NCBI GenBank assembly: GCA_963762565.1
Contig: CAVXLD010000010.1
Coordinates: 224,001 to 288,000, forward strand
Direction: 5' to 3'
Length of the DNA: 64,000 nt
Source: an uncultured Verrucomicrobiae bacterium
GTDB taxonomy: Bacteria > Verrucomicrobiota > Verrucomicrobiia > Chthoniobacterales > JAFAMB01
The notes beneath the pieces are model-generated. The model was not told the origin of the DNA. It saw nothing but the letters and a program-made list of their open reading frames with translations, and ran no database searches. Of the stretch, positions 1 through 64,000 are shown piece after piece. Each line of letters starts with the position of its first letter. Position 1 is the stretch's first letter. The translations under genes were made by a program, and so were the position numbers.

Positions 1-254
1 TTAGGCTTATTTCCGAGCACATCTGTTATTCCCTGAGTTAAAGCGCTCTGATTTAGCTCCGCCGGAATCCGCTGAAGGGTTTTACCGATGTCGACACCAA
101 TCGTGTAGCTAAGTTTGTCCTTGTCGTCCTTGAAGGCGCTACTGGACGATGGCTGGCTGGCGGCAGGAGACGGGCTGGGCTTCGCGTCTTCCGCATAGAC
201 ACTCGGCGCCAACGCCAGAACGGCTATAAGTATAGGGGTCCGTTTCATAAACAT
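1..254 (-). CDS. FKBP-type peptidyl-prolyl isomerase (FkpA/Mip-like), N-terminal part; runs off the window edge
   Basis: Manual translation MFMKRTPILIAVLALAPSVYAEDAKPSPSP...KDDKDKLSYTIGVDIGKTL: signal peptide plus FKBP_N motif KLSYxIGxDIG. Confidence 0.8.
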   Translation of the reverse strand, partial: MFMKRTPILIAVLALAPSVYAEDAKPSPSPAASQPSSSSAFKDDKDKLSYTIGVDIGKTLQRIPAELNQSALTQGITDVLGNKP

Positions 255-350
255 CGCAGGAGACTCTACGCAAAGGGTTCAGCCCGCAAGGGGAAAACTA
301 GGAAATGCCGGTAACGCGTTGAGTCAGGGAACGCCCTCGGCCCATGCGAG

Positions 351-576
351 AAGGAGCTAGGAGCTAGGAGCTAGAATTTAGGAGGGGCACACGCTGGGCG
401 CATGGCCAATCGATCTCATGCAAATCGGTGGGCTCTGCGACTGGATGCGACTTATCGGGCCCATGGGTCTTCAGTGTCAGGTCTCATAGATCACGCATGT
501 CTTGATCCCGAGCGCCACTATATGCCGCAAGCCCCAGATGCCCAGCGCGGGTACGCCTCCTAGCTCCTAGCTCCTT
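351..576. repeat. Palindromic element with GGAGCTA heptamer arms
   Basis: AAGGAGCTAGGAGCTAGGAG (351-370) is the exact reverse complement of 557-576; inner CGCTGGGC/GCCCAGCG pair. Confidence 0.85.
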
Positions 577-581
577 CCGCT

Positions 582-2450
582 CTAATCGCTCTCATCCGTA
601 TCGTCGTCCTGATCGTTGTGTTCGTTGTTGTCTTTACCGGAGGATTTTTTCTGAACGTCTTTGAATAATTCTCGGAGCAGTTCGCCGATCATCGGGGCTG
701 CTTTACTCCCGCCATGGACTGCCTCGCCCACGGCTCCTTCGTACACGGCAGCAAAAGCATATTGAGGGTTATCTGCAGGCGCGAATCCAGCGAACCAGGC
801 CGCAGTTCGTTCTCGCTTTTTCGGTCCCCACTGCGCGGTTCCCGTTTTTCCGGCGACCTTCACGTTATCCAAACTGGCTGCACCGCCGGTTCCGTTCTTG
901 CTGTTCACAGCTCCGAGCATCCCTTCTTTCAACTCTTCCCGAGTAACCGCCCCAAGCTTTAACAAATCCTTCGCTCGCGGGCTGTACGTATATACAACCT
1001 CGCCGCTCAAGGTTTGGACCTGTCTAACGATTCTGGACTGATACAAGGTCCCGCCGTTAGCAATTGTGGCCATTGCTTGCGCCATCTGCAACGGCGTCAC
1101 CAAGATGTCCCCTTGGCCAATAGAGAAATTTGCCAGATCACCCGGCAAAAAGTGTCGCTTATAGGTAACCTTCATGTATTGATCAGTGGGAATTCGCCCT
1201 TCGGCTTCGCTATTCAGTAAAATCCCCGTGCGTTGCCCGAGCCCCAGTCGCTGGGCCCATTCAACCATAGTGGATGCTCCTAACTTCATCCCCAATTGAT
1301 AGAACCATGTATCGCAAGACTGCGTTAGCGCTTCCCGAAAATTGAGGTCTCCCTCGTCGCTCTTCCGCCAATTATGAAAAACCAGGTTCCCGATATCCAG
1401 GGCGGACGGGCAACCGAATTCGTCATCTGGGGCAAGTTTATGACTTTCAAATGCTGCAATCCCAACAAATACCTTAAATGTAGAACCCGCCGGATAAGCG
1501 GACCGGAAAGCTCGAGGCAGAAGCGGAATGTTCGGGTCTGCATTTAGCTTTTCAAACTTCTCCGCTGAGATGGCAGGAACAAAATCATTCGGATTGATTG
1601 TGGGCCACGATGCCAACGCCAAGACCTCGCCGGTGTGCGGATCGATCACCACGATTGCGCCACGCTTGCATCGCTTTTGAAGAATTTTCTCGGCCAACCT
1701 CTGCATATCTAAATCCAGAGTCGTGACGACGTTGTAGCCGGGCTCTGGAGCCACCGCTATATTTTGCCCGGTCACCCGGCCGCCCTTGTCGAAGATCAAA
1801 TGCAGTTGCCCCATTTTGCCTCGGAGCTGATCGTCGAAGGTTAGCTCAAGGCCTTCTCGACCTTCACTGTCCGGCCAAAGCAGATCGGCATTCTGCAGGG
1901 CCTTGGTATTGCTGCCGCTGGTTCTACCCGTATAACCGATTACATGCCCGGCCAGCTGGCCCTGGGGATAGTAGCGAACGTAGGTCCCCCGCAAGGTTAG
2001 CCCGTCCGGCAGCTTCTTTTTTAGGTTCTGTACTTCGGCGTCTGGCAAATCCGTAGCGATATCGAAGGGAATAACGCCTCGGTTCCGATAGTGTTGAATC
2101 GCCGCTTCCGGGGTCCAATTCACCGGACGTGAAGTTAACCTTTTTGCCAATGAGCCCTGTTGGTTGACGTACTGGATTACCTGGTCGTCCGTGAAATCCA
2201 GGGGCGTAGAGAAAACCACACTGAGATTGTAGCTGACCCGATTCTGAGCCAGAGCCTGGCCATTGCGATCGGTGATCTGTCCCCGCGGGGCCGGTATCGA
2301 CAACGCGTATTCAGCGACTTGTTTTTGCGTCTCCCAACTCGGCTTAATGTCCGGCGACTCCTCTGGAGTTGGCCGGAGTTCCTGGGCTCGCGCTGAAGAA
2401 ACTAAAACAATGCCTGTGAATAATATCCACCGGCTGGGCAGCAACCTCAT
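582..2450 (-). CDS. mrdA: Penicillin-binding protein 2 (class B transpeptidase)
   Basis: APRGQITDRNG dimerisation motif, SxxK (GSTFK), SCD, KTGTAQ; start moved to MRLLPSRW because the upstream ORF extension is a repeat element. Confidence 0.9.
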   Translation of the reverse strand: MRLLPSRWILFTGIVLVSSARAQELRPTPEESPDIKPSWETQKQVAEYALSIPAPRGQITDRNGQALAQNRVSYNLSVVFSTPLDFTDDQVIQYVNQQGSLAKRLTSRPVNWTPEAAIQHYRNRGVIPFDIATDLPDAEVQNLKKKLPDGLTLRGTYVRYYPQGQLAGHVIGYTGRTSGSNTKALQNADLLWPDSEGREGLELTFDDQLRGKMGQLHLIFDKGGRVTGQNIAVAPEPGYNVVTTLDLDMQRLAEKILQKRCKRGAIVVIDPHTGEVLALASWPTINPNDFVPAISAEKFEKLNADPNIPLLPRAFRSAYPAGSTFKVFVGIAAFESHKLAPDDEFGCPSALDIGNLVFHNWRKSDEGDLNFREALTQSCDTWFYQLGMKLGASTMVEWAQRLGLGQRTGILLNSEAEGRIPTDQYMKVTYKRHFLPGDLANFSIGQGDILVTPLQMAQAMATIANGGTLYQSRIVRQVQTLSGEVVYTYSPRAKDLLKLGAVTREELKEGMLGAVNSKNGTGGAASLDNVKVAGKTGTAQWGPKKRERTAAWFAGFAPADNPQYAFAAVYEGAVGEAVHGGSKAAPMIGELLRELFKDVQKKSSGKDNNEHNDQDDDTDESD

Positions 2451-2498
2451 TGACCGATTAAAAACCACTAGACCGCCAGTTACGCAATAGGTTTTCTT

Positions 2499-2697
2499 GT
2501 GTCCTGTCCCATAAATAGCGTATCGGCGTGTGGGCGTATCGGGGTATCGGCGCGTGGGCCGAGTGGACACACAGTACGCGGCCACCGCAAAAGCGGAGCG
2601 TAAGGACGTCCACTACGTCGACTCAGTCCACTCCGTCCACTTACGCCGACACGCCGACACGCCCACACGCCAATACGTTATTTATGGGACAGGACAC
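2499..2697. mobile_element. MITE-like element with 39-bp terminal inverted repeats (GTGTCCTGTCCCATAAATA...) enclosing octamer and nonamer repeats
   Basis: 2499-2537 vs 2659-2697 match 37/39 as inverted repeats; a third copy of the end at 21917-21939; the right end overlaps the uvrC TAG. Confidence 0.7.
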
Positions 2698-4376
2698 TAA
2701 CGGTTCAAAAACCGCCAGATCGTTTCTGCCAGTTTTTCACTGATCCCGTCCACCGCTGCGATATCTTCGACAGAGGCCTTCCGCAGCCGTTCCACCGATC
2801 CGAATTTCGATAACAGAGCTTGTTTCCGGCTATCACTAACGCCAGGACATTCATCCAGAATGCTTTCGGCAATTCTTTTCTTCATTAACAGCTGGTGATA
2901 GCTGTTGGCAAACCGGTGAGCCTCGTCCCGGATTCGTTGCAAAAGCTGCAACGCGCCAGAATCCTCAGGCAGCCGGAGCGGTAGCGGCCGGCTAGGCCGA
3001 TAAATTTCTTCGAACTCTTTGGCTAAGCCAATAATCGGCCGCTCACTCAACCCGAGTCGCTGTAGTTCACGGCAAGCCGCACTAAGTTGGCCCTTGCCTC
3101 CATCCACGATGATCAAATCCGGCAAGCGCACAAATCTTTCTGAGCCGAGATGCGGTAGGGATGAGCTCCCGCTAATCTGTTTTTCGAGACCGCCCTCCTC
3201 CGGATTTTCGGGAAGAGCCGTCTCGAGCTTGTCGAGAGTACCCGTCTCGAGCCTGTCGAGAGATTGCGCCCGCTTTACCGCATCCTCGACCGGCTCTTGA
3301 TTGAATTCCGCCAGATCAGGCGCGACTTCCTTGGTCTCCAGTAAAATCCGGGAATAACGCCGGCGAACAACCTCTGCCATACTCGCAAAATCGTCTTGCC
3401 CAGCAACGGTTCGGATTCGATATCGCCGGTAGTTCGATTTGTCCGGCACGCCGTCTTTGAAACAGACCATCGATGCGACCACGTGAGTCGTGGAAATGTT
3501 CGAGATATCGAAACATTCCATGATGTGTGGCGGGCCAGGCAGGAGCAAAGCATCAGCTAAAGCCTGTAAATCTGCCGCTGGATCGACCGCACTGGGAAGC
3601 GAACCCCGAGTAAATCGGCGCGCCGGTTTGGTGGTACGTCGCAGATCCTCCAGCATATTTCGAATCTGGGCCGCCCGCTCAAAATCGAGCTTCTCAGCTG
3701 CCGATTTCATCTCGGATTCAAGTTGTTCTAACAGTTCCCGGCTTTCGCCGTCCAAAAACTCACAGGCCTCCAAGACCCGTTCCCGGTATTCCTCCAGCGA
3801 AACCTTCCGGATACAGGGGGCAGAACAGTTCTTAATTATGTGGTCCAAGCAGCGCCGGTAATCCGGCTCTCCAGGTTCTGGAGTCCGGCAGGACCGGATT
3901 CCAAATCGTTTCCGCATCCAGCTTAAGGTCGAACGCAACGCTCCAGCGTGAGCAAACGGACCAAAGTAGCGACACCCGTCGTCTTTCTTTAATCGCGTCA
4001 ATTGAAAGCGCGGGATCGGATCTGATAGATTCACTTTTACCAACAAGAACCTTTTGTCGTCGCGGAAACTGATGTTGTACTTCGGGCGAAACTCCTTGAT
4101 CAGCTTGCCCTCCAGCAGCAGTGCCTCTGGTTCGTTACGCACTTCATGGATTTCAAAATCCCAAACGCTATCGAGCAGAGCCCGAGTCTTTAAGTCGGCA
4201 TTCGCTCGCCGAGAAGGCATGAAATGCTGCCCCAGCCGTTTCCTGAGGTCCCGGGCCTTTCCCACGTAAATGATTCGATTCAGGCGGTCCTTCATCAGAT
4301 AGACGCCCGGCTTATGGGGAACATCCCTAAGCTTCTCCAGCAGATCAGATTTTTTCTGTAAAACCGACGGTTGCAT
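2697..4376 (-). CDS. uvrC: Excinuclease ABC subunit C
   Basis: GIY-YIG (PGVYLM..IIYVGKA), Cys-rich region, UVR domain, FDISN, DGGKGQ, RDEAHRFA, C-terminal HhH. Confidence 0.97.
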   Translation of the reverse strand: MQPSVLQKKSDLLEKLRDVPHKPGVYLMKDRLNRIIYVGKARDLRKRLGQHFMPSRRANADLKTRALLDSVWDFEIHEVRNEPEALLLEGKLIKEFRPKYNISFRDDKRFLLVKVNLSDPIPRFQLTRLKKDDGCRYFGPFAHAGALRSTLSWMRKRFGIRSCRTPEPGEPDYRRCLDHIIKNCSAPCIRKVSLEEYRERVLEACEFLDGESRELLEQLESEMKSAAEKLDFERAAQIRNMLEDLRRTTKPARRFTRGSLPSAVDPAADLQALADALLLPGPPHIMECFDISNISTTHVVASMVCFKDGVPDKSNYRRYRIRTVAGQDDFASMAEVVRRRYSRILLETKEVAPDLAEFNQEPVEDAVKRAQSLDRLETGTLDKLETALPENPEEGGLEKQISGSSSLPHLGSERFVRLPDLIIVDGGKGQLSAACRELQRLGLSERPIIGLAKEFEEIYRPSRPLPLRLPEDSGALQLLQRIRDEAHRFANSYHQLLMKKRIAESILDECPGVSDSRKQALLSKFGSVERLRKASVEDIAAVDGISEKLAETIWRFLNR

Positions 4377-4442
4377 ACGCGCTGACAGGGCCGCTGAGTA
4401 TCATATCGTCTTTCACCCAATTCGTCGAACAGACGTGGAGCC

Positions 4443-4721
4443 TGGAGGGGAGCCGCTTTTGCGTGTTATGACGGGAAACAAGTGTTGCCTGGAATTTTAA
4501 CACGATCCTGACCCAGCTTGTGGTCCAGCAGGCGGCTCCCGCGAATAACCAGCGCGCTTTTCGCTAAAAGCTTTCGATAGCAACGACGAAACGGTTCGGG
4601 CCAAGGAGACATATGTCAGGGGTCGTTCGCGGGAGCCGCCTGCTGCCTCACGAGTCGGCATCATACACGATGAAAGGAATATGCGGGGCGTATTGCAACA
4701 GGCCGAAGCGGCTCCCCTCCA
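4443..4721. repeat. Doubly nested REP-like inverted repeat element
   Basis: Outer perfect 16-bp IR TGGAGGGGAGCCGCTT (4443-4458/4706-4721); inner perfect 20-bp IR CAGCAGGCGGCTCCCGCGAA (4526-4545/4626-4645). Confidence 0.85.
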
Positions 4722-4750
4722 AAGATGCCTACGCCCGTTCATGGCGCCGC

Positions 4751-4872
4751 TTTTCACCTTTCACCTATCACTTTTCACCTTTCACACCAGGCCGGCCCGC
4801 GATCCCTTTAAAATGCGCGGCACACCTAACGCCAGATTCTCCTAGCTCCTAGATTCTAGCTCCTAGCTCCTT
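4751..4872. repeat. Heptamer tandem runs (TTTCACC and CTAGCTC)
   Basis: tttcacctttcacctatcacttttcacctttcac and ctcctagctcctagattctagctcctagctcc; the same motifs recur at ~27619, 557 and 41586. Confidence 0.75.
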
Positions 4873-4875
4873 CCC

Positions 4876-4904
4876 TTGCACTCGAAGACATCGTGCGGTT
4901 TAAT
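4876..4904 (+). promoter_or_regulatory. Putative sigma-70 promoter of the exbB-exbD-TPR operon
   Basis: TTGCAC-N17-TTTAAT, 14 nt before ATG 4919. Confidence 0.45.
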
Positions 4905-4918
4905 AAACCCCGATCTGC

Positions 4919-5668
4919 ATGAACTCGTTTGTCTTTTTGGCACAGCCCATTCTCGCCCAGATCGCGCAAGCTACCCCAACCGGAAGCCGGACTCAGGAAA
5001 CGCTTCTGAGACTACTGCAGGCAGGCGGTTGGGTCATGATTCCGCTTATCGGCGCATCGATTATCACACTGACTCTGGTTCTAGCTTGCCTATTTACCCT
5101 CAGGCGCGGCGCCGTCGTGACCCGTCGCTACATGGAAACTGCCGAAGCTCTGTTGCGGAAACGGGACTATGTGGCGTTGATCACGGTCTCAAACCGTCAT
5201 TCCAGCGCCATCGCCCGGATTACCGCGCGTACATTGGACTTCGCCACCAAGCACCCCTCTGCACCCCCCTCCGCGATTCGAGAAGTAGCGGAGACAGAAG
5301 GCACGCGGTTCGGCAGCAGCCTGCAACAGCGAGTTGTTTATTTGGCCGACCTGGCAACGCTCGCTCCCATGCTTGGTTTGCTTGGCACGGTGGTCGGTAT
5401 TATCAACTCCTTCGGCTTGCTGGCAGGGAACACCACGCAGCCGCGCGCAGTCCTTCTCGCTGGAGGCGTATCTCAAGCTTTAGTCGCAACTGCCGCCGGC
5501 CTCATCGTCGGTATCGCTGCGATGGCTTTCTACTCGTTGTTCAGAGGAAAAGTCTCTTCGATGATTTCTGACCTGGAAGCCGCTACGACCCATATCGTCA
5601 ACATCCTGGCCACTCAGCGTTCTCGCCGGATCGAACCTTCCGGAGTTCTGGAAAACGATGATATTTAA
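4919..5668 (+). CDS. exbB: MotA/TolQ/ExbB proton channel protein
   Basis: GGWVMIPL, LAPMLGLLGTVVGII, ALVATAAGLIVGI motifs. Confidence 0.9.
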   Translation: MNSFVFLAQPILAQIAQATPTGSRTQETLLRLLQAGGWVMIPLIGASIITLTLVLACLFTLRRGAVVTRRYMETAEALLRKRDYVALITVSNRHSSAIARITARTLDFATKHPSAPPSAIREVAETEGTRFGSSLQQRVVYLADLATLAPMLGLLGTVVGIINSFGLLAGNTTQPRAVLLAGGVSQALVATAAGLIVGIAAMAFYSLFRGKVSSMISDLEAATTHIVNILATQRSRRIEPSGVLENDDI

Positions 5669-5674
5669 AGACAA

Positions 5675-6091
5675 ATGAATTTTCGCAACCAGGCTGAGCC
5701 TCGAGTGCTCGGATTCATGATCGCCCCAATGGTCGATATCCTATTGGTGATCCTCTGTTTCTTCATCGTAACTTGGAATTTCGCTCTGGCCGAGAACGAG
5801 CTCGATGTTCGCGTGCCAAGCGCAACCAAAGCAAACGAACCACAACCGTATGTCGGGCAAGTGGTGATTAACGTGAAAGCGGACGGAACGGTGATCGTGA
5901 ATCATCAACCCAAATCGTCCGAGGAGCTGCTGGATCAGCTCAAAAAGCTGTCCCAATTGTATCCGGACCAGGCGGTGATCGTGCGAGGTGATGAGGCGGT
6001 TGATTATAAGCATATTGTCGAGGTACTGGATGTCTGCCGCCAAGCGGATATCTGGAACGTGGCCTTCGCCACGGGCAAACCCGAACAATGA
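5675..6091 (+). CDS. exbD: ExbD/TolR biopolymer transport protein
   Basis: APMVDILLVILCFF TM with conserved Asp; VIVRGDEAVDY. Confidence 0.9.
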   Translation: MNFRNQAEPRVLGFMIAPMVDILLVILCFFIVTWNFALAENELDVRVPSATKANEPQPYVGQVVINVKADGTVIVNHQPKSSEELLDQLKKLSQLYPDQAVIVRGDEAVDYKHIVEVLDVCRQADIWNVAFATGKPEQ

Positions 6092-6219
6092 ATCGAGGTA
6101 ACCAATGCGGTCACCTGTGCTCCAGGTTTTGGATCACAAAAGGATCCGCCGGTGCGTGGATATGGCGTAACAGGTCGAGCGGTATTACGTCAATTGGTAG
6201 GCCGCGGGAAAGAAGTAAA

Positions 6220-8838
6220 ATGCACGTCACAAATTTTGGCCGGTTAGCCGCCGGGATAATCTGCGCAGGCTTAATCGGACAAACTACTGTCGGAATCGCT
6301 CAAGAAGTGCGGAGGGCGTTACCGGCAACCCCAACTCCCGGTGAGACGGCGGCGCCACGGGCGCTTCCGGTAAATCCAACACCAACGCCGGTGCTGCGGG
6401 CGCGCCCGGTAAATCCAACACCGGCGCCAGTAACGGGGCAATCCATTTTAGACGAAAGGATCGATAGCCGCGGCTCCGAAACTCAGAACAACAGCGCGAA
6501 TTCTCGCGGTAGCTCTGCCGAACCAGACAATCGGACCCGCGATCAAATCGCAAATGATGAGATCCGCTTGGCTCCCGAGGGTAACACCGAGAACGCCGAA
6601 GACCCCGCCAAAGCGCAACTCGCGATCGCGGACGGGCTATATGTCCGGAAACTTTACGATTTGGCCGCGCCCGAATACGAAAAATTTCTAGGCCGGTACC
6701 AGGATGACTCTGGACGCGCCGCCGCGATGTATCGGTTAGCAGATTGCTATTCGAAAACGGGCCAGGAATCGCCGGCTGTCAATACTTATCGGATGTTGCT
6801 CACTGAAATACAGACGGGCGAATTCGTCGGCAGTGCCGCCTTCCGCCTAGCCTCGCGGGCTTTCGATCAGAAAGATTATGGGAGCGCCTCGAGCTTGTAC
6901 GAAAAAGCGTACAACAATAGCAAGTCTTCCGAAGTTAAGATCACCGCTCTGTACTACGAGGCCAAGAGCTTGGAATTAATGAACCGGAAGAGTGAAGCTC
7001 GCCCGATTTACGAAGAGGTGGCTAAGACGGGAGAGAACAACCCATTCCGGGACGCGGCCCGTTTGTCCGTCGCTTATTTCGCGTTGGAAAATGGCCAGAA
7101 AGAATCTGCCTACGATCTCTTTCGTAGCCTTGGCGCCGATGCCGTCAAGCCGGCCGTTCGCGTCGAATCGCTAGTTCGTGCCGGTATTCTGGGCGAGGAC
7201 TTGAAGAAACGCGACGAGGCCGAGCAATTGTTCAAGACGGCGATTAGCACAAGCGCCGAAGGAAAATGGAAGCAAATCGCTCAGCTTGAACTAATGAAAC
7301 TCGAGTACGACGGCGACAAGTTCGCTCAAGTGCTTGATACCTACGCCAAGAATTTGAATGCGTTAGGCGAAGAGACCAAACCGAGTGTGTTGTTGATCGT
7401 AGCAAACTCGTACCGACAGCTGGGTAAACAATCAAAAGCGCTCGATTTTTATAATCTGCTGATCCGCCAATATCCAAGCACTCAAGAGGCCGCAGATGGC
7501 CGTTATCAACGACTGGTTTCATTGGATCAATTGAAAGATCCAAGTCTGTCCCACGAGGTGGATGCCTATCTCTTGATGAATCCACCGAAAGAACGGGCAG
7601 ACAAAGCTCTGCTGTTGAAAGCTCAGGCCCTGCTTCAACAGAATCAGTATGCCATCGCCGCCAAGCTCTATCTGCAGCTAACTAACTCGACCCTGCCGGA
7701 TACATATAAACCAGACTGTTATTACGCCGCCGGCTATGGCTTTAGTCAGGTGCACAATAATTCCCCGGCCATCGAAGCCTTCTCCGGGCTAATCCAGAAC
7801 TATCCCCAGTATAAACTGGTAGTGAAGGCCTTGCTGAAACGGGCGTTACTTTATCAAGAAGGAAAAAATTATACCGCCGCGCTTACCGACTTTTCTAAGA
7901 TCATCGAACAATATCCGACCGCGGCCGAATGCGAGACCGCGCTATTGGAGAAAGGGCTCACCTTAGGACAACAGGGGGAGTATCAGCAAATGACGGACAC
8001 ATTCCATCAATTGCTGCAAAAGTTCCCCAATAGCTCCGGCGCTGCCCAAGCCAATTTCTGGATAGGTTGGGCAGACTTTGAAGCCAAGCGTTATGCCGAG
8101 GCGATCGGGCCTCTGTCCGCCGCCCGGCAAAAGAATCCCGGTGAGTACGGCGATCGAGTGACCCTTCGGCTGATTTTCTGCCAACAAACGCTTGGTCATT
8201 TGGATGACGCCGCAACTGAGGTTTCTAACTTCGTCCAGTCCGATATAAAGCGGGTCAGCCTGGTCGCAGACGCGTGTGCCTGGCTTGGCCAGCGTTACTT
8301 CGAGGCAAAACAATACGAAAAGTCAGAGAAATTCCTGTCATTGCTGACCAAGAATGTTTCGGCTGACAAATTCGACAAAGGCGTGTGGTTGACCCTTGGA
8401 CACAACCAAATCGAGCTCCAACACTATCCTGAGGCGACCGCGTCGATTAACTCATACCTTCAGTCCGCCACTGATGCTGCGGATCGCGCCAAAGCCTTTG
8501 TTGCTTTGTCTGCCGCTCAATTGGGCGCGAAACAGTATGATGATGCCACCAAATCCGCAGAACAAGCAATGACGTTACAGCCGGAAGGTCGCACCAATGC
8601 AGAAGCCCGGTTAGCTGTCGGTGATGTTGAGTCCGGCCGTGGCAACTACGAGAATGCAGCCAAATCTTACCTCAGTGTTGCGGTCCTTTACGAAGACCCC
8701 GAAGTGACACCATTGGCTCTGGAGAAGGCATACATGGCCTTCCACCAATCCGGCAACGAGACTGAAGCTAACAAAACGTTGACCGAACTGAGAACCCGCT
8801 TCCCGAACTACCAGCTAAAGACAGCTAATGCCGGCTGA
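6220..8838 (+). CDS. Large secreted tetratricopeptide-repeat protein (CpoB/BamD-like repeats)
   Basis: Signal-peptide-like N-terminus, Pro/Thr linker, many TPR helices (e.g. AAQANFWIGW, AAKSYLSVAVLYEDPE); directly downstream of exbBD; an alternative start at 6088 overlaps the exbD stop. Confidence 0.8.
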   Translation: MHVTNFGRLAAGIICAGLIGQTTVGIAQEVRRALPATPTPGETAAPRALPVNPTPTPVLRARPVNPTPAPVTGQSILDERIDSRGSETQNNSANSRGSSAEPDNRTRDQIANDEIRLAPEGNTENAEDPAKAQLAIADGLYVRKLYDLAAPEYEKFLGRYQDDSGRAAAMYRLADCYSKTGQESPAVNTYRMLLTEIQTGEFVGSAAFRLASRAFDQKDYGSASSLYEKAYNNSKSSEVKITALYYEAKSLELMNRKSEARPIYEEVAKTGENNPFRDAARLSVAYFALENGQKESAYDLFRSLGADAVKPAVRVESLVRAGILGEDLKKRDEAEQLFKTAISTSAEGKWKQIAQLELMKLEYDGDKFAQVLDTYAKNLNALGEETKPSVLLIVANSYRQLGKQSKALDFYNLLIRQYPSTQEAADGRYQRLVSLDQLKDPSLSHEVDAYLLMNPPKERADKALLLKAQALLQQNQYAIAAKLYLQLTNSTLPDTYKPDCYYAAGYGFSQVHNNSPAIEAFSGLIQNYPQYKLVVKALLKRALLYQEGKNYTAALTDFSKIIEQYPTAAECETALLEKGLTLGQQGEYQQMTDTFHQLLQKFPNSSGAAQANFWIGWADFEAKRYAEAIGPLSAARQKNPGEYGDRVTLRLIFCQQTLGHLDDAATEVSNFVQSDIKRVSLVADACAWLGQRYFEAKQYEKSEKFLSLLTKNVSADKFDKGVWLTLGHNQIELQHYPEATASINSYLQSATDAADRAKAFVALSAAQLGAKQYDDATKSAEQAMTLQPEGRTNAEARLAVGDVESGRGNYENAAKSYLSVAVLYEDPEVTPLALEKAYMAFHQSGNETEANKTLTELRTRFPNYQLKTANAG

Positions 8839-8840
8839 TA

Positions 8841-8956
8841 GCGAATGGGCGAAACGGCGAATGGGCGAAGGGGCGATCGGAGGCGTGGACTGTTGATTGG
8901 CCCTATCGATCATGGGCGCTCCCATTCGCCGTATCGCCGTATCGCCGTATCGCCCC
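8841..8956. repeat. Palindromic element with GGCGAAAC/GGCGAATG octamer arms
   Basis: gcgaatgggcgaaacggcgaatgggcgaagggg versus cccattcgccgtatcgccgtatcgccgtatcgcccc; begins 2 nt after the TPR stop codon. Confidence 0.8.
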
Positions 8957-9005
8957 ATAGACATCCCCACCACCCCAGACTAGTGTCCCCAGACCGCAAC
9001 GTTCC

Positions 9006-10121
9006 ATGACTTTTGCAGACGTTTTGAAATCCAGTTCAGGGCCGAGCACGAAGACCTTGGCTGACTTTGCTAAATTGCTCGAACCGATGGACGATCGGGT
9101 GCTCACTCAACTGGCGGCGAGCGCGAAAAAAATAACCCATCGGTTCTTCGGGCGGACGATGCGGTTGTTCGCCCCCCTCTATTTTTCGAACGAATGCGTT
9201 AATAGCTGTTCTTACTGCGGTTTTTCTCGCGACAACCCGATCCTCCGAGTCACCCTAACTCTCGACCAGGTCGAACGTGAGGCGCGCTTTCTCGCCGGTC
9301 TGGGCTTTCGCAGCCTGCTCTTGGTTTCGGGTGAACATCCCAAGTTCATTTCGAACCAATATTTGGTCGATGTCGTACGCAAGGTCAGCCAAATCGTTCC
9401 TTCGGTGTCGCTGGAAGTAGCACCACTGGAGACGGATGAGTACCGGATGATGATCGGGGCAGGGGCCGAAGGCCTGATTGTGTATCAAGAGACTTATGAT
9501 CGGGCGATTTACGAGACCTTGCACACCGCCGGCCCAAAAAAGGATTTCTTCTGGCGTTTGGAAACACCGGCGCGGGCTTATGCAGCCGGATTTCGTCGTC
9601 TGGGACTCGGCGCTCTTTTCGGACTCGCGCCTTGGAGACAGGAAGCGATCGCTCTTGCCGGCCACATCGAATTCCTGCTCAAGCGATGTTGGCGGTCACA
9701 ACTTACCGTCGCGTTCCCCCGGTTACGACCCGCAGCCGGCGGCTTTCACCCTCAGCACGTATTAAATGACCGGGAACTGATCCAACTAGTCTGCGCATTC
9801 CGCGTTACCTTTCCTCAAGTCGGTATTGTGCTTAGTACTCGAGAACCGATTTGGCTGCGTGATACCCTCGTTCATTTGGGTGTAACCACGATGAGTGCCG
9901 GCAGCCGGACTTCTCCAGGCGGCTATACTGGTCAGGGAAGTGAGTCGCTACACCTAACCGTGCGAGGCCGGATCCAAAATGTGAGTGACACTAACGGTGG
10001 AGCTGAACCCCAATTCGAGATCGAGGACCACCGATCACCAAACGAAGTCGCCGAAGCTTTGGTTAAAGCCGGGATCGATCCCGTTTGGAAAGATTGGGAC
10101 GCCGCCATCTTGAATGTATGA
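9006..10121 (+). CDS. thiH: 2-iminoacetate synthase (radical SAM)
   Basis: LFAPLYFSNECVNSCSYCGF CxxxCxxC, VYQETY, SAGSRTSPGGY, WKDWD; followed by thiS. Confidence 0.93.
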   Translation: MTFADVLKSSSGPSTKTLADFAKLLEPMDDRVLTQLAASAKKITHRFFGRTMRLFAPLYFSNECVNSCSYCGFSRDNPILRVTLTLDQVEREARFLAGLGFRSLLLVSGEHPKFISNQYLVDVVRKVSQIVPSVSLEVAPLETDEYRMMIGAGAEGLIVYQETYDRAIYETLHTAGPKKDFFWRLETPARAYAAGFRRLGLGALFGLAPWRQEAIALAGHIEFLLKRCWRSQLTVAFPRLRPAAGGFHPQHVLNDRELIQLVCAFRVTFPQVGIVLSTREPIWLRDTLVHLGVTTMSAGSRTSPGGYTGQGSESLHLTVRGRIQNVSDTNGGAEPQFEIEDHRSPNEVAEALVKAGIDPVWKDWDAAILNV

Positions 10122-10318
10122 CCGCCAGAATAAACGGCGAAGCGCGGGCGATGCCGGACGGATCAACGATCTCGGATCTGTTACAAACCTTTGGTTTGCC
10201 CGCCAAGAATGTATTGGTGGAACGCAACGGTGAACCAGTTCGGCGGGATGATTTTGGCTGCCAGCACATCCAAGACGATGACTGCATCGAGATCATCAGC
10301 ATGGTCGCCGGTGGTTAA
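10118..10318 (+). CDS. thiS: Sulfur carrier protein ThiS
   Basis: MTARINGE...VERNGE...EIISMVAGG with C-terminal GG; ATGA overlap with the thiH stop. Confidence 0.92.
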   Translation: MTARINGEARAMPDGSTISDLLQTFGLPAKNVLVERNGEPVRRDDFGCQHIQDDDCIEIISMVAGG

Positions 10319-10457
10319 CCCGGCGCGATCACACCATGGAAGGTGGCGTCCTTTTGAGCGCGCCGAGGTTTTCGCCCTACCGAAACCGTCACATTCAAAT
10401 CTCGTCGTGCGCTTATCCTTCCATTTCGGTTATTATTGGTTGTCACTGGTTGCCAAG

Positions 10458-12251
10458 ATGCCGCGAATTTCGCCTGAAACGATCCAGCAGGTCGCTGCCG
10501 CCCTGAACATTGTTGATGTCGTGGGCAGCTATTTCCCTCTGAAAAAGTCGGGCATCGAGTTCCGAGCACTCTGTCCGTTTCACCAGGAGAAGACCCCGTC
10601 GTTTTACGTAAACCCAGACAAACAGACCTTTTATTGCTTTGGCTGTGGCCGGGGAGGAACCGTTTTCCAGTTCGTTCAGGAATATGAACACGTAGATTTC
10701 CCTGAGGCCGTGCGACGTTTAGCGCATCGCGCTGCTATTCCGATTATCGAGGCGGAGCCGAGTCCAGAAGAACAAGAAAAACAAAACCAGAGGAAACGCC
10801 TGCTTCGTTTGCATTTCGAAGCGGCCGATTGGTTTCATCGGAATCTGCTTCGCACCAAGGCCGGTGAAATCGCTCGCGATTACATGCGCGGGCGTCAACT
10901 TAATATCGATATTGCACGCCAATGGCGGATCGGCTATGCGCCAAATTCTTGGAACGCTTTCCGGAGTTGGGCGATTCAAGTTGGTTTTAGTAAAGAAGAA
11001 TTGGTTCTCAGCGGCCTAGTAAAGCTCCGGGACGAAGGCAACCCGCGGTCTGATGTCTACGATCGGTTCCGTGACCGTTTGATGTTTCCCATCACCAATG
11101 AGCTGGGCGAGGTGGTTGCTTTTAGCGGCCGGGTGCTGCAGCCGAAAGCAGCCGGTGGAAAATACATCAATTCTCCAGAATCGCCGTTGTTCTCGAAGGG
11201 CAATCTGTTGTTCGGGTTAGAAAAATCAAAACGAACGATCGCTCAAAGCCGACAAGCCGTGGTGTTAGAGGGTCAGGTCGATTTGATAGTCGCGTTCGCA
11301 GCCGGGATCGAAAACGTCGTGGCTCCACTTGGGACCGCCCTGACCGAACGACACGCCGCGCTGCTGAAACGATTTGCAACCGAGGTGGTCCTTTTCTTTG
11401 ATGCTGATGCTGCCGGTGAACGAGCGGCGGAGCGGGCCATCGAAGTCTTGTACGCCGCCGGTTTACAGGTTCGCCTCGGTAAGTTGCCTTCCGGTGAAGA
11501 TCCTGACTCGCTGGTGCGCAAAGAAGGAGCAGAGCAGTTTCGGCTCCGGATCAATGAGGCAAAGGATTTCCTCGAACATGAACTGGAGCGAAGCGCAACC
11601 AGGGACCAGAGCGTGGCTCAACGCGTCGAATCGGCCCATCGCATCGCGCGGTTCATCGGTCTAATATCAGAACCGGTCTTGCGTGACACCACCATCAGTC
11701 GAGTAATGGCACGGCTATCGCTGTCGCGGGAGGCGGTTGAACAGGCTATTGCCAGCCATCGGAAAGGAACCGGCAGAAACAGCTTGCTAGAACCGGTAGA
11801 AACCGGCATTGCGCAGCCCGAACACAAAATATCCGCCTTCTGCAATATCTTCATGACCGATGTCGCTACTTTGCAATGGGTCCGGAGCCAGCCGTGGAAG
11901 GAGATCCTCGCCGGTGTAGCCGGGACCGAGATTCTGATAAAAATTTTAGACTCTGATTTGCAATCGGATAACCCGGCTTCGGTATCTGCTTTTTTAGCAA
12001 CGTTGGAAGCAACCGATGCCGCGATCTTGTCTAGCGCGCTTGCCCTAAAACCAATTGAGCCGGGGCGCGCATACTGGTCCGGCTTAGTCCAAGAGGAGTT
12101 GCGCCTCCGAAAAAGCCGCATCAAAGCCGCCCTGCGCCTCAACTCAGACAAACCCGAAGCCTGTGCGCAAGCCCAGGCCGAGCTAAATCGAGTGCTAGAG
12201 CTCGAATCCCATTTCACAGCCGCCTTCAAGAACCTCGAACCGGGCTCCTAG
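10458..12251 (+). CDS. dnaG: DNA primase
   Basis: CPFHQEKTPSF/CFGC zinc finger, DRFRDRLMFPI, KYINSPE, TOPRIM EGQVD and FDADAAG. Confidence 0.96.
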   Translation: MPRISPETIQQVAAALNIVDVVGSYFPLKKSGIEFRALCPFHQEKTPSFYVNPDKQTFYCFGCGRGGTVFQFVQEYEHVDFPEAVRRLAHRAAIPIIEAEPSPEEQEKQNQRKRLLRLHFEAADWFHRNLLRTKAGEIARDYMRGRQLNIDIARQWRIGYAPNSWNAFRSWAIQVGFSKEELVLSGLVKLRDEGNPRSDVYDRFRDRLMFPITNELGEVVAFSGRVLQPKAAGGKYINSPESPLFSKGNLLFGLEKSKRTIAQSRQAVVLEGQVDLIVAFAAGIENVVAPLGTALTERHAALLKRFATEVVLFFDADAAGERAAERAIEVLYAAGLQVRLGKLPSGEDPDSLVRKEGAEQFRLRINEAKDFLEHELERSATRDQSVAQRVESAHRIARFIGLISEPVLRDTTISRVMARLSLSREAVEQAIASHRKGTGRNSLLEPVETGIAQPEHKISAFCNIFMTDVATLQWVRSQPWKEILAGVAGTEILIKILDSDLQSDNPASVSAFLATLEATDAAILSSALALKPIEPGRAYWSGLVQEELRLRKSRIKAALRLNSDKPEACAQAQAELNRVLELESHFTAAFKNLEPGS

Positions 12252-12374
12252 TAGCAGAAGAGTTAGGCAACGCCGCACTTTTCTGCTACTATAGCCTGGG
12301 TTACTCGCAACCGGCCGAGCCGCAAGGACTCGCATAGGCGGATGCGGCTCGGCCGGTTGCGAGTAATCCAGGCT
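12249..12374. repeat. Two adjacent hairpins between dnaG and rpoD
   Basis: 15-bp stem 12249-12263/12277-12291; 32-bp stem 12293-12324/12343-12374 (one G-T pair) containing GCCGAGCCG/CGGCTCGGC. Confidence 0.8.
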
Positions 12375-12526
12375 TCGTAGAAAGTAATCCTTGACCTGCG
12401 AAAGGTGTTCACAGATATTTTGCGCGCCTTTGGGTCGAGTGTCGTTAACTTGTGTCTTACCATCGCAACCATCGCGCAACTACTCCGCTCCGGCCTGGTT
12501 AATTGTTCTGACGAGCGCAGGTGCAT

Positions 12527-14413
12527 ATGCCGAGAGTCACAACTTCTAATCCGGATAAAGTTCAAACTGCTGCTCATAAAGCTCAACCGGTTGCTCTAAA
12601 GAGAGCCAAGAACGGTTCAGCCCCGCAGAAATCTAACGGTGACGCGCCAGGAGCCCTGAGCAAAAACGGCGCGTCTAAATCCAGCCGGAAAGCTGCTAAA
12701 GGACAGGCATTGCTTGCGGTTCCAACCCCTGAACCAGAATCACCTCCTGCGAACGGAGAGCACGCCGCCTCTCCGCGCATCAGCCACACCGAAACGAGTT
12801 TCGACTTGCAAGAACGTCTCCGCGAACTGGTCAAGCTAGCAAAGGAACAGGGCTATCTCACCTACGACGATATCAACGAAGCATTGCCGGAGGGAATGGC
12901 TGATCCGGACGAGATGGACCAGATCTTCGCTCAGCTTCGGTCCATGGAAGTCGATATCATCGAGGCCTCGGAGGTTGATCGGTACAAAGACGGCAAAAAA
13001 GATCTCGATGACGAAGAGGACGAGAAAGACCAAAAGCTAGACATCCTGGACGATCCGGTTCGGATGTATCTCAAACAAATGGGTCAGGTCCCGCTGCTGA
13101 CTCGCGAACAGGAGGTTGAGATTTCGAAGCGAATCGAAAATGCCGAGTTGATGGTTCAAAAGTTCATCAATCGATTCGGTTTTATTTCAGCGGCCCATAT
13201 TCAGCTGGCGCAAAAATTAATAGATGGCCGTGAACGTTTCGATCGGGTCATTTTAGATAAGAAAATTGAGAGCCGGGAACGGTACATGAAGGGTTTGGCT
13301 CGACTTTGCGCCGTGGTTGAAAAAGCAAGCAAGGACACCGCGGAATTCTACCGTAAATGGTTGAGCGCCCGCGGAACTCCGAAAGAGAACAGCGCCAAAG
13401 TCGAGTTCCAGAAAGCGCACACGGCCCTGATGAAGCTCTATCCGCGTTTCTACTTTAAGCAGAGGGTCACCGAAGAGTTCGTCCAATTGGCCGACGAGAA
13501 ACAGCGTTTAATTACTAACCTGCTCGCGGAAATCGCCCGCGCCGAGAATGCGACCGGATCGGTCAAAGAGAAATTAGCGCTCTGTAAAGGCAGGTTACTC
13601 GAGGTCGAATGCACGATCTGGCAAAAGGCCGATGATTTTGTGACCTGCCATCGGGAACTCAAAGATTGGCTAAAGAGGGCTTTGCGGGCAAAGACCGAGA
13701 TGGTTGAGGCCAACCTGCGTTTGGTCATTTCGATCGCAAAGAAGTATACCAACCGCGGCCTATCGTTTCTTGATCTTATTCAAGAAGGAAACATGGGCCT
13801 GATGAAAGCAGTGGAGAAGTTCGAGTACCGCCGCGGCTACAAGTTTTCCACCTACGCCACATGGTGGATCCGCCAGGCGATTACCCGCTCGATTGCCGAT
13901 CAAGCACGCACGATCCGTATTCCGGTGCACATGATCGAGACCATTAACAAGCTGATGCGAGTACAGAAACAGCTTGTTCAGGAATACGGCCGGGAACCCA
14001 CTCCGGAAGAGGTCGCAGAGGAGATCCAACTACCGGTCGAACGCGTACGCGCCGTGCTAAAAATGGCGCAGCAGCCTATTTCTCTGCAATCACCCGTTGG
14101 GGACAGCGAGGATACGAGTTTCGGCGATTTCATTGAGGACAAGGGGGCAGAGAATCCCAGCGATATGACGGCCGTGGTGTTGCTGCGCGAGAAGATCCGC
14201 GACGTCCTGGACACGCTCACCGAACGGGAGCGGCAAGTGCTCGAACAACGCTTTGGTCTGGTAGACGGGTACAGCCGTACCCTCGAAGAAGTCGGCCGCC
14301 AATTTAAAGTCACCCGGGAACGCATCCGCCAAATAGAAGCCAAGGCTCTCCGCAAGATGAGACATCCCACTCGGATTCGCCAGCTAGAAGGCTTTTTGGA
14401 GGCGGGTGACTAG
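12527..14413 (+). CDS. rpoD: RNA polymerase primary sigma factor
   Basis: Region 1.1 [59 protein letters not shown]. Confidence 0.98.
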
Positions 14414-14449
14414 TACCAGACTCCTCTTTGAACTAAGCTGGTCCTGAAC

Positions 14450-14477
14450 GAAACTTTTTGGTGTACCGAGAGTTTAA
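14450..14477 (+). promoter_or_regulatory. Putative ECF-sigma-type promoter
   Basis: GAAAC-N17-GTTTAA, 9 nt before ATG 14487. Confidence 0.35.
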
Positions 14478-14486
14478 TCAACAGCG

Positions 14487-14831
14487 ATGAAGGACCAGGA
14501 ACACGACAATCTATGGGCCTTATTGGGGAGGGCGAAGAGGTCCGAGCCCTCTCCATTCTTCGTCGCTAAGGTCGTTACGGCTGTCCGGCATGGACACGAG
14601 AAACGAATCGCTGTGTGGCGAAACTGGTTGCGATACGGTTTACCCAGCGCCTTGGCCGGCGCATTGGCGGTGATTCTGGCTCATTTTTCCCTTCTTCCCC
14701 ATCATAGTGTAGACCGTAGACTCATTGTGGTCGCACAGACTGAGCCAGGTGACCTCGACGTTATCGCCGATCTCGACGTCGCGATGTCGTCCGAAGAGTC
14801 CTCCGTATGGCTCGATTCTTCGGCGCACTGA
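14487..14831 (+). CDS. Single-TM membrane protein, anti-sigma-factor-like
   Basis: LWALLGRA..EPSPFFVAKV N-terminus, one TM helix, acidic C-terminus DLDVIADLD. Confidence 0.6.
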   Translation: MKDQEHDNLWALLGRAKRSEPSPFFVAKVVTAVRHGHEKRIAVWRNWLRYGLPSALAGALAVILAHFSLLPHHSVDRRLIVVAQTEPGDLDVIADLDVAMSSEESSVWLDSSAH

Positions 14832-15289
14832 TTTTAGCGTTGGTCGCTGGAGGAGCGTTAGCGGACACCCCTACTCCTCAGCCTTCCGCCACGACTCAAC
14901 CGGCCTCTTCCGCCCGGATAGAGGAGATACGGAAATCGATCGAACAGTTGCCGCCGGAGCAACAAGAAAAGGTGCTGAAAAATCTGCATCGCTGGCAATC
15001 TCTGAGCCCGGAAGAGCGCGATTATCTTCGCCAGCAGGAGCGGGTACGAATCCAGAAGCAAGAAGAGTCTGTCACCGAAGCCTACCAGAAGTCAGGCTTA
15101 CATCTCACTGAGGCCCAGCGAATCCAATTTCGGAAACGGTACGTGGAAGAACGCCGGAAATTGGAAGAAGAACTCGCTAAGGAGAGCCAGGAACGGCGAA
15201 CTGTCGGCAACACCACCATCATCGAGCAATTAAAGAAAGAATTCTCGACGCCGAAACCATCTCCGACGCCGAGTGTAGCGCTGCACTGA
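14807..15289 (+). CDS. Secreted helical protein, DUF3106-like
   Basis: Signal peptide; LPPEQQEKVLKNLHRWQSLSPEER repeats. Confidence 0.65.
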   Translation: MARFFGALILALVAGGALADTPTPQPSATTQPASSARIEEIRKSIEQLPPEQQEKVLKNLHRWQSLSPEERDYLRQQERVRIQKQEESVTEAYQKSGLHLTEAQRIQFRKRYVEERRKLEEELAKESQERRTVGNTTIIEQLKKEFSTPKPSPTPSVALH

Positions 15290-15291
15290 AA

Positions 15292-15643
15292 GCGAATCGG
15301 CGAGAGGGCGAAACGGCGAAAGGGCCGATCGAAGCCCGGTGTTGGGTGGGGCGAGGCTCCGGAACCACCGACTGTATTCCCAAAGCCTGTTGTGGATTCC
15401 AACGATATCGTAAGCAAGGTCGATTCGCCGCCGAGCCGCAACCCAGCGCTATGCAGTCGAACCAAGCCTTCGATTTATCGGTGGTTTTTTTGGAGTGGTG
15501 AATCGAGGGTCACGGCTCGGCAGCGCACAGGCCTAACCCGCAACAGCCGAGGCGAATACCATTCGCTTTGGCCCGGCGTTTGAGTCCATTCCGAAGCCTC
15601 GCCCCACCGACGCTGGGCTTCGGTCGCCCATTCGCCGTTTCGC
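15292..15643. repeat. Family A split-REP element (15345-15608) nested in octamer GGCGAAAC arms
   Basis: GGTGGGGCGAGGCTCC 15345-60, GCCGAGCCG 15430-38, CGGCTCGGC 15513-21, GAAGCCTCGCCCCACC 15593-608; outer gcgaaacggcgaa/ttcgccgtttcgc. Confidence 0.85.
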
Positions 15644-15646
15644 AAA

Positions 15647-16411
15647 TCACCCCTGATCCGAAACTTCACTTGCCGTAAACGAAATCGACTGTACCGGCTC
15701 AGCGGGCACCCGTTGAGTCAGATGTTTCGATAGCACTTGGAAGTAACCCAGTGTGTCGCGAGCCGGACGAATTTTGCTCTGCTCCGCTCGGTAGATCGTT
15801 CGAATCGGGACGAAATCGATTGAGAACCCGCTACGAGCAGCCAACAACAAGCATTCGGTCTCGAAAGCGAATCCATCGCTGGACTGGAGCAGCACCGAAA
15901 GTAGACGCCGATGTGCCATTCGGTAACCGCATTGGCTATCGGGCAGTTTGCGCCGGCACAAGTTTCCGATTTGCCAGGACATGAATCGATTCGTCCAGCG
16001 ACGAACCCATGGCATTGTGGCCGGATTAATCATCCGGTTGCCCACCACCAGATCGGTCTTCGATTGTGAGGCTTTGTCTACGAATTTCGGGATCTCGCTG
16101 GGATCGTGCTGGCCATCTCCATCCAGAAAAAGGAAGTATTGATAGTTCTCCGCTGCCGCCCTTCGCAGGCCGGTCTTGATGGCCGCACCTTTTCCCAAAC
16201 GTTGCGGATGTCGGATCACAGTGGCTCCGGCCATTGCCGCCGCTGTGCCGGTGTTATCGAGGGAGTGATCATCGATCACGATGATCTTTTCTACGTGCGC
16301 TCTTACACCGCGAACGACTCCGGCGATAAAACGTTCCTCTTCATGGGCCGGAATAATGGCGCAAACCGTATCCGCAAGAGGCTCAATCATGAACTCGCGT
16401 TCAAGATTCAA
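15647..16411 (-). CDS. Glycosyltransferase family 2 (DPM synthase-like)
   Basis: IIPAHEE, VIDDHSLD, GKGAA, DGDGQH, DSQCGYR; start may be ATG 16390. Confidence 0.9.
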   Translation of the reverse strand: MNLEREFMIEPLADTVCAIIPAHEEERFIAGVVRGVRAHVEKIIVIDDHSLDNTGTAAAMAGATVIRHPQRLGKGAAIKTGLRRAAAENYQYFLFLDGDGQHDPSEIPKFVDKASQSKTDLVVGNRMINPATMPWVRRWTNRFMSWQIGNLCRRKLPDSQCGYRMAHRRLLSVLLQSSDGFAFETECLLLAARSGFSIDFVPIRTIYRAEQSKIRPARDTLGYFQVLSKHLTQRVPAEPVQSISFTASEVSDQG

Positions 16412-17310
16412 GTGCCCGACTGCCGGCGGGCGGTGGGATGATAGTCCGATGCATGATAGGAGCTCCTTACCAACGGACCGGAAGCCACATACTCAAAACC
16501 TTTGCTCAACCCGATCTCCCGATACGTTGCGAAGGTTTCCGGAGAAATATATTCCACCACAGGGAGATGCTGTGGCGTTGGCCGCAGATACTGGCCAAGT
16601 GTGAGCACTCGCACTCCGGATTCGCGCAGGTCGTCCATTGCTTGAAAAAGTTCGGGCTCGGTTTCGCCCAGACCTAGCATGATTCCGCTCTTGGTGACTA
16701 CTTCGGGGTCGATCTCTTTCGCTCGTCTCAACACCGACAAAGACAACCGATACTTGGCTCTCGACCGGACAAAAGGCGTTAGCCTTTCTACGGTTTCCAG
16801 ATTGTGATTAAAGATGTCAGGTTTGGCAGCCAACACCTCGGCCAGCGATTCCTCTCTCCCGTTGAAATCCGGAACTAGTACTTCGATAACGATGCTCGGA
16901 TCAGCGTTTCGGATTCCGTTAATCGTTCGGGCAAAATGATTTGCTCCCCCGTCCTTAAGATCGTCCCGAGCGACAGCGGTAATTACGACGTGTCTTAGTT
17001 TGAGCCGGAGCACTCCTTCAACGACGCGTTCGGGTTCGTCAGCTTCCAGGGCAAACGGCTTAGCCGTGGATACGGCACAGAATCCACACGCTCGCGTGCA
17101 TCGTTCCCCCGCGATCATGAACGTTGCAGTACCTTGGCTCCAACATTCCCAACGATTGGGGCACTGAGCTGACTCGCAGACTGTATGAAGCCGCAGATCC
17201 GAAATCAGCGCTTTGGTTGAGAAAAAAACCGGATTGGATGGCAGCCTAACCTTTATCCAGCTTGGCTTCCTGGCCTGGTGTAGGGCTGGATCAATTTTTG
17301 AACAAGACAT
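16408..17310 (-). CDS. lipA: Lipoyl synthase
   Basis: TVCESAQCPNRWECW, CTRACGFC, GQYLRP, VRSSYHA. Confidence 0.97.
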   Translation of the reverse strand: MSCSKIDPALHQARKPSWIKVRLPSNPVFFSTKALISDLRLHTVCESAQCPNRWECWSQGTATFMIAGERCTRACGFCAVSTAKPFALEADEPERVVEGVLRLKLRHVVITAVARDDLKDGGANHFARTINGIRNADPSIVIEVLVPDFNGREESLAEVLAAKPDIFNHNLETVERLTPFVRSRAKYRLSLSVLRRAKEIDPEVVTKSGIMLGLGETEPELFQAMDDLRESGVRVLTLGQYLRPTPQHLPVVEYISPETFATYREIGLSKGFEYVASGPLVRSSYHASDYHPTARRQSGT

Positions 17311-17516
17311 CGCGTATGGCGCCAAATTAGCCTGCGCCGCCGGAAAATGCATACGCATTTTTCGGCAGCGCAGGCTGTGGCAGGAGAATATTCCGGCTAC
17401 GCCGGATCATTCTCCTGCTGGTTAAGATAATCGTTTCAAGGGTCGCCATTTATTCAGAGCCCCTCCTCAAAGACGAGCGCGAAACCGGAAGCGTTACGAA
17501 CGGTCGACGACCGCAC

Positions 17517-17560
17517 AAAAAAAGCCGCAGAATGTCCGGTGTAACCGGATATTCTGCGGC
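17517..17560 (-). terminator. Rho-independent terminator of rplM-rpsI
   Basis: 16-bp stem GCCGCAGAATGTCCGG/CCGGATATTCTGCGGC followed by T7 on the minus strand. Confidence 0.8.
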
Positions 17561-17610
17561 CATAGCCTGGATCGCAGACAAATGCCTGACGCATTGTCTG
17601 CGAGACGGGC

Positions 17611-18000
17611 TTAACGCTTAGAAAACTGGAACCGCTTGCGTGCGCCGGGTTGGCCAGCTTTTTTCCGCTCTTTCATTCGCGGATCTCGCGTCAATAAGCC
17701 TTCCTCTTTCAAGACAGCGCGCATCGCGGCATCGACTTCGAGCAGCGCCCGAGCAATCCCAAGTCGAATCGCGCCTGCCTGACCGACAGGACCCCCACCA
17801 TGGGTTTTGGCCCTGACGTCGTAATTGTTCATTGTCTTGGTCACCTCGAAAGGCTTTAGAACCGTCAGCTGCAACGGGGCCGTTGGAAAATACTCCTCAA
17901 ATGGCCGACCATTGATCTCGATCACCCCGCTACCTCGCAGGAGCCTGACTCGGGCGACAGAGGTTTTGCGACGGCCTGTAGCAGTAAATGTATCCGACAT
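17611..18000 (-). CDS. rpsI: 30S ribosomal protein S9
   Basis: [10 protein letters not shown] ... [19 protein letters not shown]. Confidence 0.98.
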
Positions 18001-18006
18001 GGCTAG

Positions 18007-18429
18007 CTAGATGGAAATGGGTTCTTGCGCCCCGTGCGGATGTTGGTCACCGCGGTAAACCTTTAACTTGGTGTAAATCGAACGCCCAAGACGATTGTGG
18101 GGAATCATGCCTTTGACCGCATGCTCAATCAACAGTTCCGGCCGACGAGCGCGCCGGCGTTGTACCGTTTCGGATTTGTGCCCACCCACGTAACCGGAGA
18201 AACTCATGTACTCCTTTTGCGTCTCTTTCTTACCGGTCAATCGCACCTTTTCAGCATTGATGACGACCACGAAATCCCCAGTATCAACATGTGGCGTAAA
18301 TATTGGCTTTTGCTTTCCACGCAACAAATTGGCAACCTTGACGGCCACCCGGCCCAAGGGCTGGTTGCTGGCGTCTACGATGTACCACTTCCTGTCAATA
18401 TCACTAGATTTTGCTGAGAACGTAGTCAT
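18007..18429 (-). CDS. rplM: 50S ribosomal protein L13
   Basis: WYIVDA..LGR, TPHVDTGDFVVVINAEKV, AVKGMIP, HPHGAQ. Confidence 0.98.
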   Translation of the reverse strand: MTTFSAKSSDIDRKWYIVDASNQPLGRVAVKVANLLRGKQKPIFTPHVDTGDFVVVINAEKVRLTGKKETQKEYMSFSGYVGGHKSETVQRRRARRPELLIEHAVKGMIPHNRLGRSIYTKLKVYRGDQHPHGAQEPISI

Positions 18430-18453
18430 GCCGCTTTACCGAAAAGAGCGGGC

Positions 18454-18482
18454 AAAATAGGTGAATCCAATCCCAGTGTCAA
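18454..18482 (-). promoter_or_regulatory. Sigma-70 promoter of rplM-rpsI
   Basis: TTGACA(18482-18477)-N17-TATTTT(18459-18454). Confidence 0.65.
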
Positions 18483-19375
18483 CCAACAGTTTAACGAAAC
18501 TCCAGCAAAGGGAAGAGAAGTTCCCAAAGGGAAAAGAGGAATTCCCAAAGGGAAGGGAATTCCCAAAGGGAAGGGAATTCCCAAAGGGAAGGACATCGCT
18601 CGATGTACCACTGTGGTTGGTGATTCTGTTCGGAGTCCAGTTTGGACCAATTGCCCGCCTCTGCGCGGCCGATCCTGGAAACCTCTCCGTTCTGCTTCAA
18701 AGGGCGGATCACTTGGACGATACCGACCATTTTTTGGAAGCGATCGCCATCTTGAAAGAAGCAGAAAAAGGCGACCCAAAGGATGTCGAGATCCTCTACC
18801 GGATTTCGCGCGTGGAATCCGACCTGGTGGATGATCTATCCGATGAAGCCAAAAAAAAGCCCTACGCCACGGACTCCCTAGCCTATGCCAAACGCGCTAT
18901 AGAAGCCGACCCGCAAAACTCGGAAGCGCATCTTGCCGCCGCGATCGCTTACGGGGTAATGACCGATTTCGTCGATGATAGGACGAAGATGGAATACTCA
19001 AAGGTCATCAAATCGGAGGCCGAGAAAGCGATTGAGCTAGATCCGAAGAACGACTACGCCTATCTGGTCCTCGCCCGCTGGAACTTTGAAATGACGCAGC
19101 TGAACCCTTTCCTGAAGGGAATCGCCGAGATCCTTTATGGGCAAATGCCGCCGGCGTCACAGGAAAGGGCGCTCGAAGATTTCCAAAAAGCGATCGAGCT
19201 CGCTCCCGATAAGATGATTCACCATTTTTGCTATGGTGAAGCCCTGGCCAAACTCGGCCGCAAAGATCAGGCAAAGGCCGAATATCAAAAGGTACTTCGA
19301 TTGACTGCCACCTGCCGAGAGGAGCGCGGCTATCAACAGAAAGCGACCTCCGGCCTAAGAACGCTGGAGCGGTAA
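18461..19375 (+). CDS. Secreted TPR protein, paralog of 19926-20699; true start uncertain
   Basis: Hydrophobic LWLVILFGVQF signal-like stretch; shares LVLARWNFEM..LNP.LKGIAE..YGQ.PPAS with the paralog. Confidence 0.75.
   Translation: MNPIPVSTNSLTKLQQREEKFPKGKEEFPKGREFPKGREFPKGRTSLDVPLWLVILFGVQFGPIARLCAADPGNLSVLLQRADHLDDTDHFLEAIAILKEAEKGDPKDVEILYRISRVESDLVDDLSDEAKKKPYATDSLAYAKRAIEADPQNSEAHLAAAIAYGVMTDFVDDRTKMEYSKVIKSEAEKAIELDPKNDYAYLVLARWNFEMTQLNPFLKGIAEILYGQMPPASQERALEDFQKAIELAPDKMIHHFCYGEALAKLGRKDQAKAEYQKVLRLTATCREERGYQQKATSGLRTLER
18506..18592. repeat. 18-bp tandem repeat GAATTCCCAAAGGGAAGG (about 4.5 copies)
   Basis: Each unit contains the palindrome TTCCC-AAA-GGGAA; translates as EFPKGR. 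Confidence 0.85.
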
Positions 19376-19399
19376 TGGTCGCCGCCGGGACTAGCCTCA

Positions 19400-19457
19400 G
19401 ATGGGACCTATGGGACACATGGGACCTATAAGTCCTATAGGTCGCATAAGTCCCATC
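19400..19457. repeat. Nonamer (ATGGGACCT) palindromic element
   Basis: gatgggacctatgggacacatgggacct...agtcctataggtcgcataagtcccatc between convergent genes. Confidence 0.75.
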
Positions 19458-19530
19458 CGTCTATGGTCCCAAAGCTCATCACCACCACCAATCGCATATG
19501 CCCCCTCGACCACAGCCCACACGCCATTCG

Positions 19531-19893
19531 TCACGCCGTTTTGCGTTTGAAAGTGAGCGCGAGCCACCCACCCAACATTCCCAAACCTCCAAGGGGTGTA
19601 ATCGCTCCAATCCAAGGAATCTTCGTCAACGCCAGGAGATACAAAGAACCGCTAAAGAGAACAATACCGCCGAATATGAGCCAGAATGCTAGCCGCGGAA
19701 AGGGATCCCATCTGGAAATGACCAATAGGACAACCGCATGCACCAGATGATACAGCACGCCTGTTTGCCAGATCGAAAGCGTGCCCAGTGCATCCAACGT
19801 GGCGCGCAACGCGTGAGCCCCAAAAGCACCGCAAAAAACCGCAAAAAAGCCGCTCAGAGCCGCAACAGCCCTTGATAAATGATGATTCATCAT
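19531..19893 (-). CDS. DUF423 (YgdD/TMEM256) membrane protein
   Basis: GAFGAHAL, WQTGVLYHLVHA, LFSGSLY, GAITPLGG. Confidence 0.92.
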   Translation of the reverse strand: MMNHHLSRAVAALSGFFAVFCGAFGAHALRATLDALGTLSIWQTGVLYHLVHAVVLLVISRWDPFPRLAFWLIFGGIVLFSGSLYLLALTKIPWIGAITPLGGLGMLGGWLALTFKRKTA

Positions 19894-19925
19894 AAATATG
19901 CTCTCATTCTTAGGAGAGGGAAGAA

Positions 19926-20699
19926 ATGAAGAAGATAGGAGTCCTGGTCATGATGACCCTGGTTTCAATGGTGTCGTTTGCATCCGATGTCGAGTCGGCG
20001 CTCGAACAGGCCGACAAACTCGAGTCGCAAGGCGAGACCGAGTCCGCCATCCGTGTCTTGAAAGACGCGGACACGGCTTCACCGGAAAATGGTGAGATCG
20101 AAAAACGGTTGGCCCGCCTTTACGCGCGCAGAATCCAGGAGATCTCCGACCAGACCGAGAAGAAAACCGACGCGACCCTCGCGGTCGAGCTTGGTAAGAA
20201 GGCCGTCGCCAAGTTGCCCAACGACTCACAGGCGCATATTGGATTAGCCGCGGCCTACGGTCAGCTCTGTTGGTTCGTGGACGACAAGACCCGGGTCGAA
20301 TATTCCAAAGCAATTTATCAGGAGGTCAACAAAGGACTCGCGCTCGATCCGGACAGCGATTACGGGCACTTGGTTCTAGCGCGTTGGAATTTTGAGATGG
20401 CGACTCTGAATCCGGTATTAAAGGGTATCGCCGAGCTCGTCTACGGGCAGTTCCCACCCGCCTCAACTCAGGCCGCGATCGCCAATTTCAAGAAAGCCAT
20501 CGAACTGAACCCGAGTCGAGTCATTCACCACGCCGAATACGCTAAAGCTCTGGAAGCGCTAGGTGAGAAAGAGAAGGCGCGAGAAGAATGGACCAAAGTG
20601 ATCGAGCTCAAGGCCGTTGACGCTCAAGACCGATTATATCAGCGGATCGCAGCGGAACATCTGCACGAGAAAGCTCCAGCCCAAGCCGCCAGGGGCTAA
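19926..20699 (+). CDS. Secreted TPR protein
   Basis: Signal peptide MKKIGVLVMMTLVSMVSFA; TPR helices; paralog of 18461-19375. Confidence 0.85.
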   Translation: MKKIGVLVMMTLVSMVSFASDVESALEQADKLESQGETESAIRVLKDADTASPENGEIEKRLARLYARRIQEISDQTEKKTDATLAVELGKKAVAKLPNDSQAHIGLAAAYGQLCWFVDDKTRVEYSKAIYQEVNKGLALDPDSDYGHLVLARWNFEMATLNPVLKGIAELVYGQFPPASTQAAIANFKKAIELNPSRVIHHAEYAKALEALGEKEKAREEWTKVIELKAVDAQDRLYQRIAAEHLHEKAPAQAARG

Positions 20700-20719
20700 T
20701 CCGCAGAGGTTCCCGACCC

Positions 20720-20933
20720 AAGAAGGGATTATCCGCAGATTTCGCAGATTACGCAGATTTCGGTCTGAGGACTGCCGTACCGTGAGCTTCTTCAACACGC
20801 ACTGACAGGGAATGCTTTGAGAGGAATTGCCTCGAAAACGCTTGCTAAACAGGCGGCACCTTTGCTCTGCCACAGCGTAGTACCTCAAACCGAAATCTGC
20901 GTAATCTGCGTAATCTGCGGATAATCCCTTCTT
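20720..20933. repeat. Nonamer (CGCAGATTA) inverted-arm element
   Basis: 51-bp IR 20720-20770/20883-20933 with 2 mismatches; second copy at 43884-44106. Confidence 0.88.
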
Positions 20934-20936
20934 AAC

Positions 20937-21857
20937 CTATTTGCGGATGAGCATATAAGCGCCCAGGATTCTTTCTCGAATTGGCTCTGCGGACCGGGCA
21001 ATCTCTCGTTGCAACCGGACATACTGAGCCCGCCCATCTGCGGTCTCGATTGGGATCGGCTCGAATCCAAACTTTGTTAGATCGTAAGGGCTGGCTCGCA
21101 TGTCGAGTTCTCGAGCTGAATGCGCCAGCGCGAATGCGTCCGTCAAAAGCTCCGACTCGATCCAAGGCGCAATTTTATAGCAGAAGCGGTAGAGATCCAT
21201 ATTCACATGGACGCAAGCCGGTTGATCCATTTCCGTCGTGAGCCCGCGCTCAAGCAGCACCGAATTCCGGGGTTTCGCCCCCTCACTAAAGAAACGGAAA
21301 GCGTCGAAATGCGTGCAAGAGAGCTGTTGTGATTCCACAAAGCTATCCAGATCGGACCGGCTCAATCGTAGAGGCACTCCTTGATGTCGAATCGCCGGTT
21401 CCCGATAGACCATCGCCCACTCGTGGAGACCAAAGCAGCTAAAATTGGGCGCGCGGTCCGCGGTAGTGCTCAAAAATTTGATCGCCCAATCAACAAAGGG
21501 CAGCCGGTTAGCAGGGAACGCTGTGAGTCGCTGGCCCCGGCCGGCGCTTTCCCAGACACCGGCATCGCCCGTCATGTCTGCGCCTTCCAAAATCACCCCC
21601 GGCCCTGGAGACCACCGGAGCAGCTGCCCGGGACGAAATGAATAATATTCAAACAAAAAATCGTACACCGGATGCCGGGCGTGGCGCGATCGTCGCTCGA
21701 GAAAGGGATCTACCCAGGTCGAAACACGGGCCTGATGTTTTCTCGCGCGCTCCTGCCAAACCTCTTTCGGTAGAAACCGCTCTTCTCTACAGACTCCGTT
21801 TTCAGGGCTGACACCGCCCGCGTTTGTCTCGGTCTCGCCCAAAATCAATTCGTTCAT
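20937..21857 (-). CDS. Conserved uncharacterised protein of a family often labelled 3-methyladenine DNA glycosylase
   Basis: HPVYDFLFEYY, CFGLHEWAMVY, CTHFDAFRFF, QPACVHVNMDLY, DMRASPYD motifs recalled for this family; start moved to MNELILG. Confidence 0.75.
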   Translation of the reverse strand: MNELILGETETNAGGVSPENGVCREERFLPKEVWQERARKHQARVSTWVDPFLERRSRHARHPVYDFLFEYYSFRPGQLLRWSPGPGVILEGADMTGDAGVWESAGRGQRLTAFPANRLPFVDWAIKFLSTTADRAPNFSCFGLHEWAMVYREPAIRHQGVPLRLSRSDLDSFVESQQLSCTHFDAFRFFSEGAKPRNSVLLERGLTTEMDQPACVHVNMDLYRFCYKIAPWIESELLTDAFALAHSARELDMRASPYDLTKFGFEPIPIETADGRAQYVRLQREIARSAEPIRERILGAYMLIRK

Positions 21858-21879
21858 GCGCGCCAACAAAAACAGAGAA

Positions 21880-22040
21880 AAAATCTCACGCAAAGACCCA
21901 GCCTGCAACGCTTCGCGTGTCCTGTCCCATAAACAACGTGGCTGGGGCCAATGATCAGTCGTGGTCTTATCTTGGTGGCCTCCGTGATCTTGCTGTGAAC
22001 CTATCTGCCTTTGCGTCTTTGCGTCTTTGCGTGAGATTTT
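21880..22040. repeat. Octamer (TTTGCGTC) inverted-arm element enclosing a solo MITE end
   Basis: 18-bp IR AAAATCTCACGCAAAGAC 21880-97/22023-40; GTGTCCTGTCCCATAAACAACGT at 21917-39. Confidence 0.75.
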
Positions 22041-22049
22041 GGTTTCCGC

Positions 22050-22676
22050 ATGAGCTTGTCAGTTTACTTTGCCGGTGAGCTTTTCAACGCCAAACATTTA
22101 GCCGGTAACGCCGGACTCGCCGCTGCCATCCAGCGCCATTCCGACGGGCGATTTGTTTGTGTCCTGCCACAGACTCTGGAAAACCGGGAAGAGGGCGCCC
22201 ATTTCATCCGGGACGAAGACCTCGAACACCTAGTCTCCTCAGATATCGCGCTCTTCAATTTCGACGGTTCTGAAATCGATTCGGGCACCGTCGTAGAATT
22301 CCTGGTGGCAAAGTTCGCTGATATCCCGGCCCTCCTGCTACGTACTGATTTTCGGCGCGGCGGCGACCAAGGCCAAGAGCCCTGGAACCTCATGCTTAGC
22401 TTTTACCCGAGAACCACAACCTGCTGTCTTGACAGCATGGCTCTGTATAAGACCGCTTTGTCCGAAGGCCTAGATCCGGTTGGCGCGGCCGATCGGATGC
22501 TGGACCAGATCGCAACCCAAGTGATCCCAGAGCTAGATGCGCTCGCTCAGTCCAAACCAATTCTCCCAACGGAGCTTACCGACCCCGTCCACGATTGGTT
22601 GGTCCAATTCCCCGGTTTTCGTTCCCCAGAATCGATAACTCGAATTCGCCAAGCGCTACATCGCAAACGTCCTTGA
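22050..22676 (+). CDS. Nucleoside 2-deoxyribosyltransferase family protein
   Basis: VYFAGELF, LPQ, DSGTVVEF, TDFR, WNLM motifs. Confidence 0.8.
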   Translation: MSLSVYFAGELFNAKHLAGNAGLAAAIQRHSDGRFVCVLPQTLENREEGAHFIRDEDLEHLVSSDIALFNFDGSEIDSGTVVEFLVAKFADIPALLLRTDFRRGGDQGQEPWNLMLSFYPRTTTCCLDSMALYKTALSEGLDPVGAADRMLDQIATQVIPELDALAQSKPILPTELTDPVHDWLVQFPGFRSPESITRIRQALHRKRP

Positions 22677-22737
22677 AATTCCCGCCGCCGTCCACCAATC
22701 ACCTCTCACCAATCACCTCCCCTTCCTCCCCCTCCCC

Positions 22738-23832
22738 GTGCGCTACTTAATCGCTCCCGACAAATTCAAAGGAACTTTGTCCGCTCAGGAAGTGGGCCGC
22801 ATCATAGCCGAAGTCGCTCGCCAGCAAGACCCCGAAGCGAAGGTGGACATCCTCCCGATTGCCGATGGCGGAGAAGGCACCGCTGCTCTTTTGGCCGTGC
22901 AACTCGGGGCTCAGCCAAGGAGCATGGAAACCGTAGACGCGCTGGGCCGGCCCATCTCAGCGCAATATTTTGTTTCTCAAACTGAGGCCTTCCTCGACAT
23001 GAGCGCCGCTTCCGGTTTATCGCAGATCACCAGGAACGACCGGCAACCGCTGCGCTCAAATACAGTCGGTACCGGCATGATCGTCCGAGAACTGATCGAT
23101 GCCGGCTTAGCTCCGATCTACGTTGGACTTGGCGGAAGTGCGACCGTTGATGCCGGGATCGGGATGGCCGCCGCTCTGGGATACAAATTTCGCGATGCAA
23201 ATGGCCGGTTGTTGAAGCCCGTCCCCGAGCACTTCGCTGAAATCGCAAGCATCCAGAGGCCGAGCTTCGCTGAAACACCCGAGGTTGTGGGATTGGCCGA
23301 CGTGGAGACCAGATTGTTGGGGCCAATCGGTGCGATCTATACCTTCGGACCACAAAAAGGATTGAGTCCGGAACAAGTTCAGAGCTTGGATCATGAGCTG
23401 GCCAAATTCGTCGATCTAGTTCAACGCGAGCTGGGCGTAAATCATGCCGGCGTTTCGCGGGCGGGGGCTGCCGGAGGGTTGGGATACGGCATCATGACTT
23501 TTCTTAACGGGACGCTGGTCTCCGGTTTCGCAGTGGTAGCCGAACGATTAAAGCTGAAAGAACGGATCGCTGCCGCAGATATCGTGATTACTGGAGAAGG
23601 TAAACTCGACTCGCAATCGTTAGAAGGAAAAGGCCCGTTCGGAGTTGCCACAGCCGCCAAAGAGGCGGAAAAACCGGTCTGGGTTATCGCCGGCACCATT
23701 GAGCAACACCCGGGGATGCAATCTTATTTTGATCGAATGGTCGCCGTCGTCGGCGACGACATCACATTGGAAGGGGCCATGGCCCAGCCTGAGGAAAGCC
23801 TACGCAAACAGGCCGCCGGCTTGTGGACTTGA
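22738..23832 (+). CDS. Glycerate kinase (GlxK/GarK family)
   Basis: IAPDKFKGTL, ADGGEGT, GLGGSATVDAG, GAAGGLG, ITGEGKLDSQS. Confidence 0.93.
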   Translation: MRYLIAPDKFKGTLSAQEVGRIIAEVARQQDPEAKVDILPIADGGEGTAALLAVQLGAQPRSMETVDALGRPISAQYFVSQTEAFLDMSAASGLSQITRNDRQPLRSNTVGTGMIVRELIDAGLAPIYVGLGGSATVDAGIGMAAALGYKFRDANGRLLKPVPEHFAEIASIQRPSFAETPEVVGLADVETRLLGPIGAIYTFGPQKGLSPEQVQSLDHELAKFVDLVQRELGVNHAGVSRAGAAGGLGYGIMTFLNGTLVSGFAVVAERLKLKERIAAADIVITGEGKLDSQSLEGKGPFGVATAAKEAEKPVWVIAGTIEQHPGMQSYFDRMVAVVGDDITLEGAMAQPEESLRKQAAGLWT

Positions 23833-23846
23833 TAGTCGTCTGTTCG

Positions 23847-24245
23847 TTAAGTCTTCCTACCCTGTTCGGACATCAGTGCGAGAAGATGATGGTCCGGGTC
23901 ACGAAAAAACGCCATGTACAGATCGTGGTCAGGAAGTGACGCAACCAGATGCGCGTCCTGCTCAAAAGTCACGCCGCGCTTGGCGAGCACCTCAGCTGAC
24001 CGATGAATATCGGTGACTCGGAAATACAGTGTCGACGTCATTTTCTCCTCGGATCCACTCTGCGCGGCCGATCCCAGCATGATACGAACGGCGCCACATC
24101 GAAAGAAAGCCAAGCCCGGAGGCGCCGTAAAGAGAAGCGGCAATCCAAGCGCATCGCGATAGAACTTTATAGACCGATCAAGGTCGGCAACCGTCAGGGC
24201 AACCTGAGCAATTTCAATTAACTGCAAGTCGTCATTATTCGCCAT
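23847..24245 (-). CDS. VOC/glyoxalase family protein
   Basis: VADLDRSIKFYRDALGL, MAFFRDPDHH. Confidence 0.88.
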   Translation of the reverse strand: MANNDDLQLIEIAQVALTVADLDRSIKFYRDALGLPLLFTAPPGLAFFRCGAVRIMLGSAAQSGSEEKMTSTLYFRVTDIHRSAEVLAKRGVTFEQDAHLVASLPDHDLYMAFFRDPDHHLLALMSEQGRKT

Positions 24246-24255
24246 GAACCCGAGC

Positions 24256-25233
24256 TTATCGACCTATAGAAATCCCCGCTTCTTCAAAATTGCGAATTTG
24301 ACTGGGCTCTCGCCCATATTGCCGTAACGCGGAGGGAGAAAGCCCCGTAGCCTTTCTGAACAGAGAGCTGAAAGAACCAAGACTCTCAAACCCGACGCTG
24401 AAACAGATGTCAGTCACGCTTTGATTCGTTCTTTCGAGCAAAAACCTGGCTCGATCTAGCCGGCAACGAGTTAAGTACGCGTGCGGCGTCTCTCCGTAGC
24501 AGAGCTTGAAGACCCGGATGAAATGGTAGGGAGACAGGCAAGCTTCAGCCGCAATATCGTCTATACGGAGCCGTTGAGAGAGGCGGGCATGGATGATATC
24601 GCGCGCCCGGCTGATTCGGAGTCGAAGCTCGTGCCGAGTCGACGGCCGCAAGCTCGATAAAGCCAACGCTGCCGGATCGCGGTTGTCCTCGCTTCGCAGA
24701 AGTGTTTCCAACAAAAACCGCAATTTCTCCGCCAGTAGATTATCGGGTAGAGCGCCTTGCTTGTGCGCCCGTCTTAGGGCGAAGACCTCAGGCGAAACCA
24801 GTTCGTCATGCCTCGTCGTCCGGTCAAAGAAATGACACGCCTGACTCGATGACCTGCCTCCGCCCGGACTATCGAGGAGGCTGATCGCGCTGTTACGCAG
24901 GGTGTGCTGGACATCTTCTGCCCACCCGTTAGGGAACCAAATCACGAACGACTCCACCTGGGTGTTGGAATCGATGGCAATCGAGTAGGCTTGCCCCTCG
25001 TTCAAAACCAGATAGTTCGTCTCATCAACCGTGATTGCTCTCCTGCCCACGGTATATTGCGCGCATCCGTTGAACATCGTCTTCAGCGATAGAGGCGGAG
25101 CCTCTGACGAACCGAAATGCTGATATCCGCGAGCGGCCGTCAGGGTGTTCTTTTGCAGCTCTCCCTGCTGCCAGATCACTCGGAGCGGCTCTGCCAGGGG
25201 TGGCATCCGTTTCGCGTAGGAATAAGAATGCAT
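24256..25233 (-). CDS. AraC family transcriptional regulator
   Basis: C-terminal HTH IAAEACLSPYHFIRVFK...SVTDICFSVGFESLGSFS; upstream of the VOC gene. Confidence 0.9.
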   Translation of the reverse strand: MHSYSYAKRMPPLAEPLRVIWQQGELQKNTLTAARGYQHFGSSEAPPLSLKTMFNGCAQYTVGRRAITVDETNYLVLNEGQAYSIAIDSNTQVESFVIWFPNGWAEDVQHTLRNSAISLLDSPGGGRSSSQACHFFDRTTRHDELVSPEVFALRRAHKQGALPDNLLAEKLRFLLETLLRSEDNRDPAALALSSLRPSTRHELRLRISRARDIIHARLSQRLRIDDIAAEACLSPYHFIRVFKLCYGETPHAYLTRCRLDRARFLLERTNQSVTDICFSVGFESLGSFSSLFRKATGLSPSALRQYGREPSQIRNFEEAGISIGR

Positions 25234-25393
25234 GTTCTTAGCTGACTGCTGATTAAACGGCCTTGAATTATTTGCAATCGCAACTGAACCGTCAATCCGA
25301 GATCCCGCGACAAGACTCTCATTTAGAACGATTTCTTTGCTGCTGAACAACGACAGAAGCGGCAAACTAGTCTTACATGTAGCGCCCACTGCT

Positions 25394-27190
25394 ATGAAAC
25401 CTGAATTTGTCGCTCTAGGTCTAATCTTAGCGGGCGCTCTTTATCTCTTTTGGACCCAGAAATTGCGCACCGACATCACCGCACTGTTGGTGATGTTGAG
25501 CTTGGCAATTCCCTGGCCTCACGCCGACGGCAAATGGTTGGGAGTTCTAACGCCCCAAGAGGCATTCGCCGGCTTTGGTAGCGTTGCCGTTATCATGGTC
25601 ACCGCCATGTTTGTTTTCAGTGCTGCCCTGGTCCGCACTGGTGTCGCTGAAATGATCGGGGGACGTTTGTTCAGAGCGGCAGCTAGCAACGAGCTCCTTC
25701 TTCAGATCGCGGTTTTCACGGTGGCCACCGCTTGTTCCATGTTCATAAATGAGACCACGATTGTTCTCGTGTTCATGCCGGTCGTTTTGGGCGTGTGCAA
25801 AGAGCGCAACCTTTCCCCGTCCCGCTATCTCATGTGCGCCGCCTACGGGGCCGCTCTCGGCGGTCAATGGACCCTGATCGGCACCCGCAGCAATGTGATT
25901 ATCAGTGAGTTCTTTCGCCAACGTACCGGGCACCCCATCGGGTTTTTTGATTTCACACCCGTTGCTGCCACCGTTTTCGTTGGTTGTTCCCTTTACTTTT
26001 TTCTGGTCGCGCGCCGATTCCTGCCGGCGGCCGATGTCCAGTCGTTGGAGCAGGAACTCGGCAAGGAATACCTGAGCGAGGTAATGATTACGCCGCATTC
26101 AGCCACCGTCGGCTTAACCCTGGATCAGCTCGAATGGGCCAAACGCCAGGATGCCACTATCGTCGGGGTCATCCGAGACGGTGAAAGGATGCCGCCCAAC
26201 GGGTGGATGAAATTGCATGCCGGTGATGCCCTGATCGTTCAAGGCGCCGTGCCAACGATCGGCAGCTTGCTGAAATCTCCCGACTTTCATTTCTTGGAAG
26301 AAGTCAAGATCGGCGAGAAAGCCTTGCGCAGCTTAGACCTGATTACAGTCGAAGCCTTATTATCTCCCAACTCCCGATATACCGGGCGCACGATGCAGGA
26401 TACTAACTTCGGCCGAGATTACGGTTTCAGCGTGCTCGGTATTTCGCGGCATGGACAAACAATTCAGGAACGGCCCTCCGCTACTCAACTTGAGTATGGT
26501 GACTCTCTCCTCTTGCTTGGCCACAACTCGAACCTCGAGCGCCTTGAGCGCAATCCGAACTTGATTGTGCTAAACCAACGCCACTTCCCGACCACCGGAA
26601 AAACGCAAGCCGTCATTACGATGCTTCTGTTGCTCGGCATTATTTTGTCAGCTGTTACTGGCGCGCTCACCCCGGCGCTTTCGATTCCGATCGCGGCAGC
26701 CGCGGTTTTACTATTCAAGGTCGTGAAGGTCACAGATACGTATAAGTCTGTCGATTGGCCGGCGGTCGCTACCGTTGGCGGCATGATCTCCTTTGGGTTC
26801 GCTCTCGAAAAGACTGGGGCAGCTGCCGCCTTGGCCCACGCCATCGTCAGCAATTTCCAATGGGCGGGACCAACCTTGATTCTCGGGGCAATGCTGTTAT
26901 TTACCGTGACCCTAACCCAAATCATCGAAAACGCGGCCGTAGCCATCATTTTAGCGCCGATTGCCTACCAAATTGCGCGCGAAAGCAATACCGATCCAAA
27001 GCCGTTCATGATCGGGTTAGCCGTTTGCATTTCCACTTCCTTCTGCACGCCCGTGGCCCATGAAACCACGATGCTGGTTATGGGTCCGGGCCGCTATCGT
27101 TTTAAGCATTATCTGACGATGGGGGTCGGGATGGCGATTGTCGCCTGGTTAATCGCAACTTACGCGACGCCGTTGATCTGGAGATTCTGA
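25394..27190 (+). CDS. SLC13/DASS permease with two TrkA-C domains
   Basis: FINETT, GGQWTLIGTRSN, central TrkA-C repeats, C-terminal TM block with TPVAHETTMLVMGPGRY. Confidence 0.9.
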   Translation: MKPEFVALGLILAGALYLFWTQKLRTDITALLVMLSLAIPWPHADGKWLGVLTPQEAFAGFGSVAVIMVTAMFVFSAALVRTGVAEMIGGRLFRAAASNELLLQIAVFTVATACSMFINETTIVLVFMPVVLGVCKERNLSPSRYLMCAAYGAALGGQWTLIGTRSNVIISEFFRQRTGHPIGFFDFTPVAATVFVGCSLYFFLVARRFLPAADVQSLEQELGKEYLSEVMITPHSATVGLTLDQLEWAKRQDATIVGVIRDGERMPPNGWMKLHAGDALIVQGAVPTIGSLLKSPDFHFLEEVKIGEKALRSLDLITVEALLSPNSRYTGRTMQDTNFGRDYGFSVLGISRHGQTIQERPSATQLEYGDSLLLLGHNSNLERLERNPNLIVLNQRHFPTTGKTQAVITMLLLLGIILSAVTGALTPALSIPIAAAAVLLFKVVKVTDTYKSVDWPAVATVGGMISFGFALEKTGAAAALAHAIVSNFQWAGPTLILGAMLLFTVTLTQIIENAAVAIILAPIAYQIARESNTDPKPFMIGLAVCISTSFCTPVAHETTMLVMGPGRYRFKHYLTMGVGMAIVAWLIATYATPLIWRF

Positions 27191-27218
27191 GACAGCGTCC
27201 TTGCGATAGCGACAAAAG

Positions 27219-27575
27219 ATGAAAGCCCCCGCACCAAATAATGTCATCGAGATTCTCACGATCGATTTAAAGCCTGGCCGAAGGGATGAGTTTCATCGGC
27301 TCTACGTGAGCGAGGCTTTACCACTCCTGAAGAAATGGAATTTTGAAGTGTTGGCCCACGGTCCATCGCCGCACGACCAGAATAGTTATTATGTATTCAG
27401 GCAGTTCGAGAGCCTGGAAGAAAGGCAGCGATCCGAGGATGCGTTCTATAGCAGCGACGATTGGCAAAAAGGCCCTAGGAACCGCATGCTCGCCTTGGCA
27501 GATCATTTCGCTTATGCGGTTGTCTCTGCCACAACACTGATCGGGATCACGAGCGCCGCCGCTCAGAACCTTTGA
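27219..27575 (+). CDS. NIPSNAP family protein
   Basis: LKPGRRDEF, FESLEERQRSEDAFYSSDDW. Confidence 0.8.
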   Translation: MKAPAPNNVIEILTIDLKPGRRDEFHRLYVSEALPLLKKWNFEVLAHGPSPHDQNSYYVFRQFESLEERQRSEDAFYSSDDWQKGPRNRMLALADHFAYAVVSATTLIGITSAAAQNL

Positions 27576-27638
27576 CATAGCTCCAGTGTGAGCTTGTAAA
27601 TCGTCCAAGGCCCCACCCTTTCACCTTTCACCGGCCTT

Positions 27639-27667
27639 TTGCTCCTTTGACTGTTTGCTTCTAACTT
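27639..27667 (+). promoter_or_regulatory. Putative sigma-70 promoter giving a near-leaderless dinB mRNA
   Basis: TTGCTC-N17-TAACTT-N5-ATG; no Shine-Dalgarno visible. Confidence 0.4.
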
Positions 27668-27672
27668 TGTAA

Positions 27673-28722
27673 ATGCCGCGAAAGATCGTCCATCTCGATA
27701 TGGATTGTTTCTATGCGGCGATCGAGGTTCGTGATCACCCTGAGTTAGCCGGTAAGCCCGTTGCGGTCGGAGGCGCTCGAGATCGTCGAGGAGTATTGAC
27801 CACGTGCAACTACGAAGCGCGCGAGTTCGGGGTTCGTTCCGCCATGCCGACCTTCCAGGCGTTGCAGAAATGTCCGCACCTCATCGTCATGCCGACCCGG
27901 TTTGAGGTTTACCGGCGCGAATCAGCCAGGATTCGAGAGATCCTCCTGAAGTTCGCTCCCGTCATCGAGCCTCTCTCCTTGGACGAAGCTTTCCTCGACT
28001 TATCCGATCATCCCGGCGAAACCTCGGCGACCGTCGCCGTTATCCGACAATTGATCTGGCAAAAGACCCACCTGACCGCATCTGCAGGCGTTGCTCCCAA
28101 CAAAATGCTGGCGAAAATCGCCAGCGACTGGAAGAAGCCGAACGGCCAATTTGAGATCCGATCGGAGGATGTGTCCGAATTCATGGTCGAACTGCCCGTA
28201 AGACGTCTTTGGGGAATCGGACCAAAATCAGCAGAACGATTAGCTGAACTAGGCGTCAACACCTGCGGCGATCTGCAGCGCTATTCGCGGGTCGAATTGA
28301 TCGAGCAATTCGGTAAGTTCGGCCTCGAGCTCTTCTCGCTGTGCCGCGGGATCGATGATAGGCCGGTTACTCCGGATCGGATACGAAAGTCACTGAGCAG
28401 TGAACGCACCTTTCCTCACGACCTCACTTCCCTGGCCCAATGTGAGGCCAAAATTCCGGAGCTCTTTGAGGAGGTGATGGAGGACCTGAAAAAATCGGAG
28501 TCAACCGACCAAGTAAAATCCGCCTTTATCAAAATCCGATTCTCAGACTTCACCAGAACAACCGTCGAACGCGCCGGCTTGCCGTTAACCGTGGAGAATT
28601 TTCAAGCGCTACTCCGCCAGGGGCTAAGCCGTAAATCCCTGAACGTGAGATTGCTAGGTCTCGGAGTCCGGTTCCAAGAACCAGACTCCGAGGGCGCAAC
28701 CCAGCTGGAATTGCAGATCTGA
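27673..28722 (+). CDS. dinB: DNA polymerase IV
   Basis: HLDMDCFYAA, CNYEAREFGVRSAM, LSLDEAFLD, KIASDWKKPNG. Confidence 0.97.
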   Translation: MPRKIVHLDMDCFYAAIEVRDHPELAGKPVAVGGARDRRGVLTTCNYEAREFGVRSAMPTFQALQKCPHLIVMPTRFEVYRRESARIREILLKFAPVIEPLSLDEAFLDLSDHPGETSATVAVIRQLIWQKTHLTASAGVAPNKMLAKIASDWKKPNGQFEIRSEDVSEFMVELPVRRLWGIGPKSAERLAELGVNTCGDLQRYSRVELIEQFGKFGLELFSLCRGIDDRPVTPDRIRKSLSSERTFPHDLTSLAQCEAKIPELFEEVMEDLKKSESTDQVKSAFIKIRFSDFTRTTVERAGLPLTVENFQALLRQGLSRKSLNVRLLGLGVRFQEPDSEGATQLELQI

Positions 28723-28850
28723 CCGAACTCGCCTTAGGCTCGCTCGGAATAGCCGATAGCCAATAGCCAAATGGCGCGCTCGAAAGCTCCGCTCATTGGC
28801 TATCGGCTATTGGCTATTGGTCATTCGTCGACGAGCCTAAGGCGAGTCGG
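28723..28850. repeat. ACTCGCCTTAGGCTCG-ended element with AATAGCC heptamer arms
   Basis: 16-bp IR 28727-42/28832-47; sister copy at 57547-57808. Confidence 0.85.
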
Positions 28851-28890
28851 CGACTTGGCATTGCCTCCCAATCCATGACATTATCGGCCT

Positions 28891-30054
28891 ATGATTTCGC
28901 CGTATCCGTTCAAACCTCGAGGGCGGTTATTGGACGTCATGCGTCAGGTGGGCGATCCCGGCCTGATCAATCTGGCGGCCGGTTTGCCGTCCGTGCATTG
29001 TGTCCCTAAAGCCGACCTGACAGCAGCCTTTCTCGCCACTTTAGAAGAGAATGCGGACGAAGCACTCGGTTATCATGTACCGGATGGCGATCTACGGCTT
29101 CGCCAGCTTTTGGTTGATCGATTTCACCGGCGCGGAATCAATACGAGTGTCGATCAGATGGTCATCACCACGGGTTGCTCACAAGCTCTCCATGGGATGA
29201 TCCGGCTGCTCGCGAAGCCCGGTGATATCGTTGCCTGCGAAGCGCCGGCCTATTACTCCACGCTAGAGATTATGGGCGATCTAGGTCTGAAGGCTTTACC
29301 GGTTCCGGTTAAAGACATTGATGGAATCGATTTCGAGCTCGCTCAGGTCCTCTTCCGACGATATCAGCCAAAACTTTTCGCGATTTGCTCTTCTTTATCG
29401 AATCCTTCCGGCGCCACTATTCCAAGCGAGATTAGAAAAGCGTTGATCGAACTTTGCCGAGAGACCGGGACCCGAATCCTCGAGGACGACATCTATGGCG
29501 AGTTGTCGGAGATCTCGGACCTCAAACCGATCCGGGCTTTTGATGACGGATCCACTGTGAGTTACGTGACGAGCTTTTCGAAGACAGTAGCACCGGGGCT
29601 GCGCATTGGAGTTTGTTTACCAGGGTTAGATGCTAATCCCTTTGCTTTATTGAAGTGTCAGCAAGACATGCATTCAGCAACCCTCTGCGAGGTGGCGTTC
29701 CGCCGATACTTTGAGACCGGCCGGCTAGACGGCCACCTCGAGTACTTGCGACGGTTTAACCAGGAGCGGCGAGAACTGGCGCTAAGTGTCATTGAAGAAT
29801 GTTTTCCGGCTTCGGCCACGGTTTGGAAACCGGCCGGCGGATTCTTGTTATGGGTAGAGCTGCCCCCTGGCATTAAAGCGGAGCAAGTCTATCGAAGCGC
29901 GCTCAAGGAAAAGGTCGCCTTCTGTCCCGGTAGCGCCTTCTACACTTCAGACGAAAACGAAATCGGCGCAATGCGGCTCAACTGCTCGCGTCCCAGCGAG
30001 CAGGAGTTAGTGAAGGGTCTCAGGATCTTGGGACGGATTGTGAAACAAGCGTGA
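28891..30054 (+). CDS. PLP-dependent class I/II aminotransferase (MocR/LysN-like, no HTH)
   Basis: INLAAGLP, SNPSG, LEDDIYGEL, TSFSKTVAPGLRIG (PLP Lys), MRLN. Confidence 0.88.
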   Translation: MISPYPFKPRGRLLDVMRQVGDPGLINLAAGLPSVHCVPKADLTAAFLATLEENADEALGYHVPDGDLRLRQLLVDRFHRRGINTSVDQMVITTGCSQALHGMIRLLAKPGDIVACEAPAYYSTLEIMGDLGLKALPVPVKDIDGIDFELAQVLFRRYQPKLFAICSSLSNPSGATIPSEIRKALIELCRETGTRILEDDIYGELSEISDLKPIRAFDDGSTVSYVTSFSKTVAPGLRIGVCLPGLDANPFALLKCQQDMHSATLCEVAFRRYFETGRLDGHLEYLRRFNQERRELALSVIEECFPASATVWKPAGGFLLWVELPPGIKAEQVYRSALKEKVAFCPGSAFYTSDENEIGAMRLNCSRPSEQELVKGLRILGRIVKQA

Positions 30055-30075
30055 GCCCGGTAGGGCGTTTTTTTT

Positions 30076-30285
30076 GGTGGGGCGAGGCTCCCGAAGGAAC
30101 CTCGATTGGAACGAAGCTTGTAACGTTGCCCCACCGAACCCCATTGTTATGCCTTTGAACGCGCCGAGCCGTGGCCCACGATAGACCACGGCTCGGCGCG
30201 TTTATCGGCCTTGTTCATAATTTTGTTTGGGGTTCGCTTTACACCCTTGGTCGGTCGCCCAGTCTTTCGGGAGCCTCGCCCCACC
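30076..30285. repeat. Family A split-REP element
   Basis: GGTGGGGCGAGGCTCC 30076-91; hairpin GCGCCGAGCCGTGG-cccacgataga-CCACGGCTCGGCGC 30161-99; GGAGCCTCGCCCCACC 30270-85. Confidence 0.9.
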
Positions 30286-30347
30286 AAAAGAGAGCAGCGC
30301 TTTAACCATTTGCATCTTTTCGGATTTTAGCCGTGTACTATCGTCAA

Positions 30348-33300
30348 ATGTTTGCGAAAGCCTTTTCTTTAGGCCAATGCCGCCGCTTCGCGTCGCGTGG
30401 ATTCATGGCCGCGATCACGTTGGGCGCAGTATTAGCCTGGCAAAATACATCGACTGCCGAGCCCCTCGGACCAGATAACACGCCGCTTTGGATGCGTTAC
30501 CCCGCTATCTCACCTGATGGTAAGACCATTGCGTTCAGTTTCGAAGGCCACCTTTTCGTAGTGCCATCGGCTGGCGGACTGGCGCAGCCGCTCACCGCCG
30601 GCGCCGCAGTAGATACCTCGCCGGTTTGGTCTCCCGATGGAAAGTCGATCGCTTTCGCTTCCGATCGATACGGCAACTTCGACGTTTTTCTGATCAGCGG
30701 CGACGGTGGACCTGCTCGCCGCCTCACCACGCATTCCTCCGACGACATACCCGTCTGTTTCACGCCAGACGGGCAATCAGTTGTATTCAACTCCCAGCGA
30801 ATGGTCTCAGCAGAAAGCTCAAAGTTCCCCGTTCCGAAACGTTTCCCTGAGCTTTACAAAGTGTCGATTGAAGGCGGCAAAGAGCCGGAAATGATCCTGG
30901 TAACACCCGCTCTCAATGCTCAGTACGACAAAAGCGGCCAGCATATCATTTACGATGATCAGAAAGGATATGAGGATCTCTGGCGCAAGCATCAAACGAG
31001 CGCTTTTGCCCATGATGTCTGGATCTATGATGCTAAGACCGGCGACCACACGAAACTCACGACCTACCTGGGTGAGGATCGGAACCCGGTCTGGGCGTCT
31101 GACGAAAATTCGATCTATTACCTATCAGAACAGAGCGGGTCGTTCAACGTCTGGCATCTGGCGTTGAGCCGCGGCCAGGCAGCCGGCGCGCCCCAGCAGA
31201 TCACCAAGTTCGAAAAGAATCCCGTTCGGTTCCTGAGCACGTCCAGGAGTGGTGACCTGTGCTTCGGATTTGATGGCGAAATTTATTTGCTGCCCGCCGG
31301 CGCCACCCAGCCTACCAAGGTGTCGATCCGAATCGCGATCGCAGACAATGCAGCTGAAGCCAAGACGATGCCAATGGCGGATGGCGCTACCGAAATGGTG
31401 GTTAGCCCGAATGGAAAAGAGATCGCTTTCGTCGTCCGCGGCGATATCTACGTCGCAGGAATTGAGCATGGGGATACTAAGCGGATAACCAACAAGCCCG
31501 CCCAAGCGCGTAATCTCAGTTTTAGCCCGGACGGTCGAAAGCTGGTGTTTGCGGCTGAGTACGACAAGGTCTGGAGTCTCTATGAAGCGGCCATTGTTCA
31601 GCCCAAGGAAAAAGAGCCTTATTTTTCCCTTTCAACTGTGATCGATGTTCATCCCATCCTCGAGAACGGTCAGGAAAATTTTCAGCCCAAATATTCTCCG
31701 GACGGCAAAGAAGTCGCCTATCTGGAAAATCGGACCACTTTGAAGGTCCTCAACCTGGAGACCAAGCAGACACGCCAGATATTGCCGGGGAAGGATAACT
31801 ATTCCTATGCGGATGGAGACCAATGGTTTGATTGGTCGCCCGACGGGAAATGGTTCCTGGTCGAAATCAACCAGCCGGAACGTTGGTCGGGTGAAGTTGG
31901 ACTAGTAGATGCCGCAGGACAGCAACAGGTGACCTATCTGACGAAGAGTGGATACTCGAGCTTTCACCCAATTTGGGCCGTCGACGGAAAAACCATGGTC
32001 TGGACAAACGACAAATTCGGTCTTCACGGAGATGGCAGCGGCGGCCGCGGCCAATTGGATATCTTTGAAATGTTTTTCACCCAGGAAGCCATGGATCAGT
32101 TCAAGTTGTCTCCGGCTGAGTATGACGCAGTAAAGGCTCGAGAAGACGAAGAGAAGAAAAAGAAAGAGGCCGAAAAATCAAAGGAAGCAAAAGAACAAGC
32201 AAGCCCTTCAGCTTCGCCCTCTCCCCAGACCAAAGAAGAGACCCCAAAGGTTGAGCCCATCAAGATTGACCTCGCAAATATCGAGGATCGGACAGCGCGG
32301 CTGACCCTGGCGTCTGCTCAATTGTCTGACATGGTCCTGACGAAGGACGGCGAGCAATTGGTTTATATCGCTAAGAGCGATAAAGGGTACGAGCTCTGGC
32401 TCCTGAAACCGCGAAGTAAAGATCTGAAACGGTTGGCCCAATTTGAGGCTCCGGATGTCGAGCATTTCGGACCACGATTCCCGATCGAGCTAAAACTCGA
32501 TAAAGAAGAAAAAAACGTCTTCGTCCTGGCGAATGGCCACTTGAGCAAGGTCGAGCTGGCCTCCAGTAAAATGGAGCCGGTCAAATTCATGGCCGAAAAA
32601 GAACTGAACGGAGCGGCCGAACGCGCCGCTCTCTTCGAGCACATGTGGCGCCAGGAAAAAGAGAAATTTTACGTAGCCGACATGGGAGGAGTCGACTGGG
32701 ATTATTACAAGAAGGTCTACGCCAAGTTCCTACCCTACATCACGAACAATCGCGATTTTGCCGAAATGATGAGCGAGCTGCTCGGTGAGTTGAATGCCAG
32801 CCACACCGGCTGTCGCTATTACCCGCAGGGCGGCGATCAGACAGCTTCGCTGGGTGCGTTCTTTGATCCTTCCTACAAAGGCGCCGGGATCAAGATCCAG
32901 GAGATCATCGAAAAAGGTCCGTTAGTGGCAACCAATGGTCAGGTTCAGGCGGGAATGATTATCGAAAAAATCGACGGAGTGACGCTTACCCCGGGAATGG
33001 ATATCAGCCCCCTGTTAAACTTGAAAGCCGGCAAAGCGACTCTACTGAGCATCTTCGATCCAGCCAAAAACGCCCGTTCCGATGTAACCATGAAACCGGT
33101 CAGCCAAGCAGAGCTGATCGAGCTCTTGTATGATCGCTGGGTTAAAAGGCGGCGAGATCTGGTAAACCGGCTAAGCAACAGCACCATTGGCTACGTGCAC
33201 GTGCGCGGGATGACCGATGAAAGCTATCGGGAAACCTTTTCTGATGCGCTCGGCCGGGAACAAACCAAAAAAGCGCTCATCGTCGACACCCGCTACAATG

Positions 33301-33779
33301 GCGGAGGTAACTTGCACGATCAGTTAGCTACATTCCTCTCGGGAAAACCCTATCTGAAATTCTTCCCCCGTGGCCAATCTCTGGGCTGGGAACCAAATGA
33401 TAAGTGGGACCGCAATACCGCAATTCTAGCGAACGAAGGCGATTACTCGGATGGGATGTTGTTTCCTTGGGTTTATAAACACTTCAAGATCGGCAAGTTT
33501 ATCGGGATGCCTGTCCCTGGAACCGGCACCGCGGTCTGGTGGGAGTTTCAGCAAGATCCGACTCTCCTGTTTGGGATGCCGGAGGTCGGTTTTGTCGACG
33601 AAGAGGGCCATTACATGGAGAAGACCCAGGTCGAGCCCGATATCGAAGTCATGAACGACCCGAAGAGCGTGGCCGAAGGCCAGGATCTGCAAGTGGAGCG
33701 TGCGGTGGCGGAACTAATGAAAGAGGATCAGACCCCTGCGGTCGGGTCGAGCTCCCGCTCAACTGGCGCCTCGAGGTAA
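30348..33779 (+). CDS. Tricorn-like S41 family protease
   Basis: WMRYPAISPDG and PD40 repeats, LLGELNASHT, PDZ, DTRYNGGG, DYSDG, PVPGTG; exact start uncertain. Confidence 0.92.
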   Translation: MFAKAFSLGQCRRFASRGFMAAITLGAVLAWQNTSTAEPLGPDNTPLWMRYPAISPDGKTIAFSFEGHLFVVPSAGGLAQPLTAGAAVDTSPVWSPDGKSIAFASDRYGNFDVFLISGDGGPARRLTTHSSDDIPVCFTPDGQSVVFNSQRMVSAESSKFPVPKRFPELYKVSIEGGKEPEMILVTPALNAQYDKSGQHIIYDDQKGYEDLWRKHQTSAFAHDVWIYDAKTGDHTKLTTYLGEDRNPVWASDENSIYYLSEQSGSFNVWHLALSRGQAAGAPQQITKFEKNPVRFLSTSRSGDLCFGFDGEIYLLPAGATQPTKVSIRIAIADNAAEAKTMPMADGATEMVVSPNGKEIAFVVRGDIYVAGIEHGDTKRITNKPAQARNLSFSPDGRKLVFAAEYDKVWSLYEAAIVQPKEKEPYFSLSTVIDVHPILENGQENFQPKYSPDGKEVAYLENRTTLKVLNLETKQTRQILPGKDNYSYADGDQWFDWSPDGKWFLVEINQPERWSGEVGLVDAAGQQQVTYLTKSGYSSFHPIWAVDGKTMVWTNDKFGLHGDGSGGRGQLDIFEMFFTQEAMDQFKLSPAEYDAVKAREDEEKKKKEAEKSKEAKEQASPSASPSPQTKEETPKVEPIKIDLANIEDRTARLTLASAQLSDMVLTKDGEQLVYIAKSDKGYELWLLKPRSKDLKRLAQFEAPDVEHFGPRFPIELKLDKEEKNVFVLANGHLSKVELASSKMEPVKFMAEKELNGAAERAALFEHMWRQEKEKFYVADMGGVDWDYYKKVYAKFLPYITNNRDFAEMMSELLGELNASHTGCRYYPQGGDQTASLGAFFDPSYKGAGIKIQEIIEKGPLVATNGQVQAGMIIEKIDGVTLTPGMDISPLLNLKAGKATLLSIFDPAKNARSDVTMKPVSQAELIELLYDRWVKRRRDLVNRLSNSTIGYVHVRGMTDESYRETFSDALGREQTKKALIVDTRYNGGGNLHDQLATFLSGKPYLKFFPRGQSLGWEPNDKWDRNTAILANEGDYSDGMLFPWVYKHFKIGKFIGMPVPGTGTAVWWEFQQDPTLLFGMPEVGFVDEEGHYMEKTQVEPDIEVMNDPKSVAEGQDLQVERAVAELMKEDQTPAVGSSSRSTGASR

Positions 33780-33788
33780 GAACAATTC

Positions 33789-33813
33789 GGTAGGGAGGAG
33801 CTCCCGCTCCTCC
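33789..33813 (+). repeat. Solo GTAG-type REP
   Basis: GGTAG-GGAGGAGC-TCCC-GCTCCTCC hairpin; 21/24 identical to a copy inside uvrC (3154-3177). Confidence 0.7.
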
Positions 33814-33888
33814 GCGCCCGATCGATCTCCTCAAAAATTTGCGGTTGAAGCCGCTGCGGTTTAGTTCTACTTTCACGACCTTTTCCGA

Positions 33889-33962
33889 GGAGTTATAGCT
33901 CAATTGGTTAGAGCGCCGCCCTGTCACGGCGGAGGTTGCGGGTTCGAGCCCCGTTAACTCCG
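33889..33962 (+). tRNA. tRNA-Asp(GTC), CCA not encoded
   Basis: Acceptor GGAGTTA/TAACTCC, D arm GCTC/GAGC, anticodon stem CCGCC-CTGTCAC-GGCGG, T arm GCGGG-TTCGAGC-CCCGT. Confidence 0.97.
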
Positions 33963-34456
33963 GTTGTTTCCTCGAGACTCTCTTGAGGAGAAAGTACCCT
34001 GAAATACCTAGAAGTACGCGAAAGTCCTTCTTTAAGGGCTATACTTTAGGCTCGGTATGAGATCCGCGCTCGTAAGACTTCTGAGGTTTTCTCCGTCGCC
34101 GTAACGGTAAACCGGGGTGATTTTTACTATTGCCCGGAGCCACTGAGTTCTCATTCGGATCAGCACACTGCTGGCCCACATTTGCGGTGCTTCGGGTAAC
34201 AAGGCGACTTGCAAAGAGCTCTGACCAAAGAGCCCGCCGGTTACATCACGGAACGTTGCCGTACTCAACTCGAACGTGTCTCCTATTAAATTCCTCCACC
34301 GCGGCAAATGCTCTTTGTGGCAGATTTGTTGACTGACCCTTGACTGACCCCTTTTTTTCGCGCTCGGTCGCTTGCGGAATGTTCCCTTGGACATCACTCC
34401 GGTCAGCGAACATCGGTTTATGTTCCCAAAGTACATGTCAGGCGTTACACTCAGCG

Positions 34457-34717
34457 TTAGCGTCTTAACATTCTATCAGCGGCAAGCGTTGAATCTTTTG
34501 GGATCCAGCCGGTAAAGGTTTGATTCGGATACGCCGCTCCGAAATTCAAAAATGTGTTGCCGTTCTTGCTTGTGAAGACTTTAACCACCGTGCCTTCAAC
34601 GGTTGCTTGCTGGCCGGCCTCGGTGTCGGGAATGGTCGTCGCGGTTTGAGCATGCAGCGCCACAAGGAACCCAGAGAAAAGTATCGCCAAGAACAATGAA
34701 CGCGAGGGCGTTTTCAC
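34457..34717 (-). pseudogene. Truncated secreted OB-fold nucleic-acid-binding protein
   Basis: Signal peptide, ATVEGTVVKVFTSKNGNTFLNFGAAYPNQTFTGWIP, then early stop; the expected C-terminal strands are missing. Confidence 0.6.
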
Positions 34718-34777
34718 GGGGTGCCTTATTCTACTAAATGCGAAGCGTGCTCGTTCGCCCCTTCCTTGTCTGTTGGC

Positions 34778-36166
34778 TCACTTAGCATAAAGAAAAAATT
34801 CTTGAACCTTCCCGTCTCGTGTTCTGTAGAGCTCTGCTAGTAACCCAGTCTTCTCAAAGTCGAACTCTAACACGCTGTGGGCCATATCGCCTCTCTCGTT
34901 GGTGGAGAGTAGTTTTATCGACTTTGGTTCTCCTAGTTCCCTAAGGGAGTGAGCCGCACGCTCAACTTTTTCTGGCGTCAAGAAGGCGTCAAAGTCTTCA
35001 CTAAGAAGTGATCGGTCAATCTCTCCCTGCTGAAAGGCAGCAAAGAACTGCGCTGCGACCGTAATTGGATTCGACCCCGCGATCTTTGGTACAGGCTCTC
35101 CAATTTCCGCGGGGAGCAGAAGCGGTTCGAGATGTTCGATTAAGTCGTCCTTTGAAACGTTGTCGGTGTTCATGGTGATGAAGAAAGCGGATTGTGTTGA
35201 TGGCACGAATTCGTTCGACGACCTAAACCCATTGGCTGCTCCATCGTGTGAAAGCACGATTTGCCGAATCACTTCTTTAACAGCCAATCCTGCACCGTAA
35301 CCTGTGCCCACCCCGCTTTTGAGTAGACGGCTAGTCGTCATCAGACGATACGATTCAGGCTTTAAGACTTTCCCATTCATCAAAGCGAGATCCCAAGTGA
35401 CGATGTCGCTCGGCGTAGAATAAAGACTGCCGGCCGAAAACATCCATCCCGCGGGCTCTGGAGGTACCGGTTGCGGGTCTAAGCCGCCAAAGGAGCCGTA
35501 GCCGATCGCGGCTTCGGAGCTACCCGGATCGGATTCAAATCCGGAATGAGTCATCGCGAGCGGTCTGAGTATCCGTTCCTGCAAAAACTCCTCGTACGAT
35601 TTGCCAGAAACCTTCTCCACAACTCGACCCAAGATGAAATAGTTAGTGTTGCTGTAGGAGCACCGCGTGCCTGGTTCGAAATCAAGCGGTTGCTTTGCGT
35701 ACTCTTTAATGACTGCGTCGGTTGTGGTTGGTCGTGTCATCTCTCTGGTCAGAAAATCTAGAGGATAATAGTCGCGATACCCGGATACCATGTTCAGGAG
35801 ATCAAGGAGTCGAACGTCCTGAGCTCGAGTGAGATCCGGAAAGTACTTTGCAACTGGGTCGTCGATTGAGAGCTTGCCTTCCTCGGACAAAAGAAGGATT
35901 CAGGCTGCAGTAAACTCCTTTGTGACGGACGCAATGGCGAATCTCGTGTCTTTGTCGACCGGTCGTTTTGTTTCCTTTGAAGCGTAGCCGTAGCCTTTGC
36001 AGAAGGTAATCTTTCCTCCCTGCACAACGGCAACAGAGATTCGGACAAAAGGTTTACGGCTTACCTGGTCTGCGAAATAATCATCCAACTCCTTTGGATC
36101 TAGCGGCTTGGTTGGCGCCGTGCCCGTGACCGGTTGAGCCGATAAACTTTCGACCGACGCGAACAT
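34778..36166 (-). pseudogene. Serine hydrolase (class C beta-lactamase-like) with an in-frame TGA
   Basis: FAIASVTKEFTAA-TGA(35900-35902)-ILLLSEEGKL in one frame; SxxK, YSN and HDG motifs present. Confidence 0.85.
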
Positions 36167-36507
36167 CGCTAGTATTGCAAATGCGCGGCCGAGTCGAATC
36201 CTTTTAGCTGGCGTAAACAGTCTGCCGTCCCGCGCGCTGAAACCTCTTTGCCAACCGACAGCAGAATGTTTCCAGTTAGGTTCATAATTGCTAAACCTTT
36301 CTTGGTATATATGCCGATTCGAAACAATTTTTTGCTAATCAGTGAGCTCCTCTCGCTCATTCGTCCATTCGAACTGAGTTATCGAGTGCTATGAACGGCG
36401 ACCAAAGGGGCCGCCCGAGCTTTGCCGAAGGGAGACGCGAACGCGATCAACCCGGCTTCGGCCGCGCAATTCGCGTCTCCGGGACGGGCGCTCAGACGCA
36501 GAACCTC

Positions 36508-36714
36508 TTACCGATAGTACCATCGGTGATTCCGCCAGTAACGGCCGTGCCAGTAGGGGTGAGCGTAATATCGGTGTCCGGCCGGACCCCAGTAGTACCC
36601 AGGAGCGTAATACCCCGGCCCTACGGTAACGATTACGCGGGCAGCTTCAGCCGGTTTCGGGCACACGAGCGATACCGTGAACAATGCCGATATCGCTATT
36701 AGCATTCTTTTCAT
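36508..36714 (-). CDS. Small secreted Tyr/Trp/Gly/Arg-rich protein
   Basis: Signal peptide ending PAEA; VGPGYYAPGYYWGPAGHRYY...WYYR. Confidence 0.65.
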   Translation of the reverse strand: MKRMLIAISALFTVSLVCPKPAEAARVIVTVGPGYYAPGYYWGPAGHRYYAHPYWHGRYWRNHRWYYR

Positions 36715-36798
36715 ACCTAAAATTCGCTGGTCGACGGACCTTCGGTTTTACTCCCAATATCCGTCGTACCGTTTACAGCATCGGATTAGCCAGGTCGT

Positions 36799-36997
36799 TT
36801 AGTATCGCTCGAGCACAACTTCTTTGGATTTCTTGTCGTCTCTCCAACCGAGGAAGGTAGTCTGTCGTAATTTGATCGTCCGCGGTCAGTTCGGCATACA
36901 CAATTTCGCAAACAAGCCTGGGCTGAACCCATTGGATTTTCTTTTTGATGTTCGGCGGATTAACGAAAGGGCACTTGTCGATGAAGAGCGGCTTCAT
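36799..36997 (-). pseudogene. ATP-dependent DNA ligase (LigD/LigC) C-terminal OB-domain fragment, frameshifted
   Basis: KCPF..WVQPRLVCEIVYAELTADDQ, +1 A, then LRQTTFLGWRDDKKSKEVVLERY*. Confidence 0.8.
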
Positions 36998-37184
36998 TCG
37001 GTCTACCGCGTCCGCTGTTGTAGCAGACCCTCCAGGGCTTGCGCAGGCGCGACAGCCAAACGCTGTAGGGATGCGCCAAGGCTTCGGATGCATTTTTGCG
37101 AAGTATGTTTCGCCGACTTGCAGCATCTACCAGAATAAGGCGCACGACCATGCTGGCTTGCGGCCCCTTTGAGTCGAGAGAAGC

Positions 37185-38499
37185 ATGAAAAGAATCAATT
37201 TGTTTAGATGGTTCGGCATTTGGCTGATCGCCGGCCTTGGTCTCATAGTGCTGGCGCCTGCCTCCAGATCGGCGACCCTTACCGTGTTGTACAGTTTCCA
37301 GAGTGGCGGCAGCGATGCCAATAATCCCAGCGCCGGGTTGGTGATGGATGCCGACGGCAATCTCTATGGTCCCAGCTATGGGGGCGGCAGCCCAGGCGGC
37401 GAAGGCGCGATATTTGAATTGAGCCCACCCCCGGCAGGGCAGACGGAATGGACCGAAACGATGATCCACGGCTTTTCCGCGATCGACGGACAAGATGATG
37501 GCGCCCACCCGGAGGGCAGCCTTCTCGTAGACTCGAATGGCAATCTGTACGGTACTACCACCGGCGGCGGCGGCCCTGGCAACGACGGCGGGGGCACGGT
37601 GTTTCAATTGGCGCCTCCGGCTACGACTGGGGCCCCTTGGACTCTCGCGACGCTTTACGTCTTTCCGGTGCAAGGTCGGGCTGGGGCATACGCCTGAGAC
37701 GCGCTTGTTGATGGACAACACAGGTGCGCTTTACGGCACAACGCCCTCGCAAGGCGCGGAAAAGCTCTCCGACGTGGTTCCTGGGCTGGTCTATGAGCTT
37801 AGCCCGCCGGCTGCCGGGCAGACGGCTTGGAGCTACAGCACACTCTACAGCTTCCCGGTTTCGAAGCACGGTACGATCTCTCCGATTTCCGGTCTGGTCG
37901 CCGACACGGATGGCGCACTTTACGGAACCTTCGTTGAATACAGTACGCCAGGGAAAACCGGAGTGTTCAAATTGACGCCGCCTGCGGAGGAGGGGGGCAA
38001 TTGGTCGGAGGCACCCATTTTCATGTTTCCAGACAGCAGCGGCACACCGGTTGGCGAGCTTACAATTGACGAATCAGGCGCCATCTACGGCGTAACCGAC
38101 GCTAGTGGGGGCAGCATCAATGGCACCGTGTTTCTGCTGACGCCTCCCGGCGGGACCCAGACCGCTTGGACGCAAACTATTCTGAGTAAATTCAAGACCT
38201 CTCGCTCAACCGCTAGCCCCAACGCTGGTGTCTTGTTTGGCAGCGACGGCCAACTTTACGGCAATACCCTTGGCGGCAAAGGCAAGTCAGCTGCCGGCAC
38301 CACGTACCAGTTGACGCCACCAGCAGGAGGTACGGGCGATTGGACGAATCAGACCTTGGTGCAGTTCAAGTTCAAGCCGGCCGGTGGTGGTCAGGATCCG
38401 CGTGGCAGTTTAGTTCTGGGCGCGGGTGGAGAGCTTTATGGCGTGACCGGAGCCGGAGGTGCGGACGATGTTGGGACGGTTTTCGAAGTCGCACCTTAG
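37185..38499 (+). pseudogene. Secreted choice-of-anchor GloVer-type tandem repeat protein with one frameshift (~37692)
   Basis: Repeats DxxGNLYGTT..GG...GTVFxL; removing one base gives ...GRAGAY-PETRLLMDNTGALYGTT. Confidence 0.8.
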
Positions 38500-38517
38500 G
38501 GGAGCGTCCTTATTTTT

Positions 38518-38700
38518 TTATTGACCAAGCTGTTGGATACCAGGCGCCGGCTTAATGATGCGTTCTAGCACGCCTCTACGCTCTAGAATTGGCTTTCCTG
38601 TTAGGTCTTCGCCTTTATGCCAAAGGATATCGAAGACGTAGTAGAGAGTTGGCGCAGTCGGTTGCTTTTGGAATCGCTGCAGAAGCTGAAAACGCGGTAT
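38518..38700 (-). pseudogene. ATP-dependent DNA ligase adenylation-domain fragment
   Basis: PRFQLLQ...YYVFDILWHKGEDLTGKPILERRGVL. Confidence 0.8.
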
Positions 38701-39073
38701 ATGATTCACCTCTTCGAAAAACGTGAAGTCATTTGCATGGATGGTGTTGAAACTTTTGCCGGAGGCATTGATGAACTTTGTTTCCGGAGGGTTAGCTGCT
38801 TTGGCTAGCGGATACATACGCCATTGTTTCTTGAAACTTTCAACAGCAGGCTTTCGGGTCGCCGTTAACGAGTAATCCGCGTGCTCCAATCCAGTTCCCG
38901 AAGGTGGCGCAACGGGAGACGAAGTAACCATCTGGGATTGGCCCTTGGTAGTCTGGCGGGAGGAACAGGAATTTCCCGCCTTTCCCTTTGTCTGGACCGG
39001 CGTTGCCCATGTCGGTCACGTAGTGGAACCAAAGATCGTCAACGAAACCAAGGATATTAGGTGGTGTCTCGAC
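38701..39073 (-). pseudogene. DUF1254/DUF1214 protein internal fragment, frameshifted
   Basis: VETPPNILGFVDDLWFHYVTDMGNAGPDKGKGGKFLFLPPDY, shift near GDPK, then YPLAKAANPPETKFINASGKSFNTIHANDFTFFEEVN. Confidence 0.75.
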
Positions 39074-39253
39074 CGCCGCGCCACGTCGGCCTAAAAACTT
39101 TTGCAGATTCCTGAGTATATCGCCACTCGCTTGGCCATCTTTAACCTGTGGAGAGCAATGAACTTGCTTCCCTAAACCATGGAATCCATGAAAAAAACAG
39201 GCACAGAAATTGTTCCTCACTGCGGCGACGAAATTGTTAGTCGCAACCCCTAA

Positions 39254-40030
39254 ATGAAACTTACTCACAGATTATTTGTAATCCCGCTTGCGCTCGGAGC
39301 GATCGTCACGATCACGGACAGGGCGAAGGCTGCGGGAACTGGCCCGGTCACGACCAACCTGGGGCTATGGTTGGAAGCAGATCAGGGATTGGCCTCCGAC
39401 GGTTCAACTTGGGCCGACCAGTCGGGCCTGGGTAACAATGCCACCGCCCTCCCCGGCAAAAATCCCACTGTGGTGGCAGACGTCTTCAATGGACTGCCGG
39501 CAGTCGAGTTCCGTCATCAGGCGATGAGTTTAGCCGCTCCGCCGATCACTTCACAACAGTTCACCATCGTGGTTTTGGCCACTGACAAGACCAAGACAAA
39601 CAGCAAGAACACCGGATTCAGGGAAATTTTCTCGAACTGGGATGGGACTAATACAACGACCTCCGTGTTCCTTGGAAATACGTATGTCAATCCTATCAAG
39701 GTACGCTTCACTGATTACATCGGAGGAGAAGAGCAAGGCGACACGGGTGTCGGCATGATCGGTCGGGCGTCAAAAGGATTTGTCTTAGTCGGAGTGAGCA
39801 GTGCGACGGATGCGCAAGTCCTTCTAAACGGGAAACTCCTTTACGATCTGGGAACGACGCTAGCGCCGCGAGATTTGAGCACGAGCTTCTACCTGGGTGA
39901 ACAAGGCAGTTTTGCCGGAGAGTACTGGAACGGCGACATCGAAGAGATATTGGTTTACAACGTCGCGCTTACCCACAAAGAGATCGTGCAGGACTGCGAT
40001 TACTTGAAGGCGAAATACGCAATTCCGTAG
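39254..40030 (+). CDS. Secreted LamG/concanavalin-A-like protein
   Basis: Signal peptide, LGLWLEAD...WADQSG, NGLPAV, WNGDIEEILVYNVAL, YLKAKY. Confidence 0.8.
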   Translation: MKLTHRLFVIPLALGAIVTITDRAKAAGTGPVTTNLGLWLEADQGLASDGSTWADQSGLGNNATALPGKNPTVVADVFNGLPAVEFRHQAMSLAAPPITSQQFTIVVLATDKTKTNSKNTGFREIFSNWDGTNTTTSVFLGNTYVNPIKVRFTDYIGGEEQGDTGVGMIGRASKGFVLVGVSSATDAQVLLNGKLLYDLGTTLAPRDLSTSFYLGEQGSFAGEYWNGDIEEILVYNVALTHKEIVQDCDYLKAKYAIP

Positions 40031-40038
40031 ACGACGTA

Positions 40039-40070
40039 TGTGGGGTCATCACCAAGGCGATGACCCCACA
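40039..40070 (+). terminator. Hairpin after the LamG gene
   Basis: Perfect 12-bp stem TGTGGGGTCATC/GATGACCCCACA; no strong T-run. Confidence 0.5.
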
Positions 40071-40344
40071 ATTGGCGGGCGACTGCGGATCTAATCCAAA
40101 AAAACGAGGTTGGGATGTCGAGCGACTTCATTGACGGCATATTGACAGATACAGCCTCGTTTCGGTGCGTAGTGATGCGTTTCGGCTCGTATCTATTCCT
40201 ACGCAAGTGACTCTCTCCTAGGAAATTATACGGGTTCGAGCCCCGTTAACTCCGGAATGCTACTCACCAACTTATTTACCGCAAGAAGTGCGGTGAGTAA
40301 TCTGCTATTCACCGCAAATAAGGGCTTGTTTCCTCTGCTTCCCG

Positions 40345-40830
40345 CTACTTGGCCGCCGTTTCCTGGCTGAATAAGCAAACCCAACCATTCGCTCGCTTGG
40401 TCCAGAGCGCGGACACGTACACGTGAGCGGTAAATTCTTTACCGTGTGAGCTCCCTTTTTCGGTGACGTAGTAGGATATCAGGCCCGTGTCGGCTGAAAT
40501 GGGCAGGAACTTCTCATCTTCAATTTTGTAGTCCGCAAGCTTGAATCCCTCAGTGTGCTTGAGCACCTCTGCTTTGCTGGCTGGACCGAAGGCATCCACA
40601 AAAACCGCTTCATCCGCGATCAGATTTCCAAATGCGTTGAAGTCACCTGCTTTCAGGGCATCCAATTCCGCGCGTTCCTGGGCGAGGATTTGCTGACCAA
40701 CCGAGTTGTCCGAGATTGTTGGGGCGGGTGACGCCGGCGAAGGATCTGCGGCAGTGGCCTTTGGTCCGATGAGTAGGGTGCTGCCAACGCCAACTGCTGC
40801 AATGAGGATGCAAGCCGAGATTTTTTTCAT
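40345..40830 (-). CDS. Secreted NTF2-like (DUF4440) protein
   Basis: Signal peptide; ALKAGD..LIADEAVFVD, SALWTKRANGWVCLFSQET. Confidence 0.85.
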   Translation of the reverse strand: MKKISACILIAAVGVGSTLLIGPKATAADPSPASPAPTISDNSVGQQILAQERAELDALKAGDFNAFGNLIADEAVFVDAFGPASKAEVLKHTEGFKLADYKIEDEKFLPISADTGLISYYVTEKGSSHGKEFTAHVYVSALWTKRANGWVCLFSQETAAK

Positions 40831-40967
40831 AGTTCGTCCTGAAAGAGATTCCATTTGTAATTAGCTGAGTATCCGCAGGCAAAGGCACTGCCAGATGTTT
40901 CCGGTCTTGGCCAGCCGAAGCAAAATTCTCGTCTGTTTTAACGCGAACTTCTATAAACGGCCACGAT

Positions 40968-41339
40968 ATGCTGAAGCGATCGTTTATCCTTGTTCTTTTT
41001 CTAGTCTCGTTTGTCGCACTCGCTGCGCCAGCAGCCAACGTCGAAGTCGCCAGGGTGCCCATGCCACAACTCGCACCTCTACAATGGGAACTGCTGCGCC
41101 AACAACAAGGCGGTCACTTTCATCCGCTCGCCATCGATGTGAACCTTGCCATGAGATATGGGAAAATCTTGAGCGTGAGCGTCCGCCGCGGGACCGGACA
41201 CGACGATATCGACAAGACGATTGTGAAGTGGATTGAAACCAATTGGAAAACGTATCCTTCGTTCGCAGGCGGAGACAAATTTGTGATTTCGATGAATGTC
41301 GATCCGGCTGTTCGTGAGGTTGTGTTTCGGAGGAGCTAG
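40968..41339 (+). CDS. Small secreted TonB-C-terminal-like protein (paralog 1)
   Basis: Signal peptide; VSVRRGTGHDDIDKTIVKWIETNWK resembles the TonB_C SSG..LD...W motif. Confidence 0.6.
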   Translation: MLKRSFILVLFLVSFVALAAPAANVEVARVPMPQLAPLQWELLRQQQGGHFHPLAIDVNLAMRYGKILSVSVRRGTGHDDIDKTIVKWIETNWKTYPSFAGGDKFVISMNVDPAVREVVFRRS

Positions 41340-41617
41340 GAGCTAGGGGTGGCGTCGCGGCTTTGGTAGAGGCTCCAGAAGAGCCCGGTGATTGACCAAG
41401 GGTTAACCGCACGAACGCCGAGAGATAATGAGCAAGGCCGATAGACGCGCCGAGCCGTGGCCCACGATATACCACGGCTCGGCGCGATCTAAGAGGTAAC
41501 AGCACGAGGTGGAGTGACGTCACTTAAAGCTTCGCTCAAACGATTGAATTAATCGGGAGCCTCGCCCCACCAAGGCAACACGCCCTCCTAACTCCTAGAT
41601 TCTAGCTCCTAGCTCCT
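41331..41617. repeat. Family A split-REP element (41362-41571) nested in GGAGCTA heptamer arms
   Basis: Outer AGGAGCTAGGAGCTAG/CTAGCTCCTAGCTCCT; inner hairpin 41447-41485; GGAGCCTCGCCCCACC 41556-71. Confidence 0.88.
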
Positions 41618-41633
41618 CTATATTGGCGCTGCT

Positions 41634-42080
41634 ATGAAAAAGAGGCTTTTTGCGCTCTCGCTTTCTTTGTCTTTCCTAGTCTCTGCGCCAGCTGCGCTGG
41701 CAGGTTATGTCCAGATTGGCAGGGTTCCTATGCCGGAACTGACTTCATCGGAATGGGCCATGATAAGGCATCAGCAAGGACCGAATCCGCAAATCATCCC
41801 TGTGGATATAAACCTCGCTGTCAATCAGGGCGTCGTCTACGCGGTCAGTATCCGCCACGGAAGCGGCTACCTGGACATCGACAACACGATCGTGAGATGG
41901 ATCGCCACCAATTGGAGAACAGACAATTGGTTCAGGGGCGGCGATGCCTATGTTGTGTCTCTGGACGTAGATCCGGTTCTTCACCATGTCGTTTTCCGGA
42001 ACAACGATGGGAATGTCAGAAACACTGTTCCTTTGATCGAAACCCTTAGAGCGGACGCCTCATTGATAAAGGTAAACTGA
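41634..42080 (+). CDS. Small secreted TonB-C-terminal-like protein (paralog 2)
   Basis: Shares RVPMP.L...W...R.QQG, D.NLA, DID.TIV.WI.TNW, F.GGD..V.S..VDP with 40968-41339. Confidence 0.65.
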   Translation: MKKRLFALSLSLSFLVSAPAALAGYVQIGRVPMPELTSSEWAMIRHQQGPNPQIIPVDINLAVNQGVVYAVSIRHGSGYLDIDNTIVRWIATNWRTDNWFRGGDAYVVSLDVDPVLHHVVFRNNDGNVRNTVPLIETLRADASLIKVN

Positions 42081-42146
42081 CGGCCCTATCTAGACGCCGT
42101 AGCACTGGATCGCTCGCTTCCTTCGCGGTCATCCTCGATCGGGAAC

Positions 42147-42242
42147 AAAGTAAACAGTAATCAGTAATCAGTTTCGATCAGTTTTCGAGAACTGGCCAGC
42201 CGCCAGTTACTGATTACTGGCACACTGATTACTGATTACTTT
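42147..42242. repeat. CAGTAAT heptamer inverted-arm element between convergent genes
   Basis: aaagtaaacagtaatcagtaatcagt versus actgattactggcacactgattactgattacttt. Confidence 0.75.
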
Positions 42243-42283
42243 TGAGATCCGCGCGACAGACTATTGATCGGCCGCCCGGGCGG

Positions 42284-42691
42284 CTACTTCTTAGCGGCCG
42301 TTTCTTTCTCCGGAGCTGGTTTCTCTTCCACCACCGGCTGATCGACCCACTCGATGTAGGCCATGGGCGCTGAATCGCTGGCGCGTGGTCCGAGCTTGAT
42401 GATGCGCACATAACCGCCCGCTCGAGATCCGCTTCTGGGCGCCACATCCGCAAACAGCCTGCGAACCGCTTCCTTTTGTCTCAAGAAGGCGAAAGCCAGC
42501 CGGCGGGCATGCAGATCGTTACGTTTTCCCAGAGTAACCATTCTCTCGGCATAAGGCCGGACCGCCTTAGCTTTTGCCAGAGTCGTCCGGATCCGACTAT
42601 GCTCGATAAGGCTGCAGACCTGGTTGGCTAGCAGCAAATTCCGATGCTCGGCCTTCCGGCCGAGCTTAATGGTTTTCTTCGTGTGTCGCAT
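42284..42691 (-). CDS. rplQ: 50S ribosomal protein L17
   Basis: MRH..KLGR..HR, IRTTLAKAK, GGYVRIIKLGPR..DSAPMA. Confidence 0.98.
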   Translation of the reverse strand: MRHTKKTIKLGRKAEHRNLLLANQVCSLIEHSRIRTTLAKAKAVRPYAERMVTLGKRNDLHARRLAFAFLRQKEAVRRLFADVAPRSGSRAGGYVRIIKLGPRASDSAPMAYIEWVDQPVVEEKPAPEKETAAKK

Positions 42692-42697
42692 ATTAGA

Positions 42698-43732
42698 CTA
42701 GAGCGTGACGAGCTTGCCGTCATCGTTTCGGTCCACATTCGAGGTCGGTTCCACCAACCCCATTTCGAACTTCATCCCTAAGCTAAGCCCAAGCTGTTGT
42801 AACTTTTCTTTGATCTCGTTGAGAGATTTTTTTCCGAAATTCCGGTACTTCAGCATTTCGGCTTCCGTCTTCATCGCCAGTTGGCCGACGGTCGTGATAT
42901 TGGCATTGTTCAAGCAGTTGGCAGCTCGAACCGAGAGTTCGATCTCGTTAACGCTCATATTGAGCAGCTTCTTCAGCCGGGTATTTTCCTGACTGGTCTC
43001 TTCCGTGGTCTGGTCGAATTCGACCTGGCTATCATCGTAGTTTACGAACACGTCGAGGTGATGCCGCAGAATCGCCGAAGCCTGGAGCAACGCATCGTCC
43101 GGCGTAATCCGGCCATCGGTCCAAACCTCCAATAGGAGTTTGTCGTAGTCGGTTCGCTGCCCGACTCGGGTATTCTCGACCGCATACTTAACTCGGGTAA
43201 CCGGCGAGAAAATCGAATCGATCGGGATCACCCCAATCGGTGTATCCGGGCGTTTGTTTTCGTCTCCAGTAAAGAACCCGCGTCCGACTTTGACGTCGAA
43301 CTCCGCTTCAAATTTTTGCTTCTTGTCCAGCGTACAGATGAGTTGATCCGTGTTAAGGACTTCAATCCCGGTCACGGTCTGAATCTCGCCGGCCGTAATT
43401 GGTCCTTCCTTATTAACGGTCAGGCTGACGGTTCTAGGTTCGTGATCGACTGCCTTGAATTTCACTTTCTTGAGGTTGAGCACGATATCGGTCAGGTCCT
43501 CAACGACGCCCGGGAGCGAAGCGAACTCGTGTTCTGCTCCAAAAATGCGAATGCTGGTGATGGCTGCTCCTTCTAGCGAGGAAAGCAGAACTCGGCGAAG
43601 GGAGTTACCGACGGTGTGACCATATCCGGCCTCAAAAGGCTCGGCGATGAATTTTGCGTAAGTTTCGGTTGCTGTCGCCTCATCCTTAGTGAGGCTTTTG
43701 GGCATCTCGAAACGTCCAAGACGAACTGGCAT
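42698..43732 (-). CDS. rpoA: RNA polymerase alpha subunit
   Basis: EPFEAGYGHTVGNSLRRVLLSS, RVGQRTDYDKL, ELSVRAANCL, NFGKKSLNEI. Confidence 0.98.
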   Translation of the reverse strand: MPVRLGRFEMPKSLTKDEATATETYAKFIAEPFEAGYGHTVGNSLRRVLLSSLEGAAITSIRIFGAEHEFASLPGVVEDLTDIVLNLKKVKFKAVDHEPRTVSLTVNKEGPITAGEIQTVTGIEVLNTDQLICTLDKKQKFEAEFDVKVGRGFFTGDENKRPDTPIGVIPIDSIFSPVTRVKYAVENTRVGQRTDYDKLLLEVWTDGRITPDDALLQASAILRHHLDVFVNYDDSQVEFDQTTEETSQENTRLKKLLNMSVNEIELSVRAANCLNNANITTVGQLAMKTEAEMLKYRNFGKKSLNEIKEKLQQLGLSLGMKFEMGLVEPTSNVDRNDDGKLVTL

Positions 43733-43883
43733 AATCTTCTATTTCTTTTTAACCGGGTTACCCCTGACGCGTGCGGCTCCCAACGCTGCTGCTGGAGGCC
43801 CAGGGACCTACGGTCATTTAGTTGCTCGCGCGGAGCCGGGAACGAACACTAACCGCTCAGTTTTGTCAAATGGCGGGAAAACC

Positions 43884-44106
43884 AACCGCAGATGGACGCG
43901 GATAAGAGGTATTATCCGCAGATTACGCAGATTTCGCAGATTTCGATTCGGGGCTCTATGCTACCCAGGGTTACAGAAAACGCGACCGAGCCAGAAAGAT
44001 GTTTTCATCTGACGGATGTGCCCGGCACAAAACCGAAATCTGCGTAATCTGCGTAATCTGCGGATATTAACCTCTTATCTGCGTTAATCTGTGTCCATCT
44101 GCGGTT
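43884..44106. repeat. Nonamer (CGCAGATTA) inverted-arm element
   Basis: aaccgcagatggac...tatccgcagattacgcagatttcgcagatttcg versus cgaaatctgcgtaatctgcgtaatctgcggata...gtccatctgcggtt. Confidence 0.88.
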
Positions 44107-44186
44107 AAGGAGTTTGATTTCGTTTGCGTTCCCACGCGTCACGGCGTTGACGGCGCTACCGGTTGTGATTGGTTGCTGTCACTCCG

Positions 44187-45395
44187 ATGGCCCTCCACGA
44201 AGTTTTTGTTTATGACGCCCTGCGTACCCCCCGGACACGGGGGAAGCCGACCGGCGGGTTACATATCCTGACGCCGGTCGCTCTGGTTACCACTCTCCTT
44301 ACCGAACTGCGTAAGCGATACGCTGGCATCGAGTCGAAAGTGGACGAAGTGATCCTAGGTTGTTGCGAACAATTCAACGACCAGGGCGGGAACCTGGCGA
44401 GATCTGCGGCGCTGGCAGCTGGGTTCCCGAATCATGTGCCAGGTCTAATGGTCTCCCGCTTCTGCGGATCCGGCCTGGACGCAGTCAATACTGGTGCGGC
44501 CAAGGTGATGGCCGGCCAAGCCGATCTCCTCGTGGTCGGCGGAGTCGAAATGTTGTCGCTTTTTGCGATTTTCGGCTCCGGCGGTCCCATGGTGTCAGAC
44601 CCAGAATTCGAAGACCAGGTGCCACCAGTACCACAGGGAATTGCGGCAGATTTGATCGCAACGCTCCAAGGGTACAGCCGGCGAGATGTCGATAGTTTCG
44701 CCGCCGCCTCTCAACAACGAGCGGATGCCGCCTGGAGAAACGGTTGGTTTTCCAATTCAATTGTTCCTGTCGAAACCGCCGAAGGAACCGTGAAACTCGA
44801 CGAATTGGTCCGAGAAAACGTAACCACCGAAAGTCTGAGCAAGCTCACACCTGCTTTCGCCAAGCTAGGGGCCGAAGGTTACGAGGACCTGGTTCGCCTG
44901 CGTTACCCACAGGTCAGCCGGGTCAATTACGTACATCATGCCGGCAACTCTTCCGGTATCGCGGATGGCGCCGGGGTTGTTCTGCTCGGGAACCGCGAAA
45001 TTGGGCAGGCCTTTAACCTGCAGCCGCGGGCTCGCATCCTAGCAACGGCCAGCGCTGGCGATGAGCCTTGTATCATGCTCACCGCCCCGGCCGAAGCAAC
45101 CCGGCGGGCGCTGCGCCGGCTAGACTTTGAGTTTTCGGATATCGATTTGTACGAGGTAAACGAGGCATTTGCCTCCGTAGTTCTTTACTTCATGGAAAAA
45201 ACGAAGGTAACTCATGAAAAAGTGAACGTGGCCGGAGGCTCTATCGCCATGGGACATCCGGTGGGCGCTACGGGAGCAATGTTGGTTGGAACACTGGTTG
45301 ATGAGTTGCAGCGGCGACAACTCCAGCGAGGCGCCGTAACGATGTGCACGGGACTCGGGATGGGAGTCGCTACCATATTGGAATCGTGTCTATGA
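44187..45395 (+). CDS. Acetyl-CoA C-acyltransferase (thiolase)
   Basis: SRFCGSG (Cys), NEAFA, GHPVGATG, MCTGLG. Confidence 0.93.
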   Translation: MALHEVFVYDALRTPRTRGKPTGGLHILTPVALVTTLLTELRKRYAGIESKVDEVILGCCEQFNDQGGNLARSAALAAGFPNHVPGLMVSRFCGSGLDAVNTGAAKVMAGQADLLVVGGVEMLSLFAIFGSGGPMVSDPEFEDQVPPVPQGIAADLIATLQGYSRRDVDSFAAASQQRADAAWRNGWFSNSIVPVETAEGTVKLDELVRENVTTESLSKLTPAFAKLGAEGYEDLVRLRYPQVSRVNYVHHAGNSSGIADGAGVVLLGNREIGQAFNLQPRARILATASAGDEPCIMLTAPAEATRRALRRLDFEFSDIDLYEVNEAFASVVLYFMEKTKVTHEKVNVAGGSIAMGHPVGATGAMLVGTLVDELQRRQLQRGAVTMCTGLGMGVATILESCL

Positions 45396-47320
45396 TCGAG
45401 GTTATTCCGTTCCCCGCCCGCCTCTCCCCCTCCCTCGTTGCTGACCTCAAGCGGGCGGCAGAAGACCCGAAGGTCGAAGGGATCATCCTCGAATTTTCCG
45501 ACGCTAATGTGACTACTGAGGACGAGCTCCGTCTTTTGTTACGGGGCGATGATGTCATCCACCCGCTACGAGACACACTCCGATTGCTAGAGACGCAACC
45601 GAAGCCCTTGGTCGCTCTCATCCACCAGTCTTTGAGCGGTCTGGCCTTCGAGGTTTGTTTGGCGTGTCACACTCGCATAGTTTCAAATCCTGACGTCGCG
45701 TTTCACTGGGGGTGGTTCGATCTCGGCATATTGCCTGCCCTGGGGACTGGGCGCCGGCTTTCTCATATCGCCGGCCTTGAGAAGACGGTTCAGGTTTTGC
45801 TTTTCGGAGCGCGGCTTTCCCCGGCAGAGACCGCTGCTGAAAATGCCAAAGGCAACGATCGAGAAACCGCTGAAAATTGGATCAAAGAGCATCCGAAGCC
45901 GGTCCAGTCATGGGACGCGACCGATATCACCCGTTCGCCGCTCTCCAGTCAGGCCCTCGTCAATCGTGAGATCCTACAACACGCTTATATCCAGTTAAGG
46001 AAGCGAACCCCTGCCGGCGACGGGGCCGGGAGCTTATTGCTCCAAGCATTGCATGACGGTTTAGAACGCTCGTTCACTGGCGCGCTCCGGATAGAAAAGG
46101 CTGCGTTCCACAACGCGCGCGACCTGATGTCAACCAAGAATCGGATCTGGGTCCAAGAGCTAAGGCAGCGAGCGATCCGGCGTGCGGCCGATCAGACTGA
46201 TGCGGTCGAAGTGATCGGCGTGTTAGGCGCTGGTCTCATGGGGACTGGTATCGCGCTCAGCGCGCTGATGGCGGGACGCCAGGTGGTTTTATTCGAGATC
46301 GACGCCGAGGCAGCTAAGCGATCCGCTGCCAGAATCGAGAAAATATTAGGCCGGCAGCCTGCCGGTCAGCTCGCTGGGCTTCGTCTCACCCAGCAACTAG
46401 ACGATCTGTCCCACTGCGATTTCGTTATCGAAGCAGTATTTGAACGGTTTGACGTGAAAACCAATCTCCTCAAAAGGCTCGCTTCAGTCCTGTCGAGACC
46501 CACGGTCATCGCCTCCAACACTACCACTTTTCCGATTGCCGACTTAGCGACTGCGGTTCCGGATCCGGGCCGATTTATCGGCACTCATTTTTTCGCTCCG
46601 GTTGAGCAGATGGAGCTCTTGGAAATCATTCTTGGCCGCGAGACAACCGAAGAAACATTAAACAAAGCGTTGGCGTTAGCTAAAGCGCTCGGGAAAACGC
46701 CGGCAGTGGTTAAAGACGGCCCCGGCTTCTACACCAGCCGGGTGGTCATGGCTTACGTCCAAGAGGCGTTGTTCATGCTGGAAGAGGGCGCGAACCCAAC
46801 CTTAGTCGACCAGTGCGCTCGGAACGCCGGGATGGTGATCGGTCCTTTGGCCATGGCTGATCTTACCTCGCTGGAGTTGCTGGCTGACATTTTCCGAAAT
46901 CTACTAAAGCACGGGCGCGGTGCGGCGGCTGAGTCCGGGCGCACCCTTGAGATTCTTTCCCGGTTCCTTTCAACCGACCGCAAGGGCCGAAGATCCGGCT
47001 CGGGCATCTACGATTACCCTTCTCCATCTGGACGGCAGGAATGGCTGGGTCTGATCGACTGGTTCCCTCGTTCGGCCTTATCCGATGTCGAGATCACCGA
47101 CCGGCTTTTCTACATCCAAACCGTGGAAACGATGCGGACGTTGAAGGAAGGCATTATCGCCGAGGCCGAGACCGCCGATCTGGCGTCGGTATTGGGATGG
47201 CGATACCCGGTCTTCCGAGGCGGGACGATGCGATATCTGGAGAATGCAGGAAAAGATCGATTCGAAGCGACCCGGCATGGTTTGGAAAAAAAATTCGGTC
47301 TAAGGTTTGCATTGCCGTAG
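45392..47320 (+). CDS. FadB/FadJ-like 3-hydroxyacyl-CoA dehydrogenase with a degenerate crotonase domain
   Basis: GVLGAGLMG, IEAVFE, ASNTT, GTHFFAPV..MELLE; ATGA overlap with the thiolase stop. Confidence 0.88.
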   Translation: MIEVIPFPARLSPSLVADLKRAAEDPKVEGIILEFSDANVTTEDELRLLLRGDDVIHPLRDTLRLLETQPKPLVALIHQSLSGLAFEVCLACHTRIVSNPDVAFHWGWFDLGILPALGTGRRLSHIAGLEKTVQVLLFGARLSPAETAAENAKGNDRETAENWIKEHPKPVQSWDATDITRSPLSSQALVNREILQHAYIQLRKRTPAGDGAGSLLLQALHDGLERSFTGALRIEKAAFHNARDLMSTKNRIWVQELRQRAIRRAADQTDAVEVIGVLGAGLMGTGIALSALMAGRQVVLFEIDAEAAKRSAARIEKILGRQPAGQLAGLRLTQQLDDLSHCDFVIEAVFERFDVKTNLLKRLASVLSRPTVIASNTTTFPIADLATAVPDPGRFIGTHFFAPVEQMELLEIILGRETTEETLNKALALAKALGKTPAVVKDGPGFYTSRVVMAYVQEALFMLEEGANPTLVDQCARNAGMVIGPLAMADLTSLELLADIFRNLLKHGRGAAAESGRTLEILSRFLSTDRKGRRSGSGIYDYPSPSGRQEWLGLIDWFPRSALSDVEITDRLFYIQTVETMRTLKEGIIAEAETADLASVLGWRYPVFRGGTMRYLENAGKDRFEATRHGLEKKFGLRFALP

Positions 47321-47371
47321 GGGTGACGAACTTGCCGCGAAGCGGTTAAAGCAAGGGCCGGGCGCAAAACC

Positions 47372-47493
47372 GGGAGGGCGCGCGTCCCCGCGCGCCGCCA
47401 GGACCTGCCACCGCTCAACGAATATTTCGGGTCCGCGATCACAACGGGTCCTCGACTTCGGTAACAACGGATCGCGAGGACGCGATCCCTCCC
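47372..47493. repeat. REPIN doublet (GGAG-type), family I
   Basis: GGGAGGGCGCGCGTCCCCGCGCGCC (47372-96), 72 nt, GGATCGCGAGGACGCGATCCCTCCC (47469-93). Confidence 0.88.
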
Positions 47494-47680
47494 TGGCGAT
47501 GGACGCACCCACGATCCAAGAACGGCCTCGGGCCAAAAAGGCGCGGGCACACACCCGAATCGGCCTCCAAATCACTGACAAAAAATCGCCAAAACAGCGC
47601 TTTTCCCCTCGGGGCGTTACTCCAAGTTACAGATTTTCGTCGAGAATCCGGGAGCGGATAGATATATTGATGGCCAGATA

Positions 47681-48874
47681 ATGATTCAAAGAGATTACCT
47701 GATCGTTGGAGGCGGGATCGGGGCGGCCAGTGCTTGCAACGCGTTGCGTCAATATGACCCAAAGGGTGCGGTAACCTTAGTTAGTAACGAGGCTTTTCTA
47801 CCCTACAATCGTCCTGAACTCTCCAAATCTGTCCTGAAGAACGGTAGCCCGTCGGTCGAGAGACTCGCCGACCATTCCGAGGATTGGTACCGAAAACGGA
47901 ATATTGAGCTGCGGCTGGGCACCATCGTCCGCGAATTCAATATTGAGCGGCGTCTGGCAGTGATGGAAAACGGACAGGCGATCGAATTTCGAAAAGCGTG
48001 TTTAGCCACTGGGAGCCGGCCCCGGAGGCCCCAGGTCGCCGGCGCTACGCTAGGCAACGTCGTATACCTACGGACCTATCGCGATGTGCTGGCCGTTCGC
48101 GAGATTCTCGCCTCGGAAAAACATGTTGTTGTTGTCGGCTCAGGCTATCTGGGAGCCGAGGTGACTTCGTCGCTCATCGGCTCCGGGGCGAAACTGACGC
48201 TCCTTAGTCGCGACAAATCTGTCTGGCAGGATCTGCTGGATCCGGAGACTTCACGCTGGTTGACCGATCTTTTTGCAGAAGACGGTGTTCAATTGATGCT
48301 GAACGAAAACCTGAACGGTTTCGAAGGTAAGACCGTCGTCCGGAACATCCAGACTAAGAGCGGTATTCGTTTTCCAGCTGGACTGGCAATAGTCGTGATC
48401 GGCACGGAGCCGAATCTACAGTTGGTCTTAAATACCCCGCTCAGCAGCCCAGGCGGGTGCCCTGTTAACGAATACCTCGAGAGCGACGAAAAAGGCATTT
48501 ATGCCGTCGGCGACATCGCCCTTTATCCAGACCGTATTTTTGGAGGCGCCAGACGGGAGACCAGCTGCGAAATGGCAAAGCTTCAAGGAGCCACAGCGGG
48601 TGCGAACATGACGGGTCGAAAACGCCAAAAGTTCGACGTTATCCCGGTCTCCTCTGCCGTTGTGCTAGGTATGCATTTCGATCTGGTCGGCGACTTTGCC
48701 ATAGCTCATCTCGACGGAGAGATCGAAGGTTCACGCGAGAAGAAGAATTTTATTGCCCGTTACCACCGAGGCGAAAGTTTGGTGGCAGCTGTGTTGTGCA
48801 ATCGAAAACCGGAAGAGGTGAGCAAACTCCAGGAAGAAATCCGGGTCAGTATGCAGTCCAGGCTCAAGAAGTAA
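47681..48874 (+). CDS. FAD-dependent pyridine nucleotide oxidoreductase (ferredoxin reductase-like)
   Basis: IVGGGIGA, PYNRPELSK, LATGS, VVGSGYLGAE, IYAVGD. Confidence 0.9.
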   Translation: MIQRDYLIVGGGIGAASACNALRQYDPKGAVTLVSNEAFLPYNRPELSKSVLKNGSPSVERLADHSEDWYRKRNIELRLGTIVREFNIERRLAVMENGQAIEFRKACLATGSRPRRPQVAGATLGNVVYLRTYRDVLAVREILASEKHVVVVGSGYLGAEVTSSLIGSGAKLTLLSRDKSVWQDLLDPETSRWLTDLFAEDGVQLMLNENLNGFEGKTVVRNIQTKSGIRFPAGLAIVVIGTEPNLQLVLNTPLSSPGGCPVNEYLESDEKGIYAVGDIALYPDRIFGGARRETSCEMAKLQGATAGANMTGRKRQKFDVIPVSSAVVLGMHFDLVGDFAIAHLDGEIEGSREKKNFIARYHRGESLVAAVLCNRKPEEVSKLQEEIRVSMQSRLKK

Positions 48875-48919
48875 CGCCGTCAGCGCCGGGAACGTCGACA
48901 ACGCCGGGAAAGGGAACCT

Positions 48920-49161
48920 GGTGGGGCGAGGCTCCCGAAAGACCTACAGGGATAATCGGAGGCAATAAGATGACTCGACGCCGCAAAGCGATAATAGGCC
49001 GGAAATCCCGCCGAGCCGTTGTCGCCTGATGTGCCACCTTTTAGGCCTGGCCACACCATAGACCTGCGGCTCGGCGGCGCAGCCACCTTGTGCGCGTCGG
49101 GCTGAAATAAATCAGCAGGCTTTGTGAAAACACGGTCGTAGTTCGGGAGCCTCGCCCCACC
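48920..49161. repeat. Family A split-REP element
   Basis: Arms 48920-35 and 49146-61; inner GCCGAGCCG 49010-18 and CGGCTCGGC 49067-75. Confidence 0.9.
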
Positions 49162-49202
49162 AATGTTTGCCGGCCCTACCGGCGCTATTGGCATTGACGG
49201 CG

Positions 49203-50102
49203 TTAAAAGACCAGGGGCACGCCTTCGTCCATGATCTTCACGGAGTGCTCCAATTTGTGACGGGAGATTTCCTCCTTGAGTCTTTGGACGGGCTCTTCCA
49301 CCGGTTCGTAGCTGAGCCTGAATGAACCGTAGTGCATCGGTATCATGTACTTCGCTTTGAGTTCCTTGAAGGCGCGAACCGCCTGTTCCGGATTCATGTG
49401 AACTTCGCGTTTCGTGGGCGGCTCATACGCGCCGATCGGTAAGAGCGCTATCTCGGTCGGCAAGTTCTCGCCGATTTGGCTGAACCCGTCGAAATAGGCG
49501 CTATCGCCGCAATGAAAAATTGAGCGTGATCCGAGGCGGACATGAAAACCTCCAAACCCTCGATACCGATCGTGGAGAACTCTTGCTCCCCAATGAAGGC
49601 AAGGAGTGAGTGTGACGTGGATATCGCCGACCGAAAGTGATTCCCAGGGTTGCATCTCGTGTACTCGGTTAAACCCGAGACCTTCTACGAGCGTGCCGAC
49701 ACCCTCAGGTACAATAATTGGCTGCGCCGCGGCGACTCTGCGCAAGGTTCTCCGATCCAAATGATCGAAATGGGCATGAGTTACCAGGACCAGATCGATA
49801 TCTGGAAGATGGTCTAACCGAATCCCTGGATGCCGGAGCCGTTTGATCACCTTCAACCAAAGAGACCAGATTGGATCGATCAAAATATTCAGACCACGCC
49901 AGCTGATTAAAAACGAGGCATGGCCGATCCAGGTCAGACAAACTTGGTCGGCCGATAAGATTGGGAACAGGGGGCGCAAGGCTCTACCGCGACGGCGGAC
50001 AAACAACGACGGCAGATAAATCTCGGTAATGAAATTTCTACGCAACCAACCTTTACCGGGTCGAAGACTGACCGGCCGGCCTATTAATCTCTTTGAGACC
50101 AT
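49203..50102 (-). CDS. MBL-fold metallo-hydrolase (NAPE-PLD/RomA-like)
   Basis: TWIGHASF, THAHFDHLD, FHCGDSAY, LPIGAY, PMHYGSF. Confidence 0.9.
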   Translation of the reverse strand: MVSKRLIGRPVSLRPGKGWLRRNFITEIYLPSLFVRRRGRALRPLFPILSADQVCLTWIGHASFLISWRGLNILIDPIWSLWLKVIKRLRHPGIRLDHLPDIDLVLVTHAHFDHLDRRTLRRVAAAQPIIVPEGVGTLVEGLGFNRVHEMQPWESLSVGDIHVTLTPCLHWGARVLHDRYRGFGGFHVRLGSRSIFHCGDSAYFDGFSQIGENLPTEIALLPIGAYEPPTKREVHMNPEQAVRAFKELKAKYMIPMHYGSFRLSYEPVEEPVQRLKEEISRHKLEHSVKIMDEGVPLVF

Positions 50103-50131
50103 GCGTCTTGCGGTGCTGGCGCTTCCGTCCC

Positions 50132-50446
50132 GGGAGGGCGCGCTGCCTGTCCGACGTAGCCCGTGCTCCCGCGTTTGTTCCTCGTTTGGCCCAGCGAAGT
50201 CGGATCCTCGCGCGCCGCGAAAACGGTCCCGGCCTTGAAATATAGTTTATTCGCTCGATATGAAAAAACCTTGGACTCCGCGAACCATGGATCGCGAGGA
50301 CGCGATCCCTCCCGGTCTTTGGGTAGCTCATCAGCGTCCCCGCGTGCCGCTAAAACCGGTCCCCGCCTTGAAATATAATTTATTCGCTCGATATGAGAAA
50401 ACCTCGAACTCTGCGAACCACGGATCGCGAGGACGCGATCCCTCCC
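50132..50446. repeat. Tandem pair of family I REPINs (~133-bp duplication)
   Basis: GGATCGCGAGGACGCGATCCCTCCC at 50289-313 and 50422-446, each preceded by a similar 72/73-nt spacer (gccttgaaatata.tttattcgctcgatatga). Confidence 0.88.
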
Positions 50447-50459
50447 CGTCCGGGGTTCA

Positions 50460-50849
50460 TTAGCCATCGTTTCGCGGGACGCGAAGTTCAAAACGGGGAA
50501 TCCGAGCAACAAAAGGTTCACCACCCTCACCTATACCCAAAAAAGCGCCTTCGGCGACGCTATCCTCTGCAATAACATGATAACTGTTGTAGCTGAATTT
50601 TTCTCCTGGCTGGAGCCGGGGAAACTCACCTACAACGCCATCCCCTTCAACGACCAGCTTGCCACCATGAGAATCGGTTACAACCCATTTTCGTCCACGG
50701 ATCGTCACGTTTTCGGGCGAATCATTACGAATTGTAATAAAGTACACAAAAGGATACGGACGATCCGGGGGAGCTTCCAATGTCGGCACATAGACGACTT
50801 TATCAATCGTGACCCTTACCTCGGACAGTTCGCGGAACGCGTTGCTCAT
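50460..50849 (-). CDS. apaG: ApaG domain protein
   Basis: FVYFITIRN, RKWVVTD, VEGDGVVGEFPRL.PGE.FSYNS. Confidence 0.9.
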   Translation of the reverse strand: MSNAFRELSEVRVTIDKVVYVPTLEAPPDRPYPFVYFITIRNDSPENVTIRGRKWVVTDSHGGKLVVEGDGVVGEFPRLQPGEKFSYNSYHVIAEDSVAEGAFLGIGEGGEPFVARIPRFELRVPRNDG

Positions 50850-50883
50850 GGTTAATTTACCAGCCCGTTAAGAGAGTTATTTC

Positions 50884-51684
50884 ATGGAGCCACCGCCTGT
50901 AGTCGTTACCATCGCCGGATCGGATAGCTCAGCCGGAGCCGGAATCCAGGCTGATCTAAAGACATTTACTTATTTCCGCGTATTTGGCCAGAGCGTCGTA
51001 ACCTGCATTGTAGCGGAGGTTCCGGGAAGGGTACAAAGGATCGAACCAGTCAGCGCTGAAGCCGTGCAGGACCAGCTCAGGCTAAGCCTGGAATATTTCC
51101 CGGTGAGCGCGATCAAGACCGGGATGCTGTACTCAAAGGAAATCATCAGCGCCGTGTGCGAGACCCTGGAGGAAATTCCCTCTAAAGTAAGACCGGCATT
51201 GGTAGTCGACCCCGTTATGGTAGCGTCCTCGGGCGATTCACTATTGCAGAAGGATGCTTTGGAGATCTATCGGAACCGTCTATTTCCTTTGGCCACGGTT
51301 GTTACTCCTAACCGTGACGAGACTGCGATTATTCACGGACGTACCGTTGAGACGGTAACGGAATTAGAAGCAATCGGCCCAGAATTGGTTCAACGCTACG
51401 GAACCGCATTCCTGCTGAAAGGAGGTCACTGGCCAGGTGATTTAGCGATCGACTATCTTGCGACGCAAGCTGGTATCACGCGCTTAGCCGAACCATTTGT
51501 CGCCGCCAAATCCACACACGGAACTGGCTGCACCTTATCAGCTGCGCTCGCAGCCGGTCTGGCTCTGGGTGACACTTTGCCGGCCGCAGCTCGCCGGGCG
51601 AAAACGTTCGTCACGCGGGCCATTGCCGAATCAATGACCTGGTCCGGCCAGCATGGTCAGGTTATGGCGCTCAAGCATTGGTGA
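50884..51684 (+). CDS. thiD: Hydroxymethylpyrimidine/phosphomethylpyrimidine kinase
   Basis: TIAGSDSSAGAGIQADLK, IKTGML, VDPVMV, KGGH, THGTGCT. Confidence 0.95.
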   Translation: MEPPPVVVTIAGSDSSAGAGIQADLKTFTYFRVFGQSVVTCIVAEVPGRVQRIEPVSAEAVQDQLRLSLEYFPVSAIKTGMLYSKEIISAVCETLEEIPSKVRPALVVDPVMVASSGDSLLQKDALEIYRNRLFPLATVVTPNRDETAIIHGRTVETVTELEAIGPELVQRYGTAFLLKGGHWPGDLAIDYLATQAGITRLAEPFVAAKSTHGTGCTLSAALAAGLALGDTLPAAARRAKTFVTRAIAESMTWSGQHGQVMALKHW

Positions 51685-51687
51685 GGA

Positions 51688-51918
51688 CGTGGAGCGCTGC
51701 CTCGCTTGCGAGGCCGTAAGGGGTCGCCACCCGTGGAGCGCTGCCTCGCTTGCGAGGCCGTGGTGAACAAGGATGATATGGTGCGCTAGGCGTATCGTCG
51801 GCTGCGCTCTGCAACGTGAAGAGGCACAAGTCCCAAGACAGAGCGATGACCGAAAAAGGTTTGCATCAATAAGTCGCTTTGTTCACCACGGCCTCGCAAG
51901 CGAGGCAGCGCTCCACGG
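51688..51918. repeat. GTGG-type REP triplet / REPIN
   Basis: CGTGGAGCGCTGCCTCGCTTGCGAGGCCGT at 51688 and 51732; perfect 40-bp IR 51731-70/51879-918. Confidence 0.88.
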
Positions 51919-52015
51919 TCTCCGACCGCCACAAATCACAAAGTACTTCTCATTTGCCCGCCAATTCTTCCCACCTTGTTTTGTCGCCCGGCCCTCATAT
52001 ACTGCAAACACCCCC

Positions 52016-53281
52016 ATGTCTAAGAAACTACTCTGGTTAGGATTACTGGCGCTAAGCACCTTCGGCGCCAATCACGTTCAAGGAAAGACCCAACTCATTA
52101 TTGAGAGCTGGCGTAGCGACGATCTTAAGATCTGGCGAGATACGATTATCCCTGCATTTACTAAGCAGCACCCCGATATCGAGGTCGTCTATTCGCCCAC
52201 TCCCCCAACAGAATATAACGCGGTTCTAGATTCAAAACTCAAGGCAGGAACTGCCGGCGATTTGATCGCCTGCCGGCCGTTCGACAAATCGCTGGATATG
52301 TATAACGCTAGCCAACTCGTTGCGCTCAATGATCTGCCGGGCATGGACAATTACTCGAAATTCGCCTTGGCTGCTTGGTCGACCGACAACGGCAAAACTT
52401 CTTTCGCCGTGCCGATGGCATCCGTGATCCACGGGTTTATCTATAACAAAGCAATTTTTAAGGAACTCGCCTTGAGTATCCCCAAGACAGAAAAAGAATT
52501 TCTAGCCGTCTTGGACAAAATTAAGGCTAATGGCAAATACAGCCCGCTGGTGATGGGAACCAAGGATCAGTGGGAATCCGCCACCATGGGCTACCAAAAC
52601 ATCGGACCCACGTTGTGGGACGGTGAAACCGGCCGCAAAGCCTTGATCGATGGTTCCGCCCAATACAACAAAGGCGGCTTTTTGGCAGCGTTCGAAGCCT
52701 TGGCCAAATGGAAGCCTTACCTGGCGCCCGGATATCAAGCTTTAGCCTACTCGGATGCGCAGAATCTATTCGCTCAAGGCCGTGGAGCTATCTATCCGGC
52801 GGGCTCGTGGGATATTGCTGTGTTCCGCCAGATGAATCCAAAATTGGATTTTGGCGCCTTCAAACCGTACTCGTTCGAAGGGAAGAGTGAGGTCGTGGTT
52901 GATCAACAACCTGACATCGCCTTAGGGCTGAATGCAGCCAGCAAAAACAAAGAGGCGGCCCGCACCTTCCTAGCCTGGGTGGCGACACCGGAATTTGCCG
53001 AACTATATGGCAACGCTTTGCCCGGATTCTTTCCGTTGGCCAACGGCACCTACACCCCCAAAGATCCTGTCGCTCAGGAATTCGCCAGTTGGCTTAAAGA
53101 GGGTCCAACTTCGTTCCGATGCTCGTACCAGATCCTCTCTCGCAATGCCAATCCGAACAACGAAAACGATCTTTGGAATGCATGTGCTCAGGTGTTAAAC
53201 GGCACTTATACTCCGCAACAAGCCGCGGATTTCGTACAGAAGGATCTAGCTTCCTGGTACAAACCACAGCAAGCGCGGTAA
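52016..53281 (+). CDS. Carbohydrate ABC transporter substrate-binding protein
   Basis: Signal peptide MSKKLLWLG; IESWRSDD, FIYNKAIF, AIYPAGSW; followed by two permeases. Confidence 0.9.
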   Translation: MSKKLLWLGLLALSTFGANHVQGKTQLIIESWRSDDLKIWRDTIIPAFTKQHPDIEVVYSPTPPTEYNAVLDSKLKAGTAGDLIACRPFDKSLDMYNASQLVALNDLPGMDNYSKFALAAWSTDNGKTSFAVPMASVIHGFIYNKAIFKELALSIPKTEKEFLAVLDKIKANGKYSPLVMGTKDQWESATMGYQNIGPTLWDGETGRKALIDGSAQYNKGGFLAAFEALAKWKPYLAPGYQALAYSDAQNLFAQGRGAIYPAGSWDIAVFRQMNPKLDFGAFKPYSFEGKSEVVVDQQPDIALGLNAASKNKEAARTFLAWVATPEFAELYGNALPGFFPLANGTYTPKDPVAQEFASWLKEGPTSFRCSYQILSRNANPNNENDLWNACAQVLNGTYTPQQAADFVQKDLASWYKPQQAR

Positions 53282-53283
53282 TA

Positions 53284-53487
53284 GCGAAACGGCGCACGGG
53301 CGAAACGGCGAGCGGGCGAGTCGGAGCCTTGCTGGTAGGGCGAGGCTCCGGAACGACCTGAACATTTTCGCGAAGATCAATCGCTCGACCCAATCGATCA
53401 ATGAGTTACGCCGAAATGCCGCCGAGCCGTCACCGAGCGCGTGCCATTGTTTCGCCGTTTCGCCCACTCGCCCATTCGCCGTTTCGA
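53284..53487. repeat. Half family A element (53334-53429) nested in GGCGAAAC octamer arms
   Basis: GGTAGGGCGAGGCTCC, 71 nt, GCCGAGCCG; outer cgaaacggcg.../...cgccgtttcg. Confidence 0.8.
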
Positions 53488-53514
53488 GAACTCATGCTGG
53501 CTAAGTAATACATA

Positions 53515-54450
53515 GTGCTCTCCAATCTCATGCGGAAACGCGGCTCTTTCCCTACCCACATCTTGGTTTTTCTGGGACCGGCGGTGTTGATCTATACCGC
53601 GTTCATGATTTATCCGCTCATTGACTCGCTTTGGCTGTCACTGAATAACAAGGCGGCCGGCGGCGGGCAGATCTTTGTCGGTATCCAGAACTATCTGACT
53701 CTGTTCAGCCAAGAAAAATGGTCGCATCCGTTTTTGAATGCGCTCCGGAACAACGCCCTATTTTTCGTCATTCACATGGTGGCGCAAAATCCCATTGGCC
53801 TGTTTCTGGCTGTGCTTCTAGCCAGACGAATCCGGGGAAGCGCTATTTATCGAACGATGATCTTTACTCCAACCATTCTCTCCGTGGTCATCGTCGGTTT
53901 TGTCTGGAAATTGATTTTAAATCCGGCTTGGGGCATCTCCCGAACAATGTTGGGTGCTGTCGGTTTGAGCGGCTTGGGAGACACCCCTTGGTTAGGCTTA
54001 GAGTCCACTACGTTAACCACTCTATCCCTGATCTCAGTCTGGCAGAACGTCGGAATCCCGATGATGCTGTTTCTGGCGGCGCTTATCCGAGTCCCGGATG
54101 ATCTGATGGAAGCAGCCCGAGTCGATGGGGCCGGCGGTTGGAAGATCTTTTGGCGAATCCAGTTTCCCTTGATTTTACCAACAGTCGGAATCGTCGCCGT
54201 GCTGACCTTTGTCGGAAACTTTAATGCCTTCGATTTAATCTACGCCACGCAAGGAGCGCTAGCCCCTCCGAACTTTGCCTCGGACATCCTAGGCACCTTT
54301 TTCTATCGGACCTTCTTCGGTTACCAATTACAGCCGGCTGACCCGTTTATGGGCGCCACCGTTGCCGGCATGATGCTGCTCATCATTCTGGTCGGGGTAC
54401 TGATTTACCTGTTTGGCTGGCAACGCCGTCTGCAACAAATCCAGTTTTAG
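53515..54450 (+). CDS. Carbohydrate ABC transporter permease
   Basis: EAARVDGAGGWKIFWRIQFPL EAA loop; multiple TMs. Confidence 0.92.
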   Translation: MLSNLMRKRGSFPTHILVFLGPAVLIYTAFMIYPLIDSLWLSLNNKAAGGGQIFVGIQNYLTLFSQEKWSHPFLNALRNNALFFVIHMVAQNPIGLFLAVLLARRIRGSAIYRTMIFTPTILSVVIVGFVWKLILNPAWGISRTMLGAVGLSGLGDTPWLGLESTTLTTLSLISVWQNVGIPMMLFLAALIRVPDDLMEAARVDGAGGWKIFWRIQFPLILPTVGIVAVLTFVGNFNAFDLIYATQGALAPPNFASDILGTFFYRTFFGYQLQPADPFMGATVAGMMLLIILVGVLIYLFGWQRRLQQIQF

Positions 54451-54460
54451 ATCAACCATC

Positions 54461-55288
54461 GTGCAATCGAAGTTTTGGCCAACCGTCGGGACGCATGCCG
54501 CGCTGCTTGCCTACTCAGCACTAGCGCTGTTCCCGGTCTTGTTGATCATGATGAACTCGTTCAAAGATCGGCTATCGATCTTTGGCGCCCCATTTGCCTT
54601 TCCTACACCAGACACTTTTACCTTAGACGGCTATCAAACATTAGGTTCAAGCGCTCATTTTGAACTCTATTTTCTCAATAGTTTCTTCGTCACCGCAAGC
54701 TCGCTGTTATTGATCCTGATTGTCAGCTCGATGGCTGCGTTCGCGCTCGCCGAGTACAAGTTCAGGTTCAACCTGATGACCTCTCTCTACCTCTCGATCG
54801 GGATCATGGTGCCGATCCGCTTAGGCACCGTGGGTATTCTCCAGCTGATCGTCTTCCTGCATCTGGTTAACACTCTTTGGTGTCTAATCCTGATCTACAC
54901 AGCCCAAGGCATCCCGCTGGCGATTTTCGTCCTGACGACCTTCATGCGGCAGGTGCCTCGTGATCTTAAAGACGCAGCCCGGATCGATGGCGCTAGCGAA
55001 TACCGGATCTACTTGCTGATCCTGCCTTTGGTACGACCGGCTCTCGGGTCCGTCCTAGCGATTTCCATGCTGCCGATCTGGAACGATCTTTGGTTCCCAC
55101 TCATCTTGGCGCCCGGCGAAGCGACCAAGACCCTAGTCCTCGGAGCCCAAACTTTCTTGGGCGAATTCCAGAACGACTATGGCGCGGTGTTAGCAGCGCT
55201 GACTTTGGCGATCTTGCCTCCGGTCTTGCTCTACGCGATCTTCGCGCGCCAATTGATCCGCGGCATTACCGCCGGTGCGGTGAAGTGA
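54461..55288 (+). CDS. Carbohydrate ABC transporter permease
   Basis: DAARIDGASEYRIY, WNDLWFPL. Confidence 0.92.
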   Translation: MQSKFWPTVGTHAALLAYSALALFPVLLIMMNSFKDRLSIFGAPFAFPTPDTFTLDGYQTLGSSAHFELYFLNSFFVTASSLLLILIVSSMAAFALAEYKFRFNLMTSLYLSIGIMVPIRLGTVGILQLIVFLHLVNTLWCLILIYTAQGIPLAIFVLTTFMRQVPRDLKDAARIDGASEYRIYLLILPLVRPALGSVLAISMLPIWNDLWFPLILAPGEATKTLVLGAQTFLGEFQNDYGAVLAALTLAILPPVLLYAIFARQLIRGITAGAVK

Positions 55289-55359
55289 GGACGTGAAAGG
55301 TGATTAGTGATTGGTGATTGGATGGCAGCGGCGGTCGAATTGAATTTAGGCCCAGCACG

Positions 55360-55481
55360 GGGAGGGATCGCGTCCTCGCGATCCGTTTTCTACGAAGCCG
55401 GGCACGTGCTGTAACCGCGGACGAAATTACGCCTTTGGGTTCTGGCACGTCCTCGCAGCGCGCGGGGACGCGCGCCCTCCC
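55360..55481. repeat. Family I REPIN doublet, inverted relative to 47372
   Basis: GGGAGGGATCGCGTCCTCGCGATCC 55360-84, 72 nt, AGCGCGCGGGGACGCGCGCCCTCCC 55457-81; preceded by GGTGATT heptamers. Confidence 0.88.
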
Positions 55482-55555
55482 GGCTTGCCGTGCCGGAATC
55501 ACGCGACTCCCAGTATTGACGTTTATCGCCAACGAGCGCATGAGAGATACCGGCT

Positions 55556-56530
55556 ATGCGCGTAGGAATAATCGGTACCGGAACCATGGGCGAAGTGCAT
55601 GCTGCGGCCTGGCAATCCGCAGGCGCGGAGTTGACTGGTTGTTTCTCATCAAATCCGGCACAGGCGGAAGAGTTCGCAAAGCGTTACCAAACCCAGGCCT
55701 TTGCCAGCTACTCTGAACTCCTCAACAGCGCAGACATTATAGACGTTTGTACGCCGACTACGCTACATAAACCAATGGTGTTAGCCGCGGCTAAAGCCGG
55801 CAAACACGTGGTCTGTGAGAAACCGATCGCTCTCACCATTGGAGACGCGCAAGCCATGATCGACGCCTGCCGAGGCGTCCGCTTTTTTGTCGGCATGGTG
55901 CTGCGTTTTTTTCCACAATATCGGGCGGCTAAAGAGTCTGTGGTGGCGGGGCGGATTGGTAAGCCTGCTGTTCTGCGACTCAAGCGGGTTAGTTACGTAC
56001 CGCAAAAACCGCCAGACGACTGGTACTTCAACGAAGCAATCTCCGGCGGAATGGTCATAGACCTCATGATTCATGATTTCGACTATGTCCGATGGCTAGC
56101 TGGTGAGGTCGAACGCGTTTATGCGTTAAGGAGTTCAACTGCGGAAGGGCCTCGCCAGTATGTGCAAGCCATTCTCCGGATGCGAAGCGGCGCGATCGCT
56201 CTGATTGAGGGGGGGTGGGCAAACCCACCCGGGGTTTTTCGAACTTCGCTCGATCTGTCGGGTACGGAGGGTTTGATCGAATGGAGCTCCGATGAGCCGT
56301 CTCCCCTGCTTACCTTGTTTCCGCCAAAACCGGGAGAGACCGCTTCGGTTGGCTTGCCAATAGCCGGTTTAACTGATGACCCTTATACGGCGGAACTCCG
56401 GCATGCGTATCACTGCATCCAAAGCGGTGCTCCGTTCGAGGTCACCGCTGAAGACGCTCTGGAAGCACTCCGGATTGGTTTGGCGGTCAAGGAATCGCTG
56501 ACGAAAGGCAAGCCGGCTAGGTTAGTATGA
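55556..56530 (+). CDS. Gfo/Idh/MocA oxidoreductase
   Basis: GIIGTGTMG, CEKPIA, GGMVIDLMIHDFD. Confidence 0.92.
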   Translation: MRVGIIGTGTMGEVHAAAWQSAGAELTGCFSSNPAQAEEFAKRYQTQAFASYSELLNSADIIDVCTPTTLHKPMVLAAAKAGKHVVCEKPIALTIGDAQAMIDACRGVRFFVGMVLRFFPQYRAAKESVVAGRIGKPAVLRLKRVSYVPQKPPDDWYFNEAISGGMVIDLMIHDFDYVRWLAGEVERVYALRSSTAEGPRQYVQAILRMRSGAIALIEGGWANPPGVFRTSLDLSGTEGLIEWSSDEPSPLLTLFPPKPGETASVGLPIAGLTDDPYTAELRHAYHCIQSGAPFEVTAEDALEALRIGLAVKESLTKGKPARLV

Positions 56531-56563
56531 GCCTATAGAGTGCTGAACCAGTTTCCTAACCCT

Positions 56564-57589
56564 ATGCGTATCGGTATTCTCAGTATTGCCCATCTTCACG
56601 CGGAAGGATACCAGGCGAATCTAAGAGCGATTCCGGGCGTCGAACTGGTCGGGTTCTCGCATGAAAATTCTGGGGAAGGCCAAGCATTCAGCCAGAAGTT
56701 TAACGTGTCCTGGTTCCCGACCCATCGGGAGCTGTTAGCTCAAGAGTTAGACGGAGTGGTGATTTGCTCCGAGAACGCGCATCATCGCCAACTAGTGGAG
56801 TTAGCCGCGGAAGCCGGTTGCCAGATCCTTTGCGAGAAACCGATCGAGACCAATCTCGGGGACGCAGAAGCGATGAAAACAGCCTGCGAGAAATACGGGG
56901 TACAATTCATGACGGCGTTCCCCATGCGTTTTGCTCCATCCACCCAGGCTGTGCGGACCATGATCCAGCAGGGCGAATTAGGAAGCGTCTTCGGAGTGAA
57001 TGGCACCAATCACAGCGAAAATCCGAGCCGCCATCGCGCGTGGTTTGCTAACAAAGACCTGGCCGGAGGCGGAGCTGCCATGGACCACATCGTACACTTA
57101 GCGGATCTGTTACGTTGGTCTTTCCAGGCCGAAATAGTGGAGGTCTACGCGGAGCTGGATAACCTGTTTCGAGCGGGCGACCAGCAAGTGGACACCGCCG
57201 GATTGCTCCTGGTCAAACTCTCTAATGCTGTGCAAGCCAGCATCGACTGCAGTTGGAGTCGTCCGACTTCGTACCCGCGTTGGGGTCACCTGAAAATGGA
57301 GGTAATCGGCGAGCGAGGCGTCGCGGTTATGGATAGTTTCGCCCAGCATCTGACGCTGTATTCGAAGGGCGCCGGACGAAATCCCGATTGGGTCGGCTTC
57401 GGTCCCGATCCGAACCAACCAATGATTCGGGAGTTCGTAGATTCAATTCGAGAGCAACGAGAACCGTCTGTAACCTGGAACGATGGTTACCAAGCGCTAC
57501 GCGTCGTCTTAGCAGCGTACGAGTCAGCGCAGAGCAACCAGCCAGTCGGACTCGCCTTAGGCTCGTCCGAAATAGCAAATAGCAAATAG
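56564..57589 (+). CDS. Gfo/Idh/MocA oxidoreductase
   Basis: CEKPI, GGGAAMDHIVHLAD; the last ~14 codons lie inside a repeat element. Confidence 0.92.
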   Translation: MRIGILSIAHLHAEGYQANLRAIPGVELVGFSHENSGEGQAFSQKFNVSWFPTHRELLAQELDGVVICSENAHHRQLVELAAEAGCQILCEKPIETNLGDAEAMKTACEKYGVQFMTAFPMRFAPSTQAVRTMIQQGELGSVFGVNGTNHSENPSRHRAWFANKDLAGGGAAMDHIVHLADLLRWSFQAEIVEVYAELDNLFRAGDQQVDTAGLLLVKLSNAVQASIDCSWSRPTSYPRWGHLKMEVIGERGVAVMDSFAQHLTLYSKGAGRNPDWVGFGPDPNQPMIREFVDSIREQREPSVTWNDGYQALRVVLAAYESAQSNQPVGLALGSSEIANSK

Positions 57590-57808
57590 CAGATAGCAAA
57601 TAAAGGGCTGCGCCCTTCTACCCGTCTCGCGGGCGCTGCTTCGTCGCTCCGCTTCCTGCCAGACAGGCAAATCTTCAAATCGCCGATACCCAGCCGCATT
57701 AGATACACGTTTTTTAGAGTTACACTATTCCCAACGTGTTCCCGTCAAGCCCAGCGTCCAATTTGCTATCTGCTATTTGCTATTCCGGACGAGCCTAAGG
57801 CGAGTCCG
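57547..57808. repeat. ACTCGCCTTAGGCTCG-ended element with AATAGCA heptamer arms
   Basis: Perfect 23-bp IR 57547-69/57786-808. Confidence 0.88.
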
Positions 57809-57810
57809 GC

Positions 57811-59406
57811 CTACTCCAAGAACGGCTTCTGAGGCGGCGGTCCCCCTCTACCTTTCTTTACCTCCACATCTGACCGGTTCCACCAGCCGCCACCTAAGGC
57901 CTGGAACAGTGCTGCTGTATCCGCATAGCGATTCGCTTTGGCCACCACCAAATTAGTGAGCGCCTGGTAATACGCCTGCTCCGCGGTCAGTAAAGAAAGA
58001 TAAGCGATCGCGCCGGCTTGCAGTTGTTTTCGGGTGATATCCAAGGTCGTAGTGGCCGCTTGTTCGGCATACGCGGCTGTCTTAACCGCTTCCGCATCGG
58101 ATTGGATGGCGCGAAGCGAGTCGGCTACATTTTGGAATGCAGTGATAACCGTACTTTTGTACTGGGCCGCTGCTTGATCATAATTGGCTCGAGCGGCCCG
58201 CGTCCGGTGGAGCAGCGTGCCACCTTCGAAGATGGGCTGAGTCAGACTGGCGGCGAGCGTAAAGTAGCCCGTGCCGGGAGCAAAGAGTTGGGCAAATTCA
58301 AGCGCCTGGCTTCCGCCGTTGCCGCTCAAGTTGATATTCGGAAGCATGTTAGCGACAGCAACACCAATTTGAGCGCACGCGGAATGGAGCTGCTCCTCCG
58401 CAGCACGCACATCAGGTCGTTGGTCAACTAATTTCGATGGCAGGCTAACGGGTAGATCCTGGGGAAGCCGCAGAGCGTCGAGAGTAAACTTTTGCCAAAC
58501 CCCTTCGCCGGGGAAACGACCTGCCAATGCGGCAAGTAAGTCGCGTTGCTGGGCCAACTGTTTCTCTAGCGGAGGCAAAGTCGCCTGCACCTGAGCTAAA
58601 GCGGTTTCCTGGGTGGCCACATCCGCACCGGCGATTTGACCCAGCGTCAATTGCTTTCGCATGATGTCTAGGGCGTCGGTCGCGACCCGGATCGTTTCCT
58701 CGATCGCTTCGATTTCGCCCCGCAGCGCAGCCTCTGTGATTGCTGCAGTAACGACGTTCGAAGTTAAAGTCAGGTAAGTCGCTTCGAGCTGGTAGCGCTG
58801 GTTATCCGCTTGCGCTTGCAATGATTCCACTGTGCGCCGATTCAAGCCGAACACATCCGGAGTGTAAGAAACGCTGAGCGCCGTTGTATACAGGCTGTAG
58901 TAAGGGTTCCCCGTGTTGGCCACAGGCGTGATCGTGCTGGTCGCAGTCTTGTTTCGGCTTGGGGTAAAGTTAGCCGAAAGACTTGGGTAATAGGAGCCTT
59001 TTTGCGCCAGTACATTTTCCTGAGCGGCGCGCAGAGCGGCCTGGGCTGCCTCCAAACTCGGGTTGTCTTTTAACGCCTCGTCAACTAACTCATCCAGCGC
59101 TTCAGAATGGAAGACTCTCCACCATTGTCCCGGGATATCCAAACCTGCCACGAAGCGCTGCGATTCACCGGCTGAAACTTTGGCGCCGGTGGTTCGGCCT
59201 GCTAATCGTTCCGGCGTATAACCGTTAACTTGCGGCGCCGTTGGCCGATAGAAATTTGGTCCTACGGCGCAACCGGCCAGTATGGCTGTGAGGGCAAGCG
59301 GAAAAATTGATGCTAGCCCAAGGCTAAATCGTCCTCGTGCTCGTGCTCGTCCTCGTCCTCGAGAGAGTGTGTTGTCCCTAATGTTGTGGAATAAGGCTCG
59401 ACTCAT
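57811..59406 (-). CDS. RND efflux outer membrane lipoprotein (NodT/OprM family)
   Basis: Lipobox LAGC-AVGPNF, WWRVF, RPDVRAAE, LFQALGGGW. Confidence 0.93.
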   Translation of the reverse strand: MSRALFHNIRDNTLSRGRGRARARGRFSLGLASIFPLALTAILAGCAVGPNFYRPTAPQVNGYTPERLAGRTTGAKVSAGESQRFVAGLDIPGQWWRVFHSEALDELVDEALKDNPSLEAAQAALRAAQENVLAQKGSYYPSLSANFTPSRNKTATSTITPVANTGNPYYSLYTTALSVSYTPDVFGLNRRTVESLQAQADNQRYQLEATYLTLTSNVVTAAITEAALRGEIEAIEETIRVATDALDIMRKQLTLGQIAGADVATQETALAQVQATLPPLEKQLAQQRDLLAALAGRFPGEGVWQKFTLDALRLPQDLPVSLPSKLVDQRPDVRAAEEQLHSACAQIGVAVANMLPNINLSGNGGSQALEFAQLFAPGTGYFTLAASLTQPIFEGGTLLHRTRAARANYDQAAAQYKSTVITAFQNVADSLRAIQSDAEAVKTAAYAEQAATTTLDITRKQLQAGAIAYLSLLTAEQAYYQALTNLVVAKANRYADTAALFQALGGGWWNRSDVEVKKGRGGPPPQKPFLE

Positions 59407-59477
59407 TTCGGAGAAGCGTTTCAGTCATTGACGCTCCATGAGTGCTGGTCCTTTTCGAGCACAAGCACGAGCACGAG
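59329..59477. repeat. Hexamer (CTCGTG/CTCGTC) inverted-arm element spanning the OMF start codon
   Basis: tcgtcctcgtgctcgtgctcgtcctcgtcctcga versus tcgagcacaagcacgagcacgag. Confidence 0.75.
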
Positions 59478-59503
59478 ATGATCAAGAGTTATTCGCATCG
59501 GGA

Positions 59504-62500
59504 TTACTTTACCGCCGCCAGCTCTGGCACTTCCTTCCTCTCTGTTCGCCGGCCACGACGGGAGAAGATATCAATTAGAACCGGGAGGATGATAAGAATG
59601 AGAATGGGCGCCAACGTAATTCCGCCCACGACCACCAGAGCGAGTGGCTTTTGTACTTGAGAACCGATACCGGTCGAAATCGCAGCCGGCAGCAAACCAA
59701 CACAGGCAGCCACACAGGTCATCATAATCGGCCGCAATTGAACCTGGCAGGCACGCAACAAGGCCTCTTCTCTATCGAGGTCGCTTGAAGCTAACAAATT
59801 AAACGATGAAATCACGATAATGCCTCCCATGACGGAAATGCCAAACAGAGCAATGAAACCGATCGCGGCAGATACGCTAAACGGGGTCCCAGTAATCGCC
59901 AGAGTGAAAACACCTCCAATCAATGCCAAGGGCATCACACTGGCAGCCAAAAATGTATCCACAACCGAGGAGAAGTTGACCCAAAGTAAAAGCACAATGA
60001 GCACAAGGCTGATCATCGTAGCCACGCTGAGCCGGCTAATGGCTTCTTGTAGTTCTCCAAATTCGCCAGCCCACTCCAGGCGGGAACCCGCCGGCAGATG
60101 AACCTTCTCAGCCATCTTCTGTTGAGCTTCTAGGATTGCGCCGCCCAAATCACGGCCACGAACGCCGAACCGGATCGGGATATAGCGTTCCTGATTTTCA
60201 CGGTAAATAAACGAGTAACTCGGTACCATCTTTACGGTCGCGACCGCGCTCAACGGGATCTGAATAGTGCCGGAAGCCGTGGAAACTCCGATCGGAATAT
60301 TTCGCATCGCTTCGAGGCTTTGCCGGTACTCCGGCGCAAGGCGAACCACGATGGGGAAATTGCGATCGCTGCCATACTCGTAGGCATTGCCGGCCGCCTG
60401 TCCGCCGATAGCCGTCTGAACCACCGCATTAATATCGCCGGGTGCTAAGCCGTACCGCGCAGCTTTGACTCGGTCGACATCGATGTTGATCGTCGGCTGG
60501 CCAAAGGCGTCGAATACGGAAAGATCAGTAACCCCAGAAACTCCATCCATTACATCCTTGATCTGATAGGCAGTCTTCTGCAGAGCTTCCAGATCGTTGC
60601 CGTAGAGCTTGATCGAGTTCTCTCCTTTTACTCCGGACGCGGCTTCCTCGACATTGTCCTCGATATTTTGCGAAAACTCGAGATCGACCCCTGGAAACGG
60701 CTCGGAGAGCGCGGTATTCAGTTGCTGGGTGAGCTTCTCTTTGTCCAAACCCGCGGGCCATGAATCGAACGGCTTAAGCGGAACAAACATCTCAAGATTA
60801 AAGAAACCCGTGGTATCCGTGCCGTCATCAGGCCGGCCGAGCTGAGATACGACCGTTATAACCTCAGGAAAGCTCTTTACTATCTGGCGCATCCGGTTGG
60901 CGTAACCTTGGCCTTCTTCGAGTGAGACCGTCGGAGGGAAAGTCGCGCGGATCCAGAAGTTACCTTCCTCAAGCTTCGGCAGAAACTCCAACCCGAGCGA
61001 CCGTCCGGCGATTAAGGCCGCGATAACCAAAACCGCGGCTCCGCCAATCGCCAAGATCCGGTTGGCTAACATAAATTTTAAAAGCGGCGTGTACACTCGC
61101 CGTATGAGCCGAACCGGGATGGTTTCCTTCTCTTCGACCTTTTCGGGAAGTAACAGAGCGCTCATAGCGGGGGTCACCGTAAATGTTGCGATCAACCCAC
61201 CGGCAATCGCATAAGCATAGGTCCTCGCCATCGGCCCAAAGATGTGACCCTCAACGCCGGCTAAAGTAAATAAGGGAACAAACCCCGCGATAATAATCGC
61301 GGCGGAGAAGAAAATCGGCTGGTTAACCTCCATGGCCGAATTGGCGATCACCGAAAATCGGCCACGCAACTCCATCGGCACGCGAGATTGAGTCCTGACA
61401 TTCGAATGAGCAAAACGTTCTTCCGGCTTTTGGGAGAGGTGGCGGTAGATGTTTTCCATCATGATGACCGTCGCATCGACGATCAAACCGAAATCAATTG
61501 CGCCGACGGAGAGCAGGTTGGCCGATTCGCCTCGGACCAACATGATGATAATTGCAAAAAATAACGCGAAGGGAATGGTTAGCGCAACAATCACCGCGCT
61601 GCGCAGATTGCCGATGAAGATCCATTGGACAAGAAAGATCAGCACAATTCCGACAACCAGGTTATGGAGTACCGTGTGCGTCGTGACGGCGATGAGCTCG
61701 CTGCGATCATAGATCTTTTCCAAATGGACCCCGGGCGGAAGGATCCCCGTGGTATTGATCTTGTTAACCTCCTCTTCAACTCGGTGAATGGTAGGAAGGC
61801 TTTGCTCTCCACGCCGCATTAAGACGATGCCTTGGACGATATCTTCATCCTTATCCTGACCAGCAATCCCCAGCCGAGGCTGATACCCAATCGCAACCTG
61901 GGCTACATCCTTGATCCGAATCGGTGACCCATTATTTTGGCTCACCATGGTATTCCCGATATCATCAACCGTGTGAATGAGACCAACGCCACGAACCACC
62001 GCAGTTTGCGGTCCGAAATTTACCGTCTGACCACCGACATTGATGTTGGCATTGTTTAAGGCTTGTTGGATCTGAGGAATCGTGACTCCGTAAGAGAATA
62101 ATTTTTTCTGGTCGACGATAACCTCGTAGTTTTTGGTTTTACCGCCCCAGCCGGTCACGTCCACAACTCCGGGAACCGCCTTGAAACGTCGCTCCAGGAC
62201 CCAGTCCTCAAGCGTTTTCAAATCCATCACCGAATAGCCGGGCGGACCAACCACCCGATACCGATAAATTTCACCAATCGGGCTCTCGGGTGAGATTTGA
62301 GGGACAACTCCGTTCGGCAACGGCGGCAATTGGGATAAACGGTTGATTACCCGTTGTTCCGCCTCTTCATACGTAAGATCATAAGTAAACGCGATCCGCA
62401 CATCCGAGAGTCCAAAAAGTGAAATGGTTCGGACGGAGGTGACATGAGGAATACCGGCCATCTGAATCTCGATCGGGATCGTGATGTAACGTTCGATCTC

Positions 62501-62677
62501 TTCGGCGGATTGACCGGTGCTTTGCGTTATTACTTCCACCAACGGTGGTACAGGATCCGGATAAGCTTCGATGTTGAGCTGGATGAAGCAGACGATGCCG
62601 GCGCCGAACAGCAACATCGTCAGGATCACAATGATCGTCGGCCGCTTCAGAGCGAAGTTAATGACGCTATTCATCAT
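59504..62677 (-). CDS. CusA/CzcA-family RND efflux permease
   Basis: IEAYPD, GAIDFGLIVDATVIMMEN, LRPIMMT, QKPLALVVVGG. Confidence 0.95.
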   Translation of the reverse strand: MMNSVINFALKRPTIIVILTMLLFGAGIVCFIQLNIEAYPDPVPPLVEVITQSTGQSAEEIERYITIPIEIQMAGIPHVTSVRTISLFGLSDVRIAFTYDLTYEEAEQRVINRLSQLPPLPNGVVPQISPESPIGEIYRYRVVGPPGYSVMDLKTLEDWVLERRFKAVPGVVDVTGWGGKTKNYEVIVDQKKLFSYGVTIPQIQQALNNANINVGGQTVNFGPQTAVVRGVGLIHTVDDIGNTMVSQNNGSPIRIKDVAQVAIGYQPRLGIAGQDKDEDIVQGIVLMRRGEQSLPTIHRVEEEVNKINTTGILPPGVHLEKIYDRSELIAVTTHTVLHNLVVGIVLIFLVQWIFIGNLRSAVIVALTIPFALFFAIIIMLVRGESANLLSVGAIDFGLIVDATVIMMENIYRHLSQKPEERFAHSNVRTQSRVPMELRGRFSVIANSAMEVNQPIFFSAAIIIAGFVPLFTLAGVEGHIFGPMARTYAYAIAGGLIATFTVTPAMSALLLPEKVEEKETIPVRLIRRVYTPLLKFMLANRILAIGGAAVLVIAALIAGRSLGLEFLPKLEEGNFWIRATFPPTVSLEEGQGYANRMRQIVKSFPEVITVVSQLGRPDDGTDTTGFFNLEMFVPLKPFDSWPAGLDKEKLTQQLNTALSEPFPGVDLEFSQNIEDNVEEAASGVKGENSIKLYGNDLEALQKTAYQIKDVMDGVSGVTDLSVFDAFGQPTINIDVDRVKAARYGLAPGDINAVVQTAIGGQAAGNAYEYGSDRNFPIVVRLAPEYRQSLEAMRNIPIGVSTASGTIQIPLSAVATVKMVPSYSFIYRENQERYIPIRFGVRGRDLGGAILEAQQKMAEKVHLPAGSRLEWAGEFGELQEAISRLSVATMISLVLIVLLLWVNFSSVVDTFLAASVMPLALIGGVFTLAITGTPFSVSAAIGFIALFGISVMGGIIVISSFNLLASSDLDREEALLRACQVQLRPIMMTCVAACVGLLPAAISTGIGSQVQKPLALVVVGGITLAPILILIILPVLIDIFSRRGRRTERKEVPELAAVK

Positions 62678-62712
62678 GTTAGTCTTCGCTCACTTTTCAG
62701 CCGATGAGATTC

Positions 62713-63993
62713 CTAGTCTGAGTGGGCCGCGCGATCGATAAATAAACTACCGCTGGTGACGACCTGTTCGCCGGTCTTCACCCCTTCCAGGACTTGAACC
62801 ATTCCATCTTGAACCCAGCCCGGATGAATCTGGCGCAGACTCAAAGTTTTATCTTTCCCGGCGATCCATACTCGGGCCGTTTCGCCTTCGTAAACAACGC
62901 CTTCCTCCGGTACCGCCGGTGAATCGACGGAATTCCCGACAATAATGCTGAAATTTGCAAACATCTCCGGCTTGAGTGCTCCATCTGGGTTGTCGACTTC
63001 TGCTCTCACCGGTAGCCGATGCGTGTTAGGATCGATGGAAGCGGCAACATAAGTGAGCTTCGCGCTAAACCGGCGGCCAGGAAACGCCAGCACATGTACT
63101 TCCACCGGATCACCCACCCGCATGGACGGGGCGTTATCTTCGTGAACGTTGGCCAGGAGCCAAACCTTGGTCATGTCGCCAATCGAAAAAATCGGGGAAG
63201 AACCACCGTTAGCTCCACTATTGATGTATTGACCAAGCCCAACTTGACGTTGGGTCACAATTCCGCCGATGGGGGCAAATACCATCGCTTCCGGGCTTAG
63301 GTTCAGTGCATCGGAAGTATTCTCAATCGCGGCAATGTCAGCCTCACTCTTGCCCAGAATGCGCAACCGATTTCGAACGGCAGCAAGAGCAATCTGCGCC
63401 GAGCGAAACGAGCCCTCCGCAGTGGCGAGATCGACTTGGCTCTGCTGCCAATCCTTCAATGGTGCACCCTTGCTGTCATAGAGGTCGTGCTGCCGTTTCT
63501 CGGTGGTCTGCGCCAAGTTAAGTTGCGCTTGCGTGGTGTGGAGAGTTGACACCGCGTTAATTAAATCGTTCTGCGCTTGCACCAATTCGGTTGCCTCGAT
63601 TGACAGCAACGGTTGTCCCTCCTTAACCTCGTCGCCGGCCTTTACGAAGAGTTTGGTGACCCTCCCTGAATAGGGAGAAAAGACCGGTGTAGTCGCATCA
63701 TCATCGTTGGCGATCTTCCCGTCAGTGCTATGCTGGTCCTGGAAGGTTTTTAATTGCACCGTCTCGAGCTTGAGACTTTGCCACTGAGCATCGGTTGGCC
63801 GAAATGAATTGGGTGATGCACTGGGTTGAGCCTCAGCAGCCTCACCGTTCGGTTTCCCGCTAAACAAACCCAGGATCGACCGCATCCCAAAGAACACGAC
63901 AATCACGCCCGCGAGCGCCGCGACGATCAGGAGCTGCGCCGCCCTAGGCAGCTTCGGAGACCTTGGCGGCTTCGGAGATGATGACTGATGCAT
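62713..63993 (-). CDS. RND efflux membrane fusion protein (CusB/CzcB-like)
   Basis: N-terminal TM, PYSGRV..G.EVKEGQPL, APIGGIV, LKPEMFA. Confidence 0.93.
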   Translation of the reverse strand: MHQSSSPKPPRSPKLPRAAQLLIVAALAGVIVVFFGMRSILGLFSGKPNGEAAEAQPSASPNSFRPTDAQWQSLKLETVQLKTFQDQHSTDGKIANDDDATTPVFSPYSGRVTKLFVKAGDEVKEGQPLLSIEATELVQAQNDLINAVSTLHTTQAQLNLAQTTEKRQHDLYDSKGAPLKDWQQSQVDLATAEGSFRSAQIALAAVRNRLRILGKSEADIAAIENTSDALNLSPEAMVFAPIGGIVTQRQVGLGQYINSGANGGSSPIFSIGDMTKVWLLANVHEDNAPSMRVGDPVEVHVLAFPGRRFSAKLTYVAASIDPNTHRLPVRAEVDNPDGALKPEMFANFSIIVGNSVDSPAVPEEGVVYEGETARVWIAGKDKTLSLRQIHPGWVQDGMVQVLEGVKTGEQVVTSGSLFIDRAAHSD

Positions 63994-64000
63994 GCTATTT

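Follow-up and report, generated by a model that had tools for sequence, protein, structure and literature searches.

RAYT proteins are HUH/Y1 nucleases that work on folded single-stranded DNA. REPINs and RAYTs have been argued to be long-lived, vertically inherited partners of the genome, and the purpose of their conserved parts is still debated. In Pseudomonas fluorescens SBW25, REPINs possess inverted invariant 16-mers at their ends and a variable spacer between them, whose length was named critical by the authors (Bertels and Rainey 2011, PMC3116915; bioRxiv 10.1101/2021.07.10.451892). The repeat family described here, family A, also has such inverted end blocks, and it shares with the SBW25 REPINs an extragenic location, hundreds of copies, a predicted hairpin fold and a single-copy RAYT flanked by the same repeats. 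It differs in having two tiers of inverted blocks, two length-constrained spacers and a free core, with the small REP palindrome interrupted. Compensatory spacer changes, which are reported to be common in SBW25, do not maintain pairing in family A. The elements are 210-290 nt long compared to about 100 nt for SBW25-type REPINs, and their ends lie 178-260 nt apart, beyond the 130-nt REPIN-calling limit of the published pipeline (bioRxiv 10.1101/2021.07.10.451892). REPIN callers needing ends within 130 bp would score family A as singlets; the repeat content of soil Verrucomicrobiota is therefore likely under-described.

With the REP/BIME and TnpA-REP system of Escherichia coli (PDB 4er8; PMC3479197, PMC3333891, PMC8266576), family A shares an HUH/Tyr nuclease of about 150-165 aa and a GTAG-type tag 5' of the palindrome. 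The E. coli REPs measure 29-37 nt and have small loops, whereas in family A about 71 nt interrupt the stem on either side; by analogy with the E. coli TnpA-REP (PMC8266576), tolerance of a large unpaired insert is plausible. Unlike the E. coli REP, family A has GTGG as its tag in about half of the copies, and GTGG variants have also been reported in the verrucomicrobium O. terrae (Di Nocera et al. 2013, PMC3733652). According to the same report, which deals with GTAG-tagged REP dimers, some RAYT genes are flanked by composite inverted repeats in which a degenerate GTAG unit is joined to another stem-loop; the largest REP loops it mentions are 9-27 nt, compared to about 71 nt throughout the genus in family A.

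A preliminary description of this DNA had not recognized the architecture as a described one, and this view stands only in part. That spacers vary while their length matters is already found in the REPIN literature (PMC3116915; bioRxiv 10.1101/2021.07.10.451892; PMC3733652), but the portions of these papers examined contained no REP with an insertion of about 71 nt in its own small hairpin. What is unusual in family A is only that the hairpin is held open by a filler of about 71 bases, its sequence drifting and its length kept.

Family A elements and their RAYT gene

The window (the whole stretch of DNA analyzed, 64,000 nt) contained eight matches to the outer arm GGTGGGGCGAGGCTCC at up to 3 mismatches compared to 0.71 expected, a number reached by none of 100 shuffled sequences, and 11 exact matches to the inner arm GCCGAGCCG compared to 1.52 expected. 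The five copies listed in the preliminary description, with their spacer lengths and cores of 74, 17, 17 and 48 nt, were reproduced from the coordinates of these matches (Table 1). The left outer arm of the third element was likewise confirmed to be degenerate; it gave no match at 3 mismatches, and only the right spacer of this copy was measured. The half-unit at the end of the series has no inverted partner. All window copies lie between long ORFs. The isolated inner-arm hairpin is a sixth site in the window, absent from the earlier list, and is possibly a remnant or relative of family A.

Table 1. Coordinates of family A features in the window (arm, spacer and core lengths in nt).
Feature	Coordinates	Strand	Parts and context
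Full element	15345..15608	.	between ORFs 14807-15289(+) and 15647-16411(-)
Left half of element 15345..15608	outer arm 15345-15360; inner arm 15430-15438		spacer 69; followed by core 74
Right half of element 15345..15608	inner arm 15513-15521; outer arm 15593-15608 (1 mismatch)		spacer 71
Full element	30076..30285	.	210 nt; spacers 71 and 72, core 17
Full element, left outer arm degenerate	41362..41571	.	core 17
Parts of element 41362..41571	inner arms 41449-41457 and 41475-41483; outer arm 41556-41571		right spacer 72
Full element	48920..49161	.	242 nt; spacers 74 and 70, core 48
Single half-unit (REP singlet)	53334..53429	+	GTAG-type outer arm, spacer 71, inner arm
Isolated inner-arm hairpin	12314..12353	.	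inner arm and, 22 nt further on, its inverted copy; no outer arms

A link between these GT[A/G]G-led, REP-type repeats and a RAYT had been proposed, and a RAYT gene was found between the arms on the window's own contig. At G000:C10:17254-18009, a full element with 70- and 69-nt spacers has a 152-aa ORF within its 568-nt core. This ORF scored 84.5 bits (cut-off, 80) against the NCBIfam equivalog NF047646 REP_Tyr_transpos and matched TnpArep of PDB 4er8 (E value, 6.2e-7) in an alignment that takes in the HUH and Tyr regions; a search with Pfam PF01797 gave no hit at E values up to 1. The HLH and Y..NPV motifs are kept in 12 RAYT orthologues. The gene is present as a single copy in this genome, with one match of 100% and a next best match, 48% identical, to a different RAYT. 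It is also the only enclosed gene found in family A elements, and encodes an HUH RAYT, not a DDE transposase such as the parent element of a MITE would carry. Orthologues in two congeners (G002 and G004) are 83-87% identical and have split arms alongside: G002 has a full split element around the gene, and G004 has arms on one side, where the contig ends. In G042, G022 and G057, the orthologues are 59-62% identical and compact arms lie alongside. The orthologous proteins are collinear.

Spacing, cores and arms across the genome

Across the 6.1-Mb genome, the outer arm was matched 538 times at up to 2 mismatches and the inner arm 573 times exactly. Among outer arms with an inner arm within 300 nt, the spacer was 67-74 nt in 224 of 247 left arms and 201 of 217 right arms. 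When a half-unit was defined as the outer 16-mer, a spacer of 67-74 nt and the inner 9-mer, 445 half-units were obtained genome-wide, with a mean spacer of 70.6 nt (sd 1.8). Inverted pairing of 362 of them gave 181 full palindromic elements and left 83 unpaired. Hundreds more copies are present in the five congeners, each of which has the family, and the spacer-length histogram is narrow there as in this genome.

The core had been described as freely varying. Its length is indeed variable, but this is incomplete because the lengths are multimodal across the 181 elements: 82 have cores of 15-19 nt, other clusters lie at approximately 44-49, 73-76 and 85-105 nt, and five cores measure 441-1741 nt. 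Mean total element length ranges from 209 to 285 nt among the core classes. In family B, a sister family in this genome, two or three discrete spacings occur, about 33, 56 and 69 nt, and there is thus no universal fixed ruler.

The outer-arm 16-mers, with 225 and 213 copies, are among the top 16-mer families of the genome. The near-invariance of the arms noticed in the window holds genome-wide: arm mismatches in half-units were none in 398, one in 50 and two in 20, which points to constraint in situ. The tag at outer-arm positions 2-5 is GTGG or GTAG, with the A state in 46% of half-units. In 410 of the 445 half-units, the GGCTC and GAGCC halves of a 5-bp stem stand about 75 nt apart, and such a stem around a loop of this size is not stable by itself. 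A contiguous short palindrome (about 14-40 nt) occurs only in the compact relatives. By crude ORF calls, 147 of the 181 elements lie between genes; 33 midpoints fall inside predicted ORFs, which are likely spurious frames crossing the repeat.

Homology and drift of the spacers

The spacers had appeared only remotely alike, and the genome-wide data agree: the gapless identity of same-length spacers is 0.36 compared to 0.25 for shuffled sequences. Nevertheless, 438 of the 445 have a neighbor scoring above all of about 8,900 null scores, with faint in-register base preferences along the entire spacer, and spacer subfamilies go with core type. These results contradict the preliminary proposal that REPs were opened one by one and loaded with unrelated DNA of measured length, in the manner of spacer capture. 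The narrow length histogram across genome and genus would fit such loading, as would the middle 30 nt of the spacer, which show almost no conservation. Furthermore, another genus has a different, conserved insert of about 81 nt in this slot (8 copies in G043 and 1 in G004), and split copies in G020 have spacers of 70-88 nt; the loop slot thus appears to have been filled more than once. However, no source of the spacers was found elsewhere in the genome. Only 22 of 445 match anything outside known units, all of these being degenerate family members or a repeat nested within one spacer. At the RAYT locus, orthologous spacers are 51-69% identical at 68-70 nt, still recognizably the same sequence after speciation, and have changed by substitution plus 1-nt indels like other non-coding DNA there, whose stretches show length changes of only a few nt. 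The mutual homology of the spacers largely refutes copy-by-copy loading, which we regard as extremely improbable. The measuring mechanism invoked with it also fails, given substitutional divergence at the RAYT locus and the several spacings of family B. CRISPR-like spacer capture was rejected on the same grounds of mutual homology and a lack of any source elsewhere in the genome. A related but distinct possibility is that the REP loop position is a permissive or preferred insertion slot filled repeatedly in three genera (about 71 nt, about 81 nt and 70-88 nt); we hold this only tentatively and consider it rather unlikely.

By BLAST, 390 of the 445 spacers are singletons. Most copies are thus without a close relative and recent copy-and-paste is not evident; the arms are therefore kept by something other than recency. 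One explanation is that the elements are host-level functional elements, preserved site by site because they serve the cell, and that the RAYT link is historical. They could be 3'-end RNA structures that stabilize or terminate transcripts, or platforms for DNA-bending or nucleoid proteins whose footprint fixes the spacing of about 71 nt. About 400 half-units with near-invariant arms, set against spacers drifted to 36% identity, need constraint in place, and the spacer length is kept though core length in these same elements runs from 8 nt to beyond 100 nt. Placement is also consistent with a host role: elements start a median 24 nt past a stop codon, convergent-gene gaps are enriched (48 of 147 elements compared to 887 of 4681 of all gaps), and in congeners a second family with this layout has taken over the same gaps. 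On the other hand, no RNA contig from the single RNA run covered the elements, the sense-strand G-U wobble test (9 compared to 4) was not significant, the spacers have no conserved structure, and in family B spacings of both 33 and 69 nt are tolerated. This explanation is compatible with the REPIN identity established here, but we consider it unlikely.

Stem covariation, compact relatives and the proposed origin

Predicted folds contained the outer stem in 171 of 172 cases. Outer-arm position 4 (G or A) agreed between both arms in 150 of 177 elements, compared to 240 of 368 nearest-relative controls and about 50% by chance; the outer stem therefore covaries. Covariation between element halves was also seen in the spacer, at its first position and its last 3-4 positions, and native elements fold 5.4 kcal/mol better than chimeras. 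Together with conservation of both the outer and inner stems, these features would suit a family of structured non-coding RNA genes in which the fold rather than the sequence is conserved. Against this, the spacers alone showed no excess folding energy (z +0.3; 60 of 445 sampled), and left-right spacer complementarity was no better than that with the partner of the nearest relative (0.427 compared to 0.442). No Rfam family with this layout emerged, as the window gave only a tRNA at gathering score and one element searched alone gave nothing below an E value of 0.9, a result that also counts against a host RNA role. A flanked RAYT gene, a copy number of several hundred and strand symmetry that is perfect mark a REP rather than an RNA gene, and we consider an RNA gene family very unlikely.

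The preliminary description had noted that removal of the spacer yields a compact REP hairpin. This form exists: in soil Verrucomicrobiota of sister genera in the same family, the outer and inner blocks abut, 0-3 nt apart and without the 71-nt spacer, the outer block often in tandem multiples, and they flank the orthologous RAYT (59-62% identity). The view of family A as an opened REP was accordingly right. Per genome, genus g4 has up to 103 copies of the compact pattern, g8 has 1-15 and this genus (g1) has 0-2; the split pattern has 38-287 copies per genome in this genus and 0-8 elsewhere, and the few split copies in g8 have similar spacer starts.

Taken as a whole, the following account of family A, as the REPIN-type non-coding palindromic repeat population of one single-copy RAYT, is in our judgment likely. 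The ancestral unit would have been a compact hairpin, still dominant in sister genera, in which a GTAG-tagged outer block adjoins the inner block, the two blocks sharing a 5-bp GGCTC/GAGCC mini-stem whose loop is 5 nt. On the branch of this genus, both arms may have gained about 71 nt at the loop position; the split form would then have displaced the compact one, including at the flanks of the RAYT gene itself, and reached hundreds of sites a short way past gene ends. The direction from compact to split is suggested by the distribution among genera rather than by a rooted species tree, and the few split copies in g8 count against it. Since then, the arms, about 20 nt (outer) and about 12 nt (inner), have been held almost invariant in place, and both spacers have accumulated substitutions about as fast as other non-coding DNA and now look unrelated. 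Spacer length would be that of the founder, and would have persisted since small indels seldom occur and a larger one is either purged or ruins the element; the sd of 1.8 nt could reflect a few 1-nt indels per lineage. Selection on this length, rather than mere inheritance, seems the somewhat better supposition. In single-stranded DNA or RNA, the outer arms would pair with each other, as would the inner arms, and the spacers would form a large, partly complementary internal region.

If the loop position is indeed a slot filled more than once, the possibility rated rather unlikely above, the RAYT of this clade would recognize a bipartite substrate, two conserved modules at a set distance joined by a sequence-free linker, and more than 400 module pairs would be kept in place, presumably needed by the host or by the RAYT-REPIN partnership. 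For HUH single-strand nucleases, such a substrate geometry would be new, and the elements would be a natural case of spacing, not sequence, as the selected character. Family A separates what is constrained (two short block pairs and their spacing) from what is free (about 140 nt of filler and the core). Because compact and split versions occur naturally with orthologous, collinear transposases, a direct biochemical test of RAYT recognition is possible.

The RAYT presumably still moves these elements. Direct excision or insertion events were not seen, and the contigs of four runs gave no trustworthy excision joint. Orthologous sites in congeners that are empty or taken by another family suggest mobility or turnover of family A. 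Element 41362..41571 would not fit into the orthologous gaps, which measure 86 nt in G005 and 135 nt in G003. In G004 and G005 the site of element 48920..49161 is empty, whereas G003 has the other family there, and at the site of element 30076..30285, the orthologous gap in G002-G005 carries a different repeat family with the same layout.

Family A in the window and across the genome

Family A is a REPIN-type repeat in which an outer arm, a spacer of about 71 nt, an inner arm and a core are followed by the inverted inner arm, a second spacer and the inverted outer arm. With ≤3 mismatches allowed, the outer arm (GGTGGGGCGAGGCTCC) matched the window eight times (0.71 expected); the inner arm (GCCGAGCCG) had 11 exact matches (1.52 expected). 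The motif coordinates gave spacers of 69/71, 71/72, –/72, 74/70 and 71 nt and cores of 74, 17, 17 and 48 nt, which are exactly the values of the preliminary description. The left arm at 41362, called degenerate there, lay beyond matching in the outer-arm search. All copies in the window were intergenic, between long ORFs. The description of the elements is therefore real and accurate. Also found between two ORFs, and absent from the preliminary list, was an isolated inner-arm hairpin that lacks outer arms and has an extended stem; genome-wide, approximately 128 of 573 inner arms lie outside recognised half-units (outer arm, spacer and inner arm).

The source genome (G000; 6.12 Mb, 15 contigs) contains 538 outer arms (≤2 mismatches) and 573 exact inner arms, and the outer 16-mers, with 225 and 213 copies, are among its most abundant. 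The spacer-length histogram called for in the preliminary description was narrow: 224 of 247 left and 201 of 217 right gaps measured 67–74 nt (inner arm ≤300 nt from the outer arm). The 445 half-units extracted had a mean spacer of 70.6 nt (sd 1.8); 362 of them formed 181 inverted pairs and 83 were unpaired. Core length was multimodal, with 15–19 nt in 82 of 181 elements, clusters near 44–49, 73–76 and 85–105 nt, and five very long cores of 441–1741 nt, while spacer length was 70–71 nt regardless of core size. According to a crude ORF-based gene call, elements started a median of 24 nt past the upstream stop codon and were enriched in gaps between convergent genes (48/147 vs. 887/4681 of all gaps) and depleted between divergent genes (16/147 vs. 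881/4681).

None of the four comparable window sites carried family A in congeners (see table). Because coding DNA among these species is 75–90% identical, this comparison spans a long time. Family B, a second repeat family with outer arm CCTGGAGGGGAGCCGCTTTGG and inner arm GGGCGGCTCCCG, has a two-tier layout like that of family A and, at 30076 and 48920, fills its intergenic sites in congeners. Contigs were also taken from four of 20 listed public sequencing runs (three DNA, one RNA). Joints across elements in these contigs had sides shorter than 30 nt and derived from other repeat copies; the contigs of the RNA run did not cover family A elements.

Coordinates of features in the window and of the RAYT-bearing element
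Feature	Position	Remark
Isolated inner-arm hairpin	window 12314-12353	
Family A site	window 30076-30285	family B instead in G002-G005
tRNA-Asp (GTC)	window 33889-33962	only Rfam or ARAGORN match in the window
Family A site	window 41362	shorter gap in relatives
Mirrored short tandem arrays	window 43899-44077	
Third repeat family	window 47372-47498	
Family A site	window 48920-49161	empty in G004 and G005; family B in G003
Family A site	window 53334	shorter gap in relatives
RAYT-bearing family A element	G000:C10:17254-18009	207 kb upstream of the window, same contig

The RAYT gene of family A

Family A had no match to any Rfam family. A search with Pfam PF01797 yielded 12 hits to REP-associated tyrosine transposases (RAYTs) in the source genome and a further 29 in five relatives; family A arms lay beside none of these. 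These RAYTs were rejected as partners of family A, since each has different repeats at its flanks and belongs to another REP family. As tblastn queries, for which they were the wrong choice, they gave no match at 80 loci of the compact form, in which outer and inner arms abut.

The cognate RAYT was identified through family A elements with long cores. One such element is full, with all four arms (two outer, two inner); its spacers measure 70 and 69 nt, and a 152-aa protein is encoded in its 568-nt core (see table). The protein was undetected by Pfam PF01797; it scored 84.5 bits against the curated NCBIfam equivalog for REP-associated tyrosine transposase (cut-off 80) and matched the solved Escherichia coli TnpA-REP (4er8) with an E value of 6e-7 in an alignment that includes the HUH and tyrosine regions. 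It is single copy, and the next best match in the genome is 48% identical. A RAYT gene flanked by the arms, which the preliminary description had proposed to look for, is thus present. With this single-copy RAYT enclosed by a full element, family A is, by the core definition, a REP/REPIN-RAYT system. A derivation of the long cores by deletion from the RAYT-bearing element was discarded: 87 cores showed no similarity to it apart from one trivial 11-nt match. At least five other RAYT-sized genes in the genome each have distinct flanking inverted repeats of their own.

Compact relatives and the nature of the spacers

All five congeners have many copies of the outer arm (33–334 at ≤1 mismatch), which is rare in other genera. 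In a genome of sister genus g4 (G022), this arm directly adjoins G[C/T]CCGAGCCG, after which come a loop of approximately 17 nt and the mirror image, and the outer block is often in tandem repeat. Compact and split (spacer-containing) copies both occur in one genome of sister genus g8 (G020). In a comparison of 43 genomes from the family, compact copies numbered up to 103 per genome in g4, 1–15 in g8 and 0–2 in the source genus g1; the split pattern had 38–287 copies in the five searched genomes of g1 and 0–8 elsewhere, where several matches were artefacts caused by adjacent compact units. Public MAGs with the label Verrucomicrobiota or Chthoniobacterales yielded more than 125 compact sites. 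Spacer removal had been said to yield a compact REP hairpin, and sequences of this kind exist in the sister genera. In the compact form, GGCTC/GAGCC makes a 5-bp mini-stem with a 5-nt loop, and in the split form 71 nt sit in that loop; equivalently, the 71-nt spacers are a symmetric internal interruption of a 26-bp long hairpin.

Orthologues of the RAYT are flanked by split arms in G002 and G004 (83–87% identity) and by compact arms in G042, G022 and G057 (59–62% identity). The orthologues are collinear without insertion, which ruled out a domain gain in the RAYT as the cause of the split form. Near RAYT relatives in G055, G047 and G010, the outer block recurs in direct orientation every ~137–145 nt. 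A different, highly conserved insert of ~81 nt occupies the slot between outer and inner blocks in some single half-units (G043:C67, G043:C81 and G004:C79), with eight copies in G043 and one in G004 that are nearly identical across two genera; it had no Rfam match and no excess fold.

The preliminary description read each REP as opened and loaded with a cargo of fixed length. BLAST among the spacers left 390 of 445 as singletons. In global alignment, 438 of 445 scored higher with one or more neighbours than the highest of ~8,900 null scores (median, 19 such neighbours). Spacers of the same length, stacked without gaps, were 36% identical compared with 25% after shuffling; the first nine positions, positions 20–26 and position 62 were clearly conserved, and weak in-register base preferences extended along the full length. 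Spacer type tracked core type: the subfamily with 16-nt cores is symmetric, and that with 17-nt cores has a different spacer type on each side. Only 22 of 445 spacers matched the source genome outside known units, and all of these matches were to degenerate copies or to a single foreign repeat nested in one spacer. A spacer-only profile HMM, too weak to be useful, gave four matches in the genome, all within known units. Spacer base composition equals that of the genome, and autocorrelation within ~2% of shuffled sequences gave no sign of periodicity or decayed tandem arrays. Self-folding of the spacers was rejected, with mean z of +0.27 and +0.35 on the two strands (60 of 445 sampled). At the orthologous RAYT locus of G000, G002 and G004, the flanking spacers are 51–69% identical and 68–70 nt long, with indels of only 1 nt. 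The untranslated leader inside the RAYT core is, as judged by eye, about as diverged, so spacer drift appears to proceed at roughly the rate of local non-coding DNA. Homology, common register, core-linked subfamilies, the lack of a source elsewhere in the genome and orthologous drift thus contradict the reading of the spacers as cargo.

The narrow spacing holds across the genus, as the spans listed for G002, G003 and G004 mostly correspond to spacers of 70–73 nt. A length constraint is favoured by the constrained arms (see below) and by steady spacers beside variable cores: spacers longer than 77 nt were found in 10 of 247 left and 8 of 217 right gaps, while cores of the same elements span 8 to >100 nt. 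On the other side, a few 1-nt indels per lineage would account for an sd of 1.8 nt, and non-coding DNA elsewhere at the RAYT locus likewise changed in length by only a few nucleotides. In family B (GGAGGGGAGCCGC ... GGCGGCTCCC; 425 outer arms in the source genome), spacings fall into three narrow classes, near 33, 56 and 69 nt, and most elements have the same class on both sides (69/69 in 53, 33/33 in 26, mixed in 12). Together with the common origin of the spacers, these observations led us to read the apparent ruler as the length of the founder's spacer, and the dedicated measuring mechanism proposed earlier was unsupported. The founder's length would be kept by the rarity of indels and probably also by selection against larger ones; that selection acts on spacer length is a view to which we moderately incline.

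Arm constraint and comparison with described REPINs

With A and G at position 4 taken as equivalent, 398 half-units had no outer-arm mismatch, 50 had one and 20 had two. The spacers of these half-units differ at approximately 64% of sites. Pure birth and death, with arms intact through youth, predicts a near-identical parent or sibling for each copy, a pattern not seen by BLAST or global alignment. The arms are therefore held in place and are clearly under constraint there. Position 4 is the sole variable arm position, and both outer arms agree in 150 of 177 elements; for the relative nearest in spacer sequence the figure was 240 of 368, and chance would give ~50%. This agreement is evidence that the outer arms pair or are co-corrected.

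Single-stranded DNA folding predicted the outer stem in 171 and the inner stem in 148 of 172 elements, and native elements were predicted to be 5.4 kcal/mol more stable than chimeras with the right half of another element. Left-right agreement also exceeded that of permuted partners at the first spacer position and at the last 3–4. Compensatory pairing between left and right spacers was rejected: native pairing exceeded that of random partners (0.409 vs. 0.349) but not that with the right half of the nearest relative (0.427 vs. 0.442), indicating that residual complementarity is inherited, not maintained. Strand bias of G-T over A-C states, a test for a role as RNA, was not significant (9 vs. 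4).

In the consulted portion of a preprint (10.1101/2021.07.10.451892), the REPIN spacer is highly variable, the usual REPIN size is ~100 bp, and a limit of 130 bp is set for pairing REPs. The portion consulted of Di Nocera et al. (PMC3733652) gives dimer spacers of 20–100 bp, some unlike in sequence yet similar in length; it also records the GTGG tag from a verrucomicrobium and gives REP loops as long as 27 nt. Variable spacers of fixed length and the link to a RAYT are already known. Unlike the REPINs described in these portions, family A has the REP palindrome itself interrupted by ~71 nt, a two-tier layout and a size of 210–290 nt. No description of family A was found in the literature covered on RAYTs in Chthoniobacter and on GTAG/REP in Verrucomicrobia. 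Family A is a REPIN/RAYT system with a new architecture, and the cargo loading and measuring proposed for it are not supported.

Further repeats accompany family A. The top non-homopolymer 16-mer of the source genome is a palindrome, GCCTCGCTTGCGAGGC, with 419 copies, and marks yet another repeat family. In the window, the third family pairs two different small GC-rich hairpins, set ~70 nt apart around a variable interior and bracketed by GGGAGG...CCTCCC; its 16-mers occur ~196 times in the genome, and contigs from other copies skip 67–76 nt. The mirrored tandem arrays, with units of ~7–9 nt related to CGCAGATT, surround a unique core, and contigs from other copies skip 92–106 nt.
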